This document shows positions 1 to 64,000 of a stretch of DNA of 64,000 nt, piece after piece. The notes beneath the pieces were generated by a model. It worked only from the letters and a program-made list of their open reading frames with translations, ran no database searches and had not been told where the DNA came from. The position numbers were made by a program, and so were the translations under genes. Every line of letters starts with the position of its first letter. Within the stretch, counting starts at the first letter, position 1. The stretch is taken from NCBI GenBank assembly GCA_965261595.1, contig CBDHDG010000002.1, positions 96,001-160,000 of the forward strand, written 5' to 3'. Origin of the DNA: a bacterium (GTDB taxonomy: Bacteria > UBA8248 > JACPRG01 > G963555815).

Positions 1-1422
1 ATCGCCGACCCGCATGAGATTGCCAACGTTCTCGGCTTGGAAGGCGTCCGTTTTCTCCTGGAATCGAGCCGCCACTGCCCGCTCGACGTCTTCCTCATGG
101 CGCCCTCGTGCGTCCCGGCCTCCCCGCTAGAGACGGCCGGGGCGGTGCTGGAGGCCGAGGACCTCTTCCCCCTCCTGGCGGACAGCCGGATCCTGGGTCT
201 CGGGGAGATGATGAACTTTCCGGGCGTGGTGAACGGGGACCCCGGCGTGATGGCGAAGCTCGCCGGAGGCGCGGCCCATATCGACGGCCACGCCCCGGGG
301 CTTTCGGGCCGGGCCCTTTGCGCCTACGTCGCCGCGGGTATCCAGTCCGACCACGAGTGCGTGACGGCGGAGGAGGCCAGGGAAAAGCTGGGGCTCGGGC
401 TTCACATCATGATCCGCGAGGGATCGACGGCCCGGAACCTGGAAGCCCTGCTGCCCGCCGTTCGGCTGGAGAACGCCGGCCGCTTCTCCCTGGTCACCGA
501 CGATGTGGACCCCGCGGACCTTTCATCGAAGGGACACCTGGATTACGTCGTGAACCGGGCGGTCCGCTTCGGTCTCGACCCCGTCCTCGCCCTTCAGATG
601 GTGACGATCAACTCCGCCCGGTGCTTTGGCCTGCGGGACCGGGGGGCCATCGCCCCCGGCCTTCGCGCGGATCTCGCTGTTTTCGAGGACCCGCGCGATA
701 TCCAGGTCCAACAGGTGTACAAGGAAGGGTCTCTCGTAGCCACCGGCGGGAGGATGGCCTTCTACGGCGACCACGCGCCCGCCGGACGCGTCCGGAACAC
801 CGTGAGCTTGCGGTGGGACCGTCTTGAGGATTTCTCCGTGCCGGCGGCCGGGAAGCGTTTGCGGGTGATCGGAGTCGTGCCGGGACAGATCGTAACGCGG
901 ACCCGGGTGATGGAGGCCCGCGTCGAAGCCGGCCTGGTCCTGTCGGATGTGGACCGGGACGTTCTCAAGGTCGCCATAGCCGAGCGGCACGGACGGATGG
1001 GCCACGTCGGATTCGGTTTCGTTCACGGATTCGGCCTGAAGCGGGGGGCCCTGGCCTCCTCCGTCGCCCATGACTCCCATAACGTGGTCGCGGCGGGCGT
1101 CGGCGACGAGGACCTGCGGGCGGGCTTCCGCGCCGTCGAGGAGATGCAGGGCGGGCTGGCCGCCGTCCTGGACGGCCGCCCGATCGCCCGGCTTCCCCTG
1201 CCCATTGCCGGGCTGATGAGCGATTCGCCCATCGAAGTCGTCACCGCGCAGCTTGAAACGCTCCACGCGGCGGCGAGAGATTTGGGCTGCGGGCTCGATT
1301 CACCCTTCATGACCCTGTCGTTTTTGGCCCTGGCCGTGATTCCCGAGCTGAAGATCACGGACCTGGGCCTGGTGGACGTGACAAAATTCGATTTCGTTCC
1401 GCTTTTCGAGGATGAAGACTGA
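1..1422 (+). CDS. ade: Adenine deaminase (5' truncated by window edge)
   Basis: Frame open from base 1: DPHEIANV, APSCVPA, GEMMNFPGV, DGHAP, SDHEC, IREGS, LVTDD, SVAHDSHN motifs. Confidence 0.93.
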   Translation: MADPHEIANVLGLEGVRFLLESSRHCPLDVFLMAPSCVPASPLETAGAVLEAEDLFPLLADSRILGLGEMMNFPGVVNGDPGVMAKLAGGAAHIDGHAPGLSGRALCAYVAAGIQSDHECVTAEEAREKLGLGLHIMIREGSTARNLEALLPAVRLENAGRFSLVTDDVDPADLSSKGHLDYVVNRAVRFGLDPVLALQMVTINSARCFGLRDRGAIAPGLRADLAVFEDPRDIQVQQVYKEGSLVATGGRMAFYGDHAPAGRVRNTVSLRWDRLEDFSVPAAGKRLRVIGVVPGQIVTRTRVMEARVEAGLVLSDVDRDVLKVAIAERHGRMGHVGFGFVHGFGLKRGALASSVAHDSHNVVAAGVGDEDLRAGFRAVEEMQGGLAAVLDGRPIARLPLPIAGLMSDSPIEVVTAQLETLHAAARDLGCGLDSPFMTLSFLALAVIPELKITDLGLVDVTKFDFVPLFEDED

Positions 1423-1473
1423 GGCCCGTCGCCCGGTTGACCCAACCCGCTGATTGAGAGAAGAGAATCCGTC

Positions 1474-2199
1474 ATGACCGATTCCTGCAAGATCAGATAC
1501 TACATTCCCGCCCACGACGAGGACGTCCTGCGGGAGGCCATCGAGTCCGACGCCGAGGTCATCATCATGGACCTGGAGCAGAACTGCCCGTCCGAGAAGA
1601 AGGACGCGGGCCGGGCGCTTGTCCAGCGGGCGTGCGCGGAGATGGATTTCAAAGGGTCGGCGAAATGGATCCGGGTCAACATCGTCGGGTCCGCCGAGCT
1701 GGACGAGGACCTGAAGAGTCTCGAACGCCTGCCGGACGGAATCGTCCTCGCCCAGGCCCGGAACGGCCAGGAGGTGATGACGCTGGCCGCGGCGCTGGTG
1801 GACGTCGAGCGGCGGGCCGGGGTCGGGCTGAACTCGATCCCCATCGTTCCGAACATCGAGTCGGCCGACGGGCTTCGGAACGCCTACGAGATCGCCTCGA
1901 CCAGCGCCCGTGTGTCGGAGCTCGGATTGGGCGGGGGCGACATGCTCAAAGACCTCGGAGGCATCCGGACGCCCAAGGGCGGGGAGCTTTTTCACGTACG
2001 CGCCCGCCTGGCGGTCGAGGCCACGGCCGCGGGGGTCCGGCTCATCGATACCGTCACGCCCGTAAACGCGAGCGACGAATACCTCGAGCGAGACACCCGG
2101 GAGGCTTTCAAGCTGGGTTTTCAGGGAAGGGGAACACTGACCACGCGCCACATCGCCCCCATCCGCCGGATCTGGGCGGAGATGACCCAGGGCGGCTGA
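1474..2199 (+). CDS. CitE/HpcH-HpaI family acyl-CoA lyase-like protein
   Basis: YIPA..D, IMDLE, WIRVN, NIESADG, GGGDM, GFQGR pattern of the citrate lyase beta family. Confidence 0.75.
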   Translation: MTDSCKIRYYIPAHDEDVLREAIESDAEVIIMDLEQNCPSEKKDAGRALVQRACAEMDFKGSAKWIRVNIVGSAELDEDLKSLERLPDGIVLAQARNGQEVMTLAAALVDVERRAGVGLNSIPIVPNIESADGLRNAYEIASTSARVSELGLGGGDMLKDLGGIRTPKGGELFHVRARLAVEATAAGVRLIDTVTPVNASDEYLERDTREAFKLGFQGRGTLTTRHIAPIRRIWAEMTQGG

Positions 2200-2247
2200 T
2201 CATCCGCGGCGGGGCTTTGGGCGTTTATGGATAGGAGAAGAATCAAT

Positions 2248-2300
2248 AAAAAAAGAGCCGGGAAGACCGGAGGCCGAGGCTCTCCCGTCTTCCAGGCTCT
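2248..2300 (-). terminator. Intrinsic terminator downstream of hup, possibly bidirectional
   Basis: Long imperfect stem AGAGCC-GGAAGAC-GGAG / CTCC-GTCTTCC-GGCTCT, with an A7 run on + that reads as a U-tract on -. Confidence 0.65.
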
Positions 2301-2381
2301 GTGTGAGACCGGATCCGCGCACAAGGCGGAAATTACATGACCGAATCCCGGACCCGTCCGAAGACCGGGTGGAAATAACCG

Positions 2382-2654
2382 TTAGCTGACCGCTTGTTTC
2401 AGCTTGCCGCCCGCTACAAATTTGGGGACCTTCTTTGCGGAAACGGAGATGGATTCACCCGTTCTCGGGTTTCTCGCCATACGGGCCTTCCGCTCCGCGA
2501 CCGTAAAGGTGCCGAATCCTGACAGGACCACCCGCTCGCCCCGCTTCAGGCCCCGGACGATCTCTTCCAGGACGCCGTCAATGGCGAGCTCCGCCTTGGT
2601 CTTCGGAATCTCGGCGCTTCTGGATACGGCATCGATGACATCGGCTTTATTCAT
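2382..2654 (-). CDS. hup: HU family DNA-binding protein
   Basis: 90 aa; MNKADVI, GFGTF, ARNPRTGE, KVPKF; GGAGGGAGGA RBS. Confidence 0.93.
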   Translation of the reverse strand: MNKADVIDAVSRSAEIPKTKAELAIDGVLEEIVRGLKRGERVVLSGFGTFTVAERKARMARNPRTGESISVSAKKVPKFVAGGKLKQAVS

Positions 2655-2755
2655 CCTCTTTTCCTCCCTCCCGGAGATTGAATCGCGCCCGTTATTCCAA
2701 TGATCAGGCCGATTCTCTTCCTGATTCGTTCACGACCCCTAAGGTGCGTTAAGTT

Positions 2756-2820
2756 CCCCTACATCTAGGGATATTCCACAGGCCAGCCACAATATGTGGT
2801 ATTTAATATCAACTTGTCAA
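2756..2820 (-). promoter_or_regulatory. sigma70-type promoter of hup with two tandem NrdR-box-like palindromes
   Basis: TTGACA (2820-2815), 18 nt spacer, CATATT (2796-2791); boxes CCCCTACATCTAGGGA (2756-2771) and CCACAATATGTGGTAT (2787-2802), 31 bp apart. Confidence 0.65.
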
Positions 2821-2974
2821 GATATTTCTTCTACGTTTTGTCGAGGGGCCGAAGCACTATTCTTTCGAGGGGGGAGGGGGGGGAGTGGAAGGGACTTCCA
2901 CAATCACGCGGGCGCCGGCGCTGCCGGCCGTTCGATGTGCGGCCCGGCCGGACCTTAATCCGGCGCGGGGCGGG

Positions 2975-3715
2975 TTAAGGATTTTTGGAGTCCGAAGGGA
3001 GGTCGGGGGCCGGAAGGCCCGAGTCTTCAGCCGTCGTGCTTTCCTGAATCAGCCGATCTGCTTCCCGCAGTCCCGCCTCGACCCGCGCGACGGCCATCTC
3101 AGTGGAGAAATGGCGGGAGGGCTTGGCGAATGCGCGCGGATAAGAGGTCCGGGCGATTTGTTCCGTGTTCTCTCCGGTTTGGCGCTTGTCCCAAATCTCC
3201 AGGTACCATTCATAAATGCGGAGGTCCTCGGGAGGTGCGGCGTCTTGATCGGGAAGAAAGTCCGGGTGTCGGTCGATTCTGCGCTGTGTCAGATCCTCGA
3301 GGACCGCGTCGAGGACGGGCAGGAGGTTGGCCCGGGGGGTTCGGAGGTCCACTTCGATGGTCACCCGGAATTGGCCGCCGTCCTCCCCGTTCCCTTCCAA
3401 GCCGTCCGGGTCGAGCACTTTCAGCCCGGGAAAACCCGAGACCTCCGGCCGGTCCCCGAAGGGATACACGATGGGCAGACGAATCCCGTCCGGGGTTTCC
3501 GACGGGTCGGGGAGCGCGCCGAGGAGATACTTCGCCATCAACCGAAAGGCCTCCCGCCGCACGGGTTGGGCTTCCTCGGAGCCGTGGCGGGAGATCAGGG
3601 CCCTGTAAGCGGCATGGTCCGCCTGGTACGCTTCGCTCCTCCGCAGAAATTCCCAGCGCAGATCGAGCAGCTCCCGAAGGAGGAGGAGGGATTCTCTTTT
3701 CATTGAGCGGGACAC
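2975..3715 (-). CDS. Putative transcriptional activator, DUF6499/DUF2285 (FseA-like) architecture
   Basis: N-terminal WEFLRRS..YQ motif; C-terminal YLEIWDKRQTGENTEQIAR...ARVEAGLREADRLI HTH-like segment. Confidence 0.5.
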   Translation of the reverse strand: MSRSMKRESLLLLRELLDLRWEFLRRSEAYQADHAAYRALISRHGSEEAQPVRREAFRLMAKYLLGALPDPSETPDGIRLPIVYPFGDRPEVSGFPGLKVLDPDGLEGNGEDGGQFRVTIEVDLRTPRANLLPVLDAVLEDLTQRRIDRHPDFLPDQDAAPPEDLRIYEWYLEIWDKRQTGENTEQIARTSYPRAFAKPSRHFSTEMAVARVEAGLREADRLIQESTTAEDSGLPAPDLPSDSKNP

Positions 3716-4139
3716 CGGTGTTCTCCCTTTTCACCCGATTGAGCCCGCCGCGCTCCGGCTGTTCCGCGCCTCCGTTCTTCCCGGGGGCGAGCCAGGACGC
3801 GGTTGGGGGAGAAAGGCATGGAATGTCCTTCCCCATTGTACCCCTATTTCTCACAACCGATATGATTTGCCACTTGGCGTCCCGAGCCCGCGTTATCCAT
3901 CCGCGACGGGCGGATCGGACGAGAGAAGGTTGCCGCGCCTTTCTATGGGAAGCGCGGGTCGCCCCGTGGGTGGGATTTTTTGGTTCTTGGAAAAGCAAAG
4001 GCGGATTGGGAAACGCCCAAGATACAAAATGGCCCGGGTCCCGCCACACGGAGAAGACTTTGTCTTCTTCAGTGCCTCAGCAGACGAGACCCAGGCCGGG
4101 GGTCTATACTCTTAAATCCCCGATTTAGAAGTTCAATTA

Positions 4140-4152
4140 AATCAAAACGTTA
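4140..4152 (+). promoter_or_regulatory. IHF binding-site consensus match
   Basis: AATCAA-AACG-TTA matches WATCAANNNNTTR inside an AT-rich tract. Confidence 0.4.
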
Positions 4153-4658
4153 AATCTGTCGTCCTTATAAAGAGGATGAGCTTTCTACGCCACCCATCCG
4201 GAACCACGTTAATGTATCAAATTTAAAGCGAGTTGGCTACAAACTTTTTAAAAAAACATTGCTTTCTCCATTCACCGAACCGGAAATCAGGGGGTCTCTC
4301 CCTTCCTCTTCCCGGGCTTTTCATCTTGAGGTTGGGGTGATCCCGGGGCAGGTTATGGATAAGAATGATCGGCGTAACCGGATTTCTCGGGGCGCTGGGA
4401 TGACAATCACACCGGGGGTCGCACGTCCTCCGATTCATCCCGCGGGCGTTGGATTCGTACGGCGAAGTGTCAGGAACGGGTATAAGTTATCCGGGGAGGG
4501 GATGGGAACAAGGAAAGCGTTTGATTCGGCTCCCGATAGCGGGTTGAACGGGCTTCGAGCGTGTTGTTCCGGCTTGGCCTGATCGCGGGGGCGCGAATCC
4601 GGATTCTTCGAGTTCGGACCGGCCCCGGTTTCTCGCGCCGGGAACCCAAGCGGCCAAG

Positions 4659-4674
4659 TGGCGCGATTTATGCA
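4659..4674 (+). promoter_or_regulatory. Candidate sigma54 -24/-12 promoter upstream of the amidase gene
   Basis: TGGCGCGATTTATGCA gives GG-N10-GC spacing; a TTGACA also lies at 4681-4686. Confidence 0.45.
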
Positions 4675-4751
4675 TTCAACTTGACATTTGAAAGAGTTGC
4701 GTGCTGAATATTGAAGCTTGACGAGAGGTTCACTCCCCTTTAGAATCCTAA

Positions 4752-6134
4752 ATGGGAGGAATGGTGAGGAAGACTTTGGTTGTGAACATGCGGAGGAGAT
4801 ATTTCGGGTTCGGCGCGGCGCTTGCGGCGGTGGTCTGCCTGCTGTCCGGCTCTCTTTCCTCTATCGCCGGGGCCGAATCGGCGTCGGTGATCGACATCCG
4901 GGTGTGGTCCAACCCTCAATCCGCGAGGGTTGTTGTCCATCTGGATGGCGCGGCGAAATTCGCCCATGACCGCCTGCGATCGCCCAGCCGCATCTTCGTG
5001 GATATTCAGGGAGTGACGTTGAATCTCCGGGATGTGGAGAAGATGCGGATACGTGGCGGCGGCGTGCTGAAGGGAGTCCGGATCGGGCGCCGCGCGCCTT
5101 TGACGCCGCGGATCGTCCTGGATCTGAAACAGTTTCAGTCCTACAAGGTTTTTTCTCTCACGGCCCCCGACCGGATTGTGATCGACATCAACGCCCGGCG
5201 CCGAAAGCGGCCGGTCCGAGGCGCCGGGGTCAGGACGACGACGGCCGTTCCCTCGCTGAAGCCATTGCCGGCCTCGTCCTTGTCCTCCGCCGCGACGCTG
5301 AAGCGAATACGGCCCGCCACGCCGAGACGGTCCGGCGGAATCCCTCGCCGTCTCTCGGGGGTTCCGGCCCGGGACGCTCCGCGGACATTGAAAAAGGAAG
5401 CCCCGGCCGGGCCGGAGGAGATGAGCCTGGCCGAGCGGTTCCGGCGGGGGCTGGGAAAGATCGTCATCGATCCGGGTCACGGGGGGAGGGACCCCGGGGC
5501 CATCGGCCATTCCGGTATTTACGAAAAGCACGTTGTTTTGGACATTGCCAAGCGGATGGCGCGGTCCCTTCGCGGAAAGCTGCGGGCCAAGGTGTTCTTG
5601 ACGCGCCGAGGGGATCGGTTTGTTTCCTTGAAGAGGCGAACGATCTTCGCGAACCGGAAAAAGGCCGACCTGTTCATCTCGGTTCACGCCAACTCCGCCC
5701 AGAACCGGCGGTTGGGCGGGATTGAGACTTATCTCCTCAGCGAGGCCACCGACGAACGGGCGAAGAAAGTGGCGGCCCGTGAAAACAACATTCCCGTAGA
5801 AGACCTGGATGACTTGCAGATTATCCTGGCCGACCTTCGGATGCGGGGGTTGAGTTACGGCTCCTTTCCCCTGGCGGAATCCATCCATCAAGCCATTCTC
5901 TCGAATCTATCCCGCCGATACAGAGGCATCCGAAACCTGGGCGTGAAGCGGGCGCCCTTTTACGTCCTCCTGGGCGCCGAGATGCCGAGTGTTCTGGTCG
6001 AGGTGGGATTCCTGACCAACCGCGCGGGCGAGCGGCGGCTGAGGTCGGGGAGGTATCGCCAGGCGCTGGCCGTCTCCATGGTCCGTGGAGTCCGGAAGTT
6101 CATCAGGCGCAAGCGCCTGGCCCAAGTCAACTAA
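4752..6134 (+). CDS. amiC: N-acetylmuramoyl-L-alanine amidase (AMIN + Amidase_3); start may be ATG 4788
   Basis: Signal peptide, AMIN-like domain, IDPGHGGRDPGAIG, FISVHAN, SVLVEVGF. Confidence 0.88.
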   Translation: MGGMVRKTLVVNMRRRYFGFGAALAAVVCLLSGSLSSIAGAESASVIDIRVWSNPQSARVVVHLDGAAKFAHDRLRSPSRIFVDIQGVTLNLRDVEKMRIRGGGVLKGVRIGRRAPLTPRIVLDLKQFQSYKVFSLTAPDRIVIDINARRRKRPVRGAGVRTTTAVPSLKPLPASSLSSAATLKRIRPATPRRSGGIPRRLSGVPARDAPRTLKKEAPAGPEEMSLAERFRRGLGKIVIDPGHGGRDPGAIGHSGIYEKHVVLDIAKRMARSLRGKLRAKVFLTRRGDRFVSLKRRTIFANRKKADLFISVHANSAQNRRLGGIETYLLSEATDERAKKVAARENNIPVEDLDDLQIILADLRMRGLSYGSFPLAESIHQAILSNLSRRYRGIRNLGVKRAPFYVLLGAEMPSVLVEVGFLTNRAGERRLRSGRYRQALAVSMVRGVRKFIRRKRLAQVN

Positions 6135-6158
6135 TCCCTCGCAGCGGACAGTCAGCCC

Positions 6159-7520
6159 GTGAGTTCTCCCCCCTTGGTCGCCATCGTCGGCCGGCCCAAT
6201 GTGGGCAAGTCCACCCTGTTCAATCGAATCATCGGACGCCGCGCGGCCATTGTAGAGCCGACGCCCGGTGTCACCCGGGACCGGAATTTCGCTGACGCCT
6301 CGTGGAACGGACGCGATTTCACCCTCGTGGACACCGGCGGCATCGGCGGCGTCCGGGAGGAAGATCCCCTCGACGAGGCGATCCGGGAACAGACCGAGCT
6401 GGCGGTCTCCGCCGCGGATGTGATTCTGATGGTCCTCGATGGGCGGGAGAGCCTGACGCCCGGGGATGAGGAAGTCATCGGGGAACTGCGCATCTCCGGC
6501 CTGCCGGTCGTCGTTGCCGTCAACAAGATGGACAGCCCCAAGCAGGAAGCGGGCGCGGCCGAGTTCTACCGGTTGGGCGTCGAGCGTTTCCGCCTGATCT
6601 CGGCCGAGCATGGCCGCGGGGTGGGCGACCTGCTCGATGAGATCGTCACCCTGCTGCCGGAGAGCGGGGAGACGGAAGAAACGGGCGGCCGGGTGGCGGT
6701 CGCCATCGTCGGACGGCCCAACGTCGGAAAATCCTCTCTGGTGAACCGGCTGCTGCGGCAGGATCGGCAGGTCGTGAGCGAGCTGCCCGGCACGACCCGC
6801 GACGCAATCGACACCCCGGTCCGGATTGACGGCCGGGAATATCTTCTCATCGACACGGCGGGGATGCGGCGAAGGGGGAAAGTCGATACGCGGCTTGAAC
6901 ACCTGAGCGTGCGTTTTGCGTTGAAGGGTCTCGACCGGGCGGATGTCGCGGTTGTCCTGATTGACGGTGAAGAAGGGGTGACGGCGCAGGATGCCCACAT
7001 CGCCGGCGACGTTGTCGAGGCGGGCGTTGCCTGTGTGTTGGCGGTCAACAAGTGGGACGCTGTTCCCGCCGGGCGGAAGGACGTGGATCGCGCGACCCGG
7101 GAGTTGAGGGAGCGCATGAAGCACGTCACGTTTTCACCCGTGGTGACCATCTCGGCCCTGACCGGGACCCGCGTGCGGAAGATCTTCGACCTGGTGGATC
7201 GCGTAGCGGCCGAGCGAGGGAAAAGGGTGGAAACGGCGGATCTGAACCGCTTCGTCGAAGAGGCGACGAGGCGAACGCCTCCTCCGCCGGTTCGGGGCCG
7301 GGACGTCAAAATCTATTACGTCACGCAGTCGTCGATTCATCCGCCGACATTCGTTTTTTTCGTGAACCGGCCGGCCGCCTTCCACTTCTCCTACCAGCGG
7401 TTTTTGGTGAATCAGCTCAGGAGGCGCTATGGGTTCGAGGGGACGCCGTTGCGGCTATATTTTCGCCATCGATCGGGTCGAAACACCTATTCGGCCAACG
7501 CTACATCCTTCAAGCGGTAA
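6159..7520 (+). CDS. der: Ribosome biogenesis GTPase Der (EngA)
   Basis: Two GRPNVGKS P-loops, DTGG/DTAG, NKMD/NKWD, C-terminal KH-like domain. Confidence 0.97.
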   Translation: MSSPPLVAIVGRPNVGKSTLFNRIIGRRAAIVEPTPGVTRDRNFADASWNGRDFTLVDTGGIGGVREEDPLDEAIREQTELAVSAADVILMVLDGRESLTPGDEEVIGELRISGLPVVVAVNKMDSPKQEAGAAEFYRLGVERFRLISAEHGRGVGDLLDEIVTLLPESGETEETGGRVAVAIVGRPNVGKSSLVNRLLRQDRQVVSELPGTTRDAIDTPVRIDGREYLLIDTAGMRRRGKVDTRLEHLSVRFALKGLDRADVAVVLIDGEEGVTAQDAHIAGDVVEAGVACVLAVNKWDAVPAGRKDVDRATRELRERMKHVTFSPVVTISALTGTRVRKIFDLVDRVAAERGKRVETADLNRFVEEATRRTPPPPVRGRDVKIYYVTQSSIHPPTFVFFVNRPAAFHFSYQRFLVNQLRRRYGFEGTPLRLYFRHRSGRNTYSANATSFKR

Positions 7521-7551
7521 TTGAAGAATGGGTAAGCATCTCGTTGACTCC

Positions 7552-7580
7552 TTGACATTTCTACGTCGATCGCTTAACAT
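7552..7580 (+). promoter_or_regulatory. sigma70 promoter upstream of the EF-G paralogue
   Basis: TTGACA (7552-7557), 17 nt spacer, TAACAT (7575-7580). Confidence 0.6.
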
Positions 7581-7638
7581 AAATTCAAAATGCACAGGAC
7601 CGAAAATTGCCATGCACCTCATGGAGGCCCGCTAGCGT

Positions 7639-9726
7639 ATGAAGAACTATGGCATCGATCTCCTTCGCAACGTCGGCCTGATCGGCCACGGGGGGGTTGG
7701 AAAGACATCGCTTGCGGAGGCCATGCTTTTTGTTGCCGGGGCGACGAAGCGGTTGGGACAGGTGGATAACGGGTCGTCGATATTCGATTACGAGGCCGAG
7801 GAAATCAAGAGACAGGTCAGCATCAGTGCGATGCTTGGGTTTTGCGAGTGGAACAAATTTAAAATCAACATCATAGACACCCCGGGGTATTCCAACTTCG
7901 CGGCCGACGCCAAGGGTTGCATGGGTGTCATGGACGGGGCCGTGGTTGTGATCAATGCGGAAGAAGGCGTTCAGACCCAAACGGAGAAAGTCTGGGGGTG
8001 GGCGGAGGAGTCCGAGGTCAGACGGCTGGTCTTTTTCAACGGAATGAATCGGGAGCGGGCGGATTTCACGGCGGCGCTTGCCGGCACGGGGGATTTGCTG
8101 ACGCCCAAGCCCGTGGCCGTGCAGCTCCCGATCGGGTCGGGAGACGGGTTTCGCGGGGTGGTCGATGTCATCCGGGAGACGGCGCACCTGTTCGCCGCGG
8201 ACGGCAGCGGAAAGATGGAGAAGTCCGAGATCCCCGAAGACCTCGCGGACGCTGTTTCCGAGGCCCGCGAGCTGCTCATGGAGGCCGCGGCCGAAGGGGA
8301 GGACGAGCTCCTTGAGAAGTACCTGGAAAGCGGAGCGCTGAGCACCGAGGAGATTGTGGCGGGTCTTACCGCGGGGGTTCGGGAAGGCCGGGTGGTTCCC
8401 GCCCTTTGCGGCGCGGCCGACAAGCTGATCGGCATCCAGCCCCTCCTCGCCGCCGTCGTCGAGATGCTCCCCTCGCCGCTCGACCGGCCGGCCATGGGCG
8501 CGAAGGACCAGGACAGCGGAGAGGCCGTTGCCGTTGAGGCCGATGAGAAGGGCCCGCTCCTCGCACAGGTCTTCAAGACCGTGTCGGACCCCTATGCGGG
8601 GAGACTGACTTTCTTCCGCGTGTTCTCGGGAACACTGAGCTCGGATTCCAACGTCATGAACGGGTCACAGGATGAGCGGGAGCGCATCGGGCAGCTTTAC
8701 TGCGTCCAGGGGAAAGAACAGATTTCGGTGGAATCCTTGTCCGCGGGGGATCTGGGCGCGGTCGCCAAGCTCAAGGCGACCAAAACGGGGGACACCCTTC
8801 GCGAGGAGAAATCCACCGTTTTGTTCAACCCCATTGATTTTCCGAAACCCGCCATCTCCTTCGCCGTGGTTCCCAAGGCCAAGGGGGATGAAGAAAAGGT
8901 CAGCACCTCCATTCAACGCCTCATGGAGGAGGATCCGACCCTGAAGCTCTCCCGGGATCCGCAGACCAAAGAGATGATCCTGTCGGGCATCGGCGACCTG
9001 CACCTGGAAGTCGCCATGGAGAAGATGAAACGGAAATTCGGCGTGGAGGTCGAGTTTCACACCCCCCGGGTGCCCTACCTGGAGACGATCCGCCGCTCGG
9101 CCCAGGCCCAGGGAAAATACAAAAAACAGACAGGGGGGCGCGGACAGTACGGGGACACCTGGATCGAGATCACCCCGATGACTCGGGGGGGGGGGGTCGA
9201 ATTCATCAACAAGATCGTCGGCGGGGCCATTCCCAAGCAGTACATCCCGGCCGTGGAAAAGGGAATCGTCGAGTCGATGGAGACCGGCCCGGTGGCGGGA
9301 TATCCCGTGACGGACATACAGGTGAGGTTGTACGACGGAAGCTTCCACAACGTGGATTCCTCGGAAATGGCCTTCAAGATAGCGGGTTCCATGGGGTTCA
9401 AAAAGGCTTTTATGGAAGCGAGGCCGGTCTTGCTCGAACCCCATACGAATATGGAAATCTCCGTGCCGGGGGACATGGTCGGGGATGTCATCGGAGACCT
9501 GAATTCCCGCAGGGGAAAAGTGTTGGGCATGAAACCCATGGGCGCCGTCCAGGTGGTTCAGGCCCAGGCGCCCCTGGCCGAGGTCTTGACGTATGCCATC
9601 TCTTTACGGGCCCTCACGGCCGACCGCGGCAGCTTTACGATGGAGTTCTCCCATTACGAAGAGGTGCCGGCCCTGATGGCCGAGAAGGTGATCGCCGAAT
9701 CCGGGGTCGGTGTAAAGGAAGCATGA
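7639..9726 (+). CDS. fusA: Elongation factor G paralogue (EF-G2 type)
   Basis: 695 aa; GHGGVGKT, DTPGY, KKQTGGRGQYG, HNVDSSEMAF; not in a str operon. Confidence 0.9.
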   Translation: MKNYGIDLLRNVGLIGHGGVGKTSLAEAMLFVAGATKRLGQVDNGSSIFDYEAEEIKRQVSISAMLGFCEWNKFKINIIDTPGYSNFAADAKGCMGVMDGAVVVINAEEGVQTQTEKVWGWAEESEVRRLVFFNGMNRERADFTAALAGTGDLLTPKPVAVQLPIGSGDGFRGVVDVIRETAHLFAADGSGKMEKSEIPEDLADAVSEARELLMEAAAEGEDELLEKYLESGALSTEEIVAGLTAGVREGRVVPALCGAADKLIGIQPLLAAVVEMLPSPLDRPAMGAKDQDSGEAVAVEADEKGPLLAQVFKTVSDPYAGRLTFFRVFSGTLSSDSNVMNGSQDERERIGQLYCVQGKEQISVESLSAGDLGAVAKLKATKTGDTLREEKSTVLFNPIDFPKPAISFAVVPKAKGDEEKVSTSIQRLMEEDPTLKLSRDPQTKEMILSGIGDLHLEVAMEKMKRKFGVEVEFHTPRVPYLETIRRSAQAQGKYKKQTGGRGQYGDTWIEITPMTRGGGVEFINKIVGGAIPKQYIPAVEKGIVESMETGPVAGYPVTDIQVRLYDGSFHNVDSSEMAFKIAGSMGFKKAFMEARPVLLEPHTNMEISVPGDMVGDVIGDLNSRRGKVLGMKPMGAVQVVQAQAPLAEVLTYAISLRALTADRGSFTMEFSHYEEVPALMAEKVIAESGVGVKEA

Positions 9727-9730
9727 GTTC

Positions 9731-10786
9731 GTGAAGACCATCAACCTGATGATTTCGAGGTTGCCCCTTCCGGCGGCGGGTCCGGCGCTGGACTTCGGGG
9801 ACATGGTTGCGGACGCGGGATATGTAGAGGAGGCGGAAGTCCTCGAGGAGCGAGGCGGGCCGCCTTTGTTTGTTCGTGGAAGCATCCTACTGACCTTTCT
9901 GATTGCGGGAGTCATTCTGTTGGCGGGAGGCGCGTACTACACGCTGATTCGGCCGTTGGACTTTTCCGGAACCCCGGTTCCGGCGCCGGTGAAGCGCGCG
10001 GGGGTTGGGCCGAAGGAGGGGGCGGTCTCCGTCCCCGCCGTTCGGCCGCCGGCCTCCCCCACCCCGGCCCGGCCCATGGCCCGGAAGATCGATGCGAGCC
10101 CTCCCCCCCCGACCCGACCCGTCTCGCCCGGCGCCAAGCGGGCCATCGGAAAGCCCGGCGCGTCCCCCCCTTCTTCGCCGAAGAAGCCTTCTCCCGGGGT
10201 CCCGGCGGCCGCGCTTGTGATGACCGGGACCGGCGAGAAGGAACGGAAATCTCCGGTTGGCGGGCCGCCGTCCGGTGAGCTGAAAAATGTGACCCCCGAT
10301 CCGACGATCAAGGCATCCATTGCGCCCGGGCCCGTTCCGGAAGCGGCGAAGCCCGCTCCGAAGACGGCGAAGGTCGTCCCGGCGCCGCCGCCCGAATCGG
10401 CCAAGTTGGTCGAAAAGCGGCCGAAGGCTGAAAAAGACAAGGTCCGTCCCCCCGCGAAGCGGAAGGCGCGTATGACGGCGAGTCCGGCGATGAAGGCGGA
10501 TCGGGTTGTCCGAAAGAAGGGGGGATCTTCCAAGCCCCCGCGCGTCGCGATGGCGGGAGGCGGCCGTTATAGCATTCAGGTTGGGGCGTGCAGAACGGCG
10601 AAATGCGTCGCGGGCCTGAGTCGGCGGCTCAAGGAGGCGGATCTCGAGCCCATGACCGCCAAGTCGAAGAGCGGAAAGCTGACCTATGTCCGGACGGGGA
10701 CCTATCCCACGTGGGCCGCGGTTATCGCGGAGTTGAAAAAAGTGAAACTAAGGGGGTTCAAGGATTCGTATGCCGTCAAGCGATAG
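9731..10786 (+). CDS. SPOR domain-containing membrane protein
   Basis: One TM segment, Pro/Lys/Ala-rich linker, C-terminal YSIQVGA...YVRTG. Confidence 0.75.
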
Positions 10787-10799
10787 GAATCGGGCGCCA

Positions 10800-11240
10800 A
10801 TGAACCAGCCTGCGGAGAAGCCCAAAATCCCGGACAAGCTCTTTTTCAAGATCGGAGAAGTGGCTTCGATCGCGGATACGAAGCCCCATGTTCTTCGGTA
10901 TTGGGAAACCGAGTTCGGGATTCTCAGGCCCGTCAAAAACGCCTCGGGCCAGCGGGTGTATCGGAGACGGGACGTCGAAGTCGTTCTGGAGATCAAACGC
11001 CTGCTTCATCAGGAGCGGTTCACCATCGCGGGGGCCAAGAAGCGTCTCGGCGGACGCAGGAGCGTGAAGCCCGAGGTTTCGGCCGTGGAGGAAAAGCCGG
11101 TGCTGTCGCCGGCGCCGGATTCAACCGCCGGCTCGGCGGAGACCGAAAAAATCCAGGGGCTTCTGAGCGAGTTGGAAAAAGGCCTTCGAGAGATTCTGTC
11201 CGTTCTGGACGAAACTGACCGACAGCTTGAAGGGCGTTGA
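10800..11240 (+). CDS. MerR family transcriptional regulator
   Basis: FFKIGEVA...[10 protein letters not shown]...GQRVY...FTIAGAK. Confidence 0.9.
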
Positions 11241-11414
11241 GGCCATCCGGAGAATTCTCAGCCACGAAGGATCGCTGAGGGGGAGGGTCTTCGGCGGACG
11301 CGGGACCCCCGCGGGCCCGCCGTCGATCTGGATTCATCGGACCCTGTGCGGGTAGCGAGCGTGTAGTGTGCACCCGAAAACGGCGGGGCCGGATTCACGA
11401 AGGAGTTGTTCGGC

Positions 11415-13349
11415 ATGAGCGTTTTCCGGAAAATTATCCAAGAACACCTCCGCGAGGGGAAGATGGAGGCCGGTGAGGAGATCGGAATCGAGATCGACCA
11501 GGTGCTGATCCAGGACATCACCGGCACCGTCGTGATGCTCAATTTCGAGGCCATGGGCCTGCCCCGGGTCCGGTGCCGGGTGGCGGCCGCCTACGGCGAT
11601 CACAACGTTCTCCAAGTCGATAGCCGCAACACCGAAGACCACCTCTATCTGGCGAGCGCCGGGCGGAAGTACGGCATCTGGTGGGCGAAGCCCTCGAGCG
11701 GCATCGGTCATCAGATTCATCAGGAGCATTTCGCGATCCCCGGTGTGACGGCCTTGGGGGCGGATTCCCACACGCCCCATTGCGGGGGGATGGGCATGAT
11801 CGCCATCGGCGCGGGCGGTCTCGACGTGGCCGTCGCCCTGGCGGGCGGGTTGTATTTCGTGAAGATGCCCCAGGTGGTGAACGTCCACCTGAGCGGCGAG
11901 CTGCCCGCGTGGGGGACCGCCAAGGATGTCATTCTGGAAATGCTCCGAACACTGACCGTGCGGGGCGGCTTCGGCAAGGTGATGGAGTACACCGGACCCG
12001 GCGTGAAGAGCCTCAACGCCCAGCAGCGCTGCACCATCACGAACATGGGGGCCGAATTGGGCGCCTCGACGTCGATCTTCCCTTCCGATGAGGTCACGCG
12101 GGATTATCTCCGCCGCGTCGGCCGGGAAAAGGATTGGCGGGAGGTCCTGCCGGACGCGGACGCCGAATACGACGATCGGGTGGACCTCGACCTGGGCCGG
12201 ATCGAGCCCCTGGTGGCGCTGCCCAGTTTGCCGGACAAGGTGGTCCCTGTCACCGAGGCCGCCGGAATCCCGATCCAGCAGGTCTTCGTCGGAAGCTGCA
12301 CCAACGGGTCCTACATGGACATCAAGGCCGTCGCCCGGATCATGAAGGGCCGAAAGGTTCATCCCCAAGTGGACTTCTTCATTCACCCTTCGAGCAAAAA
12401 GGACCTGGAGCTGTTGTGCCGGGAGGGATACGTGACCGACCTGCTCGAAGCGGGCGTCAACGTGGCGGAGCCCACTTGCGGGGCCTGCATCGGCAGCGGC
12501 CACGTGCCGGCCTCCGGGACGAACTCGCTCCGCGTGGCCAACCGGAATTTTCAGGGCCGGAGCGGTTTGAAGGAAGACCAGGTGTACCTGTCGAGCGCCG
12601 AGGTGGGCGCGGCCACGGCGATCGCCGGGGTCATCGCCGACCCCCGGGACTTGGGGATCGAGGCCCCGGGCCAGGATCTCCCGGACCGGTTGACGCAGGA
12701 CAACCCCAACCTGGTCGCCCCCGCCTCGGAGGAGGAGGCGAAGGGCCTTGAGGTGATCCGGGGGCCCAACATCCGGCCGGTTCCCGCCAAAGACCGGTTG
12801 GAGGACACGATCTCCGGCGAAGTCCTTCTCAAGGTCGGCGACGACATCACCACCGATCACATCATGCCCGCCGCGTCGAACATCCTGATCTTCCGCTCCA
12901 ACATCCCCAAGCTCGCCGAGTTCGTGTACCACCGGGTGGACCCGACCTTCGCCGAGCGCGCCAAGGCCAAGGGGACCGGGTTCATCGTGGGCGGCCTGAA
13001 CTACGGGCAGGGAAGCTCCCGGGAGCACGCGGCCCTGGCGCCGATGTTCCTGGGCGTCCGCGCGGTGATCGCGAAATCGTTCGCCCGAATCCATATGGCC
13101 AACCTCATCAACTGGGGGTTGATCCCCTTGCAGTTCGTCGAGGCGGAGGATTTTGACCACATCGAGCAGGGCGACGAGCTGGAGCTGAACGGCGTCCTGG
13201 ATTTCGTGAAAGACCGGGAGTCCATCGAGCTGCTCAACAAGACGAAGAACACCCAGTACCAAGTGCGGTTGGTCGCCACGCCCAGAGAGCGCCGCGTCCT
13301 CACCGCCGGCGGCAGGCTCACCGAGGCGAAGACCATGGGGAAGAATTAA
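11415..13349 (+). CDS. Aconitate hydratase (short aconitase family)
   Basis: GADSHT, GSCTN, CGACIG, NRNFQGRSG, ITTDHIMP, NYGQGSSREHA; AAGGAG RBS. Confidence 0.9.
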   Translation: MSVFRKIIQEHLREGKMEAGEEIGIEIDQVLIQDITGTVVMLNFEAMGLPRVRCRVAAAYGDHNVLQVDSRNTEDHLYLASAGRKYGIWWAKPSSGIGHQIHQEHFAIPGVTALGADSHTPHCGGMGMIAIGAGGLDVAVALAGGLYFVKMPQVVNVHLSGELPAWGTAKDVILEMLRTLTVRGGFGKVMEYTGPGVKSLNAQQRCTITNMGAELGASTSIFPSDEVTRDYLRRVGREKDWREVLPDADAEYDDRVDLDLGRIEPLVALPSLPDKVVPVTEAAGIPIQQVFVGSCTNGSYMDIKAVARIMKGRKVHPQVDFFIHPSSKKDLELLCREGYVTDLLEAGVNVAEPTCGACIGSGHVPASGTNSLRVANRNFQGRSGLKEDQVYLSSAEVGAATAIAGVIADPRDLGIEAPGQDLPDRLTQDNPNLVAPASEEEAKGLEVIRGPNIRPVPAKDRLEDTISGEVLLKVGDDITTDHIMPAASNILIFRSNIPKLAEFVYHRVDPTFAERAKAKGTGFIVGGLNYGQGSSREHAALAPMFLGVRAVIAKSFARIHMANLINWGLIPLQFVEAEDFDHIEQGDELELNGVLDFVKDRESIELLNKTKNTQYQVRLVATPRERRVLTAGGRLTEAKTMGKN

Positions 13350-13370
13350 AAACCGGGAAGCTCGATCTTG

Positions 13371-13401
13371 GGGCCGTCCGATGGGGGCGGCCCGTCTTTT
13401 T
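13371..13401 (+). terminator. Possible intrinsic terminator
   Basis: GGGCCGTCC-GATGG-GGGCGGCCC followed by GTCTTTTT. Confidence 0.45.
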
Positions 13402-13465
13402 CGGACGAGGTCCGGCCGCGCCGGGTCCGTGACCGGCCTCGGCCGGCCAATCAGGGAGTGGGTTT

Positions 13466-14857
13466 ATGGAGTACAGGGTGGAGAAGGACTCGATGGGCGA
13501 GATGCGGGTGCCCGTGGATTCGCTCTTTGGGGCGTCCACGCAACGCGCCGTGTTGAATTTTCCGGTGAGCGACAAGCGCTTTTCCCGGGTCTTCCTCGAA
13601 GCCCTGGGCGCGGTGAAGGCGGCGTCGGCGTCGGCCAACATGAAGCTGGGGAAGCTTGATCCCGCGCTGGGCGAGCCTGTCCGCAAGGCGGCCCTGGCCG
13701 TCCGGGACGGCGAGTATGACGCCCACTTCGTTGTGGACATCTACCAGACCGGATCGGGCACCTCGACCAACACCAACGCGAATGAGGTGATCGCCAACGT
13801 GGCCAACGTCGGACTCGGCGAGCCCATCGGCAAGAAGTCGCCTGTGCATCCGAACGATCATGTGAACATGGGGCAGTCGAGCAACGACGTGATTCCGACG
13901 GCCATACACGTCTCGGCGGTCCTGGATGTCGAGCGGAGTCTGCTGCCGGCCCTGGACGCCCTGGAGGAAGCCCTGTCGAAAAAGGCCGAAGCCTTCCGGG
14001 ATGTGGTCAAAACGGGACGGACCCACCTCCAGGACGCGACGCCCGTGACGCTGGGACAGGAGTTTTCCGGATACGCCGTCCAGATCAAGAACTGCCGGGG
14101 GCGGATCGGGCGGAGTCTGGAGAACCTGAAAGAGCTGGCCATCGGCGGCACGGCCGTGGGGACCGGAATCAACACGCATCCGAAATTCGCGGGGCTTGTC
14201 TGCGCGGACCTGAGCAAGCAGTTCGGGACCGATTTCCGCGAGGCCCCCAATCACTTCGAGTCGCTGGCGGCGAAAGACACCTGCGTCGAGGCGAGCGGGA
14301 CGCTCAAGGTGCTGGCCGTCGCCCTGACCAAGATCGCCAACGACATCCGCTGGCTCTCCTCGGGGCCGCGGACGGGTCTGGGCGAGATCGCGATCCCGGA
14401 GACCCAGCCCGGATCGTCCATCATGCCCGGCAAGATCAATCCGGTCATCGCCGAGTCGGTCTTGCAGGTGGCCGCGCAGGTGATGGGAAACGACGTGACC
14501 ATCGGGGTGGGCGGGGCGTCGGGCAACTTCGAGCTCAATGTGATGATGCCGGTGATCGCTTTCAATCTCCTCGACTCCACCCGCCTCCTGGCGAACGTGT
14601 GCGGGATCTTCAAAGAGAAATGCATCGACGGCATCGAGGCCAACGCGGAGCGCGCGGCCGAGACCATCGAGCGCGGGCTGTCGCTTGTCACCGCCTTCGC
14701 GCCCGTGATCGGGTACGACAAGGCGGGGGCGCTCTCTCAGCAGGCCTTCCGGGAGAACAAGACCATCCGGGAGCTGGCCAAAGAGCAGAAGCTGTTCTCC
14801 GATGAGGAGCTCGACCGGCTGCTCGACCCCCGGTCCATGCTTCATCCGGAGGAGTAA
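13466..14857 (+). CDS. fumC: Class II fumarate hydratase
   Basis: QTGSGTSTN, HPNDHVN, GRTHLQDATP, GSSIMPGKINP. Confidence 0.95.
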   Translation: MEYRVEKDSMGEMRVPVDSLFGASTQRAVLNFPVSDKRFSRVFLEALGAVKAASASANMKLGKLDPALGEPVRKAALAVRDGEYDAHFVVDIYQTGSGTSTNTNANEVIANVANVGLGEPIGKKSPVHPNDHVNMGQSSNDVIPTAIHVSAVLDVERSLLPALDALEEALSKKAEAFRDVVKTGRTHLQDATPVTLGQEFSGYAVQIKNCRGRIGRSLENLKELAIGGTAVGTGINTHPKFAGLVCADLSKQFGTDFREAPNHFESLAAKDTCVEASGTLKVLAVALTKIANDIRWLSSGPRTGLGEIAIPETQPGSSIMPGKINPVIAESVLQVAAQVMGNDVTIGVGGASGNFELNVMMPVIAFNLLDSTRLLANVCGIFKEKCIDGIEANAERAAETIERGLSLVTAFAPVIGYDKAGALSQQAFRENKTIRELAKEQKLFSDEELDRLLDPRSMLHPEE

Positions 14858-14905
14858 GGGCCGCCCTCCATCCGGGAGATCGCGATTCCGCCGGAGGAGA
14901 CATCC

Positions 14906-15751
14906 GTGGAACAGGTGAGCGCCAACGTTTTCATCGACGCGACGACCTCGGGCCTGTGCACCGTCGGCGCTGTCCGGACGCCGGAGGGAGTCGTCCTGAT
15001 CTATTCGCCCAACCAGCCGACCCGCGCGGTGAGATGGCGGGGGGAGGTGGAAAGTCTGGGCGAGGTCCGCTACCTGATCAACACCGAATTTCACATCGAC
15101 CACATCTTCGGCAACGCGTTTCTTCCGGGGACCGTGATTGCGCACCGGAAGACGAAAGAGTTGTTCTACACGGACTCGGTGATCGGCCCCAGCCCCATGA
15201 AGGAACCCGAGCCCTACGTGCGGAAGATCGATCCCGAAGGTCTCGGTCTCACGGCGGATTACCGGGCCCGCGGACCGGAGGTCGCCTTCGACGGCCGCCT
15301 CACGCTCAACCTGGGAGGCGTGACCGTCGAGGCCTTCGTGGCGCCCGGCCACGTCCCGTTCCAGCTGGCCGTCCATGTGCCGGGGGAAAAGGTCCTGTTC
15401 GTCAGCGACAACGTTTTCAACGGTGTGATGACGTGGTACCACGATTCCGTCCCGTTCGAATGGCTCGAATCGCTGGACCGCTTCCGGCGGATGGACGTCG
15501 AGGTTGTCGTCCCGGGGCACGGACCGGCTTCCGGGCCGGAGGTGTTCGACGAGATGAAGGAGACCGTCGGCGAGGCCATCGGCCGCGTCCAGTCGGCCAT
15601 CGATTCCGGGATGAGCCGGGAGGAGGCGGGGGACCGGATCTCCTTCCTGGATCGCGTGCCTGTCACCGAGGGGTTCCGGTCCGCCGCGGACAGGCTCCAG
15701 CGGCTCTTCGTCGAGCGGATATACGACCAGATCATGGACCGGAGCGCCTGA
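14906..15751 (+). CDS. MBL-fold metallo-hydrolase
   Basis: NTEFHIDHIFGN (HxHxDH variant), PGH, SD, VPGHG. Confidence 0.8.
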   Translation: MEQVSANVFIDATTSGLCTVGAVRTPEGVVLIYSPNQPTRAVRWRGEVESLGEVRYLINTEFHIDHIFGNAFLPGTVIAHRKTKELFYTDSVIGPSPMKEPEPYVRKIDPEGLGLTADYRARGPEVAFDGRLTLNLGGVTVEAFVAPGHVPFQLAVHVPGEKVLFVSDNVFNGVMTWYHDSVPFEWLESLDRFRRMDVEVVVPGHGPASGPEVFDEMKETVGEAIGRVQSAIDSGMSREEAGDRISFLDRVPVTEGFRSAADRLQRLFVERIYDQIMDRSA

Positions 15752-15819
15752 GGGACGGGCGAATTCCGCCGTCCGGAGCGCGGCATCCGAACCGGGGATC
15801 GATCCCCAAGGAGACAGCA

Positions 15820-16506
15820 ATGAGCGATCTTCCCAATATCGACATTTATCACGAATATCACTGACCGTGGGCTTACATGGCCTCGGCGAGGCTGAAGGCG
15901 ATCTTCCCTGAGTTCAAGGACCGGCTCACCATCCACTGGCGGGCGTTTCCACTGGATGTGATCAACGGCCGGCCCCTTCCCCGTCACATCGTGGACCAGG
16001 AGTGGCCGCACGTCGCCAACGAGGAGCCCCTGTGCGCGTTTCGCCCGTGGGACAACATCGGCTTCCCCGATACGAGCATTTTGGCTTACGAGATATACGA
16101 TTGCGCTTATGCCCAGGACCCAGTGAAGGCCTTCGACCTCGATTACCGGATCCGGCGGGCGTTTTATTACGAAAGCCGGTGGATCCATCTCCGGAATACG
16201 CTGCTGGAGATCGGCGGCGAGGCGGGCCTCGAGATGGACCGGCTGACCGAAAACTTCGACACCGGCCGTTACAAGGCCCGGGTGATGCTCGACTGCAAGG
16301 AGGCCCTGCGGAAGCGCGATGAAGAAGGCAAGTCGATGACGAGCCCGACCCTCATCCTGCCCAACGGCGAGTTCTACTACAACCCCTTCGCGACCGAGAA
16401 GACCTTCAACGAAGACAAGGTGATGATCGTTCTCAAGCAGCCCGAAAAGACGGGAGAGGACGCATTGGAGGGGTACCGGGAGATCCTGCGGGGGGTGTTG
16501 GGATAG
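15820..16506 (+). CDS. DsbA/FrnE-like thioredoxin-fold protein, predicted selenoprotein (Sec15, TGA 15862-15864)
   Basis: AAGGAG RBS and ATG 15820; IDIYHEYH-U-PWAY at the CPW position; in frame with ORF 15877-16506; cis-Pro-like TSPT; SECIS-like hairpin. Confidence 0.85.
15870..15899 (+). promoter_or_regulatory. SECIS-like hairpin
   Basis: GGCCTC-GGC-GAGGCT upper stem-loop, loop 20 nt after the UGA; CTT/AAG lower stem. Confidence 0.65.
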
Positions 16507-16560
16507 AGTCAGTATGGACCGCCCCTGGGTTATTGGACACTCGGGTGAGGGTATTCGACC

Positions 16561-17469
16561 TCATGCGGCCTCCGCAACTTGAGCGAGTTTTTCCTGCCTT
16601 GCCTGGGCCGGCGTTCGGTAGCCGTAGCCCTCGAGAATCCAATGATGGTTGTACAGGTTCTTGAACTCAAGCAGCGCCCACCGCAGTTCCTCTACGGTGG
16701 CGAAAGAGCGCACCCACAGGAGATTCTCCTTCAAGATGCGGATAAACCACTCACAGTAGCCATTTCCCTCGGGCGCCCGCACGAAGCTGGGCGAACTGGT
16801 CATGCCCAGGTAGGCGATCTCCCGCTGAAAGTCATCGGACAGATAGGCGGGGCCGTGGTCGTGACGAACTTTAAGCCCCTCGGCGACGTCCGCCTCCAAG
16901 CCGGCGAAGCGCTCGGCGACCCCCTGCCGGATCGGCTCCAGGGCCTCGAAGCGGTTGCCGCTCTTGGCCGCATGGATCCCCACGCAGTCCACCGAGCAGT
17001 GATCCACCGCCACGAACACCGAGGCCATCCCCTCCTCGGTGGTCACCGTCGTCGTCATGTCCGTGCCCCACATTCGGTCGGGCCGCTCGGTGCGGATGGT
17101 CCCGTTGTGGGCCTTGGGACCTCGGGGTTTGCCCACCCGGTGGGGGGCCTGAAGCCCCGCCTCCCGCATCAGGCGACGCACCCGCTCCTTGCTGGTGCGG
17201 ATGCCCGCGAAGCGCAGCCTCGCCCACACCTTGCGGTAGCCCTCGCCATGGAAGGGAGAGTCCTCCAGGACCTGCCGGATGTGGCCGAGGAGTTCCGCAT
17301 CGGTGCACGGGCCCACAGGGCCGCGCTTATTGGGCGTGGGGCGTTCATGAACGGGGACCGCCTCTCGCCGCCGTTGCGCGTAGACCGTGGAGCGCGCCAA
17401 GCCCCAAAGGGCGCACACCCGCTTCAGGCCGTAGGCTCTGCCCGTGGAGGTGAAGCGGGCCTGACTCAT
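16561..17469 (-). CDS. IS3-family transposase OrfB (DDE)
   Basis: GYRKVW, WGTDMT, VRHDHG, GNGYCE. Confidence 0.9.
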   Translation of the reverse strand: MSQARFTSTGRAYGLKRVCALWGLARSTVYAQRRREAVPVHERPTPNKRGPVGPCTDAELLGHIRQVLEDSPFHGEGYRKVWARLRFAGIRTSKERVRRLMREAGLQAPHRVGKPRGPKAHNGTIRTERPDRMWGTDMTTTVTTEEGMASVFVAVDHCSVDCVGIHAAKSGNRFEALEPIRQGVAERFAGLEADVAEGLKVRHDHGPAYLSDDFQREIAYLGMTSSPSFVRAPEGNGYCEWFIRILKENLLWVRSFATVEELRWALLEFKNLYNHHWILEGYGYRTPAQARQEKLAQVAEAA

Positions 17470-17852
17470 CGCCTCCACCTCCTGCCGGCTAAAGGGCGGC
17501 CGGCCTCCAGGCGGTCGATCTTCTCCCGCAGGACCTCGCCCTCCATCGTGAGTTCGCCCACCTTGGCCTTGAGCCGGGCGTTCTCCTCGTCCCGCTCATC
17601 CGCCGGGCGGGCTTTGAGCGCCGCCTCGCCCCCGCGAAGGAACGCCTCGCGCCAGGCGGAAAGCCGAGCCGCTGTCGTGCCCAACTCGCGGCAGAGCGTC
17701 TCCAGGCTCTCGCCCCGCAAAAGACGCAGGACCGCCTCCCGCTTGCGCTGGCAGGAGAACCGACCCCGCTCACTGCGATGCCCTGGGGCCTTGGCTCCGT
17801 TCGCCCTGCGGGCGCCCTCCGCCAAAGCCCCCTCTTGCTTTTGTTCGTTCAT
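17466..17852 (-). CDS. IS3-family transposase OrfA (HTH + leucine zipper)
   Basis: KREAVLRLLRGESLETLCRELG; ENARLKAKVGELTME; ATGA overlap with orfB. Confidence 0.85.
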   Translation of the reverse strand: MNEQKQEGALAEGARRANGAKAPGHRSERGRFSCQRKREAVLRLLRGESLETLCRELGTTAARLSAWREAFLRGGEAALKARPADERDEENARLKAKVGELTMEGEVLREKIDRLEAGRPLAGRRWRR

Positions 17853-18034
17853 CGCGACACCCCTTTCTCCATGAATCATGGATCAATCGAGTGTCCAACA
17901 AAACCCTAGAGCGGGGGAAGTAGACCGATGGCGCCCGGGCCTCGGGAGGCTTCAGGCTCTCCGGCGGCAAATAGGATGCGCAAAGGCCGTATAATGATTG
18001 ACCTCTGGAGACGGAAGCCCGGGGGTGAGATTGC

Positions 18035-19180
18035 ATGAGAATTCTTAGGCTGAAATTGGAGAATTGGCGGAACTTCACGAAGGTAGATGTTCGTCTACAG
18101 CAACGTGTTTTTATCGCGGGGCCGAACGCCTCGGGTAAGTCGAATTTTCTTGACGCCCTACGTTTCCTCCAAGACATCTCTACCACTGGCGGGGGACTGC
18201 AAAATGCGGTGCAAGATCGGGGCGGGGTTTCTAAAATTCGATGTTTGGCGGCCCGGAGGCATCCAGACGTTGTGATCGAAATTGAGTTGGGTGTTGATCC
18301 TGAGAATCCGGAATGGACTTACAGGATCGCGTTTAAGCAGGACAATCAACGCCGTCCCATTTTGAAAAAAGAGCTTGTTCTCCGCAACGGAAATATGGTT
18401 CTTGAAAGGCCGGACAGTAAAGATCAGGATGACGCAGAGCGACTCACGCAAACCCATCTGGAGCAAGTCAGCGCCAATTTCGATTTCAGGGAAGTTGCGG
18501 ATTTCTTCGGTTCCGTGAGGTATCTTCACGTTATCCCACATCTGATACGTGATTCTGAGTTGCATCCTCCAAGGAAAGACAAAGCAAGAGATCCCTTCGG
18601 GGGTGATTTCCTGGAGCGGATTGCTCGGACCCCAGTAAGGACTCGGGAGTCTCGCCTGGAAAAAATGCGACAGGCGTTGACGATTGCTGTTCCCCAGTTG
18701 AAAGAACTGCAGCTCGAACGTGATAAGTATGACGGAACGCCCCACCTTTCCGGACGGTCAGAACACTGGCGCCCCAAAGCCGGCTGGCAAAGGGAAGACC
18801 AATTTTCTGATGGAACCTTACGTTTGATGGGTTTACTTTGGGCCGTTCTGGACGGTTCTGGCCCGCTTCTCCTTGAGGAGCCGGAACTTTCTCTACATCC
18901 TGAAGTCGTTCGCTTCATTCCCCTAATGTTGTGGCGTGTCAGCCGGAGAAAGCAGCGTCAGATCTTCATCTCGACACATTCACCGGATTTACTTGGAGAC
19001 AAAGGCATCGCGCCCGATGAAACATTGCTGCTCCACCCCTCAGGAGAAGGCACTCAAGTGGAGTTGGCAAGAAACAATCAAGCAATCACGGCATTGTTGG
19101 AAGAAAGATTATCCATAGCGGATGCCGTGCTTCCAGCAGTGGCGCCAAAGCGCGCCGATCAGTTGGCTCTTTTTGATTAA
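18035..19180 (+). CDS. ABC-type AAA ATPase (AAA_15/AAA_21-like)
   Basis: Walker A GPNASGKS, signature FSDG, Walker B LLLEEPE, STHS; no TM segment; visibly lower GC. Confidence 0.88.
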   Translation: MRILRLKLENWRNFTKVDVRLQQRVFIAGPNASGKSNFLDALRFLQDISTTGGGLQNAVQDRGGVSKIRCLAARRHPDVVIEIELGVDPENPEWTYRIAFKQDNQRRPILKKELVLRNGNMVLERPDSKDQDDAERLTQTHLEQVSANFDFREVADFFGSVRYLHVIPHLIRDSELHPPRKDKARDPFGGDFLERIARTPVRTRESRLEKMRQALTIAVPQLKELQLERDKYDGTPHLSGRSEHWRPKAGWQREDQFSDGTLRLMGLLWAVLDGSGPLLLEEPELSLHPEVVRFIPLMLWRVSRRKQRQIFISTHSPDLLGDKGIAPDETLLLHPSGEGTQVELARNNQAITALLEERLSIADAVLPAVAPKRADQLALFD

Positions 19181-19184
19181 TTTG

Positions 19185-19781
19185 ATGAACCTAGGGATTA
19201 ACGTGGCGACTGAGGGATATCCGGACGAAATCGCCGTTCGTTCTCTTTGTCGCACCGTAGGCCTTGGGATCGCAACAATTTATAACTTGCGCGGGAAGTC
19301 CACGTTGGACAAAAACCTGCGCGGTTACAACAATGCGGCGAAAAGTTGGTACTGGTTCGTCCTGCGGGACCTGGACCATGACGCCGAGTGCGGCGCCGCG
19401 TTGCGTCACCAATTAATTCCCTCACCGTCGCAATTCATGCATCTACGGATCGTGGTCCGAGAAATCGAGTCTTGGCTATTGGCGGATTCGGCGAGGTTCG
19501 CGCAATTTCTCGGCGTGGCTCGGTCGAAGTTTCCTGAGGATCCCGAATCGTTGGATTATCCGAAGCGGGAATTCATTCGTTTGGCCTCTGGTTCCTCTAA
19601 ACGGAATATTCGTGATGATATGGTTCCTCGCCCCGGGAGCGGCGCCGCACAAGGTCCAGGTTATGGGGCGCGTCTTGCGGAATTTATCGAAAGTCACTGG
19701 AGACCGGACGTGGCGGCGCAGTCGTCCGACAGCCTAAGACGCTGTCTGGGAAGGCTGACGGAATGGGTCGCTGATGTTTGA
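19185..19781 (+). CDS. TOPRIM-like protein (DUF4276-like)
   Basis: VATEG..DE, VLRDLD, REIESWLLAD; starts 4 nt after the ATPase stop. Confidence 0.65.
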   Translation: MNLGINVATEGYPDEIAVRSLCRTVGLGIATIYNLRGKSTLDKNLRGYNNAAKSWYWFVLRDLDHDAECGAALRHQLIPSPSQFMHLRIVVREIESWLLADSARFAQFLGVARSKFPEDPESLDYPKREFIRLASGSSKRNIRDDMVPRPGSGAAQGPGYGARLAEFIESHWRPDVAAQSSDSLRRCLGRLTEWVADV

Positions 19782-19945
19782 TGAAGATGTAAGGTCAACT
19801 AAAAGATTCGATCTATGAAGTGAACTACTTGCGGAAGGGGGCGACCCTGAGGGACCGGCCCCCTGCGCGAAATGAAAGATTTCGAAGGGGTTTGGGGGAC
19901 AGACCCAACCGGGTCGGGTTTTCAAATATCCCTCAAGAACTTTTC

Positions 19946-21112
19946 CTAAGAGCAGCAGGTCTCCGCCCCCGGGGCTTCCGTTCCCGCGCGGTCCAGGATT
20001 CCGAAGAACGGCGCGTAGTGGGGATGTCTCAGGACGTTGGTGGTCTTCGAGCAGATCTCCAGGGCCTCGCCGCGAGGATACGCGTGGCCGTCGTCGTCCT
20101 CCGCGCGAAGGAACGGCCCGCCCAAAAGGGCGAACCGGCCTGTCCAGACGCACGGGCCCGAGTCGGGAAGCACGGGTTCCGTCCCGTCCACGGGCGCGTC
20201 GTCCTTTTGCGGAACCGCCCCCTCGAAGAGGCCGCGGTATCCGGGAAGGCCCAGGACGCGGGCCGTTTTCCCGTCCACCGTCCGGCGGACCCCCCGCGCG
20301 TACTCATTGCCCAGCTCATCCCGGGCAGCGGAGAACGGTCCCTGGAAAACAACTTCCACGTCTCCGGATCCCTCCTCCTTCCCATTCTCGATCTTGTATC
20401 CGAGGAGCGTCACCGAGATGAAGTGGATGCCGTCGATGGACTGCCAGGGGGCGAACTTCTCCTGCGTCAGCCCCCGAAACCCGGCCCGGTTGAGGCCGTC
20501 CAGGTAATCTCTCATGGGCAGCGCGCCGGAAAGGCAGGCGCCCCACTTGTCGGGGTCGTGGATGAGGTAGTTCGGCACGGATTGGTCGGCGACGATGTCG
20601 GAGATGCAGAACCGGCCCCCGGGGCGAAGGACCCGGAAGATCTCGCCGAACACCCGGTTCTTATCGGGCGTGAGGTTGATGACGCAGTTCGAGATGACCA
20701 GATCGACCGTCCCGTCCTCGACCGGCAGGTCGTCGGCCAGACCCTTTCTGAAATCGACCCGCACCTCATCGTGCCCCAGGTTTTCCGCAACCGCCGGGGC
20801 GTATTTTTGGGCGACGGCGAGCATTTCGTCCGTCATGTCCACGCCGATGACCCGGCCCGAGCTCCCCGTCCGGCGCAGGGCGTCGAAGCAGTCAATGCCG
20901 CCTCCGGACCCGATGTCGACCACCGTCTCTCCCGATCGGATGTGGCCGATGCCGGCCGGGGAGCCGCATCCGTAAGAGATCTTCATGACTTCCTCGGGGA
21001 TGAACGATTTCAAATCGGCCGCGTCGTACCCCGTCGGACAGCAGAGGGCCTCTTCCCGCCGGCCCGCCGCCGAGGAATATCTTTGCCGGACGATTTCTTC
21101 CGTGGTCGCCAT
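19946..21112 (-). CDS. ArsM-like SAM-dependent methyltransferase with C-terminal extension
   Basis: LCCP, SYGCGSP, DIGSGGGID, GVDMT, ISNCVINL, WGACLSGA, terminal CC. Confidence 0.82.
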   Translation of the reverse strand: MATTEEIVRQRYSSAAGRREEALCCPTGYDAADLKSFIPEEVMKISYGCGSPAGIGHIRSGETVVDIGSGGGIDCFDALRRTGSSGRVIGVDMTDEMLAVAQKYAPAVAENLGHDEVRVDFRKGLADDLPVEDGTVDLVISNCVINLTPDKNRVFGEIFRVLRPGGRFCISDIVADQSVPNYLIHDPDKWGACLSGALPMRDYLDGLNRAGFRGLTQEKFAPWQSIDGIHFISVTLLGYKIENGKEEGSGDVEVVFQGPFSAARDELGNEYARGVRRTVDGKTARVLGLPGYRGLFEGAVPQKDDAPVDGTEPVLPDSGPCVWTGRFALLGGPFLRAEDDDGHAYPRGEALEICSKTTNVLRHPHYAPFFGILDRAGTEAPGAETCCS

Positions 21113-21257
21113 GCTTGATTCCTTTCCCCCGCCGGACTGAAAATGTCCTTGTATCTTTATTAAGCGTTCACAGCTTTTAAATCAAGATGGGCGGGGAGAT
21201 GAGGAAAGGCGGAGACATGACGAGTCCGAAACGCGGAACGGACCGGAGGAGGCGTCA

Positions 21258-22706
21258 TTGGACCTGATCATTCGCAACGGCGACGTCGTGACGGCGTCGG
21301 CCGTCTACCGGGCGGACATCGGGATAACGGGCGGGAAGATCGTCCGCATCGAAAGGGGGCTTGCCGGCGCGGCCGCCAGCGAAGCCGGGATGGCCCCCAA
21401 CGCGGCCGCCCGGATGAAGGTGTATGACGCAACCGGCAAGTTCGTCCTGCCCGGCGCCATCGACGTTCACACCCACTTCGACATGCCGCTGCCGGCCACC
21501 CGGGTCTCCGACGATTTCCGGACCGGGACCCTCGCCGCCGCGTGCGGAGGGATCACGTCGATCATCGACTTCGCCAACCAGGTCCAAGGAGAGAGCCTCG
21601 CCAAGACCCTCGACGACTGGCGGGAGCGGGCGCACGGCAACGCCGTCGTGGATTACGGCTTTCATATGACCATCACCGACGCCCGGGATGAAGTCCTGGA
21701 CGAGATCCCGCGGATCCGCGATCAGGGGATCACGACGCTCAAGATCCTCATGGCGTACAAAGGGACCCTCATGCAGGACGACGCCGCGATCTGCCGGATC
21801 CTGGAGCGGGCGGTGAAGGAGGGGCTCCTCGTCCTGGTCCACTGCGAGAACGGGGGGGTCATCGACGCGCGCCAGAAACAGTTCGCGGCGGAGGGTAAGC
21901 TTTCCCCCGTCTGGCATCCCCGGAGCCGCCCGCCCATCCTCGAGGGCGAGGCCACGGGCCGGGTCATCGACATCGCGGAGATGGTCGGGGCGCCTGTCTA
22001 TGTCGTACACCTCACTTGCCGGCAGGCCCTGGAGCGGGTGCAGGCCGCGCGCGCGCGCGGGCTTCCCGTGTTCGCGGAAACGTGCCCCCAGTACCTCGTC
22101 CTGGACGAATCGATGATCGACGCGCCCGGCTTCGAGGGGGCCAAGTTCGTCTGCTCCCCGCCGCTTCGGGAGAAGTCCCACCAGGCGGTTCTGTGGGCCG
22201 GTCTGCGGAACGGATTCCTTTCCGTCGTGGGATCGGACCACGCCCCCTTCAACTTCAAGGGCCAAAAGGAGCTTGGACGGGAGAACTTTCTCCTGATCCC
22301 CAACGGCCTTCCCGGCTCGGAGACCCTCGTGCCGATCCTCTATTCCGAAGGCGTCCGGAAGGGCCGGATTTCGCTCAATGAGATGGTCGCCCTCACGAGC
22401 GCCAACCCGGCGAAGCTCTTCGGGCTGTTTCCGGAGAAGGGGACGCTGTCGGTCGGGAGCGACGCCGATCTCATGATCCTCGATCCGGAAAAGCGGGTCG
22501 TCCTCGGCCGCGACACCCTGCACCACCGTGTGGATTACAGCCCCTATGAGGGGATGGAGGTTCAAGGGGTCCCCGTGGCGACCCTCTCGCGCGGGGTCTT
22601 CCTGAACCGCGACGGGGAGGTCACCGCGCCCGCGGGCCACGGCCGGTTCCTGGCGCGCGGACAGAGCGCGGCCTTCGATGGACTGACGGAACGTGCCGGT
22701 CTCTGA
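21258..22706 (+). CDS. hydA: Dihydropyrimidinase / D-hydantoinase
   Basis: PGAIDVHTH, KILMAY, VHCENG, YVVHL, ETCPQYL, GSDHAPF, IPNG. Confidence 0.92.
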   Translation: MDLIIRNGDVVTASAVYRADIGITGGKIVRIERGLAGAAASEAGMAPNAAARMKVYDATGKFVLPGAIDVHTHFDMPLPATRVSDDFRTGTLAAACGGITSIIDFANQVQGESLAKTLDDWRERAHGNAVVDYGFHMTITDARDEVLDEIPRIRDQGITTLKILMAYKGTLMQDDAAICRILERAVKEGLLVLVHCENGGVIDARQKQFAAEGKLSPVWHPRSRPPILEGEATGRVIDIAEMVGAPVYVVHLTCRQALERVQAARARGLPVFAETCPQYLVLDESMIDAPGFEGAKFVCSPPLREKSHQAVLWAGLRNGFLSVVGSDHAPFNFKGQKELGRENFLLIPNGLPGSETLVPILYSEGVRKGRISLNEMVALTSANPAKLFGLFPEKGTLSVGSDADLMILDPEKRVVLGRDTLHHRVDYSPYEGMEVQGVPVATLSRGVFLNRDGEVTAPAGHGRFLARGQSAAFDGLTERAGL

Positions 22707-22813
22707 GGGGGGCGAATTCAAGGGCCGACCGGTCCCGGACCGCGCCGCCCCCCCCTCCCCCCCCGTCCCCCCCCCCCCCTCCCCCCTCCCCCCCCGGGGA
22801 CGCGGTTCTCGTC

Positions 22814-23524
22814 GTGATGGCCAAGGCCCCCCGTCCGGGGGAGGTCAAGACGCGCCTGGTTCCTCCTTTGCGGCCGGAGGACGCCGCCGCGCTGCACCGG
22901 TGCTGCGTGCTCGACACCCTGGAGAAGGTCTCGCGGCTGGATGGGGTCGACATCGCGCTGGCCTATTGGCCCCCAGACGCGGAGGCCGAATTCGATAAGC
23001 TTTGGTCCGGGGAGGGGGGGGGGCTTCGATTTTCCCAGGCGGGACGCGACTTGGGCGAGCGGATGCTGACCTGTTTCAGACGGGTCTTCGACGCGGGATA
23101 CCGGTGCGCCGCGCTCCACGGGACCGACATCCCGCTCGCGAGCGCCGGGGAGCTGGCCCGGGGCTTTGAGCGGCTCAGGCGTGATTCGGCCGATCTGGTT
23201 CTGGGCCCGACGGACGACGGGGGTTATTACTTTATCGGGGCGCGCGCTGTCCATCCCGAGTTGTTCGAGGGGGGGGGGAGGGGGGGGGGGATTCGGTGGG
23301 GCGCGCCGGAGGTCCTGGAGAGCACGCGGAGACGCGCGGAGGCCCTCGGCCTGCGTACGGAAGAGATCGCCCGGGCCCGCGACCTCGATACGCCCGAAGA
23401 CCTGCGGGCGCTCCGCGACGCCTTCGCCCAGCCCGGTTTCCTGAAGGGAAAAACGTCCCCCCATCCCCACCCGGCTCCGAGGACGCGCGAGTTTCTGATG
23501 AATCTCCCGGAAGAAATCCGGTAG
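22814..23524 (+). CDS. DUF2064 / TIGR04282-like (CofC-related) transferase; true start probably upstream, beyond the poly-C tract
   Basis: [49 protein letters not shown]. Confidence 0.85.
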
Positions 23525-23603
23525 GTCTCAGTGGCGCGTCCGGGCCGATTTCACTATCATGATTCATGGGGGGGATAACGGGGGCGGGGCGAGTGGATAT
23601 GCC

Positions 23604-24011
23604 ATGGAAGAATCCAAGATTCGCGTGTTGATTGCCAAGCCCGGCCTTGATGGCCACGACCGGGGCGCGAAGGTGGTGGCCCATGCCTTGCGCGACGCGG
23701 GGATGGAGGTCATCTACACGGGCATCCGCCAGACCCCCGATCAGATAGCTCGGGCCGCTCTCCAGGAGGACGTGGACGCGGTGGGTCTCAGCTCGCTGTC
23801 GGGGGCGCACGCCACACTGTTTCCGCGCGTTTTGGAAAGCCTGCGGGAGCGGGGTCTGGGGGACATCGTGGTCTTCGGCGGGGGGATCATCCCGCCGGAG
23901 GACGCCGAGGAATTGAAAGGGAAGGGCATGCACGCCTTGTTCGGGCCGGGAACCGGCACCGGAGAAATCATCGAGTTCATCCGCAAGGCGGTCAAGCCGA
24001 GGTCCGCCTGA
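23604..24011 (+). CDS. Stand-alone cobalamin-binding subunit of methylmalonyl/isobutyryl-CoA mutase type
   Basis: [29 protein letters not shown]. Confidence 0.92.
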
Positions 24012-24102
24012 ATTGTCCCGGCCCTCCACGCGATACGCGGACAGGCCATTCATCATTCAGGGAACCATCGTCTTCTTTGAGAGAAATATTGGATAGGGAG
24101 GT

Positions 24103-24957
24103 GTGTTCTTGCCCCTTCAGATTTTGATGGAAGAGGAGTTGGAGCGTGAGGCGGGTCTGAAGCGCGAGGAGATCTCGGCGCCCATCGAGGAGGAAAAGGA
24201 CAGCGCGCTCCTGGATGGGGACCGTTGGAAGACCGTTTCCATCTCGGCGATGGCGGGGTTGGCGTTCTTCGGTTGGCTTTGGATGTCCGTCCTGGGTCCG
24301 AAGCTGAACTGGTTCGGCGCCCCGGGTCCGTCTTCGGCTGATCGCGGGTCGGTCGAAGAGGCGCGGGGCGATCAATCCTCCTACCTCCACGCCGACACCA
24401 ACCTGGTGAAGTTCGTGCAAAGCCGGCTGAACCAATTGGGGTTTCGCGCCGGAAGTGTGGATGGCGTCGTCGGCCCCAGGACGATGGAAGCCCTGGAGCG
24501 CTTTCAGATGAGTCAGGGTCTCCTGGTCACCGGCGTTATCGACCGGAAGACCAAAGAGGCCCTCGACAAGCTCAATCTGCCGAAGGGAAAATCGGAGCCC
24601 TACCAAGTCGCGCGGGCGCGCCGGGAAAAGTTCCGGAGCGGGCCGCGGTTCATTGTCGACCTCTCGATGGACCCGGCCTTGAGCCGGAAGGGCGTCGAGA
24701 AACACGTCCGCCGCGTCACCGTCCGGTACGCCAAGGCCAACCCCGACGTGAAGCGGTTTCACGTGCGGGGCTACCTGGGGATCGCCTCCCTGTCCGCCGG
24801 GGCGTACGCCATCGCGGACTGGAATCGGAAGGGAAAGGACGTCTCCGCGCTTCAGGGGTTCAAAATCCGGTTCCAGGAGTGGGTCCGCAAAGACATCGCC
24901 GGAACCCTTCCCCCCCCTTCCCACCCTCCGACAATGAAACCGGCGGCCGGGAATTGA
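24103..24957 (+). CDS. Membrane-anchored peptidoglycan-binding domain protein
   Basis: TM segment, then VQSRLNQLGF..GSVDGVVGPRTMEALERFQ...GL.VTG (PG_binding_1). Confidence 0.75.
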   Translation: MFLPLQILMEEELEREAGLKREEISAPIEEEKDSALLDGDRWKTVSISAMAGLAFFGWLWMSVLGPKLNWFGAPGPSSADRGSVEEARGDQSSYLHADTNLVKFVQSRLNQLGFRAGSVDGVVGPRTMEALERFQMSQGLLVTGVIDRKTKEALDKLNLPKGKSEPYQVARARREKFRSGPRFIVDLSMDPALSRKGVEKHVRRVTVRYAKANPDVKRFHVRGYLGIASLSAGAYAIADWNRKGKDVSALQGFKIRFQEWVRKDIAGTLPPPSHPPTMKPAAGN

Positions 24958-25015
24958 CGCGCGGGTCGGCGGCGATCCCTTCGCCGCGCCGGAGAACACC
25001 CGGAAGGAAGGGCCG

Positions 25016-25837
25016 TTGCTGAACCTCGGCATTGTGGGCCTTGGGGCCATCGGGCGGACTGTCTGCCGGGCGGTCGTGGCGGGGGAGGCGGAGGGGGGGG
25101 GCGAACTCCGCGCGCGCGTCGCGGCCGTCACGAGTCGGGACCGCGCCAAGGCGGAGGATTTCCTGCGCGCCCTCGGCGGCTCTCCGCCTCCCTGGATGCC
25201 GCTTGAGGACCTGATCGCCCGCTCGGACCTGATCGTCGAGGCGGCGGGCGGGCCGGTGGTTCCATCCCTCGCCGAGGCCGTTTTCGACGCCGGGAAGGAC
25301 CTCATGGTCATCAGCGTCGGGGCGTTCCTGAGCCGGCCGGACTTGGTGGAGCGGGCCCGGCGGGAAGGGCGGCGTCTCTACATCCCGACGGGGGCCCTGG
25401 CCGGGCTGGACGGTGTGAAGGCCGCCATGGCGGGGCGGGTGGACCGGGTGGTGATGACCACGCGGAAGCCGCCGCGCGGACTCGCCGGGGCGCCGCATCT
25501 GGTGCGGAACAACATCTCCCTCGATGGCCTCCGGGAGCCCAAGGTGGTCTTCGAGGGGTCCGCCCAGGAGGCCTTGCGCGGTTTTCCCGAGAACGTCAAC
25601 GTGTGCGCCGGGTTGAGCTTGGCGGGGATCGGGCCCGAGAAGACGCGAATCCGGGTCATTGCCGATCCCGGGATCGAGCGGAACATGCACACCTACGAAG
25701 TCGTAGGCGAGGCGGGCCGGATGACGGTCCAAATCGAGAACATCCCGACGGAAAATCCCAAAACCGGCCGCTTGACGGCCATGGCAATCATCGCCGGCCT
25801 GAGGGAGATTGCGGATTCCCTCCACGTCGGCACGTAG
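25016..25837 (+). CDS. nadX: L-aspartate dehydrogenase family protein
   Basis: GLGAIG, IVEAA, SVGA, GALAGLD, TRKPP, FPENVNV, NMH, ENPKTG. Confidence 0.85.
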   Translation: MLNLGIVGLGAIGRTVCRAVVAGEAEGGGELRARVAAVTSRDRAKAEDFLRALGGSPPPWMPLEDLIARSDLIVEAAGGPVVPSLAEAVFDAGKDLMVISVGAFLSRPDLVERARREGRRLYIPTGALAGLDGVKAAMAGRVDRVVMTTRKPPRGLAGAPHLVRNNISLDGLREPKVVFEGSAQEALRGFPENVNVCAGLSLAGIGPEKTRIRVIADPGIERNMHTYEVVGEAGRMTVQIENIPTENPKTGRLTAMAIIAGLREIADSLHVGT

Positions 25838-25884
25838 GGGTTTCCACATCCCGACACACCCATGCCCCCGACAAACCCATGCCG

Positions 25885-27510
25885 ATGAATAACGCAGAGC
25901 TGATTGTGGCCATCCTGGAGCGGGCCGGGGTCCGGCGCGTCTTCGGCGTTCCCAGCGGGCCGACCCTCCCTCTCATGGAGGCCCTGCGGAACAGCCCGCT
26001 CGAATACGTTCTTACCGCGCACGAGTCGAGCGCCGGGTTCATGGCCGACGCCACCGGCAGGCTCACGGGCGCGCCGGGGGTCTGCGTCTCCACCCTCGGT
26101 CCGGGCGCGACGAACCTCGCGACGGGGGTCGGGAACGCGCTTCTGGACGCCGCGCCGATCCTCGCGTTCACCTGCACGGTGGACACGCGCCTGCGGAACC
26201 GCCGGGTGCAGATGCGCATCGACCACCACGCCCTGTTCGCCCCGCTCACCAAGGCCTCTTTCCGGATCGAGCGGGGGAAGGTCGGCGAGACCGTGGCCCG
26301 GGCCGTCCGGATCGCCCTGTCGGAGCCGCCGGGGCCGGTCCACCTGGACTTGCCAGAGGACGTGGCGGTAGCCGAGACCGAGGAGCCGGTCCCCGACCTC
26401 GCGGCGCCCGAGCGCGCCCCCCCGGCCCCGGCGGAAGCATTGCGCCGGGTCGCGGACGCCTTGGCGCGTTCGGAAAGACCCCTCGCCATCCTGGGGATCT
26501 CCCTCACCCGCGCGAACGCCCGCGACGACCTGTTGGCCTTCATCGAAGAGCGGAGCCTGCCCTTCGTCACGACGTTGATGGCCAAGGGTTATCTCCCAGA
26601 CGACCATCCCCTGAACGCCGGCGTCGTCGGCCGCGCGCGCCGGACCGACGTGGAGCGATTCACGGACCGGGCGGACTTCATCCTCGGCATCGGTTACGAC
26701 GTGATCGAGATCAATTACGAGGACTGGGTCCGCGGCGGGGTCCCCGTGGCGTCGGTGGACGTCCGTGCCGCCGACGTGGACGGGTCGGTCGATCTCAAGG
26801 CGGAGGCGGTCGGCGGTCTGGAAGGGTCGCTCCGGCATCTGCGCGACCTCCCCGCCGGAAAGACGGTCTGGACGGAAGGTGAGATCAAAGAACACCGCGA
26901 ACAGTTCGAGCGGAATCTCAGACCCACGGGTTACGGGTTTTCCCCCCACGAGGTCATCGACGTGTTGCGGGAGGAGCTTCCGGACGACGGGTTGATGGTT
27001 TGCGACGTGGGCGGGCACCTCCACCAGGTCGCTTCCCAGTGGACGGCCCGAAGGCCGTTCACCTCTCTTTCCACCAACGGCTGGTCTTCGATGGGGTACG
27101 CGATCCCCGCCGCCCTCGCCGCCAAGCTGGCTCGGCCGGAGCGGGAAGTCCTCGCCATCGTGGGGGACGGGTGCTTTCAGATGATGGCCGGCGAGATGGC
27201 GACGGCCCGGCGCCTCGGCCTGAGGGTTCTCTTCGTCGTCCTCAACGACGGCGACCTGGCCCTCATCCGTGTGAAGCAGGAGCGGAAGGGCCTCGAAGTT
27301 TACGGCGTGGACCTGGGCCCGGAAGGGGGAGGGGGAGGGAGGGAGGAGCCGGTTGAGCCGCCCCCGCACTACTTCGGCGTTCCCTGTGCGGCAGTCCGGT
27401 GCCCCGAGGAGCTTCGCAAGGCGATCCGGGAAGCGTTCGAGGCCGACGGGCCCACGGTCATTGAGGCGATCGTCGACGGCCGGGAATACTCCGAGACGGT
27501 TTACGACTGA
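25885..27510 (+). CDS. Thiamine pyrophosphate-dependent enzyme (acetolactate synthase-like)
   Basis: VFGVP, HESSAGFMA, GPGATN, PGPVHL, MGYAIP, GDG...NDG TPP motif. Confidence 0.88.
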   Translation: MNNAELIVAILERAGVRRVFGVPSGPTLPLMEALRNSPLEYVLTAHESSAGFMADATGRLTGAPGVCVSTLGPGATNLATGVGNALLDAAPILAFTCTVDTRLRNRRVQMRIDHHALFAPLTKASFRIERGKVGETVARAVRIALSEPPGPVHLDLPEDVAVAETEEPVPDLAAPERAPPAPAEALRRVADALARSERPLAILGISLTRANARDDLLAFIEERSLPFVTTLMAKGYLPDDHPLNAGVVGRARRTDVERFTDRADFILGIGYDVIEINYEDWVRGGVPVASVDVRAADVDGSVDLKAEAVGGLEGSLRHLRDLPAGKTVWTEGEIKEHREQFERNLRPTGYGFSPHEVIDVLREELPDDGLMVCDVGGHLHQVASQWTARRPFTSLSTNGWSSMGYAIPAALAAKLARPEREVLAIVGDGCFQMMAGEMATARRLGLRVLFVVLNDGDLALIRVKQERKGLEVYGVDLGPEGGGGGREEPVEPPPHYFGVPCAAVRCPEELRKAIREAFEADGPTVIEAIVDGREYSETVYD

Positions 27511-27552
27511 TGCTCTCGCCCCCCCCCTCCCCCTCGTCCCGATGTTTCAAGA

Positions 27553-27675
27553 GAGTGTGCCACTGGCGGCTTGTCCGCCAGTGCCGCCTTTGGCCCGCTG
27601 GTCCGCCCTGCATGTCATTCCGAGCGAGGGGTCGGCAGACCCCGAGGGTCCACCGACCCCGAGGAGGAATCTCGC
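27553..27675. repeat. REP-like palindromes
   Basis: CACTGGCGG-CTTGT-CCGCCAGTG (27561-83) and TGTCATTCCGAGCGA...GAGGAATCTCGC; counterparts at 39307-39463. Confidence 0.55.
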
Positions 27676-27742
27676 AGTGCCGCTCCTGTTTTCTTTGACC
27701 TCTTTTGCGGACTCCGTTAATATTTCCGGTGTCTAATCCAGA

Positions 27743-29062
27743 ATGACGAATATGCAAATGGAGGGGCTGGGGATGAGGTCAATCCTGCGCGGTGCGGTGT
27801 TTTCCGTTCTGGGGGTTCTTTTTCTCGCATCGGCACTCTTCGCCCAGACGTTGACCGTCCGGGTCCCACGGGGCAATGTCCGCGCCCGGCCGGCGACCAC
27901 TTCCCCGATCATCGGCAAAATCAAAAAAGGCGAGCAGTACGACGTCGAGGCCCGGCGTGGCGACTGGTTCAAGATTCTCCTGGAAACCGGTCAGGAAGGT
28001 TGGGTGTTCAAGTCGCTTGTGGGTGTGTCAGGCAAGCGGACCGTTGGAGTCATGCCGGTAGCTCCCGCCACGTCTGTCTCAAGTCCCTACGGGAACTCCT
28101 GGGCGGTGATCATCGGCATTGATCAATACAAGACCGCGCCGGGCCTGCAATATGCGGTGAACGATGCCAGATCCATTGCCGCCGCGCTTCCCGCTCTCGG
28201 ATTTCCAAAAGAGAACATTTTCCTGCAGCTCAATGAGAAAGCCACAAGGGGGAACATTGTAAGCCTCTTGGGTGACGCGCTCCCCAAGAAGGTCAAGGCC
28301 GATGATCGGCTTTTCGTCTTCTTCGCTGGGCATGGCGCAACCCGCTCTCTGCCGGGGGGAGGAAACCTGGGGTATTTGGTCCCCTATGACGGTGACCTGG
28401 ACCGCCTCCACGGAAGCGCGTTATCCATGCGCGAGCTTCGGGACATCTCCCGCCTCATTCCGGCAAAGCATATTTTCTACGCTGTAGACGCCTGCTACTC
28501 AGGTCTTCTGCTTGAGAGAGCTGTCCCCTCCCTCAGCCCCACGGCCCAGGGCTACCTGGAGGTCGTGACGAAACGACGGGTCCGGCAGATTCTTACCGCC
28601 GGGTTGAAGGACCAACCTGTGCTGGAGGAGGCCGGGCACGGCGTATTCACTCGTCGGCTTTTGGAAGGCTTGAATGGCAAGGCCGACCAGAACAGTGACG
28701 GAATCATAACCGGTCTTGAGCTTGGCTCATGGGTTGCCTCCAGGGTTGCATCCTCTACCGAAAACCGCCAGACCCCGACGTTCGGGACCATTGAAGGGGA
28801 TGGGCAGTTTGTATTTATGACCGCGAGGGCAGTCGATCCTTTGTATGCCGAGAGGCGAAATCTGAAAAGAATGCGGGCCGGCCTCGTGCGACTCCGGAGA
28901 GAGGCGGAGGAAGCCAAGCGGATGGCGCTGGAAGCGGCCCGGCTCACGCTCGAACAGGGGAAACGGCTGGCGGATGAGCGGCGAGAATTAGAGAAGTTGA
29001 AAAGGGAGGTCGCAAGCCAGACAGAGATTCAAGAGCGGTTACGGAAAACTAGGCTGCAATAG
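27743..29062 (+). CDS. Secreted SH3 + caspase-like (peptidase C14) + coiled-coil protein; frame continues past the TAG to 29404
   Basis: Signal peptide, NVRARP...GDWFKI...GWV, AVIIGID, FAGHG, DACYSG. Confidence 0.85.
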   Translation: MTNMQMEGLGMRSILRGAVFSVLGVLFLASALFAQTLTVRVPRGNVRARPATTSPIIGKIKKGEQYDVEARRGDWFKILLETGQEGWVFKSLVGVSGKRTVGVMPVAPATSVSSPYGNSWAVIIGIDQYKTAPGLQYAVNDARSIAAALPALGFPKENIFLQLNEKATRGNIVSLLGDALPKKVKADDRLFVFFAGHGATRSLPGGGNLGYLVPYDGDLDRLHGSALSMRELRDISRLIPAKHIFYAVDACYSGLLLERAVPSLSPTAQGYLEVVTKRRVRQILTAGLKDQPVLEEAGHGVFTRRLLEGLNGKADQNSDGIITGLELGSWVASRVASSTENRQTPTFGTIEGDGQFVFMTARAVDPLYAERRNLKRMRAGLVRLRREAEEAKRMALEAARLTLEQGKRLADERRELEKLKREVASQTEIQERLRKTRLQ

Positions 29063-29442
29063 CGCAAGTTACAAGCAAAAGTAAGAGTTCCTGCAATACC
29101 TGTTAAGAATCGAATAGAGCTAAATCGTCTATCGCCGGGCGTGCGCTACCGTATTTGCCTTTACCGCAATGAGGCATCAATTGAATTCTCAATAAATGGG
29201 AATACATTGAGCGGACAGGTTATCTATAGAAAAAGCAATAAACCAATAATTATCAGGTGGTGTTATTTTGGCGCTTGTCATAGATATCGCAAAGACAAAA
29301 CCACTATCATTGCTTTGCCAAATCGGGCTCCATTCGCAGGTGATACATTTACGACTAGAATTCCTCACTACATGAAGGCAATTGACCTCTCCACCACGCC
29401 ATAACCAAAAATTCTGCCTCAGCTTCACCAGTGGATAATCGC

Positions 29443-29843
29443 GGGGACACCATACTTATTTCTCCCTATGCCCCCTTTTTTGTCCTGGCTTCTGCCGTTG
29501 CAGGATACGACCCAATGCCTGTTCAAGCTTTTCAACAAAACCGTCATTTCCCATGGGTCTGCCTGTCCTCAAGCCCTCCTCCGATTGCGGCAGCACGACC
29601 ATATGCACGTGGTCAGGCATCAGGCAGGAGGCCCAGGTCTGCACGGTCCAGCGGGAGGACCACTCAGAGATCAGACGGATGTATTCCTTATAATCCTCTT
29701 CACAGAAAAAGGTCTCCTGCCTGCGACCTTCCCCGCTGAGTGACGTGATGGGGTAAACTTGGCGCAACGACCCGTGCGATTCTTGGCATGCACCGACACC
29801 ATGGCGGAGCAAGACAAAAGTCAAGAATTATGTGTGGCGCCCC
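29443..29843 (-). pseudogene. Internally deleted, frameshifted RAYT/Y1 (HUH) transposase with inverted terminal motifs
   Basis: From ATG 29789 MPRIARVVAPSLPHHVTQRG, frameshift, RRQETF..EDY..CLMPDHVHM, then a jump to C-terminal TGRPMGNDGFVEKLE..KPG. Confidence 0.75.
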
Positions 29844-29863
29844 TAGAATACTACATGTGAATC

Positions 29864-30814
29864 ATGACCTCTTCCTACGCCATCCTGTGGGCCCTTTCGG
29901 CGGGATTTTTCTTTGCTCTGGGCGATTTCTCCCTGAAGATGGCCCTCCAGTATTCCTCCCCGACCGTGGCCATCAACGTGATGGTGTGGGTCCAGTGGGT
30001 GATCTTCACGGTCATCTGTTGGGTTTCCGGGACGTTCTCGAACTTTTCCAACCCGGCATATCCCTGGTTTTTGGTGACGGGATTCATGAATCCCGTATTG
30101 TTCCTGTTCCTCTACACCCTCGGCATCCGGCGGGTCGGATTGGTCCGTTCGGCGCCCCTGAAGGGCTTTACGCCGGTCGTCGCCGTCGTCTTCGCCTTCA
30201 TTGTGCTGGAGGAACGGCTCATCGCCTTCCAGTACGTGGGAATCGCGTTGACCATCGGCGGCATCTTCACCATTACGACGGAGGACAGCAGGAGGGAGGC
30301 GCCCATCAGGGACCCCGCCGCGCCCTCCCTGGGGGCGGCCGACGGGCCGTCAGAAAAAAATCCAACGGAAAAAAGCCCGGCCTACCGGAGACTCGGCTAC
30401 CTGTTTACGATCCTGGCCGCCACCTCGACCGGACTCTCCGCCGTCCTGTTCAAGATCGTGTTGTTGCGCCTCCCTTCCCCCCTGTTCGGGGCCTGGCTCG
30501 GCGCGTGCCTGGGCGTCGTCCTTTATCCTTTCGTGGCTTTTCTGTTTCCGTCCGGGGAGCGGTTCGGACTCCGCCGCTCCGCCTGGCCTTGGCTGATCTG
30601 TGGGGGCGCGTCCATGGCGACGGCGATCTACTCGCTGTTTGCCGCCATCCACCACGGAATGGTTTCCATCGTCACGACCCTGTACCAGATCTCGCCGCTC
30701 ATCGTCCTGGTGCTGGCGATCCTGTTTTTGCGCAAGTTGGAGCGGGTAACGCCCCGGGTCGTAGCGGGGGGATTGATGACGGTCGGGGGGGGAGTGCTGG
30801 TGAGTGTGTTTTGA
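29864..30814 (+). CDS. DMT/EamA family transporter
   Basis: About 10 hydrophobic segments in two repeats, each ending LEER / LERV. Confidence 0.85.
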   Translation: MTSSYAILWALSAGFFFALGDFSLKMALQYSSPTVAINVMVWVQWVIFTVICWVSGTFSNFSNPAYPWFLVTGFMNPVLFLFLYTLGIRRVGLVRSAPLKGFTPVVAVVFAFIVLEERLIAFQYVGIALTIGGIFTITTEDSRREAPIRDPAAPSLGAADGPSEKNPTEKSPAYRRLGYLFTILAATSTGLSAVLFKIVLLRLPSPLFGAWLGACLGVVLYPFVAFLFPSGERFGLRRSAWPWLICGGASMATAIYSLFAAIHHGMVSIVTTLYQISPLIVLVLAILFLRKLERVTPRVVAGGLMTVGGGVLVSVF

Positions 30815-31154
30815 GGGTGGGGGAATCAGGGGGACGCCATATGGTATCGATAAAGTTACATAGCAGCGCTTGTCTCTGATGCAAAGTCAAATGTAAAATC
30901 ACACGCATATTCAAACGATTAGCTCCCCCAATACCGCCTACAGGTGGGGATATGCAATGGGGGAAGTGGAAAATCCGGCTTTGAGAGTCGATTTCGACCG
31001 CCGGCGCGGGTTGGGGTCGGATCCGGAATCAACCTCGGATGCGGAACTGCCGGGTTGCCGAGAACGGGCGATGGGCCGGGTTTGGGGAGGAGGCGCGGAC
31101 CTGCCGGCAAGAGACACGGGGAAGTTCTTGGACATTGGGGGTTGAAAAGGCGCG

Positions 31155-33050
31155 ATGGTCAAGCAAACGGGCCTGATTGGGACAACTCAGGGACAGTCCG
31201 CCTCTCGGCCCTCATTCCATAAAAACAGTTGGGCCGTTCTCATCGGGATCGATGAATACCCCGAAAAAGCACCGGGACTCGGACCGCTCAACTGTGCCGT
31301 GAATGACGTCGTGGCGGTGCAAAATATCTTGCTCATGCTCGGCTTTCCAAGCCAACAGATCTATCTCCTCAGCAATCAAGAAGCAACAAAGCGGGGAATC
31401 GAAGAGGTCATCGTCGACGAACTTGAAGGGAAGGTGGGCCCCACCGATCAAGTGGTCGTTTTCTTCGCCGGGCACGGGACAACTCAATCGACCAAATCCC
31501 ACAACAAAAAGGAGCCCGAAAAGGAAGGTTACCTCCTTCCCGTAGATTGTGATCCGACGCGACTATACTCGAGCTCCATCTCAATGCGGAGATTGCGGGA
31601 GATGGCCCAGCGGGTCGGGGCGAAACATTTCCTGTATCTTGTGGAGGCCTGCTACAGTGGTTTAGCGATTTACAAAACAAGAAGTGTCACGAAATCAGAT
31701 CTCCTTGAGGACCTCGTCGCCGAAGAATCCATTCAAATCCTCACCGCCGGCCGAGAAGGAGATCAGGTGATTGAGGTCGGACAACACGGTCTCTTCACTC
31801 ATATTCTTCTCGATGCCCTTCGGGGTGCGGCGGACTTGAGGGGATGGAATCGGCTTCCACTGGATCACTTGGCCCATTACATGGCCTCCCGGGTTTATGC
31901 GGAATCCGACAAAAGGATGCTCCCCCAACACGGGAACCTCAGCGGGGGTGGCCAGTTCATCTTCGAATTATCACCAACAAATTGCCCTCTATTCAAATCC
32001 GGCCTGACAAGGATCTCTTCGACGAAGCCGCCGAAGAAAATCCATGATCAATCCATCCCCGTTGCGCCGTTAATCGACAATAGGCCCCCGGGACCTCGAA
32101 TTCGCAAATTCGCCGTCAACGGCACGGTTTCGATCCAGAGCGAGTTGAAGGGGGATCTCTATCTGGATAACAAGGAGCTTAGGATTCGCATCGAACCCAC
32201 CGAGAGGGTGGACATCAGCGATCTCCCGGTCGGATGGCACGAGATTGTGGTTCGTGGGGGAGGTGTCAGCGCTTCTGAGAGTGTCAAGCTATTGGAAAAT
32301 GAAGTCGTAGAAGTTTTGTTGAAACAATCTCTACCTGAAAACATTATCGATGAAAAAGATCGCGCCCCGATGGTGCTTGTCCCCGCGGGGGAATTTTTGA
32401 TGGGAAGCGATAAGCTTGACTGGAATGTCAAGAAAAACGAGCGCCCCCACCGCCTGATTCACCTGGATGGTTTTTATATCAACAAGTATCCTGTGACGAA
32501 CAGGCAGTATGTGAAATCTGTCAATGCCACAAAGCACAGGAAACCCCGTTTTTGGCGGGACCCTCAGGTGAACGGCCCCGATCAACCCGTCATCGGCGTG
32601 ACTTGGACCGATGCACGCAGTTACTCCGAGTGGGCGGGGAAGCGTCTATGTACGGAGGCTGAGTGGGAGAAGGCGGCCCGCGGGACGGACGGCCGTTTAT
32701 ATCCTTGAGGGAATGTCTGGGATCCCGCCAAGCTCATTTGGCGCAAAAACAGCCATGGCCGGCCGCATCCGGTGCGACGGAGCGATCTCACCCACCGCAG
32801 TCCCTACAACGTTGTCGATATGGTGGGGAACGTCATGGAGTGGTGCCAAGACTTCTACAGCCTTGATTATTACCCCAATGCTCCGGAGCGGAATCCGAAA
32901 GGACCGGAAGGGGGCTCTTGGCGCGTTTTGCGGGGCGGAGATTGTTCCATGGAAGATCCCAACCAATTCCGGGTCGCGAACCGGGAATCCGCCTTGGCGG
33001 ATTCCAAGGTCACCCTTGTCGGGTTTCGTTGCGCGAAGTCAGTCCCATAA
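31155..33050 (+). pseudogene. Caspase-like + FGE-sulfatase (SUMF1) domain protein interrupted by an in-frame TGA at 32706-32708
   Basis: FAGHG, EACYSG, VPAGEFLMGS, TEAEWEKAARG, YP*GN (conserved Trp position), DMVGNVMEW, VLRGG, GFRCA. Confidence 0.8.
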
Positions 33051-33067
33051 ATTCTGAATCCCTGGGA

Positions 33068-33194
33068 GAATCAGGGGGACGCCATACTTATTTCTCCCGA
33101 TGCCCCTTTTTCGTCCCGGCTTCCGCCGTCGCGGGATACGCCCCGATGGGTCTTCAAGCTTGTCCAACAAACCCGTCATTTCCCAAGGGTCTGC
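33068..33194 (-). repeat. Second remnant of the RAYT 3' end
   Basis: Aligns by eye with 29443-29562 (GGGGACRCCATACTTATTTCTCCC...CCGTCATTTCCCA.GGGTCTGC). Confidence 0.7.
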
Positions 33195-33477
33195 GCAAGA
33201 GCATAAGGTCAGATTTGACAGTCTAACATTTTACAGAGATCCCGCAAGGTTTGAGAAAGATGAAAGCGATCAACAATTTCATTTTATAACCAAGCCGAAT
33301 TTCTCACCAACGTTAGAGCCCGAACGGGGTAGGTCGATTGAACCGGTTGGCTTTCAATCATTGACCCAACGGACGGGCGCCGACCAAGTTCGAGGATTGT
33401 CTTCCCCAGCCTCCCCCGCTCTAGGGTTTTGTTGGACACTCGATTGATCCATGATTCATGGAGAAAGGGGTGTCGCG

Positions 33478-33864
33478 ATGAACGAACAAAAGCAAGAGGG
33501 GGCTTTGGCGGAGGGCGCCCGCAGGGCGAACGGAGCCAAGGCCCCAGGGCATCGCAGTGAGCGGGGTCGGTTCTCCTGCCAGCGCAAGCGGGAGGCGGTC
33601 CTGCGTCTTTTGCGGGGCGAGAGCCTGGAGACGCTCTGCCGCGAGTTGGGCACGACAGCGGCTCGGCTTTCCGCCTGGCGCGAGGCGTTCCTTCGCGGGG
33701 GCGAGGCGGCGCTCAAAGCCCGCCCGGCGGATGAGCGGGCCGAGGAGAACGCCCGGCTCAAGGCCAAGGTGGGCGAACTCACGATGGAGGGCGAGGTCCT
33801 GCGGGAGAAGATCGACCGCCTGGAGGCCGGCCGCCCTTTAGCCGGCAGGAGGTGGAGGCGATGA
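33478..33864 (+). CDS. IS3-family transposase OrfA
   Basis: As copy A, with one amino acid difference (D/A). Confidence 0.85.
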   Translation: MNEQKQEGALAEGARRANGAKAPGHRSERGRFSCQRKREAVLRLLRGESLETLCRELGTTAARLSAWREAFLRGGEAALKARPADERAEENARLKAKVGELTMEGEVLREKIDRLEAGRPLAGRRWRR

Positions 33865-34769
33865 GTCAGGCCCGCTTCACCTCCACGGGCAGAGCCTACG
33901 GCCTGAAGCGGGTGTGCGCCCTTTGGGGCTTGGCGCGCTCCACGGTCTACGCGCAACGGCGGCGAGAGGCGGTCCCCGTTCATGAACGCCCCACGCCCAA
34001 TAAGCGCGGCCCTGTGGGCCCGTGCACCGATGCGGAACTCCTCGGCCACATCCGGCAGGTCCTGGAGGACTCTCCCTTCCATGGCGAGGGCTACCGCAAG
34101 GTGTGGGCGAGGCTGCGCTTCGCGGGCATCCGCACCAGCAAGGAGCGGGTGCGTCGCCTGATGCGGGAGGCGGGGCTTCAGGCCCCCCACCGGGTGGGCA
34201 AACCCCGAGGTCCCAAGGCCCACAACGGGACCATCCGCACCGAGCGGCCCGACCGAGTGTGGGGCACGGACATGACGACGACGGTGACCACCGAGGAGGG
34301 GATGGCCTCGGTGTTCGTGGCGGTGGATCACTGCTCGGTGGACTGCGTGGGGATCCATGCGGCCAAGAGCGGCAACCGCTTCGAGGCCCTGGAGCCGATC
34401 CGGCAGGGGGTCGCCGAGCGCTTCGCCGGCTTGGAGGCGGACGTCGCCGAGGGGCTTAAAGTTCGTCACGACCACGGCCCCGCCTATCTGTCCGATGACT
34501 TTCAGCGGGAGATCGCCTACCTGGGCATGACCAGTTCGCCCAGCTTCGTGCGGGCGCCCGAGGGAAATGGCTACTGTGAGTGGTTCATCCGCATCTTGAA
34601 GGAGAATCTCCTGTGGGTGCGCTCTTTCGCCACCGTAGAGGAACTGCGGTGGGCGCTGCTTGAGTTCAAGAACCTGTACAACCATCATTGGATTCTCGAG
34701 GGCTACGGCTACCGAACGCCGGCCCAGGCAAGGCAGGAAAAACTCGCTCAAGTTGCGGAGGCCGCATGA
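33861..34769 (+). CDS. IS3-family transposase OrfB
   Basis: DDE motifs; GGAGG RBS and ATGA overlap with orfA. Confidence 0.9.
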   Translation: MSQARFTSTGRAYGLKRVCALWGLARSTVYAQRRREAVPVHERPTPNKRGPVGPCTDAELLGHIRQVLEDSPFHGEGYRKVWARLRFAGIRTSKERVRRLMREAGLQAPHRVGKPRGPKAHNGTIRTERPDRVWGTDMTTTVTTEEGMASVFVAVDHCSVDCVGIHAAKSGNRFEALEPIRQGVAERFAGLEADVAEGLKVRHDHGPAYLSDDFQREIAYLGMTSSPSFVRAPEGNGYCEWFIRILKENLLWVRSFATVEELRWALLEFKNLYNHHWILEGYGYRTPAQARQEKLAQVAEAA

Positions 34770-35058
34770 GGTCGAATACCCTCACCCGAGTGTCCAATAA
34801 CCCAGGGGCGGTCCAAGCCTCTCGATTGCGCGGATGGTTCTGGAAAGAGACCCGGTAAATTGTGGTGCTTTCACGTCACATAGGGTGCGGTTCGGTGGGT
34901 GTTTCGTGGTAAAAATTACAGTGAAGTGGTCGGACGCTGCGGTGGTGCTGAAGGAATTCCGCAGGATCGCGCGGGGGGCCTCCTGAATCCGGGGGGGGGA
35001 GGGCGGGGGCGTTGTGTTTCAGGCCGTCCCAACCACATCGCATTGCTCTGGAGGGGTG

Positions 35059-35874
35059 ATGATCCGCAGGGAGTGGGAAGACGACTGGGTTCTTTTTCCC
35101 CAGCCGGAGCACGCCCGAATCTCCGGCGTCCTGGCCGAGGCCTGGGGCTCCAGCGATTTTTCCCGGCCCGAGCCGTGGGACGACGTTCTCCGGGCGACGT
35201 ACGAGCATGACGTCGGCTGGACGGATTGGGAGAAGGCGCCCACCCTCAACGCGGACCGCCTGCCCGCGCACTTCACCGAAACCCCCGTGGATGTGAATCT
35301 CGATATCTTTCGCGAGGGCGTCCAGAACGTCTACAGCCGGGGATATCCCCATGCCGCCGCCCTGGTCAGCCGACACGCGGGCAACGTCTACCGCGGGATC
35401 CTGCAGCGTGCGGGGGCCCGGCCTTTGTCGCCCGAGGAAGAGGACAAGATCAGGGCCTACGTCACCGAGCATGATGAACGGCAGGCCGAGATCTGCCGGG
35501 AGATCAACGAGGGGGCGGGGGGGGCGGGCAAGGATGAGGTCGTCACCCTGGAGGACGTGCATCGGAACGGCAGATTCGTGACCACGCTTGACACCTTCTC
35601 GCTCGTGCTTTGCAACGGCTGGACTCATCGGAAACGTTTGCAGGAGGCGCCGGTCGGCCCCTCGGAGGAAGACGGTTTCACGGACATCGCCCTGGATCTC
35701 ACGGACCCGTTCTCCCTCCGAGTCTCCCCCTGGCCGTTCTCCCGGGACTGCGTGGAGGCGACCGCGCGGGGCCGCCGCATCCCTCGAGAGCCGTTCGATT
35801 CCGATGAGGACCTCCACGCCGCTCTCCGGGACGCTCCGCTGTTCGAGATGACCTACCGTCTCATGCCCGGCTAG
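35059..35874 (+). CDS. DUF3891-like protein
   Basis: MIRRE...QPEHARISG.LAEAWG...EHDVGW.DWE...LVSRH...D.FSL.LC...PWPF. Confidence 0.75.
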   Translation: MIRREWEDDWVLFPQPEHARISGVLAEAWGSSDFSRPEPWDDVLRATYEHDVGWTDWEKAPTLNADRLPAHFTETPVDVNLDIFREGVQNVYSRGYPHAAALVSRHAGNVYRGILQRAGARPLSPEEEDKIRAYVTEHDERQAEICREINEGAGGAGKDEVVTLEDVHRNGRFVTTLDTFSLVLCNGWTHRKRLQEAPVGPSEEDGFTDIALDLTDPFSLRVSPWPFSRDCVEATARGRRIPREPFDSDEDLHAALRDAPLFEMTYRLMPG

Positions 35875-37569
35875 CCTGGATATCTCACAAAGAAAGAGAG
35901 CCAAGCCGGTTTTTTTCGGGTAAACTCTTTTTGATCAACGGGTTGCCCGAAGAAAGGAGACCGACTTGACTCGCACACAGTGTATCGCAGAACAGATGGA
36001 ATTCCAAGGGTTGGGTTCTCGGCGTGTGATCGCCACTTCCAACGGCGGGGCGATCACCTCTGATGCGGGCGGTCTTTTGCTACGCGACACCGAGGGGCGG
36101 GTGAAGCTGATCGCAGGCTTCGCGGCCTGTTTTGAGGACGGTCGGGACGCGAGGCGGGTGGAAGATGAGTTGTGGGCGTTGTTGCGGCAGCGGGTGTACG
36201 CGCTGGCGCTTGGCTATGAGGACGTCAATGACCACGAGCGGCTTCGCTTTGACCCGATGCTCCAGATCCTCTCGGGCAAGCTGGAGGCCACGCGGCGCAA
36301 GGGGGGTCCGGCCCTTGCGGGCAAGAGCACGCTGAACCGTTTGGAGCGTCTTGCGGGCGATGGCGATGAGCGCTACCACAAGATCGCCTACCGAGGCGAG
36401 GCGATCGACCGGCTGTTGGTGGAGGGCTTCCTTCGGTCGCAGAGGCGGGCGCCGGGTCGGATCGTTTTGGACATCGACGCCACCGACGACCCGGTGCACG
36501 GCTGTCAGGAGGGGCGTTTCTTCCACGGCTATCACGGTCATTACTGCTACCTTCCGCTTTACATCTTCTGCGGGGATTTCCTTTTGTGCGCTCGGCTTCG
36601 GCCCTCCAATATCGACGCCTCCTCGGGGGTGGTGGAGGAGTTGGAGCGGATCGTTGCCCAGATTCGGGCACGCTGGCCGCAGGTGTCGATCCTGCTTCGG
36701 GCGGATTCGGACTTCTCGCGCGAGTGGATCATGGCCTGGTGCGAGGCGCAGGGGGTGGATTACGTGTTCGGCCTGGCCAAGACCTCCCGGCTGCAGGAAG
36801 CGGTGAAGGACGAGCTGGCCGAAGCGAAGGCGCGTCATCAGAGCACGGGGAAGGGGGCGCGGTTATTCCGGTCGTTTCCTCACCGGACGCTTACATCCTG
36901 GAGCCGGGTGCGGCGGGTGGTTGCCAAGGCCGAGCACCTGGCCAAGGGCGCCAATCCGCGCTTCATCGTGACTTCGCTGGACGAGGAGGCGATCGACGCG
37001 AAGCCTCTGTACGAGCGCATCTACTGCGCCCGGGGGACGATGGAGAACCGGCTCAAGGAGCAGCAGCTCGACCTGTACGCGGACCGGACGTCGTGCACGC
37101 GGATGCGCTCCAATCAGTTGCGGCTCTACCTGTCGGCGGTGGCCTATGAACTGATGCATGCGTTGCGTCGGCTAGGCCTTCGGGGGACGGCGTTTGCAAA
37201 GGCAACGTGTGGAACGGTGCGGACGCGGCTGCTGAAGATCGGGGCGCAGGTTCGGGTGAGCGTGCGGCGAGTGCACGTGGCCCTTGCGACGGGTTATCCG
37301 TACATGAATGTGTTCTTCCACGCCTGGCGGAACCTGCGCGCGGGGCCGGAGGGAGAGCCCGCCGTCTAAGACAGATTGCAAAATGAACGCGCAGGGAGTC
37401 GAGGCAAACGTGCGTGCGGAGCCGAGCCAAATCGGCCAAAAAGCCCCTCTCACGGGTCAACTCCAACCACCCACCGGCCCTGGTTCCACCGTAAAAGCGA
37501 CAGACAGGAAAAAACACTCCAATTCACACCCGATAATCCATCCGCCGAGTGGGGGGTGAGAAATGCGGG
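35875..37569 (+). mobile_element. IS1380-family insertion sequence
   Basis: IRs CCTGGATATCTCAC / CCCGCATTTCTCAC; CTAG duplicated at 35871-74 and 37570-73. Confidence 0.92.
35966..37369 (+). CDS. IS1380-family transposase
   Basis: TSDAG, GYEDVND, LDIDATDD, RADS, YCARGTMENRLKE. Confidence 0.92.
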   Translation: MTRTQCIAEQMEFQGLGSRRVIATSNGGAITSDAGGLLLRDTEGRVKLIAGFAACFEDGRDARRVEDELWALLRQRVYALALGYEDVNDHERLRFDPMLQILSGKLEATRRKGGPALAGKSTLNRLERLAGDGDERYHKIAYRGEAIDRLLVEGFLRSQRRAPGRIVLDIDATDDPVHGCQEGRFFHGYHGHYCYLPLYIFCGDFLLCARLRPSNIDASSGVVEELERIVAQIRARWPQVSILLRADSDFSREWIMAWCEAQGVDYVFGLAKTSRLQEAVKDELAEAKARHQSTGKGARLFRSFPHRTLTSWSRVRRVVAKAEHLAKGANPRFIVTSLDEEAIDAKPLYERIYCARGTMENRLKEQQLDLYADRTSCTRMRSNQLRLYLSAVAYELMHALRRLGLRGTAFAKATCGTVRTRLLKIGAQVRVSVRRVHVALATGYPYMNVFFHAWRNLRAGPEGEPAV

Positions 37570-37642
37570 CTAGGCGGGATTTCTCATAAAGGGATTCTTC
37601 AATCTCGGATGGGCAGGTCACCCGTCCCCGCCCGAAAAAAGC

Positions 37643-37665
37643 GCCGGGCAGGATGCCCGGCCTAC
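37643..37665 (-). repeat. GTAG-type REP palindrome
   Basis: GTAG-GCCGGGCA-TCC-TGCCCGGC on the - strand; relatives at 41605 and 59354. Confidence 0.6.
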
Positions 37666-37756
37666 CCGTACGCAGAAGGTCTATCTCCTAACACCCCCTG
37701 GAGTTGACCCGGTTTGATGGACACCTGATGATTTGGGGGTAAAGGAGGTGTTCACG

Positions 37757-38071
37757 ATGCCACAGACTCACCCACGCTATCCAATGGAGTTCCGCTGCCA
37801 GATGGTAGAGTTGGTCCGGGCGGGACGCACGCCCGAGGCGCTGGCGCACGAGTTCGAGCCCTCGGCGCAGACGATCCGCACCTGGGCCCATCAAGCCGAC
37901 GTTGACGAGGGGCGTCGCAAAGACGGGCTCACGAGCGATGAGCGGGAGGAGTTGCGCCGACTTCGCCGCGAGAACCGACAGCTCCGCCAGGAGCGGGAGA
38001 TCTTAGCAAAAGCCGCGGCCTGGTTTGCTCGGGATACCGATTCGATCCCGTCCGGATCTACGGGTTCGTGA
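37757..38071 (+). CDS. IS3-family transposase OrfA
   Basis: YPMEFR..MVELVRAG; ELRRLRRENRQLRQEREILAKAAAWFA. Confidence 0.88.
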   Translation: MPQTHPRYPMEFRCQMVELVRAGRTPEALAHEFEPSAQTIRTWAHQADVDEGRRKDGLTSDEREELRRLRRENRQLRQEREILAKAAAWFARDTDSIPSGSTGS

Positions 38072-38916
38072 GGGCGAACCAGGCCATGTATCGGACCGCC
38101 ACCATGTGCCGGGTGCTGGGCGTCTCCTCCAGCGGCTACTACGCGTGGCGCAGGCGCGCGCCGTGTGCCCGCTCGTGTGCCGATCGGGCGCTCACCAAAC
38201 GCATTCAGGCGATCCACGAGCGTTCTCGGGGGACTTACGGCGTGCCGCGCGTCCATGCCGAGTTGGAGGCTGAGGGAGTGCGTGTGGGCCGCAAGCGCGT
38301 CGCCAGGCTGATGCGTGGGGCGGGACTTGCGGGCGTCAGTCGGCGCAAGGGAGCGCGCACGACGCAGCGCCGGCAGGAGGCGCGGCCGGCCCCTGATCTG
38401 GTGGACCGCAACTTCACGGCCGAGGCCCCCGACCGGCTGTGGGTGGCCGACATCACCTACGTTCCGACATGGGCGGGGTTTTTGTATCTGGCCGTGGCGC
38501 TCGATGCGTTCAGCCGGCGCATCGTGGGGTGGTCGATGGCCACACACCTGCGGGCCGAGTTGGTGCTCGACGCGCTCGACATGGCGCTGTATAAGCGCCG
38601 TCCCCGGGCCGTCATCCACCACTCCGACCAGGGCACGCAGTACACCTCGGTCGCCTTTGGGCAGCGCTGCCGGCAGGCGGGCGGGCGTCCCTCCATGGGT
38701 TCGGTCGGGGACTGCTACGACAACGCGCTGTGTGAGAGTTTTTTCGCCACGCTGGAGTGCGATCTCCTCGCTCGCCACAGTTTCCGCACCCGGGCCGAGG
38801 CGCGCATGGAGGTGTTCGGGTTCATCGAGGGCTTCTACAACCCGCATCGTCGGCACTCCTCCATCGACAACCTGTCACCCGTTAACTACGAAAGGAGACA
38901 ACAACGCACACCCTGA
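38068..38916 (+). CDS. IS3-family transposase OrfB
   Basis: WVADITY, HHSDQGTQY, DNALCESFF, YNPHRRHS. Confidence 0.92.
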   Translation: MRANQAMYRTATMCRVLGVSSSGYYAWRRRAPCARSCADRALTKRIQAIHERSRGTYGVPRVHAELEAEGVRVGRKRVARLMRGAGLAGVSRRKGARTTQRRQEARPAPDLVDRNFTAEAPDRLWVADITYVPTWAGFLYLAVALDAFSRRIVGWSMATHLRAELVLDALDMALYKRRPRAVIHHSDQGTQYTSVAFGQRCRQAGGRPSMGSVGDCYDNALCESFFATLECDLLARHSFRTRAEARMEVFGFIEGFYNPHRRHSSIDNLSPVNYERRQQRTP

Positions 38917-39306
38917 AAACCCAAGTGCTTAACTCTCCACGAAACCGGGGTAAGTCCACCGGACCCGGATGCGGCCGCCGGGGATTTTTTGAATTTTAGT
39001 TGATTTCGTCTTAATTTCGTTTATATTCAAGAATAAAAACTCAATTTTCCAGTTGGGAGGATAATCCGTGAATGTCGCTTTCAAGAACGTCGAAGCCGAT
39101 TCCCCCCGACATGCGGGTCCGCGCCCCCTTACGGCCTTCCCCGATCCCGAGGGCGTCAGCGAATGAAAAAGTACGATCCAAAGCCAAAGGCGGAATCCAA
39201 ATAAGATCAAATGGGTTTGTATTTTGGAAGGAAGAAAAATAGGGTTTTTCGCTCAGATCGCAAGAACCGTGAAGTAAGGAGCGGCCCATGCGTCGAGAAT
39301 TGCGGG

Positions 39307-39463
39307 GCGAGATCCCTCGCTACGGTGTGTCCTCCGGCTTTTCAGTAGATCGTGCCCGTCGCTCGGGATGACAGATAGCTGGAAAGACACCCTATCGATC
39401 GGACGACGCAACTTAACTTATCAGGAAAGTGTGGGACTGGCGGCTGGTCCGCCAGCGCCGCCC
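39307..39463. repeat. REP-like palindromes
   Basis: GCGAGATCCCTC...TCGCTCGGGATGACA (inverse of 27613-27675) and CTGGCGG-CTGGT-CCGCCAG. Confidence 0.55.
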
Positions 39464-39592
39464 CATTTTTGCCCCACAGGGTCTGATCGGCTGGACAAAA
39501 TGGACGCGGCGGACCCCCCTGGGACTTCCCGAATAACCTGCTAAACTATCCATCATGTAATTTTTTATTCCTGCCCTTGGGAGACGCGCCGC

Positions 39593-41461
39593 ATGTACGG
39601 TTACGCCGGGAAGATTCTCTACATTGACCTGACGGCGGGGAGGACCCGCGAGGAGGCGGTGGACGAAGGGGGGGGGGGAATGGCCCGCCGGTTCATCGGG
39701 GGCAACGGGTTCTGCGCCCGGCTTCTCTACGACTTGATCGGCCCCGATACGGACCCCCTCGGCCCGGAGAACGCCATCGCCTTCGCCGTCGGACCGCTCA
39801 CCGATACGGCGATCCCCAGCACGAGCCGGGCATGCGTCGCGACCAAGTCCCCCCTGAACGGCCTGTTCTTCGATTCCACGTTCGGCGGCTCGTGGCCCAC
39901 CAGCCTCAAGCGGACGGGCTATGACGCGTTCGTCGTCACGGGCCGGGCGGATGAGGCGGTCTATCTCTCCATCACCGACGAGTCGGTCGAGATCAAGCCC
40001 GCGAAAGATCTCTGGGGGAAGTGGATCCGCGAGACGTGCGACGCGGTCTGCGAGCGCGAGGGCGGAAAGGCCGACGTGATCGCCATCGGCCCGGCGGGGG
40101 AGAACCTCGTCCGGTACGCCGCCATGGCCCATACGTGGCGAAAGAGCCGGGACGGGATCGCCGGGCGGGGCGGGATGGGCGCGGTCATGGGCTCGAAAAA
40201 CCTCAAGGCCATCGCCATCCGGGGGCGGCGGAAGACCGAAGTGGCCGATCCCAAGGGATTGAAGGCGTTCGTTTCCGGCTCGACCGGGGATGTCCGGACG
40301 GGGACCAAGGCCCTCAACGTTTATGGGACCCCGGTCCTGGTCCGGATGGTCAACGAGCTGGGGGCGCTGGGGACGCGGAACCTCCAGACCGAGACCTTCG
40401 AGGACTGCCTGCCCATCAGCGGCGAGCAGATGAAGGAGGAGATCTGGGAAAAGGACACCACCTGCTTCAAGTGCCCCGTCGCCTGCGGAAAAAACTACAG
40501 CATGACGGAAGGCGAATTCGCCGGGACGGCGTGGAAGATGCCGGAGTTCGAGACGATCTTCGCCCTGGGGACGATGCTGGACCACCGCGACCCGGGCGCG
40601 CTCCTGAAGGCCAACCTCCTCGCGGACGAGCTGGGGATGGATACGATCTCCCTGGGCCTCACGATATCGTTCGCCTTCGAATGTTACGAGAAGGGATTTC
40701 TCAAGGAAGACGATGTGGGCTTCCCCCTGAATTGGGGCGATTACCGCGCGATGCTTCGGCTCGTCGAGGACACCGCCCACCGCCGGGGGTTCGGCGACCT
40801 CCTGGCCGAGGGCTCATGCCGGCTGGCCGAGCGGTGGGGGGGGGAGACGGAGGAATTCCTCTACGCCGCCAAGGGCCTCGAGCTCCCCGCCCACTCCGCC
40901 CGGGCGCTCAAGGGCATGAGCATCGGCTACGCCACCGGCACCCGGGGCGGCAGCCACCACGACACCCGCCCGACGCTCCAGTACGCCGGAGACTTCGATA
41001 ACCGCTCGGTCGAGGGAAAGCCGCTCTTCGCCGTCCGGACGCAAAACTTCACCGCCCTGGACGATTCCATCACCCAGTGCCGGTTCACGAGCGAGCGGGG
41101 GTACGGGGCGATGGTGAATGAGAACTACGCCCGGATGCTGGAGCTCGTCATGGGCTGGGACGTGACGGTGGATGAGCTGGAGCGGACGGGCGAGCGGATC
41201 TGCAACCTGGAGCGCGCCTTTCACGTGCGGGACGGGGTTCGGCGAAAGGACGATTCGCTCCCCCACCGCGTGCAACACGTCCCGATTCCGGAAGGTCCCC
41301 ACAAAGGGATGCACTGCCCGCCGGATGAGTTGTCGGCGATGCTGGATGAGTATTACGACCTCCGGGGCTGGGACGCCGACGGCGTCCCGACGGAAGAGAG
41401 GCTTCTTGCGCTGGACCTGGATTTCGTCGTCGAAGACCTCGCCGCGCGGAGTCGAGCGTAG
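39593..41461 (+). CDS. Aldehyde ferredoxin oxidoreductase family (tungstopterin) enzyme
   Basis: GYAGKIL, KSPL, IGPAGENL, GRGGMGAVMGSKNLKAI, CFKCPVAC, DELGMDTIS, YYDLRGW. Confidence 0.92.
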   Translation: MYGYAGKILYIDLTAGRTREEAVDEGGGGMARRFIGGNGFCARLLYDLIGPDTDPLGPENAIAFAVGPLTDTAIPSTSRACVATKSPLNGLFFDSTFGGSWPTSLKRTGYDAFVVTGRADEAVYLSITDESVEIKPAKDLWGKWIRETCDAVCEREGGKADVIAIGPAGENLVRYAAMAHTWRKSRDGIAGRGGMGAVMGSKNLKAIAIRGRRKTEVADPKGLKAFVSGSTGDVRTGTKALNVYGTPVLVRMVNELGALGTRNLQTETFEDCLPISGEQMKEEIWEKDTTCFKCPVACGKNYSMTEGEFAGTAWKMPEFETIFALGTMLDHRDPGALLKANLLADELGMDTISLGLTISFAFECYEKGFLKEDDVGFPLNWGDYRAMLRLVEDTAHRRGFGDLLAEGSCRLAERWGGETEEFLYAAKGLELPAHSARALKGMSIGYATGTRGGSHHDTRPTLQYAGDFDNRSVEGKPLFAVRTQNFTALDDSITQCRFTSERGYGAMVNENYARMLELVMGWDVTVDELERTGERICNLERAFHVRDGVRRKDDSLPHRVQHVPIPEGPHKGMHCPPDELSAMLDEYYDLRGWDADGVPTEERLLALDLDFVVEDLAARSRA

Positions 41462-41604
41462 AGGCGCAAGATCCCAGGGGGGACATTTTGAAAACTGTCC
41501 CCCCTGGACCCCCCTCGAAAACTTTCGTTTCGCGAAAGAGGGCGGTCCCTTCAGGGACCGCCCTCTTTCGCAGGAAATCAGGGGGTATAGGAGGTTTTGT
41601 CTTC

Positions 41605-41630
41605 GTAGGGGCCGGGCTCCGTACCGGCCC
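41605..41630 (+). repeat. GTAG-type REP-like palindrome
   Basis: GTAG-GGGCCGG-N8-CCGGCCC between convergent genes. Confidence 0.5.
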
Positions 41631-41704
41631 GTCACACTCGCATCGGGCAATGTTTGGAAAGGCAACCAGTTCGCCGGCCCGTCGCTTTGGTCCATGGGGG
41701 TTGC

Positions 41705-42193
41705 TTATTTCAAAGAAGCCACGCTGAAGATGACGCTGAACGATTTGCACCAGATGACGATGCTCCCCGACTTGGATAGGTCCGCGCTCGCCGGAATCGG
41801 ATAATTCTGGTTTCCGATGTTCCCCTTGAGGGGACCGAGGTCGACAAACCCCTTGTCCTTCACGTCCGCGCTTTTCCTGGGGTCGGGATGGGAGGCGAGG
41901 TAGACGCGCAGGTCCGGGCCGTTGGTGGATTTGAAGTTCTCCAGCCTCAAAAGGCGGGCGCCGTCGGCCAGGCGGTGGATGACCGCCTGCCCGCTCCCCT
42001 TGTGGAACGAGTCCCCGTTTCGGAAATTCCCGGACTTGAGCTTGGATGCGGACGCCGAGGTCCCGGCCTTGGGAAATGTTTCCTGGACCGTCCTGTCGAT
42101 AAAGAGCGGGGAGAACAGCCACCAGGCGATGGGCGCGCCGATGACAATGACAATCGCCCCGAGGATTTTCCATTTGGTCTTCATGCGGGCCAT
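41705..42193 (-). CDS. DM13 domain-containing protein
   Basis: TM segment, SPLFID, H.GSG, NGPDLRVYL, DLGPLKGNIGNQNY, IWCKSFSV.F. Confidence 0.88.
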   Translation of the reverse strand: MARMKTKWKILGAIVIVIGAPIAWWLFSPLFIDRTVQETFPKAGTSASASKLKSGNFRNGDSFHKGSGQAVIHRLADGARLLRLENFKSTNGPDLRVYLASHPDPRKSADVKDKGFVDLGPLKGNIGNQNYPIPASADLSKSGSIVIWCKSFSVIFSVASLK

Positions 42194-42348
42194 GGTTCCA
42201 TCCTTTCGATTCGGTTGAGCCAATCGTTGGGATTCTCCCATTTCGGGTGCGCCGTTGCCGCAAGATGAATTATATGCCCGATTGGATGGGCCGGCTTCCT
42301 CTCTCTTCACGCCGCTCCCCGGCAGGCCCCGGCCGCGCCCGGAAACCG

Positions 42349-43320
42349 CTACGCCCCATGCCGCGCAAGCGCGATGGCCGTTACCCCCAGGACAACAAGG
42401 ACGGCGCCGCCGACCACCCGGACGCTCAGCCGCTCCTGCTTCCGCAGGAATAGATAACTCAGGACCAATGTGAACAGGGGGGCGGCGTGAATGGCCGCCG
42501 TGACGAAAACGACCTGGCTGCCGTGCAGGGCGGTGAACATGGAAAAGTAAGCGTTCACGTAGAGCAGCGACGCGATGCAGAAACCCGGCAGGGCCTTTCT
42601 TTCCAGACGGTATCGAAAGGGATCGTTCCGGATAAAAAAGAGGCACGAGAGAAGAATGGCGGCGATGGTCGGCACCAGGGCGGCGGCGACGAGCGGCGAG
42701 GCGAACCCCTGCACGCTGAACCGGCCGACCACGTCCCGCGCCCCGAAGCAGATGGCCGCGAAGAGGGCGAAGGTCAGGTGAATCTTTTTCCAGTCCGTCC
42801 GGGGGAGCTTCTCGTACACCAGGAGGACCACGCCGCCCGTCGTCGACAGCGTCCCAAGCGCGATGGGAACCGACAACGGTTCTCCCAGAAAAAGGATCGC
42901 CAGAATCGTGGCCCAAACCGGCGAGGTGCCGGCGACGACCGTGGGTCTCGCAAGCCCCAGCCGTGAATACGCCATGTAGAGCGAAATCCGGGCCAGAAAG
43001 GGGGAGAACAGCGCGGCGGCCGAAGCGCCCAGGATGAGCCGCCCGGTGAATTCCGGCATGGGGTTCGAAAGGGCGATGAGCCAGAGGATCAGGCCGCTGG
43101 CCCCTGACGTGAACCAGGCGGCGGTCGTGGCGTTGGAGTAACGGAGGGATTGGCTGATGAGGGTCTGGCCGATAGAAAAAGATACGGCGGCCATCAGGCC
43201 CCAAAGGATCGGCAAGTTCGGATTTCCTTTCAGGGCGCCGGTCGCGCCGCGCCGTTCACACTGTGACAGAGGGAGGCTGTCGAGACAAGGTGGGTCTCCA
43301 CCGATGGAAATTTCAACCAT
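42349..43320 (-). CDS. DMT/EamA family transporter (start uncertain)
   Basis: About 10 TM segments, LFLGEPL and FLRKQERL repeats. Confidence 0.82.
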   Translation of the reverse strand: MVEISIGGDPPCLDSLPLSQCERRGATGALKGNPNLPILWGLMAAVSFSIGQTLISQSLRYSNATTAAWFTSGASGLILWLIALSNPMPEFTGRLILGASAAALFSPFLARISLYMAYSRLGLARPTVVAGTSPVWATILAILFLGEPLSVPIALGTLSTTGGVVLLVYEKLPRTDWKKIHLTFALFAAICFGARDVVGRFSVQGFASPLVAAALVPTIAAILLSCLFFIRNDPFRYRLERKALPGFCIASLLYVNAYFSMFTALHGSQVVFVTAAIHAAPLFTLVLSYLFLRKQERLSVRVVGGAVLVVLGVTAIALARHGA

Positions 43321-43324
43321 CCCA

Positions 43325-44437
43325 TCACAGGGCGGCGGGTCCGCCGATTCTCTCCAGGATAGACCGTAGCCCCCAGGCGACGCCCGCGAGGGCGTCCCAC
43401 CCGGAGGAATGCCCGTGTCGGGCCAAATCCCGGACGGCGCTTTCCAGGACGCCCGGCCCGGCCGGCCCCGTCCCCGACAGGATGGCGGTGAGCAGGCGGT
43501 GAACGGATTCCGCGGAGGCGCCTTCCACGGCGCGGCGCAGCAGGGCCTCGCTGATCAGGGGGGTTCGGCCGGCGGCCAGGGTAAGGATCTCGACCGCGGC
43601 CCGATCCAGCTCGCTTGTCTCGAATCCCCCCCCCTCATAATTCGCGCATCGCAGAGCGGTCAGGCATCCGCCGAGAAAGTCGTCCCCCGAGGGCGTCAGG
43701 CCCGGACCCAGGCCGATCAGGCCCTTCGCCCCTTTCCGCACGAGGTCCATCTTCCCGCTTTCCATGCCCGAGGAAAGGGCGCGGGCGGAGGGAAGCGCCC
43801 GCGCCGCGAGCGGGGAGAGTGCGGACGCGGCGTCCACCGAACGGGCGGCCAGGGCGGGAAAGGCGAGGCTTCCAAGCCCCGGCGGGTCGGGATGGGATTC
43901 AATCGCCCGGGCCAGGGAGCGGATGCGAAGGCGGGTCGTCTCGGCGTCGGTCCTGGCGGGCGCGGGCATTTCCGGCGTCCAGATCTCCGCCCCGTCCAGA
44001 AGGACGCGAAGCCCCCCCCCCTCCCCCCCGCCGAGCGTCAGCGATCCGCCGGATTCCCTCGTGAGCGGATCCCCTTTTCGCAGGCCCAGTTGTCCAAAGT
44101 TTGTCCCCGGAGGCAAATCGACCAACAGGTTCAGGGGGCCCCGGCCGATCTCCGGAAGACCCAGGCACAGGAGGAGGTCGGGGCCGGACCCCGCGTAGCA
44201 GGACCGTTCGAAAACCGCCAGGACTTTCGGCGCCGGGACGCGGGAGGTCCCGCTCCCGGGGATCTCATCGCGGGTGCGGACCGGCGTATCCGATAGCCGG
44301 TCCAACACCCGGAGGGCCCAGGGCGTGATGGTCAGGGCGTGTATCCAGCGATTGGCGATGATTGGACAGGGCCTCCTCGTAACATCCCGTTTGTCCGGAA
44401 TCGAGCGCATTTTCATCGGCGCGACGGTTCCCGTCAA
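43325..44437 (-). CDS. DUF2877 family protein (start uncertain)
   Basis: LIGLGPGLTPSGDDFLGG and GHSSGWD motifs. Confidence 0.8.
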   Translation of the reverse strand: MTGTVAPMKMRSIPDKRDVTRRPCPIIANRWIHALTITPWALRVLDRLSDTPVRTRDEIPGSGTSRVPAPKVLAVFERSCYAGSGPDLLLCLGLPEIGRGPLNLLVDLPPGTNFGQLGLRKGDPLTRESGGSLTLGGGEGGGLRVLLDGAEIWTPEMPAPARTDAETTRLRIRSLARAIESHPDPPGLGSLAFPALAARSVDAASALSPLAARALPSARALSSGMESGKMDLVRKGAKGLIGLGPGLTPSGDDFLGGCLTALRCANYEGGGFETSELDRAAVEILTLAAGRTPLISEALLRRAVEGASAESVHRLLTAILSGTGPAGPGVLESAVRDLARHGHSSGWDALAGVAWGLRSILERIGGPAAL

Positions 44438-44535
44438 CGCATGGATCCCTTGGCCACGCCGGGACTCATGAAATTCGGAAAGAGGAACGATAGGGGAAAA
44501 GATGTTAAACTCATGCAGAGTTTACCGCGCGGAGG

Positions 44536-46103
44536 GTGATTCCGCGTCGCCGCGAGAGAAAAGCTCCCCCCTGTCAGAGTAGCCACGTGTTGAAGCCAAG
44601 CCTGGGTCTCATCCTCCAGCCCGTTGTTCTCTTTTTCCTTGTTTCGATAATGCCGCCTCCGGTTTCAGCCGGGGGCCACACCGCCGTGCGCGTCGTGACG
44701 GTTTCCGATCGGCGGGCGGCTGAAACCATCCTGTCCCGATTGGCCAAGGACGCCCCTTTGGCCCTGGGGGCGAGAGGGATTGCCAAGGTGCGGACGTTGT
44801 TGGAAAAGCAGATCCGCGCGCTTCCGTCTGAAGTCAGGAACGATTTGGCCGATCTTCCCATGGGGGGACATACGCGGATTGTGGCCGACGGGGAGGCCTA
44901 CTCGATTTATCAACGGTCCACGTTTGATTTTTACCGCCAGGCCTGGGCGTTGCACAAAGCGGGCAAGAATGGCAAAGCGCTCCGCAAGGTGGAAAGAGAC
45001 TTGATTCTCAATCCGGACCACGCAAAGGGTCTGGCCCTGATCGGGAAGATCTATGAACAACGCCGTGAATACCGGCGGGCGTCGGAGGCCTATCAGCAGC
45101 TCATCGGGTTTCATCCCAATTCCAGTCTCGGCCATCGGATGATCGGACGGATTTTTGAATTGGAGAAAAGGTGGGACAAGGCCATCAACAGCTATGAATT
45201 CGGCCTTGAGCTGAACCCCCGGCAACACGATGTCCTGAATAATCTCGCATTGCTGTATGCCGTGCGGCAGGGTGATCCGAAAAAGGGTCTTTCGTTGATT
45301 GAAAGGGCGTTGGCGCTGCGGCCGAAGACGGCGGAGTATCTTGACACCCTCGCGCAAATCCGAAAGAAGCTCGGGTTGAAGGGAGACATTCGGACCGCGA
45401 AGTTGAAGGAAGCTTTAAACGGAAGCGCGAAGGCCGGGGCCGCGAAGGGATTGAAATCGGCGAGTTCGGCCGCCCCCCCCCCTCCCCCTCCCCCTCCCCT
45501 CTTCCCCCCGCGCGGAATGGGAAAAAGGAGGCCCCTTCGCCGAAGACCGGTTCGCTTCCGCCCCCTCCCCGGGTTTCGCCCGATGATTGGCCGCCGCCGA
45601 AGGCCCTGCCGGGGTTTCCGGCGTCCCCCCCTCTCATGGTCGGGCCAAAACGGCGAAAACCGAAGCCGCGGGCGGCGCCGCGGAAAAAACCGCTCATCAG
45701 CCGGCAGCTTTTCGTGATGAATCCCGCTTTGAAGAAGGAGGGCTGGGGGGAGCGCCCCCCGGCGGCCGGGGCGTCGCGGTTCGCCAAAGCCGGAAATGGT
45801 GCCTCGGCGAAAACGGCGTCCGCCTCGGAGCGCATTCAGATTTTGGACGGCAGCGGCAATATGTCCAATGCGCGCCGGGTGAAGACCCTTTTGACCTCGA
45901 AGGGGTTTCGGATTGCGCGGATCGGCAAGAGTGATAAAGGGCTATGGAGACGGACGGTCCTTTATTACAAGAAGGATTCCGCGCGGCGCGCCGAGCAGGT
46001 GGCCGGCGCAATCCCGGGCCGCCGTCTACTCCCGCGCCCCCTGAAATGGCGCTCCGTCTACGACATCATTCTGGTGGTGGGGAAAGACCGGGCCGCGCCT
46101 TGA
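44536..46103 (+). CDS. TPR + LytR C-terminal domain protein with a frameshift in the C-rich tract near 45472-45510
   Basis: TPR repeats in ORF 44536-45717; ILDGSG..ARRVK..L..KGF..TVLYY..DIILVVGKD in ORF 45636-46103. Confidence 0.65.
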
Positions 46104-46208
46104 CCCATGAACCGTCCCACGCGCGAATGCCTGCGCGGCATACTTGAAACTTACGGATTTTGAATTAGATAGAGTGTTTGGTTTGGTCCTGAAAGGAAGG
46201 GGATCGGG

Positions 46209-47267
46209 GTGGGGAAGCGCGTCAAAGACTGGAAAGATCGGGTTGCCGTGGTGGACGCGTCCCTCTTGAAGCTGCTGGAGAAGCGCGCGGCCATCCTGCG
46301 GACCGTTTCGGCTGAAGAGTTGCCTCGGGATCTCAATCAGCTTGGACAGCGCGCCCTCAAGAATCATCGCGGAGTATTGCCCGAGCGGGTCGCCCGGAGA
46401 GTCTTCGAGGAGATCGATCAAGGCGCCGCCTCCATCGTCGCGGAGCGCTCGGTCGCTTTCCTCGGGCCGGAAGGCACGTTTGCGCATCAGGCCACCCTGG
46501 CCCGGTTCGACGACTCCTGGGAATTGGCGCCCTGTGACGGGCTCGAAGAAATCTTTCACCGGGTGGAGACCGGCGGGGCGTTGAATGGGGTTGTGCCGGC
46601 GGAGAACACGATCGAAGGGATCGTCAGCCACACGCTGGATCTTCTCCTCGAAGCCGCCCTGGAGATTGTCGGGGAGGTCGTGATCCCCATCGATCATTAC
46701 CTGTTGTCGCGCGGGGAATCCTTGACGCAGGTGAAAGAAGTCTTCTCGCATCCCCAGGCCTTCGGCCAGTGCCGGCCTTGGCTGAGGGCCCATCTTCCAA
46801 AGGCGAAGCTGCGGGAATCCTCCAGTACGGCCGATGGGGCCGCCCGGGCCCGGCGATCCAAGCAGGCGGCCGCGATCGCGTCCACCTGGGCGGCGAGGCG
46901 GTACGGCCTGTCGATCCTGGCGTCCAAGATTGACGGAAGCTCGGGGGCCGGACAGAACATCACGCGCTTTCTTGTCCTGGGCCGCGAGCCGGCCGCCCGC
47001 ACGGGCCGGGACAAAACATCCATCGCTTTTTCCGTGCGGCACGAAGTCGGCGCCCTTTTGCGGATGCTCGAACCGTTTTCAAAGCACCGGATCAACCTGA
47101 TGAAGATCGAATCGCGCCCCGGCCGGGAAAAGCCATGGGAGTACACTTTCTACGTTGACCTGGAGGGGCATGTCGACGATCCGCCCGTCAAACGGGCGCT
47201 TCGGGAATTCAAGAAGTCTTCCCGCTTTTTCAAACACCTGGGCTCTTATCGGAGGGCCGAATTGTGA
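46209..47267 (+). CDS. pheA: Prephenate dehydratase with N-terminal AroQ-like domain (P-protein)
   Basis: FLGPEGTF, PAENTIEG, SHPQA, NITRF, KIESRP. Confidence 0.93.
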   Translation: MGKRVKDWKDRVAVVDASLLKLLEKRAAILRTVSAEELPRDLNQLGQRALKNHRGVLPERVARRVFEEIDQGAASIVAERSVAFLGPEGTFAHQATLARFDDSWELAPCDGLEEIFHRVETGGALNGVVPAENTIEGIVSHTLDLLLEAALEIVGEVVIPIDHYLLSRGESLTQVKEVFSHPQAFGQCRPWLRAHLPKAKLRESSSTADGAARARRSKQAAAIASTWAARRYGLSILASKIDGSSGAGQNITRFLVLGREPAARTGRDKTSIAFSVRHEVGALLRMLEPFSKHRINLMKIESRPGREKPWEYTFYVDLEGHVDDPPVKRALREFKKSSRFFKHLGSYRRAEL

Positions 47268-48355
47268 GCGCTCCGATTGCCGCGGCCAAGACCCGGGACA
47301 TCATTTTCTACGACGCCGGAAAGCCCATCGGCGAAGTCGAGCGGGAGCTCGGGATCTCCGGGTCCGTCAAACTGGCGTCCAACGAGAACCCTTTGGGGCC
47401 GTCTCCAGAGGCGTTGAAGGCCGTCAGGGGCGAGCTGGAGGGACTGAACCGATACCCGGACGGCGGCGGTTATCACCTCAAGCGGGCCCTGGCGGACCGG
47501 TTCGGGCTTTCACCCGAGAATTTCACGCTGGGCAACGGCACGAACGAAGTGTTGGAAAACATCGGCAAGGCGTTTCTGGACCCTGGGGACCAGGCCGTCA
47601 TGGGGGACGCCGCTTTTATCGTGTTCCACATCGTCCCCCAGCTCTGCGAGGCGGAGCGTATTGTCGTTCCCCTGAAGGACTTCGCCAACGATCTCGAGGA
47701 AATGGCCGAGCGGATCACCCCTCGCACCAAAATGGTTTTTCTGGCCAACCCCAACAATCCTACGGGAACGGCCGTGGACGAGAAGCGGCTGGGCGCGTTC
47801 CTGGCGAGCGTCCCCGACCGCGTCACCGTCGTTTTGGATGAAGCCTATGCGCACTATCCGACGATGTCCGGCTACCCCGACGGGTTCCGGTTCATTGCGG
47901 ATTTCCCCAACCTCTTTGTCCTGAGGACTTTTTCCAAGGCTTATGGACTGGCGGGGATCCGCGTGGGGTTCGGCGCGGGTCACCCGGATTCCATCAAGGC
48001 GGTGGAAAAGCTGAGGGAGCCCTTCAATGTCAACAGCCTGGCGCTCGTGGCCGCCCTGGCGGCCTTGAAGGACGTCAATCACATTGAAGAATCAGTCCGG
48101 CTCAACGCCGCCGGCCTCGAGTTCCTCTACGGCCGTCTGGACGAAATGGGAATCCCCTATGTGCCCAGTCAAGCCAATTTCCTCCTCGTCGAAGTGGGCG
48201 ACGGGGTCGAGGTGTTTGAAAAACTCCTGAGAGAAGGCGTCATCGTCCGGCCGGTCAAGGGGTACGGCCTGCCCGCTCACGTTCGCGTCACCGTCGGTCT
48301 GCCCGATGAGAACGAGCGGTTCATCGAGGCCCTGGCCCGCGTTTTGGACCGCTGA
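47264..48355 (+). CDS. hisC: Histidinol-phosphate aminotransferase
   Basis: KLASNENP, NRYPD, NPNNPTG, DEAY, RTFSKAYGLAGIR. Confidence 0.95.
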   Translation: MSAPIAAAKTRDIIFYDAGKPIGEVERELGISGSVKLASNENPLGPSPEALKAVRGELEGLNRYPDGGGYHLKRALADRFGLSPENFTLGNGTNEVLENIGKAFLDPGDQAVMGDAAFIVFHIVPQLCEAERIVVPLKDFANDLEEMAERITPRTKMVFLANPNNPTGTAVDEKRLGAFLASVPDRVTVVLDEAYAHYPTMSGYPDGFRFIADFPNLFVLRTFSKAYGLAGIRVGFGAGHPDSIKAVEKLREPFNVNSLALVAALAALKDVNHIEESVRLNAAGLEFLYGRLDEMGIPYVPSQANFLLVEVGDGVEVFEKLLREGVIVRPVKGYGLPAHVRVTVGLPDENERFIEALARVLDR

Positions 48356-48390
48356 CGCGCTCCCACCCTCTTTCTCCCGATTGCGGGAAA

Positions 48391-49359
48391 ATGCCTGATC
48401 CGTCGCATCCCGAAACACCGCGCCGTTTTGACAGGCTCGCCCTTCTGGGCGTGGGCCTCATGGGTGGATGTTTTGCCCGGGATCTTCGGGCGATCGATGG
48501 GGTGGACGAGATTGTCGGGTGCAGCCGAACGACTGAATCCCTGTCCAAGGCCCGGGACCTGGGGGTGATCGACCGGGGAGAGCCCGACCCGGAAAAAGCC
48601 GTTGAGGGCGCGGACCTGGTCGTGATTTCCTTCCCCATGGGCGTGGCCGCGGAGCTCACCTTGCGGATCCTTCCCCGATGCCCGGAAGGGGCGCTGGTGA
48701 CCGACATGGGAAGCGTCAAGGGGGCTTATGTGCGCGCGGTCGAGGGGCGCGTCCCCGAAGGCGTCGGGTTTATCGGCGGCCACCCCATCGCGGGCACGGA
48801 GAATTCAGGTGTGGCCGCTTCGTTCGAGGGCCTGTTCCGAAACGCGCGGTGCGTCCTGACGCCGACCCCGAATACAGCGGCGTGGGCGGTCGAGGCCTCC
48901 AAGGCCCTGTGGAAAGCGTTGGGCGCCGACGTCATTTTGATGGACCCCGACCGGCACGACGAAGTCCTCGGCGCGGTCAGCCACCTTCCCCACGTTCTGG
49001 CGTATTCGGCCATGAACGCCCTGCCCGAAGATGTTTTGCGGGGATTTGCGGGCGGGGGATTCCGCGACTTCTCGCGGATTGCTTCAAGCGATCCGGGGAT
49101 GTGGAGAGATATCTGCCTGTCGAACCGTCAGGCGATTCTTGAGTGGATTTCGCGGTATGAAGAGACGCTGCGTGAAATGAAAGACCTGATCGACCGGCGC
49201 GACGGCGAAGGTCTCAGGGAGGCGTTCAGCCGGGCCAAGGCGCGAAGGGACGCCCTCATCGTGTTGGAAAAGAGCGCAACGCGGTCTCCCTCCGGCGCCT
49301 CGCGGCCAGACGAGGACGACGAGGCCCGATCAACAGAGGGGGGCCGGTCCGGTGGGTGA
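48391..49359 (+). CDS. tyrA: Prephenate/arogenate dehydrogenase
   Basis: GVGLMGG, DMGSVK, GGHPIAGTE, SHLPH, FRDFSRIA.SDP.MWRDI. Confidence 0.93.
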   Translation: MPDPSHPETPRRFDRLALLGVGLMGGCFARDLRAIDGVDEIVGCSRTTESLSKARDLGVIDRGEPDPEKAVEGADLVVISFPMGVAAELTLRILPRCPEGALVTDMGSVKGAYVRAVEGRVPEGVGFIGGHPIAGTENSGVAASFEGLFRNARCVLTPTPNTAAWAVEASKALWKALGADVILMDPDRHDEVLGAVSHLPHVLAYSAMNALPEDVLRGFAGGGFRDFSRIASSDPGMWRDICLSNRQAILEWISRYEETLREMKDLIDRRDGEGLREAFSRAKARRDALIVLEKSATRSPSGASRPDEDDEARSTEGGRSGG

Positions 49360-50050
49360 GGAAGCCCCGGTCGTTGCGGTGGACGGCCCGGCCGGCGCCG
49401 GAAAGAGCATCGCCAGCCGCCGCTTGTCCCTTCGCCTGGGGTATCGATACTACGATTCGGGTGCCCTCTACCGGGCGCTTGCCTGGTCCGCCGGGAAATC
49501 GGGCGTGGGCCGGGAAGGCCCGGATGAAGCCTTGACGGCTCTGTGCCGGGATCTGGTTCTGGAATTCAGGAAGACCGGCGAATCCGGGGACGATTGGCGG
49601 GTTTTGGTCAACGGCTGTGAGTTGACGCGGGAGTTGAAGGGCGAGGAGATTGGCGAGGAGGCATCCATCATCTCGGCCCGGCCGGCGGTGCGGGATGCGC
49701 TGTTGGACCTTCAGCGTCGTCAGGCGACGCCGCCCGGCCTTGTGATGGAAGGCCGGGACGTGGGAACAGTCGTCTTCCCCGGGGCGGCGGTGAAATTTTT
49801 TATCACCGCCGATGCCGATGAGCGGGCGAAACGCCGCTGCCTCGAAATGCGGCGGCTCGGGCGGGAGGCGGACCTGGAATTGATTCAGCGGGAGATGCGG
49901 ACGCGCGATGAGCGGGATCGAAACCGTGAGACGGCGCCGCTGGTTCAAGCCAAGGACGCCGCGCGCATCGACACGACACAAATGAAAATTGACGAAGTTG
50001 TTGAAAGTATGGTAGATATAACACTTCAGCGCTTATCCGCCCGGATGTAA
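49352..50050 (+). CDS. cmk: Cytidylate kinase
   Basis: DGPAGAGKS, DSGALYRA, MEGRDVGTVVFP, RDERD. Confidence 0.95.
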   Translation: MGEEAPVVAVDGPAGAGKSIASRRLSLRLGYRYYDSGALYRALAWSAGKSGVGREGPDEALTALCRDLVLEFRKTGESGDDWRVLVNGCELTRELKGEEIGEEASIISARPAVRDALLDLQRRQATPPGLVMEGRDVGTVVFPGAAVKFFITADADERAKRRCLEMRRLGREADLELIQREMRTRDERDRNRETAPLVQAKDAARIDTTQMKIDEVVESMVDITLQRLSARM

Positions 50051-50167
50051 GAGCCGTCAATACGGGACGGCCCCGTGGAGGGGCCGGTCTCCGCTGGCGC
50101 GGGAACCCTCCATCCGTGTCAGCGATTTGCGTTCGGGTCCATCCACCCCCGGGGGAAGAGAACGAGC

Positions 50168-52342
50168 ATGTCAGAAGACTTGGAAAAATCACCAACTGAT
50201 GCGGCGGATGTGGAAGAGACGGCGACGGACCCTTCTCCTTCTGAATCCACACTGGTTGCCGAAGCGAACGATGAAAAGGTCTCTCCGGCCGTTGAATCCG
50301 GAGAATCCGGCGATTCCGTAGCCGAGACTGAACCGGCCGATAAAGCGCCGGAAGACGGCCCGGCCGCCGCGTCCGAGGATTCCGCGCCGCGGGTTCAGAT
50401 GCCGGAAATCCCCGATGACCTGGACTCCCTCGATGAGGAGACCCTCGCGAAGATCTATGAGGCGTCTTTGGAGACGATCAAAGAGGGGCAGGTCATTAAG
50501 GGGACAGTGCTTGCGCTGGATCGGGACCATGTGCTGGTGGACGTAGGTTACAAATCCGAGGGGTCGATTTCCCTGAGTGAGTTCCCCAATCATGGCCGGG
50601 ACATGAAGGTCGGGGACGAGGTGGACGTCTTCCTCGAGACGAAAGAGGACAACGAAGGCCAGATCGTCCTTTCCAAGGAAAAGGCCAACCGCATTAAGGT
50701 CTGGGACAAGATCAGCGAGGCCTACGACCAGAACGAGATGGTGACCGGAACGGTCATCGCCCGGATCAAGGGCGGGCTGACCGTGGATGTGGGCGTGCGG
50801 GCCTTTCTTCCGGGCTCTCAGGTGGACCTTCGTCCCGCTCGGAACCTGGATCAGTATCTCGGCCAATCGCTCGAGATGCGAATCATCAAGTTGAACCGGA
50901 ACCGGGGGAACATCGTCCTCTCTCGCCGCGTGCTGCTGGAAGAAGAGCGGGCGACGCTGAAGACGAAAACCCTGGAGACCCTGGAAGAGGGACAGATGGT
51001 CGAGGGTGTGGTCAAGAACATCACCGACTACGGGGCCTTCATCGATCTCGGCGGATTGGACGGTCTGCTTCACATCACCGACATGTCCTGGGGCCGGGTG
51101 GGGCATCCTTCCGAGATGTTCAAGATCGGCGACACGGTGAAGGTGATGATCTTGAAATTCGACCGGGAGCGGGAGCGGGTGAGCCTCGGCCACAAGCAGA
51201 TTACGCACGACCCCTGGGAGGATGTCGACACCAAATTTCCCGCCGGAACCCGCATCGATGGACGGGTGGTCAGTATCGCCGATTACGGTGCCTTCATCGA
51301 GTTGGAAGAGGGGGTGGAAGGTCTCGTCCACGTGTCGGAGATGACCTGGTCGAGGCGGATGCGTCATCCCTCGAAGATCGTGACGGTGGGCAATACCGTG
51401 GAGGCCGTTGTCCTCAACGTGGACAAGGACAACAAGCGAATCTCCCTGGGCATGAAGCAGACGGGCGAGAACCCCTGGCTGAAGATTCAAGACCGGTATC
51501 CGGTCGGGGCCACGGTCCAAGGGCGGGTCCGCAACATGACCGATTTCGGGGCGTTCCTGGCCCTGGAGGAGGGCATTGACGGCCTGATTCACATCTCCGA
51601 CATGTCCTGGACCCAGCGGATCAGGCACTCTTCGGAAATCCTGAAGAAGGGCCAGGAGGTGGAAGCGGTTGTCCTGAATATCGACATCGAGAACGAAAGG
51701 CTCTCTCTCGGTCTGAAGCAGGCGGGCGAGAACCCCTGGGACAACATCGATGATCACCACCAGGTCGGCAACAACGTTCCCGCGAGCATCGTCAAGGCGG
51801 TCAATTTCGGCGCTTTCGCCGCCCTCGAGGACGGGCTGGAAGGTTTGATTCACATCTCCGAGCTGGCCGAAGGGAAGGTCGAGCGTTCTGAAGACATCGT
51901 GGCCGTGGGCGAAGAGTACATGGTCAAGATCATCAAAATCGACAAGGAGGAGCGCAAGCTCGGCCTCAGCCTCAAGGCGTATATGGACGATCACGGCGAG
52001 CCGGAGGAATGGAAGGAGCGAAGGGCGCGGCGTCTGGAAGCGGAAGCCAGCGGTGTCGTCCAGGAGGACGCCGCCGTCTCGGATTCAGCCAAACCGGAAG
52101 AAGCCGATGACACCGCCGCCGCCGTCCCGGGTAAAGCCAAACCGGAAGAAGCCGGGGACATCAGAGGCGGTGACCCCAAGACGGTGATGGAGGCGGCGAT
52201 GGAGGCGGCGATGGAGGCCGAAGCGGCGCCCGAAGTGAAGGCCGAATCCGACGAAGGCGTCGAGGTGGCGGAAGACGCCGGGGAGGCGGAGGCGCCCGCG
52301 GGCGAACCGCCCGAAGCATCCGAAGAGGAGCCGGTCTCCTAG
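50168..52342 (+). CDS. rpsA: 30S ribosomal protein S1 with acidic N- and C-terminal extensions
   Basis: Six S1 repeats (YGAFIDLGGLDGLLHITDMSW etc.). Confidence 0.96.
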   Translation: MSEDLEKSPTDAADVEETATDPSPSESTLVAEANDEKVSPAVESGESGDSVAETEPADKAPEDGPAAASEDSAPRVQMPEIPDDLDSLDEETLAKIYEASLETIKEGQVIKGTVLALDRDHVLVDVGYKSEGSISLSEFPNHGRDMKVGDEVDVFLETKEDNEGQIVLSKEKANRIKVWDKISEAYDQNEMVTGTVIARIKGGLTVDVGVRAFLPGSQVDLRPARNLDQYLGQSLEMRIIKLNRNRGNIVLSRRVLLEEERATLKTKTLETLEEGQMVEGVVKNITDYGAFIDLGGLDGLLHITDMSWGRVGHPSEMFKIGDTVKVMILKFDRERERVSLGHKQITHDPWEDVDTKFPAGTRIDGRVVSIADYGAFIELEEGVEGLVHVSEMTWSRRMRHPSKIVTVGNTVEAVVLNVDKDNKRISLGMKQTGENPWLKIQDRYPVGATVQGRVRNMTDFGAFLALEEGIDGLIHISDMSWTQRIRHSSEILKKGQEVEAVVLNIDIENERLSLGLKQAGENPWDNIDDHHQVGNNVPASIVKAVNFGAFAALEDGLEGLIHISELAEGKVERSEDIVAVGEEYMVKIIKIDKEERKLGLSLKAYMDDHGEPEEWKERRARRLEAEASGVVQEDAAVSDSAKPEEADDTAAAVPGKAKPEEAGDIRGGDPKTVMEAAMEAAMEAEAAPEVKAESDEGVEVAEDAGEAEAPAGEPPEASEEEPVS

Positions 52343-52373
52343 GCGGTCCTTTTCCTCCCGGAGGATGTGATCG

Positions 52374-53267
52374 ATGGAAGCTCCAGCCCGTTGGAAGAAG
52401 CGCCGGGGCCGGACGGTCATCTGGACCGGAGTCCTCCTTCTCCTGGCGGCGGGCCTGACGATGTTTCTCGCCGGTGAATTCACCGGGGTCCGCTCAGCGA
52501 AGAAGGTGGCCCTGATTCGGATCGAAGGACCGATCCTGACGGGCGGCCGGGTTGTCCGCCTGATCGAGCAATACGGGGAGGATCCCGCCATCCTGGCCCT
52601 GGTTGTCCAGGTGAACAGCCCCGGAGGGGGGGTGGCCGCCTCCCAGGAGATCTACCACGCGCTCCTTCGGTTCCGGAAGCGGGGAAAAGTAGTCTTGACC
52701 TCGATGGAAGGGGTCGGCGCCTCGGGCGGATACTACGTCGCCCTGGCATCGGAGAAGATCTACGCAAACGCTGGAACCATCACGGGAAGCATCGGCGTGA
52801 TCCTTCAGGTGGGGAATATCGAGGGCCTTCTGAAGAAGGTGGGGCTGAAGATCGAGGTGATGAAGAGCGGAGTGCTTAAGGACGTCGGCTCGCCCTTGCG
52901 TCCGATGTCCGCCGGGGACCGGGCGATCCTCCAGCAGGTCATTGACGATGCGTACAAGCAGTTCGTCCGGGCGGTTTCCGTGGGAAGGAAGATGCCGGTG
53001 GAGGCGGTGAGAAAGATCGCCGACGGAAGGATCTTCACGGGCGAGCGCGCCAAGGGGCTGGGCTTGATCGATGAGATCGGGACGCTGGAAGATGCAATCC
53101 GCGAAGCCGGCCGGATGGCCGGCATCAAAGGGCGTCCCCGGGTGCACGAAGAGCGTCGTCGCCTTCGGGGATGGATCGAGCGCTTGTTGCGAAGCATCCG
53201 GCCGGCGGGATGGGTTTCGGACGCCCTGCCCGTCGCGCGGGGGCTTCAGTATATCTGGACGTATTAG
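52374..53267 (+). CDS. sppA: Signal peptide peptidase SppA (36K type)
   Basis: NSPGG, GASGGYY, TGSIGV, DGRIFTG. Confidence 0.92.
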   Translation: MEAPARWKKRRGRTVIWTGVLLLLAAGLTMFLAGEFTGVRSAKKVALIRIEGPILTGGRVVRLIEQYGEDPAILALVVQVNSPGGGVAASQEIYHALLRFRKRGKVVLTSMEGVGASGGYYVALASEKIYANAGTITGSIGVILQVGNIEGLLKKVGLKIEVMKSGVLKDVGSPLRPMSAGDRAILQQVIDDAYKQFVRAVSVGRKMPVEAVRKIADGRIFTGERAKGLGLIDEIGTLEDAIREAGRMAGIKGRPRVHEERRRLRGWIERLLRSIRPAGWVSDALPVARGLQYIWTY

Positions 53268-53364
53268 TCGGGTGGAGGCCCGGACTCGGGTGGGAGTGGG
53301 GAGTCCCGAGATTGCGGCCGCCGCGGGGGAGCGAGGCATGGCGGGAGTCGGGAGGTAAATCGGT

Positions 53365-53706
53365 ATGACAAAGGCGGAGTTGGTGGAGCAAGTCGCCGAA
53401 CAGATAGATCTGACGAAGAAAGAAACCGAGAGAATCGTGAATATCGTCTTCGGCTGCGTGGTCGACGCGCTTCGCCAGAGCGATAAGGTCGAGTTGAGGG
53501 GGTTCGGCAGTTTCCGGGTTCGTCACCGGGAGCCCCGCAACGGGCGAAATCCGAAGACAGGAACGACGGTCCAGATTCCGGCGAAGAAGGTGCCGTTCTT
53601 CAAGGCCGGAAAAGATCTCCGCGAATTGGTCAACGTCGCCCTCGAGCCCTTGGAGCGCGACACGGAGGCGGTTCCGGATCGATCCGTCGCGGAATCCGTT
53701 CCGTGA
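53365..53706 (+). CDS. ihfB: Integration host factor subunit beta
   Basis: MTKAEL, VELRGFGSF, GRNPKTG, PFFKAGKDLRE; follows rpsA-sppA. Confidence 0.88.
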   Translation: MTKAELVEQVAEQIDLTKKETERIVNIVFGCVVDALRQSDKVELRGFGSFRVRHREPRNGRNPKTGTTVQIPAKKVPFFKAGKDLRELVNVALEPLERDTEAVPDRSVAESVP

Positions 53707-54254
53707 GCCCGAACCCGCGGCCCATCGGCCCGGTTTCGCGCGGTGCGTCCGAAGACGCATAGGTTCCGATAGCCCCGTTCGGCATTCATCGTGATTCTTC
53801 TCTCTCCGATTCGCCTCGGCCGGTCCAGGGACCTGTCTCCGGACCGGTGAAGGCGGGGGCGCTTGCGCGCCGGCCGAACCGCGGATGGAGGGGGTCGTGC
53901 TCGTGATAACCTCTCCGGCGCACGGCCCTCCGAAAGTCTATCCCGGATTTCCCGCCAACCATGTACCCAAGGGGCGCCGGGGAGGGGGAGGGGGGGGCGA
54001 TGTTCAAGAGTGGGTCCACCCATTCGCGGGAGCGGTGGAGCGCGAAGAGGGTCGCAAACCCTAAGCCCCAGCCTCCTTGCTACACCGCCATTGAATCCGG
54101 CGCCTCCGTGAATCGCGGGGTGTCCAGGCCGAGCCCTCTCTTTTTTTTCGACAAGTGGTTCTCGCAAAACGAGCCGGCCGGATGAAGGAAAGCCACCCTT
54201 TCCCTTTTGTGAGAAATGCAGGCTGACATCCATCCACTGAAGCGATTCATCGTG

Positions 54255-55271
54255 ATGCCCGAAAAACCGGAGCCCCCCCCCCCCCTGGTCGGCGTCCTGG
54301 GCGCCACCGCGTCGGGAAAGCATGACCTGGCCCTCGCGTTGGCGCGTGAGTTTCCGGTCGAGGTCGTGTCGGTGGACTCGATGAAGGTGTACCGGGGGAT
54401 GGACATCGGGACGGCGAAGCCGAGCCGGGAGCGGCGCCGGGATCCGCCCCATCACATGATCGACCTGGCGGATCCGGATGAACCCTACACGGCCGCGCGA
54501 TTCGGCCGCGAGGCCCGGACGGTTATCGAGGGGATCCGCGCGCGAGGCCGGATTCCTCTGTTGGTGGGCGGCAGCGGGCTTTATTTGCGGGCCGTTCTGG
54601 GGTGGATCTTTCCCGGCCCGGAGGCCGATCCGGCCCTGCGGGACCGGCTTCGCCTGGAAGCCGACTCGGGAGGCGTCGAGCGGCTTCACCAGCGCCTCGC
54701 CGGGGTGGATCCCGAGACCGCCGCCGAAGTGGGATTGAGGGATCTCAAACGGATCGTCCGCGCCCTGGAGGTATACGAGAGGATCGGCGTTCCCATCTCC
54801 CGTCTTCGGGCCGAACACGCGCGGGGGCCTTCGCCGTTCCCGGACCCTCTGCTCCTTTGTCTGCGCTGGAGGCGTGAGGCGCTCTATGACCGGATCGACG
54901 GCCGCGTGAGATCGATGATGCGGGCGGGATGGATAGCGGAGGTTCGCGGCCTGCGCGGAAAGGGATATTCACCGGACCTTCCGGCGTTTCGGGCGCTCGG
55001 CTATGCTACGTTGTGGAAGGTCCTGGAGGGCGGGCTGGGACCCGAGGAAGCCGTCGAGATCATCCAGCGGGGGACCCGGCGGTTTGCCAAGCGTCAGATG
55101 GTCTGGTTCCGCGGGATGCCCGGGATCCAGTGGGTGGACGTTCCGGACTCGGGCCGGCGGGGCTGTGTCTCGGTTGTGTCGGGGCGCATCGCGGAATGCC
55201 TGGCGCGGCGCGGAGGGGATCTGTCGCGGAAGAAGATCTCTTCCTGTTCCGCTTCGGAGAGGGAATGGTGA
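54255..55271 (+). CDS. miaA: tRNA dimethylallyltransferase (start uncertain)
   Basis: GATASGK, VDSMKVYRGMDIGTAKP, VGGSGLY, FAKRQ. Confidence 0.95.
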   Translation: MPEKPEPPPPLVGVLGATASGKHDLALALAREFPVEVVSVDSMKVYRGMDIGTAKPSRERRRDPPHHMIDLADPDEPYTAARFGREARTVIEGIRARGRIPLLVGGSGLYLRAVLGWIFPGPEADPALRDRLRLEADSGGVERLHQRLAGVDPETAAEVGLRDLKRIVRALEVYERIGVPISRLRAEHARGPSPFPDPLLLCLRWRREALYDRIDGRVRSMMRAGWIAEVRGLRGKGYSPDLPAFRALGYATLWKVLEGGLGPEEAVEIIQRGTRRFAKRQMVWFRGMPGIQWVDVPDSGRRGCVSVVSGRIAECLARRGGDLSRKKISSCSASEREW

Positions 55272-55834
55272 ACCTGATCCTGGTGGGCCCGAAGGCGTGC
55301 GGCAAGTCCACCGTCGGCAGGATCGCGGCGCGGTCCCTCGGGGCGTCCTTTCGGGATTCGGACAAAGTTCTGGAGGATGTCCACCGTGAACGGACGGGCG
55401 AACGAAAGACCTTTCGGGAAATCTACCGGGAGCGGGGGGAGGAATACTTCCGGGACCTGGAGCGGGAGGCCCTGGAGCGCTGTCTTCGCGGCGGGGACGG
55501 GGATCGCGTGGTGGCGCTGGGAGGCGGGACGCCCGTCCGCTTCGCGGTCGAGGGATCGATCGAGGGGTCGGGATTCATCGTCTATCTGGACCTCCCGGAG
55601 GAAATCCTCTGGGAGCGGATGAGCCGGCAAGGGCCGCCGGTCTACCTGGACCCGGCGGACCCGCGGGCGGATTTTCGAAGGAGCCTCGAAGAGCGCGGAC
55701 CGGTGTATGAGCGGATCGCGGACATTCGGGTGGATGCGGACGGACGCCCCGAGGCGATCGCGGCGGAGGTGGTCGCCCGATTCAGGGCGCGTCCCGAGAA
55801 AGCGCCGAGCGGGCGGCCGGCGGAGGAGGTGTGA
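55265..55834 (+). CDS. aroK: Shikimate kinase
   Basis: GPKACGKST, DSD, FRDLE, ALGGG, ERGPVY. Confidence 0.88.
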   Translation: MVNLILVGPKACGKSTVGRIAARSLGASFRDSDKVLEDVHRERTGERKTFREIYRERGEEYFRDLEREALERCLRGGDGDRVVALGGGTPVRFAVEGSIEGSGFIVYLDLPEEILWERMSRQGPPVYLDPADPRADFRRSLEERGPVYERIADIRVDADGRPEAIAAEVVARFRARPEKAPSGRPAEEV

Positions 55835-56941
55835 TTGAGCGGAAGCACGTTTGGTGAGCAGTATCGGGTAACAACCTGGGGCGAGTCGCACGGACCGGGC
55901 CTGGGGGCCGTGGTGGATGGTTGTCCGCCCGGAATGGATCTCTCCGCGTCCGACATTCAGCCCGACCTCGACCTGCGCCGGCCGGGACAGAGCCGGGTGA
56001 CCACCCAGCGGAAAGAAAGCGACCGGGTCGAGATTCTTTCCGGGCTGTTCGAGGGAAAGACCACGGGCGCCCCGATCTCAATGGTGTTTCAGAACGAAGA
56101 CGCCGATTCCTCGAAATACGACGAGATTCGGGACCTCTTCCGTCCGGGCCACGCCGACTACACCTATCTCGCCAAGTACGGCCTGCGGGACCATCGGGGC
56201 GGCGGCCGGTCCAGCGCCCGCGAGACGGCCGCCCGGGTCGCGGCCGGGTCCATCGCGCGCCGGTGTCTGGGCTTGCGGGACGTCCGCACCACGGCCTTCA
56301 TCCGCCGGATCGGAGATATGGTCTGGGACCCCCCGGAAGAAACCGCTTCCCTGGACCGCGCGGCGGTGTATCGGAGCATCGTCCGGTGCCCGGATGAGGA
56401 GATCTCGGCGCGGATGGTCGAGGCGATCGACGCTGCCCGGCGGGGCGGCGATTCCCTCGGCGGAATCGTCGAAGCGCGCGCAACGGGCGTTCCGCCGGGG
56501 CTGGGGCGTCCGGTCTTCGACAAGCTGGACGCCGACCTGGCGAAAGCGATGATGAGCATCCACGCCGTCAAGGGCGTGGAGATTGGCGCCGGGTTTCGCG
56601 CCGCCTCGATGACGGGTTTTCAGCACAACGACTCGATGTTCAACGACGGCGGCAAGCTCGGCTTTCGGTCCAACTCGGCCGGGGGCGTCCTGGGGGGGAT
56701 CTCCTCGGGGCAGGACATCGTCGTCCGCATCGCCGTCAAGCCGGCCTCCTCCATCCTGAGGGAGCAGGAGACGGTGGATGTGAATCTGGAGCCTCGGACG
56801 ATCCGCGTCGAAGGGAGGCACGATCCCTGTGTCTGCCCGCGCGCGGTGGTGGTCGCGGAGGCCATGCTGTGCATCGTCCTGCTGGATCACTGGCTGCGCC
56901 GCTTCGGCGAGCGGGGCGGCGCCGAGGGAAGGGCGGTCTGA
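55835..56941 (+). CDS. aroC: Chorismate synthase
   Basis: GESHG, RPGHAD, RSSARET, GRHDPCV. Confidence 0.96.
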   Translation: MSGSTFGEQYRVTTWGESHGPGLGAVVDGCPPGMDLSASDIQPDLDLRRPGQSRVTTQRKESDRVEILSGLFEGKTTGAPISMVFQNEDADSSKYDEIRDLFRPGHADYTYLAKYGLRDHRGGGRSSARETAARVAAGSIARRCLGLRDVRTTAFIRRIGDMVWDPPEETASLDRAAVYRSIVRCPDEEISARMVEAIDAARRGGDSLGGIVEARATGVPPGLGRPVFDKLDADLAKAMMSIHAVKGVEIGAGFRAASMTGFQHNDSMFNDGGKLGFRSNSAGGVLGGISSGQDIVVRIAVKPASSILREQETVDVNLEPRTIRVEGRHDPCVCPRAVVVAEAMLCIVLLDHWLRRFGERGGAEGRAV

Positions 56942-56942
56942 G

Positions 56943-58217
56943 ATGAGGTTGGAGGTCTCGAAATCGGACCTCATGGGGACGGTGGCCATTCCGCCCAGCA
57001 AGTCGCACACCATCCGCGCCGTGGCCCTGGCCGCGCTGGCGGACGGCACGTCGGAAATCCTGAACCCGCTGGAGTCGGAAGACGCCGAGGCGGCGGCCCG
57101 GCTCTACCGGGCGTTGGGCGCGAAGATCCACAAGGAAGAGGGCCGGTGGATCGTAGAGGGGGCGGGGGATCGGCCGGCGGCGCCGGATGACGTCATCGAT
57201 GTCGCCAACTCGGGGACGACTTGCTGGATCGGGATGGGTTCGGCGGCGCTGTGCCGGGGCTACTCCGTCATCACGGGCGATGAGCAGACCCGCGGGCGTC
57301 CGATGGAGTCTCTGTTGAGCGCCCTGACCGACCTGGGGGCGGAGGCGTTCAGCACCAGGGGAAACGGCTGCCTGCCGGCCGTCATCTGCGGCCGGATGAA
57401 GGGGGGGGAGACCACGGTGGAGGGCGTCACCTCCCAGTTCCTCACGAGCCTGTTGATCAACTGTCCGTTGGCCCCCGAGGACACCATCGTCCACGTTTCC
57501 GGATTGCGGGAACGGCCGTACATCGACATGACCCTGCGCTGGCTGGAGAAGCAGGAGGTCATGCCGAAGAACGACAACTATGAGACCTTCACCATCCCCG
57601 GGGGCCGCTCGTATCTCCCCTTCCGGGAGGTGGTCCCGGCGGACTTCTCATCGGCGACGTTTTTCCTGTGCGCGGCGGCCATCACGAATTCGGGGATCAT
57701 GCTCCATGGCCTGGACATGGAAGACACCCAGGGCGACAAGGAGGTCGTGAACTTCTTGATCGACATGGGCGCGGACATCGACATCACGCACAAGGGCGTT
57801 CGGGTCCGGGGCGCGGACCTTCAGGGAAGGGAGCTGGACCTGAGCGACACGCCCGACGCTTTGCCCGCCCTCGCCGTCGTGGGATGCTTCGCCTGGGGGG
57901 AGACCGTCCTGAAGAACGTCGCGCACGCCCGCATCAAGGAAACCGACCGCATCGCGGTCATGGCCGAGAACCTCCGGCGCATGGGGGCGGACATCGAGGA
58001 GCTGTCCGACGGGCTGGTGATCCGGCGGAGCGATCTCCACGGCGCGGCCGTGGACGGCGCCGGGGACCATCGCGTCGTCATGGCCCTGGCCGTCGCGGGC
58101 CTGCGGGCGCGCGGCCTGACGCACATCACCAACGCCGAGGCCGTCAACGTCACCTTCCCCACCTTCCCGGATCTGATGAACGAGCTGGGCGCGAACATGC
58201 GGCTGGTCCGGGGGTAG
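56943..58217 (+). CDS. aroA: EPSP synthase
   Basis: PPSKSH, NSGTT, SQF, RIKETDR, DHRVVM. Confidence 0.93.
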   Translation: MRLEVSKSDLMGTVAIPPSKSHTIRAVALAALADGTSEILNPLESEDAEAAARLYRALGAKIHKEEGRWIVEGAGDRPAAPDDVIDVANSGTTCWIGMGSAALCRGYSVITGDEQTRGRPMESLLSALTDLGAEAFSTRGNGCLPAVICGRMKGGETTVEGVTSQFLTSLLINCPLAPEDTIVHVSGLRERPYIDMTLRWLEKQEVMPKNDNYETFTIPGGRSYLPFREVVPADFSSATFFLCAAAITNSGIMLHGLDMEDTQGDKEVVNFLIDMGADIDITHKGVRVRGADLQGRELDLSDTPDALPALAVVGCFAWGETVLKNVAHARIKETDRIAVMAENLRRMGADIEELSDGLVIRRSDLHGAAVDGAGDHRVVMALAVAGLRARGLTHITNAEAVNVTFPTFPDLMNELGANMRLVRG

Positions 58218-58332
58218 GCGGGGATTTCTCGCCCAACCAGCGACGAAAGGGGGAGGGTGGCGGACCGACTCCCTCAGGGTTGAGGGCCATGCGCCGAGCG
58301 GCCGCTTTGACGCCTGCTCCCTCTTTTCTCCC

Positions 58333-59129
58333 TCACAGCAAATCGTCGAAATCCGATTCCAGCAGGAGCGCGCGGGAGATCTTGTTGTCCACGCAGAAGT
58401 GCTTGACGAGGAAGACCACCTCCAGGACCCCCTTCTCGCTCAGCCCCAGCCGGCGGACCTCCCGCATGTGGAAGTCGATCCCTAATCCGACTTGGCGGTC
58501 ATGGACGCCGCCAGCGCCAGGATCTCCTTGGTGAGGCGGTCGAGCTTTCGGCCCGTGAACGCGGTCTTCACGTAACTCCAGTGGTCGCCCAGGTAGCCGG
58601 GGTCGTTCGCCATCACGCGGTGGACCCCCGGGACGAAATCCATCTCGTAGAAGCCCTTGATGTCGTCGAAGACCTCTTTGACCTTCCCGGCGGCCTTGGC
58701 CTCATCCACCAGGGAAACAAGGGGTTTGCGGATGCCTGGGTCGTTGAAGGGCAGGGGGACCCACACGCCGTCCGCCACAGCGTTGATCCCATGGACGGTC
58801 CCGACCGTGTAGGCCAGCTCGTACCAGATGTCGTCGTCCTTCAGGCCTTGCTGCTTCCCGGCAGCGGTGTGCGAGGCCGTTCAGTAGGGGCAGACGTTGA
58901 TGGCGCTGACCGCCGAGGCGATGAGCTCCTTCGTCGTCCGGGGGAGCGCGCCCGGGGAGAGCGCCCGCCGGGTGCACCGCCCCTGGCCGGCCCGGAACTC
59001 CGGGTAGTGGCTCAGGACACGAACCATCTTCGGGACGAAATCGATGTTGAAGAACTCCTTGACGTGCTGGAACTGCTTTTGCGTCTCTTCGGGAAATTCG
59101 GATTCGTCCCGAATGCGGACGGTCTCCAT
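58333..59129 (-). CDS. Tandem-domain AhpD/CMD-like protein, predicted selenoprotein (CPYU, TGA 58883-58881), with a 1-nt frameshift near 58483
   Basis: GAGGAGG RBS; KELIASAVSAINVCPY-U-TASH reads in frame into ORF 58778-58482; second domain KEILALAASMTAKSD[Y]GIDFH is completed in a shifted frame. Confidence 0.82.
58844..58878 (-). promoter_or_regulatory. SECIS-like hairpin
   Basis: GCTGC-CGGGAA-GCAGC upper stem, GGCCT/AGGCC lower stem, loop 20 nt after the UGA. Confidence 0.65.
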
Positions 59130-59353
59130 GGGTCACCTCCTCAGAGATGGAAAATTCCGGAGAACTCCCGGGCTGTATGGCCTTCAGCCATTCGCCGTGT
59201 GGAACGTTCCCTGGTGCGGCGCCTTGAAAATCGCATTACTTATCGAGACTCGAACTGTCCTTTCGGGCCGGGCAAGGGGTCAACCGACCCGAGGGGTCAA
59301 CCGACCCAAACGCCCGGCCTGCCGGTGGACGGAAAGCCGGGATCTTCAGACAG

Positions 59354-59376
59354 GTAGGGCGGGCATCTTGCCCGCC
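59354..59376 (+). repeat. GTAG-type REP palindrome
   Basis: GTAG-GGCGGGCA-TCT-TGCCCGCC. Confidence 0.6.
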
Positions 59377-59448
59377 TTCTCCGCAATTCGTGAAGGGTCA
59401 GCTTATTTTCGAGACGTACCATGAGCTTCCGGGAACCGCGCCTTGATT

Positions 59449-60168
59449 TCAGCGGGCCGCGGACAAAGACCGGAGCGCTTCAGGCGCCTCCCGGAAATGC
59501 CGGATCAGGACGTCCGGCGCCGCTCTCGCAAGCCGCGCTTCGCTGTTGTAGCTCATGGGCCAATCGACGGCGATCGTCATGACGCCCGTCTTTTGGGCCT
59601 CTCGAATGTCTTTTTCCATGTGCCCCGCGTACGCGCAAGTCTCGATGGGAATTTCATTCTCGGACAGGATATGCAGAATCCCGTGGGCCTTTGTTCTGCC
59701 GATGTGGTCGGGATTGAAGACCGTCGTCCACTCCCGCGCCGCGAGAGAGACGCGGGATTCTGGGAAAAATTTCCCCAACCCCAGACGCTCGATCTCCGCG
59801 CGGACGAATTCTCCTCCTTTCGATGTAATGATGGAGCAGGTCACGCCGTCCCGACGCAACTCTTCGAGCACCTCGGCGGCGCCCTCACACAGCTTCCCCT
59901 TCGGCTCGCCCTTCGTGGCGCGGACCAGCTCCGCCCGCAGCACCTCCCGGTCGTAACCCGGCATGAATTCCGGAATGATGAACTCGTCCAGCGTCCCCTC
60001 GGTGACGTCGCGAAAGTGATCGAACGTGATTTCGCTCAGGCCGTGCAGGACCAGGACCTTATTCGTGATCGAAAACGCGACGCGCACGTCGTCGTAAAGG
60101 ATCCCGGGAAAGCTCAGGATGAGGTGATCGATGGGCCGGGCGGACGCGGCGTCCCGTGATGCCTCCAT
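59449..60168 (-). CDS. HAD-superfamily protein with degenerate catalytic motifs
   Basis: AAGGAG RBS; LILSFPGILYD, EGAAEVLEEL..G..CSIITSK, YAGHMEKDIREA..GV.TIAV. Confidence 0.7.
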   Translation of the reverse strand: MEASRDAASARPIDHLILSFPGILYDDVRVAFSITNKVLVLHGLSEITFDHFRDVTEGTLDEFIIPEFMPGYDREVLRAELVRATKGEPKGKLCEGAAEVLEELRRDGVTCSIITSKGGEFVRAEIERLGLGKFFPESRVSLAAREWTTVFNPDHIGRTKAHGILHILSENEIPIETCAYAGHMEKDIREAQKTGVMTIAVDWPMSYNSEARLARAAPDVLIRHFREAPEALRSLSAAR

Positions 60169-60254
60169 GCTGTCCGCTCCTTTTCGGGACCGATGGGCCC
60201 GGTCTTCTCCGGCCCCGGACCATCGCCGGGAACGGGGCCGCGGTGTGAGGGGGT

Positions 60255-60854
60255 TCATGAAGTCCCGGGCGTCTCTCCGATGCGGACGCCTTCGAGCCCG
60301 AGCATCCGGGCTTTGGTCGAGACGCCGCCGGGCGCCGAGAATCCTCTCAGGTCCCCCCGGGACCCGATGACCCGGTGTCACGGAACGGCGATGGGAAGCC
60401 GGTTTTTGGCCATGACGACGCCCACCGCGCGGGCGGCCCCGGGCGAGCCGGCCGCGGTCGCCACCTGGCCGTACGTCCGGACCCGTCCCCAACCGATTTT
60501 CCGGGTCACGCGCGTCACCCGCCGGGAGAAGGGAGAAAGGTCCGAGAGGTCGAGGTCGAAGCTCAGCGTGACCGGTTTGCCTTCAAAGTAATCTTCGACC
60601 GATTGGATGACCCGTCGAAGAAAGGGGTTGGGGGGATTGCTCAACCGGGCATCCAAATCCCTCAACTCGGCCTCGACTTGTCCCCGGCTGTCGAGATGGA
60701 GGATCAGGCGGCGGAGACCTCGTTGGGTGGCGGCGGCGCCTGCCCAACCGAAGGCCGTCCGAAAAGCGGCGCCTTCGAGTCCGGAAGGAGGTTGGGGCCC
60801 CGGACCGGCTTTCGCATTTCGAGGGGGCTGATTGCGGCCGTTCGAAGCGGTCAT
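60255..60854 (-). CDS. ogt: Methylated-DNA--protein-cysteine methyltransferase, predicted selenoprotein (PUHRV, TGA 60380-60378)
   Basis: [75 protein letters not shown]. Confidence 0.88.
60347..60367 (-). promoter_or_regulatory. SECIS-like hairpin
   Basis: TCGGGTCCC-GGG-GGGACCTGA, 9-bp stem, loop 19 nt after the UGA. Confidence 0.7.
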
Positions 60855-61149
60855 CGATTTCTCCTTCACCCATAGGTCTTGTGCTTGCTACGCTGAAAGC
60901 GTACAGTATATAGTATCTTCGCGAAAGATAGTCTCCTGTCTGGCATGTCGAGTGGAGTTGGTGGTTCGCCCAGAAAGCGGCGGCGGATTGCGCGGATTAC
61001 GCCGGCGTTTCATTTCAAATCGGCCGTCCGTTTGTTTGAGGCGGGTTCGGTCCGTTGGTTTATGCGGACGCATGCAAGGCGCTGAGGTTTCACCGAGATC
61101 GCCGGAGAATCAGTCGGCCCGCGGCGCTTGAAAGGGAGAATGGATCTCC

Positions 61150-62409
61150 GTGAGACGAACACTTGAGGACATCGATCCGGAAATCGCCCGCGTTATCGAC
61201 CTTGAGCAGACCCGGCAGGAAGAAGGTCTCGAGCTCATCGCGTCGGAGAACTTCACAAGCGCGGCGGTGATGGAGGTCCAGGGGTCGGTCCTGACGAACA
61301 AGTACGCCGAAGGGCTGCCCGGCCGCCGGTATTACGGGGGCTGTGAGCATGTAGACACGGCCGAGAACCTTGCGCGCGAACGGGTCAAGGCCCTGTTCGG
61401 CGCCGCCCATGCCAACGTTCAACCTCATTCGGGGACGCAGGCGGTGACGGCCGGATACCTGGCTTTTATCCGTCCGGGCGACACCATCCTCGGCATGAAC
61501 CTGGCCCACGGAGGCCACCTGACCCACGGAAGTCCCGTCAGTATTTCCGGGGGCCTGTTCAACGTTGTCGCCTACGGCGTGGACCCGAAGACCGAGCGGA
61601 TCGACTTCGACGACGTTCGCTCCAAGGCGCGGGAACACCGTCCGGCCATGATCGTCGTCGGGGCGAGCGCCTACCCGCGCGTGATCGAGTTCGATCGGTT
61701 CCGGGAGATCGCCGATGAGGTGGGCGCGAAGGTCATGGTCGACATGGCCCATATCGCCGGCCTGATTGCGGCCGGAGCTCACCCCAATCCTGTTCCCCAT
61801 GCCGACGTTGTCGCCGCCACGACGCACAAGACGTTGCGCGGACCGCGCGGCGGGTTTGTGCTGACCAACGATGAGGAGACCGCGAAGGCGCTGAACAAGA
61901 AAGTCTTTCCGTACCTTCAGGGAGGCCCTTTGATGCACGTCATCGCGGCCAAGGCGGTGGCTTTCAAAGAGGCGGCGACGGAGGCGTTCCGGGACTATCA
62001 GCGGCAGATCGTGCGCAATGCCGCGGCGCTGGCCGACGCCCTGCTTTCGAGCGGAACCCCGCTCATCTCGGGGGGAACGGACAACCATCTCATGCTCGTC
62101 GATTTGCGCAAGAGTCCGGTGGACGGGAAGACCGCCCAGCTCGCCCTGGAAGCGGCCGGGATCACGGCGAACCGGAACGCCGTGCCGTTTGACGAGCGCT
62201 CCCCCTTCGTGGCCAGCGGGGTCCGGATCGGGACGCCCGCCGTGACGACCCGGGGAATGCGGGAAGAGGAGATGCGCCGGATCGGCCGGTGGATCTCGGA
62301 GATTTTGGGCGACGTGGAGAACACCGCCTTGCAGGCCAAGATCCGCGAGGACGTCCGGGAGCTCTGCGGAAGGTTTCCCCTCTATGCGGGAAGCCCGGCC
62401 GCGGCCTGA
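61150..62409 (+). CDS. glyA: Serine hydroxymethyltransferase
   Basis: [36 protein letters not shown]. Confidence 0.97.
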
Positions 62410-62432
62410 GCCCTCCACGGGAGGTTTTTTTC

Positions 62433-62957
62433 ATGAAATGTCCATCGTGCGGCTCGACGGGAACGAAGGTCATCGACTCGCGCTTGACCAAGGACGGCAA
62501 CGCCATCCGCCGCCGCCGCGAATGTGAGAGCTGCGAGCGGCGCTTCACGACGTATGAGCGCCTGGAAGAGGTCTTTCCGCTTCTGGTGAAAAAGGACGGC
62601 CGGCGCGAGCCGTTCGAACGCGGCAAAGTCCTGGCCGGAATCCAGAAAGCGCTGGAGAAGCGCCCGGTGAGCGCGGATGTGCAGGAGGCGATGGTCGACC
62701 GGGTCGGGCGGTACATCCTCGAATCGGGGGAGAAAGAGATCCCCAGCGGGGTGATCGGCGAGCGGGTCATGGCCGCGCTCCGGGAAGTGGACCATGTGGC
62801 GTACGTGCGCTTCGCGTCCGTTTACAGGTCATTCAAGGATCTGGACGACTTCATGGTTCAACTGAAGGAGTTGTTGGCGGAGCATGCACACGGAAACGAC
62901 GCGGTGTCGGCGGACCTCGCGGCCGCGCGTTTCGAGGGGTCCTCTCCCGGCCCTTGA
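62433..62957 (+). CDS. nrdR: Transcriptional repressor NrdR
   Basis: [30 protein letters not shown] cone, [10 protein letters not shown]. Confidence 0.96.
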
Positions 62958-63114
62958 GATCGCCCCCTCTCCCTCCCCCCCCCCGGGTCAACCGAAAATT
63001 TACGATTTCCAGACATAACCGGGACATCAGGAATCCGCGCGTGTGGAAGAATGCCTTGCCGTCGGCCGGATTCCGTTCCATGTTGAGCGTGGCGCATGTC
63101 CTGGAGGAATTTCC

Positions 63115-63660
63115 ATGAAGACCTCAAGTCGAAGACTCTGGTGGGTGGTCGGGATCATCGGCCTTGCCCTGGCCTTGTGGTCCCTGTTCCCGACCTGGGT
63201 GCGGGTTTCCGCCGAATCTCTGATTGGCCGGCCGGCGCCGCCCATCCGGAGCAAGACGTGGATCAACTCCGCCCCCATCGAATGGTCCTCGCTTCGGGGA
63301 AAGGTCGTCCTGGTCGAGATGTGGACCTTCGGGTGAATCAACTGCCGGAATGAGATTCCGCAGTTGGCGGTCTGGCATAAGCAATACGCGAAACGCGGTT
63401 TGGTGATCATCGGCAATCACGCCCCCGAGTTCAGCCACGAGAAGAAGCTCGAAAACGTCCGGCGCGCGGTCAAGAGGCTGGGCGTGGAGTATCCGGTCTG
63501 CCTCGATAACGACTTCGCGAACTGGAAGGCCTCCCGGAACCGGTACTGGCCGACCCGGTACCTTGTCGATAAGAAGGGGGTCATCCGCTCCTTCCGGATC
63601 GGCGAGGGGGATCACGCGGCGACGGAGGCGATGATCGAGAGGCTGTTGGCGGAGAGTTGA
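63115..63660 (+). CDS. Membrane-anchored TlpA/DipZ-like thioredoxin, predicted selenoprotein (UxxC, TGA 63334-63336)
   Basis: GGAGG RBS; TM segment; WINS, LRGKVVLVEMWTFG-U-INC, HAPEF, DNDF, WPTRYLVDKKG, GEG. Confidence 0.9.
63339..63366 (+). promoter_or_regulatory. SECIS-like hairpin
   Basis: CAACTG-C-CGGAAT-GAG-ATTCCG-CAGTTG; 12 perfect base pairs with one bulge. Confidence 0.75.
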
Positions 63661-63753
63661 GTCCGGACCAGGGTCGAGGCCGGAGGGGGTTTCTCCCCCC
63701 TCCCCCTCCCCCTCCCCCCGAAGTCGAATCCGCCGGCTGGATGATCCGGCCGG

Positions 63754-63802
63754 AAATCCCGATGATTCGGAAGCCCCCGGATCATCGGGATTTTTTCTTT
63801 TT
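63754..63802 (+). terminator. Intrinsic terminator
   Basis: AAATCCCGATGATTCGG-N6-CCGGATCATCGGGATTT followed by a T-tract. Confidence 0.7.
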
Positions 63803-64000
63803 GCGTTTGGGGTTTCGCGGCCGTGCGGATTTGTATCCCTCCGCCCACTGGATTTCCACGGCTTTTTCCGCCCATTCGGCCAGGCGGTCCGGGTCTTCCA
63901 GGACATCGGCGGGCACCTCGTAATAGCTCTTGAGCGTCAACCTTTCGTTGGCCCGGAACGGCCCCATTCCTTGGGCGACGTATTCTTCCCGCGTGACCGC
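63782..64000 (-). CDS. TfoX/Sxy N-terminal domain family protein (5' truncated)
   Basis: GMGPF...SYYEVPADVLEDPDRLAEWA..A, basic tail. Confidence 0.75.
   Translation of the reverse strand, partial: AVTREEYVAQGMGPFRANERLTLKSYYEVPADVLEDPDRLAEWAEKAVEIQWAEGYKSARPRNPKRKKKKSR

Follow-up and report, generated by a model that had tools for sequence, protein, structure and literature searches.

Four in-frame TGA codons that probably specify selenocysteine in a selenoprotein-rich genome of an uncultivated bacterial lineage

Four genes in a 64-kb stretch of DNA (the window, meaning the whole stretch analysed) from an uncultivated lineage labelled Nitrospinota/Tectomicrobia are each interrupted by an in-frame TGA that, with a probability of roughly 0.93, is a selenocysteine (Sec) codon followed by a hairpin read by SelB, with Sec at the position of the nucleophilic Cys of homologs. 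The predicted products are a cytoplasmic FrnE-like DsbA-fold protein, an AhpD-like peroxidase-related protein, a suicide DNA-repair enzyme with a selenol as acceptor (MGMT), and a membrane-anchored DipZ/ResA-like thiol:disulfide oxidoreductase (Trx-like). An earlier, sequence-only reading of the window had proposed four TGAs at catalytic Cys positions between 15862 and 63366, the latter being the last base of the Trx-like hairpin, and all four were recovered in frame at active-site Cys positions (Table 1).

Table 1. Coordinates of the four predicted selenoprotein genes and their candidate decoding signals in the window
Feature	Position	Strand	Details
DsbA/FrnE-like predicted selenoprotein gene, 228 aa, Sec at residue 15	15820..16506	+	Pfam DSBA
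Putative Sec-UGA of DsbA-like gene	15862..15864	+	TGA at aligned codon in 29/30 relatives' loci
SECIS-like hairpin UGGCCUC-GGC-GAGGCUG	15878..15894	+	Loop begins 20 nt past UGA
Out-of-frame remainder of AhpD-like gene (GIDFHMREVRRLG...DDLL)	58333..58481	-	Different-frame match to ortholog C-termini
AhpD/CMD-like predicted selenoprotein gene as assembled, 215 aa, Sec at residue 83	58482..59129	-	Pfam CMD
SECIS-like hairpin GCUGC-CGGGAA-GCAGC	58850..58865	-	Loop begins 20 nt past UGA
Putative Sec-UGA of AhpD-like gene	58881..58883	-	TGA at aligned CxxU codon in 27/27 loci
MGMT/Ogt (O6-alkylguanine-DNA alkyltransferase) predicted selenoprotein gene, 199 aa, Sec at residue 159	60255..60854	-	Pfam DNA_binding_1
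SECIS-like hairpin UCGGGUCCC-GGG-GGGACCUGA	60347..60367	-	9 bp, -14.5 kcal/mol; loop begins 19 nt past UGA
Putative Sec-UGA of MGMT gene	60378..60380	-	TGA at aligned codon in 30/30 loci
Membrane-anchored thioredoxin-fold (DipZ C-domain/ResA-like) predicted selenoprotein gene, 181 aa, Sec at residue 74	63115..63660	+	Pfam AhpC-TSA/Redoxin
Putative Sec-UGA of Trx-like gene	63334..63336	+	TGA at aligned codon in 30/30 loci
SECIS-like hairpin CAACUGC(C)GGAAU-GAG-AUUCCGCAGUUG	63339..63366	+	Loop begins 15 nt past UGA

Identity and conservation of the four genes

Conservation was counted in up to 30 loci per gene taken from further genomes of this class, of which 51 were searched, and TGA persisted at the aligned codon in loci reaching down to about 27 to 45% protein identity. 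One Pfam domain runs across U in all four genes, and in alignments to solved structures U falls at the catalytic Cys of FrnE (CPWC), the AhpD core (CsyC), OGT (PCHR) and DipZ (CINC). The U-aligned residue is Cys in FrnE, the homolog P0016, 2ouw, 4wxc and 2hyx, giving Sec/Cys pairs. Both UGA and hairpin are conserved in orthologs, with the hairpin's position rather than its pairs conserved for the Trx-like gene.

The DsbA-like protein, with a match in 48 of the 51 class genomes, has the motif HEYH-U-PWAY. The DSBA domain (31.8 bits; cut-off, 25.6) covers residues 7 to 162, spanning U15, and a 12-ortholog profile matched FrnE (5cnw; E, 4e-10) with U opposite the first Cys of CPWC, while none of the NCBIfam models matched the protein. 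In an AF2 model (pLDDT, 85.9), U15 lies between a strand (residues 6 to 11) and a helix (residues 16 to 31), and the modelled thioredoxin fold, which carries a helical insertion and has its active site at the N terminus of helix 1, is that of the DsbA family. The top Foldseek matches of the model were HCCA isomerase and FrnE (3fz5 and FrnE; E, 2e-7; TM about 0.6). In its DsbA fold, its lack of a signal peptide, and its Sec in the first CxxC position, the protein resembles the DsbA-like selenoprotein family (pfam01323, UxxC; PMC9312934) and Deinococcus radiodurans FrnE. Unlike either, it lacks a CxxC-type dithiol motif: the motif is U-P-W-A, with Ala at the second position in 12 of 12 aligned orthologs and also in P0016, a Cys homolog (62% identity) with CPWA. 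The protein is predicted to be a one-selenol variant in which a dithiol/disulfide exchange cycle inside the motif would be impossible because the second Cys is Ala. A genome of the same genus (L024) has a match without the Sec-bearing N terminus.

The AhpD-like motif, C-P-Y-U-T-A-S-H, is that of the CMD core, CxxC(U)xxxH (PF02627, TIGR00778). Pfam CMD (57.2 bits; residues 50 to 101, spanning U83) and TIGR00778 ahpD_dom (50.1 bits) both exceeded their cut-offs, U lies opposite the second Cys of CsyC in 2ouw, and each of the 27 matches listed contains one TGA. A CMD domain with CxxU and then xxxH is shared with AhpD-like/CMD-like selenoproteins (PMC9312934). This copy differs from them in reaching the domain-level model but none of the specific NCBIfam families, and in being frameshifted in the assembly. 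It ends at a TAG made by a 1-nt deletion (GATTA-GGG here versus GATTACGGG in the DNA of orthologs L054 and L055, which are 95.9% and 84.4% identical at this site over 121 nt). Orthologs extend 48 residues beyond the premature end, and the remainder in the other frame corresponds to the C termini of orthologs L054, L055, and L074. Because the deletion takes the last 48 residues, the truncated gene is possibly a pseudogene, or else the assembly is in error here.

The MGMT gene, located by a scan for GGG-loop hairpins, carries VP-U-HRV in place of the PCHR active-site motif of the DNA-binding domain (TIGR00589, PF01035). DNA_binding_1 (96.3 bits) covers residues 108 to 190, spanning U159, TIGR00589 ogt scored 79.7 bits (cut-off, 46.4), and U lies opposite the PCHR Cys of 4wxc. 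The predicted Sec occupies the alkyl-acceptor position, as in the methylated-DNA-protein-cysteine methyltransferase selenoprotein family (COG0350; PMC9312934). MGMT was matched in 50 of the 51 class genomes; the Sec-type gene is the only match in this genome, whereas many relatives keep an additional, longer Cys-type homolog (stop-free open frames of ∼350 to 360 aa).

The Trx-like protein has the motif W-T-F-G-U-I-N-C, which is WxxxCxxC in an AhpC-TSA/Redoxin fold (AhpC-TSA, 44.2 bits, cut-off 26; Redoxin, 30.8 bits); on a 182-aa read of the protein the AhpC-TSA domain covers residues 38 to 160 and U is residue 75. It scored below all NCBIfam family cut-offs and matched Mycobacterium tuberculosis DipZ (2hyx; E, 5e-41) with U opposite the first Cys of CINC. 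One TGA is present in all 43 best matches, found in 43 of the 51 genomes. In having UxxC in a TlpA/ResA/DipZ-type thioredoxin fold, the protein resembles thiol-disulfide isomerase-like and Prx-like thiol:disulfide oxidoreductase selenoproteins and the C-terminal domain of DipZ. A single N-terminal membrane helix precedes the fold, and, unlike DipZ, the protein occurs on its own, lacking the membrane domain of DipZ.

Decoding machinery and hairpins

Decoding of Sec in bacteria depends on SelA, SelB, SelC, and SelD and on an in-frame SECIS hairpin, as in the paradigm of Escherichia coli fdhF and the bSECISearch consensus. The genome encodes SelA (550 bits) and SelB (390 bits), adjoining on contig C6, SelD (330 bits, with an in-frame TGA of its own), and tRNA-Sec (Rfam, 72 bits; ARAGORN anticodon, tca), all over curated cut-offs. 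Lack of tRNA-Sec, SelA, and SelB had been named beforehand as grounds for abandoning the Sec reading, and all three are present. Neither selA, selB, selD, nor tRNA-Sec lies within the window, as had been stated; all are located elsewhere in the genome. We infer that SelB with Sec-tRNA(Sec) would bind the in-frame hairpin located 15 to 20 nt behind each UGA and that Sec would be delivered at the UGA by this complex, with termination avoided. A selenol would thereby take the place of the nucleophilic Cys in the four proteins (UPWA, CPYU, PUHRV, and UINC) and would act in their predicted enzymatic roles, and in several thiol-redox families of this genome most members would have exchanged Cys for Sec.

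The genome-wide search for Cys-aligned TGAs that the sequence-only reading had proposed gave at least 42 selenoprotein genes, a few of which could be artefacts because the assembly has a contamination rating of 5.57% and nonsense codons at non-Cys positions. A single Pfam domain runs across the TGA in 10 CMD, 8 DSBA, 9 AhpC-TSA/Redoxin, and 8 OsmC genes, and the selenoproteome consists mostly of the CMD/AhpD, DsbA, peroxiredoxin-like, and OsmC families. Further Sec genes encode Grx, GrdA, two GrdB proteins, SelD, MGMT, and a radical SAM protein with a CUAEP tail (640 bits, over the NCBIfam cut-off). No formate dehydrogenase or hydrogenase was found among the at least 42 selenoproteins, and none of 14 molybdopterin matches in the genome carried a TGA, so in contrast to the fdhF paradigm formate dehydrogenase is without Sec here. 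Elsewhere TGA serves as the most frequent stop codon, found at the end of 597 of 999 long ORFs.

The four hairpins predicted earlier, with loops GGC, CGGGAA, GGG, and GAG, each follow their TGA at the distances in Table 1, and all four have G within the first two loop positions; in loop distance and early G they agree with the consensus thresholds for bacterial SECIS elements. The local hairpin rule (perfect stem, -5 kcal/mol or better, G at loop position 1 or 2, loop start at 14 to 27 nt) held genome-wide, fitting 31 of 40 Sec sites selected without regard to hairpins, compared with 13.9% of ordinary Cys codons (n = 3,000) and 13.1% of genuine TGA stops (n = 597). Without the G rule, hairpins were found at 37 of the 40 sites; 36 of these 37 carried the G (59% in controls), and in 34 the loop started 16 to 23 nt past the UGA. 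The chance that three of four window genes would have such a hairpin is about 0.01, and a hairpin alone is little proof because ∼14% of control codons also have one. Placement in the ORF right behind the UGA and a G early in the loop are features of fdhF and bSECISearch hairpins, and there is no mechanistic difference from the bacterial paradigm; loop starts are tightly clustered here, and many loops have only 3 nt.

In 23 distinct orthologous sequences, the DsbA-like hairpin (7 bp; -7.1 kcal/mol) has a six-bp consensus helix with no broken pairs and a compensatory change at one pair (G-C in 19, U-A in 4). The MGMT hairpin is matched in 23 relatives from another family of the class by a 7-bp helix in the same place, with 161 of 161 cells paired, compensatory changes at two of the seven pairs, and a covariation score reached by none of 500 shuffles. 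RNAalifold found no structure shared across the full MGMT set, since the pairing registers of its subgroups differ by 3 nt, and none common to the Trx-like set because the relatives' hairpins, although in the same place, use different pairs. The Trx-like hairpin has 12 bp and a 1-nt bulge; that of the AhpD-like gene has 5 bp (-6.6 kcal/mol), and its CGGGAA loop recurs in close orthologs L054, L055, and L074. Folding energy against synonymous-codon shuffles was low for the Trx-like region (-16.5 kcal/mol; P = 0.007) and unremarkable for the DsbA-like (P = 0.30) and AhpD-like (P = 0.11) regions. Overall, P values overstate, since neither paralogs nor relatives count as independent.

Alternative readings of the TGA codons

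If the TGAs arose by sequencing error or by recent nonsense mutation of Cys codons, these genes would be broken rather than recoded. Such events do occur in this assembly, as in the 1-nt deletion of the AhpD-like gene and in non-Cys TGAs in a GntR-family regulator and in a xanthine-dehydrogenase-like gene, where a paralog has Arg. A fifth in-frame TGA in the window, at 32706 in an FGE-sulfatase gene, was rejected as a Sec codon for this reason: it is a TGG-to-TGA nonsense change of an invariant Trp, read as TGG or TTG in near-identical contigs of other runs, even though it has a hairpin of -7.2 kcal/mol. At the four Sec candidates, however, the same TGA occupies the same codon in 27 to 30 independently assembled genomes per gene, which cannot be error; frame and invariant residues carry on either side, and the hairpins contain compensatory changes. 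The argument that four such errors are implausible is thereby borne out, and this explanation is highly improbable.

If UGA were instead read through with Cys or Trp, the identity of the inserted residue would not be visible from sequence, and recoding of UGA to Cys had been named as a fallback. This is very unlikely given a full Sec pathway, hairpin geometry that fits bacterial SECIS elements, and TGAs in the genes for GrdA and GrdB, which are known obligate selenoproteins. There is likewise scant probability that the TGAs end translation and that shorter products are made, such as a DsbA-like protein from Met20 as in public gene calls. Of 52 database homologs, a single one extends over the query N terminus of that protein, and P0008, among five homolog sequences read, starts at a Met immediately after the TGA. 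Yet conservation extends to the 14 codons that precede the TGA, where H11, E12, Y13, and H14 do not vary among 12 orthologs; in the model this segment makes up strand beta-1 of a thioredoxin fold, and a product begun at Met20 would lack the active site. In the other genes, a single domain would lose its C-terminal 40 (MGMT), 132 (AhpD-like), or 107 (Trx-like) residues.

Relation to described selenoproteomes

The finding holds but is modestly novel: all four families, listed as selenoprotein families in a review table (PMC9312934), and selenoprotein-rich relatives of the lineage were already in print; the unusual richness of the lineage had been reported before this analysis. In the BSepDB report (2026), 57,630 selenoproteins are described from 16,621 species, implying ∼3.5 per Sec-using species, 111 families are listed, and relatives of the lineage are placed in the top ten of bacteria by selenoprotein richness (PMC13326102). 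Against that average, the very large selenoproteome anticipated from the window is upheld by the at least 42 genes here, compared with 48 to 54 in the UBA8248 relatives that BSepDB lists (PMC13326102). Like the UBA8248/'Nitrospinota' MAGs in those entries, carriers of the DsbA-like gene are titled Nitrospinota, Nitrospinaceae, or Tectomicrobia, and one carrier, L209, shares its isolate name with the BSepDB entry for which 54 selenoprotein genes are given (PMC13326102).

Very likely selenocysteine codons in four genes

When TGA was read as selenocysteine (Sec, U) and the window was scanned with Pfam, four genes were found in which one Pfam domain spans an in-frame TGA. In each of the four, alignment placed the TGA at a catalytic Cys position. 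The U of the DsbA-like protein corresponds to the first Cys of the CPWC motif of FrnE in a profile of 12 orthologs, that of the AhpD-like protein to the second Cys of CsyC...H in 2ouw, that of MGMT to the PCHR Cys of the Mycobacterium tuberculosis OGT (4wxc), and that of the Trx-like protein, which has an N-terminal membrane helix, to the first Cys of the CINC motif of the DipZ C-terminal domain (2hyx; E value, 5e-41). A Cys-containing database homolog of the DsbA-like protein (62% identity) reads CPWA. In an AlphaFold model of the DsbA-like protein (pLDDT, 85.9), U15 lies between a strand (residues 6 to 11) and a helix (residues 16 to 31), which is the classic active-site position of the thioredoxin fold, and the Foldseek matches were an HCCA isomerase, FrnE, and DsbM. 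The motif is UPWA rather than UxxC in all 12 aligned orthologs; the CxxC of the DsbA family is therefore not found in this protein, which retains the fold. No NCBIfam model matched the DsbA-like protein, and the Trx-like and AhpD-like proteins were matched only at the superfamily or domain level.

Features of the window (C2:96001-160000) and candidate loci on contigs C4 and C5 of the same genome (G000)
Feature	Position	Strand	TGA	Residues at site	Hairpin loop (nt after UGA)
DsbA-like (FrnE-like) gene	15820..16506	+	15862	HEYH-U-PWAY	GGC (20)
IS copy, IS3-like orfA/orfB, rve domains, 1,404 bp	16515-17918	inverted relative to the other copy			
Caspase + FGE-sulfatase gene	31155-33050	+	32706-32708		
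IS copy, 100% identical to the first, 1,404 bp	33412-34815	inverted relative to the other copy			
Transposase, DDE_Tnp_1_4	35966-37366				
Transposase pair, IS3-type, HTH_Tnp_1 + rve	37733-38913				
CMD/AhpD-like gene	58482..59129	-	58883	CPY-U-TASH	CGGGAA (20)
MGMT/Ogt gene	60255..60854	-	60380	VP-U-HRV	GGG (19)
Trx-like (AhpC-TSA/redoxin) gene	63115..63660	+	63334	WTFG-U-INC	GAG (15)
MetE-like gene (L164)	C5:468577-469713	+	469327	FHL-U-RGN	GGU (19)
91-aa protein gene (L171)	C4:387616-387888	-		DIQG-U-VEYF	GGA (20)
Tandem Cys paralog of L171	C4:387975-388226	-		NIQG-C-IEHL	

The possibility that the four TGAs are sequencing errors or nonsense mutations at Cys codons was evaluated in the 51 genomes of the class, every one of which was searched in six frames with stops read through. 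The DsbA-like protein had a match in 48 genomes, the AhpD-like protein in 21, MGMT in 50, and the Trx-like protein in 43. TGA was present at the aligned codon in 29/30, 27/27, 30/30, and 30/30 loci, respectively, with the AhpD-like set comprising three close orthologs and otherwise family members at 27 to 32% identity. The one exception for the DsbA-like gene (L024, a locus from the same genus) is a matched region that lacks the N-terminal part. All 27 listed AhpD-like matches and all 43 best Trx-like matches contained a single TGA. Such conservation shows that the four TGAs are not errors, as the sequence-only reading had proposed on the grounds that independent Cys-to-TGA changes were implausible. 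Nor is TGA globally reassigned in this organism, because it terminates 597 of 999 long open reading frames.

The machinery for Sec insertion is encoded in the genome, all of it outside the window, in line with the earlier observation that no sel genes are present there. Genes for SelA (550 bits) and SelB (390 bits) are adjacent on contig C6, SelD (330 bits), with its own in-frame TGA, is on contig C5, and a single tRNA-Sec was detected (72 bits in Rfam; anticodon tca according to ARAGORN), all above curated cutoffs. The absence of tRNA-Sec, SelA, and SelB, which would have spoken against Sec, was thus not what the searches found. Overall, we consider it very likely (probability of about 0.93) that Sec is genuinely decoded at the four TGAs of the window.

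The 3' end of the AhpD-like gene differs from those of its close orthologs. At positions 58482 to 58484 (minus strand), it reads GATTA-GGG, whereas L054 and L055, the two close orthologs for which this region was aligned, read GATTACGGG. The 1-nt deletion creates a TAG, and the frame is lost for the final 48 residues. This truncation may be a real deletion or an assembly error.

Hairpins downstream of the TGA codons

Each of the four TGAs is followed by the hairpin that had been noted from the sequence, with the same loops in coordinate order; the Trx-like hairpin ends at 63366, the last position of the span originally described. Taken singly, these hairpins are only modestly unusual. Among 3,000 ordinary Cys codons of the same genome, 13.9% were followed by a comparable hairpin (-5 kcal/mol or better), as were 13.1% of 597 true TGA stops, and comparison of the minimum free energy of the whole region with that of synonymous-codon shuffles gave P values of 0.30 (DsbA-like), 0.11 (AhpD-like), and 0.007 (Trx-like). 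No Rfam model matched within the window at the gathering threshold.

Comparison among relatives was more informative for two of the genes. The DsbA-like helix was unbroken in 23 distinct sequences, with one pair changing from G-C (n = 19) to U-A (n = 4). In MGMT, a 7-bp helix was paired in 161/161 cells among 23 relatives, with changes on both sides in two pairs, a covariation score reached by 0/500 shuffles, and pairing in 25 to 52% of cells in slid controls, although the helix was derived from the same 23 sequences and the relatives are not independent. RNAalifold found no common helix in the full Trx-like set or in the full MGMT set, which spans both families of the class, because the stems are offset in register by 3 nt. 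In both sets, conservation is limited to the place of the hairpin.

The local SECIS model put forward from the four window genes was evaluated at 40 Sec sites picked without regard to structure. At 31/40 sites, compared with ca. 14% of controls, there was a hairpin with a perfect stem and an energy of -5 kcal/mol or better whose loop started 14 to 27 nt after the UGA and had G as its first or second nucleotide; at 22/40 sites, the hairpin reached -7 kcal/mol or better. These counts are not independent, because paralogs have sequence in common. When the G rule was dropped, a hairpin was found at 37/40 sites; G was present in 36 of these 37 (59% of controls), and the loop started 16 to 23 nt after the UGA in 34 (median, 19 nt), while in controls 45% started at 14 to 24 nt. 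Thus, the G rule and the spacing hold genome-wide. The tight form of the local rule is a stem of at least 5 bp and a loop of 3 to 6 nt that starts 16 to 23 nt after the UGA and has G in position 1 or 2.

Size and composition of the selenoproteome

Selenoprotein genes in the 6.17-Mb assembly (7 contigs; G+C content, roughly 63%) were counted by three methods: codon usage was scanned for TGAs flanked by coding sequence both before and after, 60 read-through candidates were compared with Pfam and NCBIfam, and the genome was searched independently with Pfam in six frames. In-frame TGAs were found in 10 CMD/AhpD genes (9 above the Pfam cutoff and 1 below; 15 matches in total), 8 DSBA genes (11 matches), 9 AhpC-TSA/Redoxin genes (18 matches; among the 9 are two deiodinase-like genes and, at a contig end, a partial duplicate), 8 OsmC genes (11 matches), 2 GrdB genes, and 1 gene each for glutaredoxin, GrdA, SelD, MGMT, and a CUAEP-tail radical SAM protein (640 bits). 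The total of at least 42 genes comes from a nonexhaustive scan and is a lower bound, since the codon-usage filter missed the MGMT gene, which was picked up by a scan for hairpins with a GGG loop, and it is to be read with an assembly rated 5.57% contaminated and with some TGAs elsewhere that are at non-Cys positions and nonsense-like. The very large selenoproteome anticipated from the window is therefore borne out. Given 42 genes genome-wide, the expectation for 64 kb is ∼0.43, and the four therefore represent a local excess (Poisson probability, ∼0.001).

Formate dehydrogenase is the commonest bacterial selenoprotein. A TGA was absent from all 14 molybdopterin-oxidoreductase matches in this genome, formate dehydrogenase included, and a NiFe(Se) hydrogenase was not found. 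The selenoproteome consists almost wholly of thiol-redox proteins, together with glycine reductase, SelD, MGMT, and the radical SAM protein. In this uncultivated marine lineage, Cys has been replaced by Sec across entire thiol-redox families, with no Sec in formate dehydrogenase.

All four window genes belong to known selenoprotein families, and the lineage has already been published as selenoprotein rich. A 2022 review (PMC9312934) includes among such families AhpD-like (CxxU), DsbA-like (UxxC), thiol-disulfide isomerase-like (UxxC), OsmC-like, and deiodinase-like proteins and methylated-DNA-protein-cysteine methyltransferase. Peng et al. (2016; PMC5029168) termed genomes with six or more genes selenoprotein-rich and gave a record at that time of 39, in Syntrophobacter fumaroxidans. 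In BSepDB (PMC13326102), the ten bacteria with the most selenoprotein genes include three organisms of GTDB UBA8248 (54, 50, and 48 genes), and one of these entries has the same isolate name as the relative carrying locus L209. As the lineage-level fact is published, the main value here lies in correct annotation and in a few candidate families for comparison with the 111 families of BSepDB. Named relatives in which the DsbA-like gene occurs are MAGs entitled Nitrospinota, Nitrospinaceae, or "Candidatus Tectomicrobia." Among 52 public homologs (query, 15820-16503), only one, the Cys form, covered the N terminus and active site; most are 208 to 209 amino acids long, and the one inspected starts at a Met just past the TGA. 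Public annotation appears to cut off the active site. The simple hairpin rule could be used for reannotating such genomes, in which public calls now truncate or split genes.

Other in-frame TGAs and candidate families

The in-frame TGA of the caspase and FGE-sulfatase gene has a downstream hairpin (-7.2 kcal/mol). However, nine paralogs of the same genome have the invariant Trp of YPWGN at the aligned position, and class homologs are almost all without stops. Near-identical contigs from two other studies have TGG (X16) and TTG (X2) at this codon, with 2 and 5 differences, respectively, over an 801-base stretch, and the sequencing run with the TGA had a depth of 4.3 and may be the one from which this DNA was assembled. 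These comparisons indicate a nonsense change or low-coverage error, not Sec. Premature stops are present in two further FGE paralogs (C6:1229371 and C4:692177), and another (C6:242307) looks degenerate. Elsewhere, a xanthine-dehydrogenase-like gene (C5:483280; Arg in a paralog), a GntR regulator (C4:559262), and a transposase (C1:208318) have in-frame TGAs at positions other than Cys; these are pseudogenes or base errors, so that an in-frame TGA in this genome is not always Sec. The read-through candidates Fer2/amidohydrolase, L21/L27, and proB/nadD, and the GroEL and IHF (53704) tails, were rejected as neighboring genes in one frame or ordinary stops.

The broken FGE gene lies in a 15.5-kb segment of lower G+C content (0.56 to 0.59 in parts) between the two IS copies, which also carries an AbiEii-like ATPase gene and caspase-domain genes and resembles a composite transposon. 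The DsbA-like stop codon is followed 9 nt later by the first copy; the stretch beyond the second, with its further transposase genes, is an insertion hot spot. Relatives in the larger family of the class carry these DsbA-like and Trx-like genes about 3 kb apart (e.g., G013:C1:4172332-4176271 and G022:C1:2384063-2388189); here, the distance is 47 kb and takes in the IS-flanked segment as well as other genes. The AhpD-like, MGMT, and Trx-like genes lie within about 5 kb, as they do in two relatives.

It is possible, though we hold it only tentatively, that the SECIS rule combined with Sec/Cys pairing exposes families that lack a curated model, the candidates being the UPWA FrnE-like, MetE-like, and 91-aa proteins. 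The first is class-wide, with neither a resolving Cys nor an NCBIfam match. If it were a single-selenol enzyme, like kappa-GST/HCCA isomerase and not a disulfide oxidoreductase, it would represent a novel role for Sec in catalysis by a DsbA-fold protein. The other two have Sec/Cys pairs and conserved TGAs and are additional to the 42. The MetE-like protein (vitamin-B12-independent methionine synthase family) is a probable selenoprotein, judging from its 8-bp hairpin (-15.5 kcal/mol), from the HLCRGN and HICRGN of two paralogs in the genome, and from a TGA in four of the five closest relatives' matches. A single TAG in many MetE-like paralogs was considered as a pyrrolysine codon; in the two paralogs aligned, both from this genome, it proved to be the terminal stop within the match. 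The 91-aa protein, of no clear family, has a 12-bp hairpin and adjoins a 44% identical Cys paralog; in 4/4 genomes that hold the protein, the form with TGA is retained alongside its tandem Cys copy.

Follow-up and report, generated by a model that had tools for sequence, protein, structure and literature searches.

A predicted selenocysteine-containing Ogt/MGMT-family DNA alkyltransferase retained in most genomes of a bacterial phylum

DNA alkyltransferases with selenocysteine (Sec) at the active site are a predicted selenoprotein family that has been known since 2005, when the first was proposed in Carboxydothermus hydrogenoformans (CHY0809, ABB14497.1; PMC1287953). The Sec form was described there as unique to one species and as having 'most likely evolved very recently'. 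Two Sec-Ogt sequences were subsequently listed from the Olavius symbiont metagenome (PMC1976440) and one, among 2,879 Cys homologues, from the GOS metagenome (PMC2398784), and the predicted family appears again in reviews of 2022 and 2026 (PMC9312934, PMC13188914). As presented in these sources, CHY0809-type proteins contain PF01035, have UGA for the active-site Cys codon with a stem-loop just downstream, and were found via Sec/Cys homology, with no biochemical characterisation given. The initial annotation of the locus described here, which was made from the sequence alone, placed the family in computational selenoproteome lists, and these five sources bear that out. It also knew of no biochemical characterisation, which stands for natural Sec-Ogt proteins (literature searches, with most subscription journals outside their scope, found none) but not for an engineered human one. 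None of the papers found by these searches links the Sec-Ogt family to Nitrospina-type bacteria. In a 2026 database paper (PMC13326102), three metagenome-assembled genomes labelled Nitrospinota or Nitrospinae (GTDB phylum UBA8248) rank with the ten bacteria richest in selenoproteins. A term search of the BSepDB supplement file, which may be a different table, found no mention of the family.

The engineered protein is human AGT C145U (Haruna et al. 2014; PMC4150793), in which the alkyl-accepting residue is likewise Sec and which gives E. coli without ada and ogt protection against MNNG. It is artificial, with Sec encoded by UAG and delivered by EF-Tu with no SECIS, whereas the natural form is UGA-encoded. 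According to that paper, the U145 protein is about equal to wild type in a survival assay, with no striking gain, and it tolerates N137A, a change that inactivates the Cys form. The corresponding Asn (N151) has been retained by the natural Sec forms, even though its replacement is tolerated in the engineered protein only when Sec is present. As human AGT C145U is functional in vivo, alkyl-acceptor chemistry by Sec is plausible, and by this analogy the role of Sec as alkyl acceptor at the present locus appears to be well founded.

Two other groups of proteins provide useful comparisons. The ordinary Cys proteins (Cys-Ogt, the Ada C-terminal domain and human MGMT) have the same domain and the same frame, N-x6-P-[C/U]-H-R-V followed by L-E-G, and the alkyl transfer, a presumed stoichiometric SN2 reaction, would be the same in both; the protein described here differs in its Sec nucleophile, and so would require a SECIS, SelB, SelA, SelD and selenium. 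The ATL proteins (e.g. 3gva, which matches our query at E 1e-8) have the DNA-binding alkyltransferase fold in common with it. They are without a nucleophile and are not known to carry out alkyl transfer, whereas the Sec protein retains one, which is stronger than Cys.

The gene is located in a 64,000-nucleotide stretch of DNA (the window; positions 96,001 to 160,000 of CBDHDG010000002.1, assembly GCA_965261595.1), from contig 2 of a 6.17 Mb genome in seven contigs. It lies on the (-) strand at 60255..60854 and encodes an Ogt/MGMT-family alkyltransferase of 199 residues, with Sec predicted at residue 159, ending at a TGA stop (60257-60255). The start codon is the ATG at 60854, where the NCBI-annotated relatives begin at an equivalent Met, and a Shine-Dalgarno-like AAGGAG (60861..60866, (-) strand) is positioned 6 nt upstream. 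A GTG at 60869, upstream and in frame, is an alternative start; in two other assemblies it is ATG (C>T on the + strand). The frame from ATG 60854 has 158 codons before the in-frame TGA (60378..60380, (-) strand), which is opposite the Cys of PCHR. Close to this codon, position 60392 differs in other assemblies, changing an Ile four residues before the Sec to Leu, and close relatives carry the same Leu.

The alkyltransferase C-terminal domain (DNA_binding_1, PF01035) extends over residues 108-190 (60285..60533, (-) strand) and spans the Sec codon; the match is continuous across the TGA and scores 96.3 bits against a Pfam cut-off of 27 (E 1e-27). The read-through product also matches NCBIfam TIGR00589 'ogt' with 79.7 bits (cut-off 46.4). 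The N-terminal Ogt ribonuclease-like domain (Methyltransf_1N, PF02870) is a weak match at residues 52-103 (60546..60701, (-) strand), with 20.7 bits against a cut-off of 21. The initial annotation had read a TGA in place of the PCHR Cys with a full Ogt C-terminus beyond it, and the translation and the PF01035 match across the TGA confirm both points.

Forty-seven solved protein chains match at E ≤ 1e-3, including the OGT/MGMT structures 4wxc, 1sfe and 1eh6. In alignments with these chains, and with full-length Cys homologues (the nearest of which have 44-47% identity and carry Planctomycete labels), the Sec residue is exactly opposite the catalytic Cys of P-C-H-R-V. In human AGT the residues that support the nucleophile are an Asn eight positions before it, the His that follows it, the Arg of the A-A-R-A-V-G helix, the Tyr of T-Y-G and the Glu of L-E-G. 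All of the conserved supporting residues of the Ogt/MGMT active site are present in the Sec protein: N151, R142, Y128 and P158 are invariant in a 13-sequence alignment, in which H, R, V and the LEG motif are also present downstream of the Sec. We propose, with a probability of about 0.86, that the protein is an O6-alkylguanine-DNA alkyltransferase with Sec as its active-site nucleophile, the alkyl transfer and its stoichiometry being attributed by homology. With similarly high confidence, the gene would be a genuine DNA-repair alkyltransferase in which UGA-encoded Sec has replaced the methyl-accepting Cys.

A putative bacterial SECIS hairpin follows the TGA at 60347..60367 ((-) strand). It has nine base pairs (60367-60359 with 60355-60347) and a GGG loop (60358-60356); counted from the T of the TGA, nucleotides 14-22 pair with 26-34, and nucleotides 23-25 form the loop. 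This is the hairpin that was initially described, with its loop beginning 19 nt after the TGA. Bacterial SECIS elements are stem-loops that have a G in the apical loop, with the loop about 16-37 nt from the UGA, and this hairpin agrees with them in position and apical G. When the 76-nt stretch is folded whole, it is not unusual for a genome of 63% G+C (z = -0.25), and single-sequence folding at this scale was replaced by a local empirical control and by comparative analysis. The local 28-nt hairpin is unusual: its folding energy is -16.0 kcal/mol, and among 20,000 28-mers drawn at random from this genome only 74 fold as stably.

The comparative analysis used the genomes of the phylum, and particularly a sister family to the window's own. 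A hairpin is present at the same distance from the UGA in all 43 Sec genes of the phylum, and the register of pairing differs by 3 nt between the two families. In the sister family (35 sequences, 31 distinct), columns 17-23 pair with columns 28-34 in 217 of 217 cells; helices slid along the same alignment as controls pair in only 26-53% of cells. Two of the seven pairs show compensatory change (GC/CG/AU in one and CG/UA in the other), both partners of each being at synonymous third codon positions, and the observed covariation score was reached in none of 500 shuffles. The hairpin is weakened or lost in four Cys orthologues. In the window's own family 92.6% of hairpin cells are paired, and no pair shows a compensatory change among its six nearly invariant sequences, so that support for the hairpin in this family comes from its conservation and position. 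The comparison across the phylum, with TGA at the corresponding codon in 43 of 51 genomes and a hairpin beside each, is decisive in placing both beyond chance.

The machinery for Sec insertion, whose possible absence was raised at the outset as an argument against recoding, is present in the same genome. There is a tRNA-Sec (72 bits; the ARAGORN anticodon is TCA) together with SelA, SelB and SelD; selC, selA, selB and selD are all on contigs other than that of the window, and contamination of the bin is estimated at 5.6%. The SelD (G000:C5:89297-90265, (-) strand, locus L011) itself contains Sec, with one in-frame TGA. SelA is found in 49 of the 51 phylum genomes, and the two genomes without it are 67% and 79% complete. 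The genetic code is not reassigned, since TGA is the commonest stop: of the 6,022 open frames that reach 300 codons, 3,973 end in it. The ogt gene itself terminates at a second TGA (60257-60255). Sec is used heavily by this genome, with in-frame TGA codons in 10 of 15 CMD-family matches.

Public annotation truncates the related proteins. Among 240 listed database homologues, 76 have no PCHR, and 72 of these end with the P just before the Sec position; those ending here include all of the closest relatives. The cut-off entries of these closest relatives, from bacteria labelled Nitrospinota or Nitrospinae, go by 'MGMT family protein' or else by 'methylated-DNA--[protein]-cysteine S-methyltransferase'. 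The mis-annotated records (P0002-P0009, P0011, P0016, P0123-P0179, and others) have 138-208 residues and no active site. Because these public proteins stop at the Sec codon, the organisms would be wrongly scored as having a broken or absent Ogt.

The 72 records that gene callers end at the TGA could also be read as an ordinary Cys-Ogt killed by a nonsense change from TGC or TGT, or as a sequencing error, and one relative (G005) is additionally frameshifted. Several observations argue against this. First, in three other studies there are contigs that cover 60000-61100; they differ from the window at 2-5 positions, none of them within 60378-60380, and so keep the TGA, which the initial annotation had left to be distinguished from TGC or TGT. 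A contig from a metatranscriptome library also covers 60251-60479 and bridges the TGA; because of possible DNA carry-over, this indicates presence in an RNA library rather than proof of transcription. Second, the TGA is shared by 43 of 51 genomes, and the frame downstream is conserved. Between members of the window's family there are 8-15 synonymous and 8-10 non-synonymous differences in the 34 codons after the TGA, a pattern much like that in the 34 codons before it, and we conclude that the region after the TGA is translated and under purifying selection. This also disposes of the initial concern that close relatives might all have Cys with a decaying downstream region: the relatives carry TGA, and their downstream codons are conserved with many synonymous changes. 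Third, the hairpin covaries in the sister family, and in seven of seven genomes of the window's family the Sec gene is the sole Ogt-domain match. Loss of function or error is thus an exceedingly improbable explanation. What the analysis shows is thus the signals for recoding, a full set of genes for Sec insertion, and purifying selection acting on the product of read-through.

The distribution of the Sec form was surveyed in 51 genomes of the window's own phylum. PF01035 matches are present in 50 of these, and 43 have one match with a single in-frame TGA. All 43 of the Sec loci read P-TGA-H-R-V/I, and each is followed by a hairpin in the matching position. In all but one of them (42) the homology continues unbroken through the C-terminus. 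The exception is the copy in G005 (L023, G005:C1, about 96043-96311), where a one-base deletion causes a frameshift eight codons after the TGA; it is that genome's only Ogt-domain match, and either the gene has decayed to a pseudogene or the assembly is wrong at this point. The two families differ in their complement of Ogt-domain genes. In the window's own family the Sec-Ogt is the only PF01035 match in each of the seven genomes (G000 and six others), and in most sister-family genomes a Sec form of about 183 residues is accompanied by an Ada-like protein with the usual Cys, about 359 residues long. The N-terminal region throughout the sister family is unlike the usual Ogt N-domain, and three of its loci (L026, L029 and L030; ORFs of 246-256 residues) have an extra N-terminal segment of ~60-75 residues (MNIKRKS...WMRDR...). 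A related-locus search of the genome contigs returned only two relatives.

Eight of the 51 genomes have no Sec form. Cys orthologues nested among Sec forms are found in G019, G022 and G038, and as a fragment in G014; the protein from G019 differs very little from the Sec form in G007. G041, G024 and G049 have only Cys copies, and G042, which is only 67% complete, has no PF01035 match. Loss of the Sec machinery was considered as an explanation for the Cys orthologues and rejected, given the near-ubiquity of SelA noted above. By comparison with the published description of CHY0809, the Sec form here is kept in a large majority of genomes and is the sole Ogt-domain match of one family. What is new relative to the literature is this near-universal retention in a phylum and the sole-Ogt status in one family, together with the covariation of the SECIS, its decay in Cys orthologues, and the systematic truncation in public records.

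On the proposed reading, SelB and Sec-tRNA(Sec) would bind the hairpin starting 11 nt after the UGA, leading to insertion of Sec at residue 159, and the ribosome would then complete the conserved C-terminus and stop at the second UGA, which is followed by no hairpin of this kind. To judge from its homologues, the protein would flip an O6-alkylguanine into its pocket, where a one-step SN2 reaction would transfer the alkyl group to the selenolate and yield Se-alkyl-selenocysteine and a restored guanine. Each lesion would then cost one protein molecule and one Se atom.

A different possibility is that the main product is the 158-residue protein terminated at the UGA, acting as an ATL-like damage sensor or binder with no transfer activity, and that read-through is minor or dependent on selenium. 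To our knowledge UGA recoding is never fully efficient, and the truncated product would keep the N-domain and part of the DNA-binding domain; the match of the query to the ATL protein 3gva fits with this. However, it would be without the PCHR loop and the whole C-terminal fold, whereas ATL proteins keep the fold and replace only the Cys, and the Cys orthologues that branch within the Sec forms are themselves full length. Both the codons downstream and the SECIS are under selection, which shows that the full-length product matters, and we regard a truncated main product as very unlikely.

A further alternative accepts the full-length Sec protein and questions whether it is a one-shot DNA repair enzyme: the selenoether might be resolved, with turnover, or the true substrate might not be O6-alkylguanine in DNA. 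Compared with sulfur, selenium is the better nucleophile and also the better leaving group, which lends this some chemical appeal, as does the very long retention across the phylum despite the selenium cost of each lesion. The Sec form of the sister family, with its unusual N-terminal region and its position beside an ordinary Cys Ada-like copy, can be viewed in the same way. Nothing in the sequence demands it, however, and N151, P158, the HRV after the Sec and the LEG glutamate, which are invariant or nearly so, are those of an ordinary Ogt. There is no conserved adjoining partner gene as far as examined, and the engineered human U145 protein behaved like wild type for survival. This alternative therefore seems quite unlikely, if somewhat less so than truncation, and the recyclable acceptor suggested in the initial annotation is pure speculation. 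If the Se-alkyl adduct were resolved and the protein reused, it would be the first turnover-capable Ogt.

Nearly all characterised selenoproteins that we are aware of use Sec catalytically in redox chemistry, and here it would presumably be consumed once per lesion, an expensive way to spend a scarce element. That 43 of 51 genomes keep it, and that one family has no other Ogt-domain match, argues that there is a real advantage. One suggestion is that Sec is kept phylum-wide because it changes the capability of suicide repair, either as an acceptor that is proof against nitrosative and oxidative conditions or through a resolvable Se-alkyl adduct; we consider this a long shot, although not as improbable as the alternatives above. 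In the first of these forms, the selenolate may provide an acceptor that stays active where nitrosative or oxidative conditions inactivate a thiol. The relatives carry the labels Nitrospinota/Nitrospinae, a group known for nitrite oxidation. The many natural pairs of Sec and Cys orthologues (e.g. G007 and G019) allow a clean test of the effect of selenium on an SN2 acceptor, and pairwise comparison could address rate, pH and temperature range, substrate breadth, and resistance to oxidation and nitrosation.

Both one origin and two origins of the Sec forms of the two families appear to be compatible with the tree analyses. In quick trees made with FastTree and IQ-TREE, the window's family forms a Sec clade with support of 95-96, and this adjoins Planctomycete-type Cys forms, apart from the Sec clade of the sister family. 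Well-supported branches force at least four changes between Sec and Cys. An AU test did not reject a single clade for the Sec forms of both families (p = 0.08). The 121-row tree used 70 of the 164 PCHR-bearing database matches and leaves out L023 (frameshifted), L054 (which holds an X) and L072, L074 and L075 (fragments); the 58-row tree is a hand-picked subsample. If the two families acquired Sec independently, this would point to convergent selection for it.

The genes flanking ogt in the window are context only. A HAD-family hydrolase gene (59449..60171, (-) strand; PF13419, 56.2 bits) begins 83 nt after the ogt stop, and as no terminator-like site was found between the two genes, they may be co-transcribed. 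On the other side, glyA (serine hydroxymethyltransferase; 61150-62409, (+) strand) and nrdR (62430-62957, (+) strand) are divergent from ogt. One of the CMD-family matches with an in-frame TGA lies only 1.1 kb away from ogt, and this CMD/AhpD-like ORF (58485-59129, (-) strand; PF02627, 57 bits) may encode a second selenoprotein: its TGA (58883-58881) falls in the motif C-P-Y-U, and the frame reads on into a second CMD-like half.
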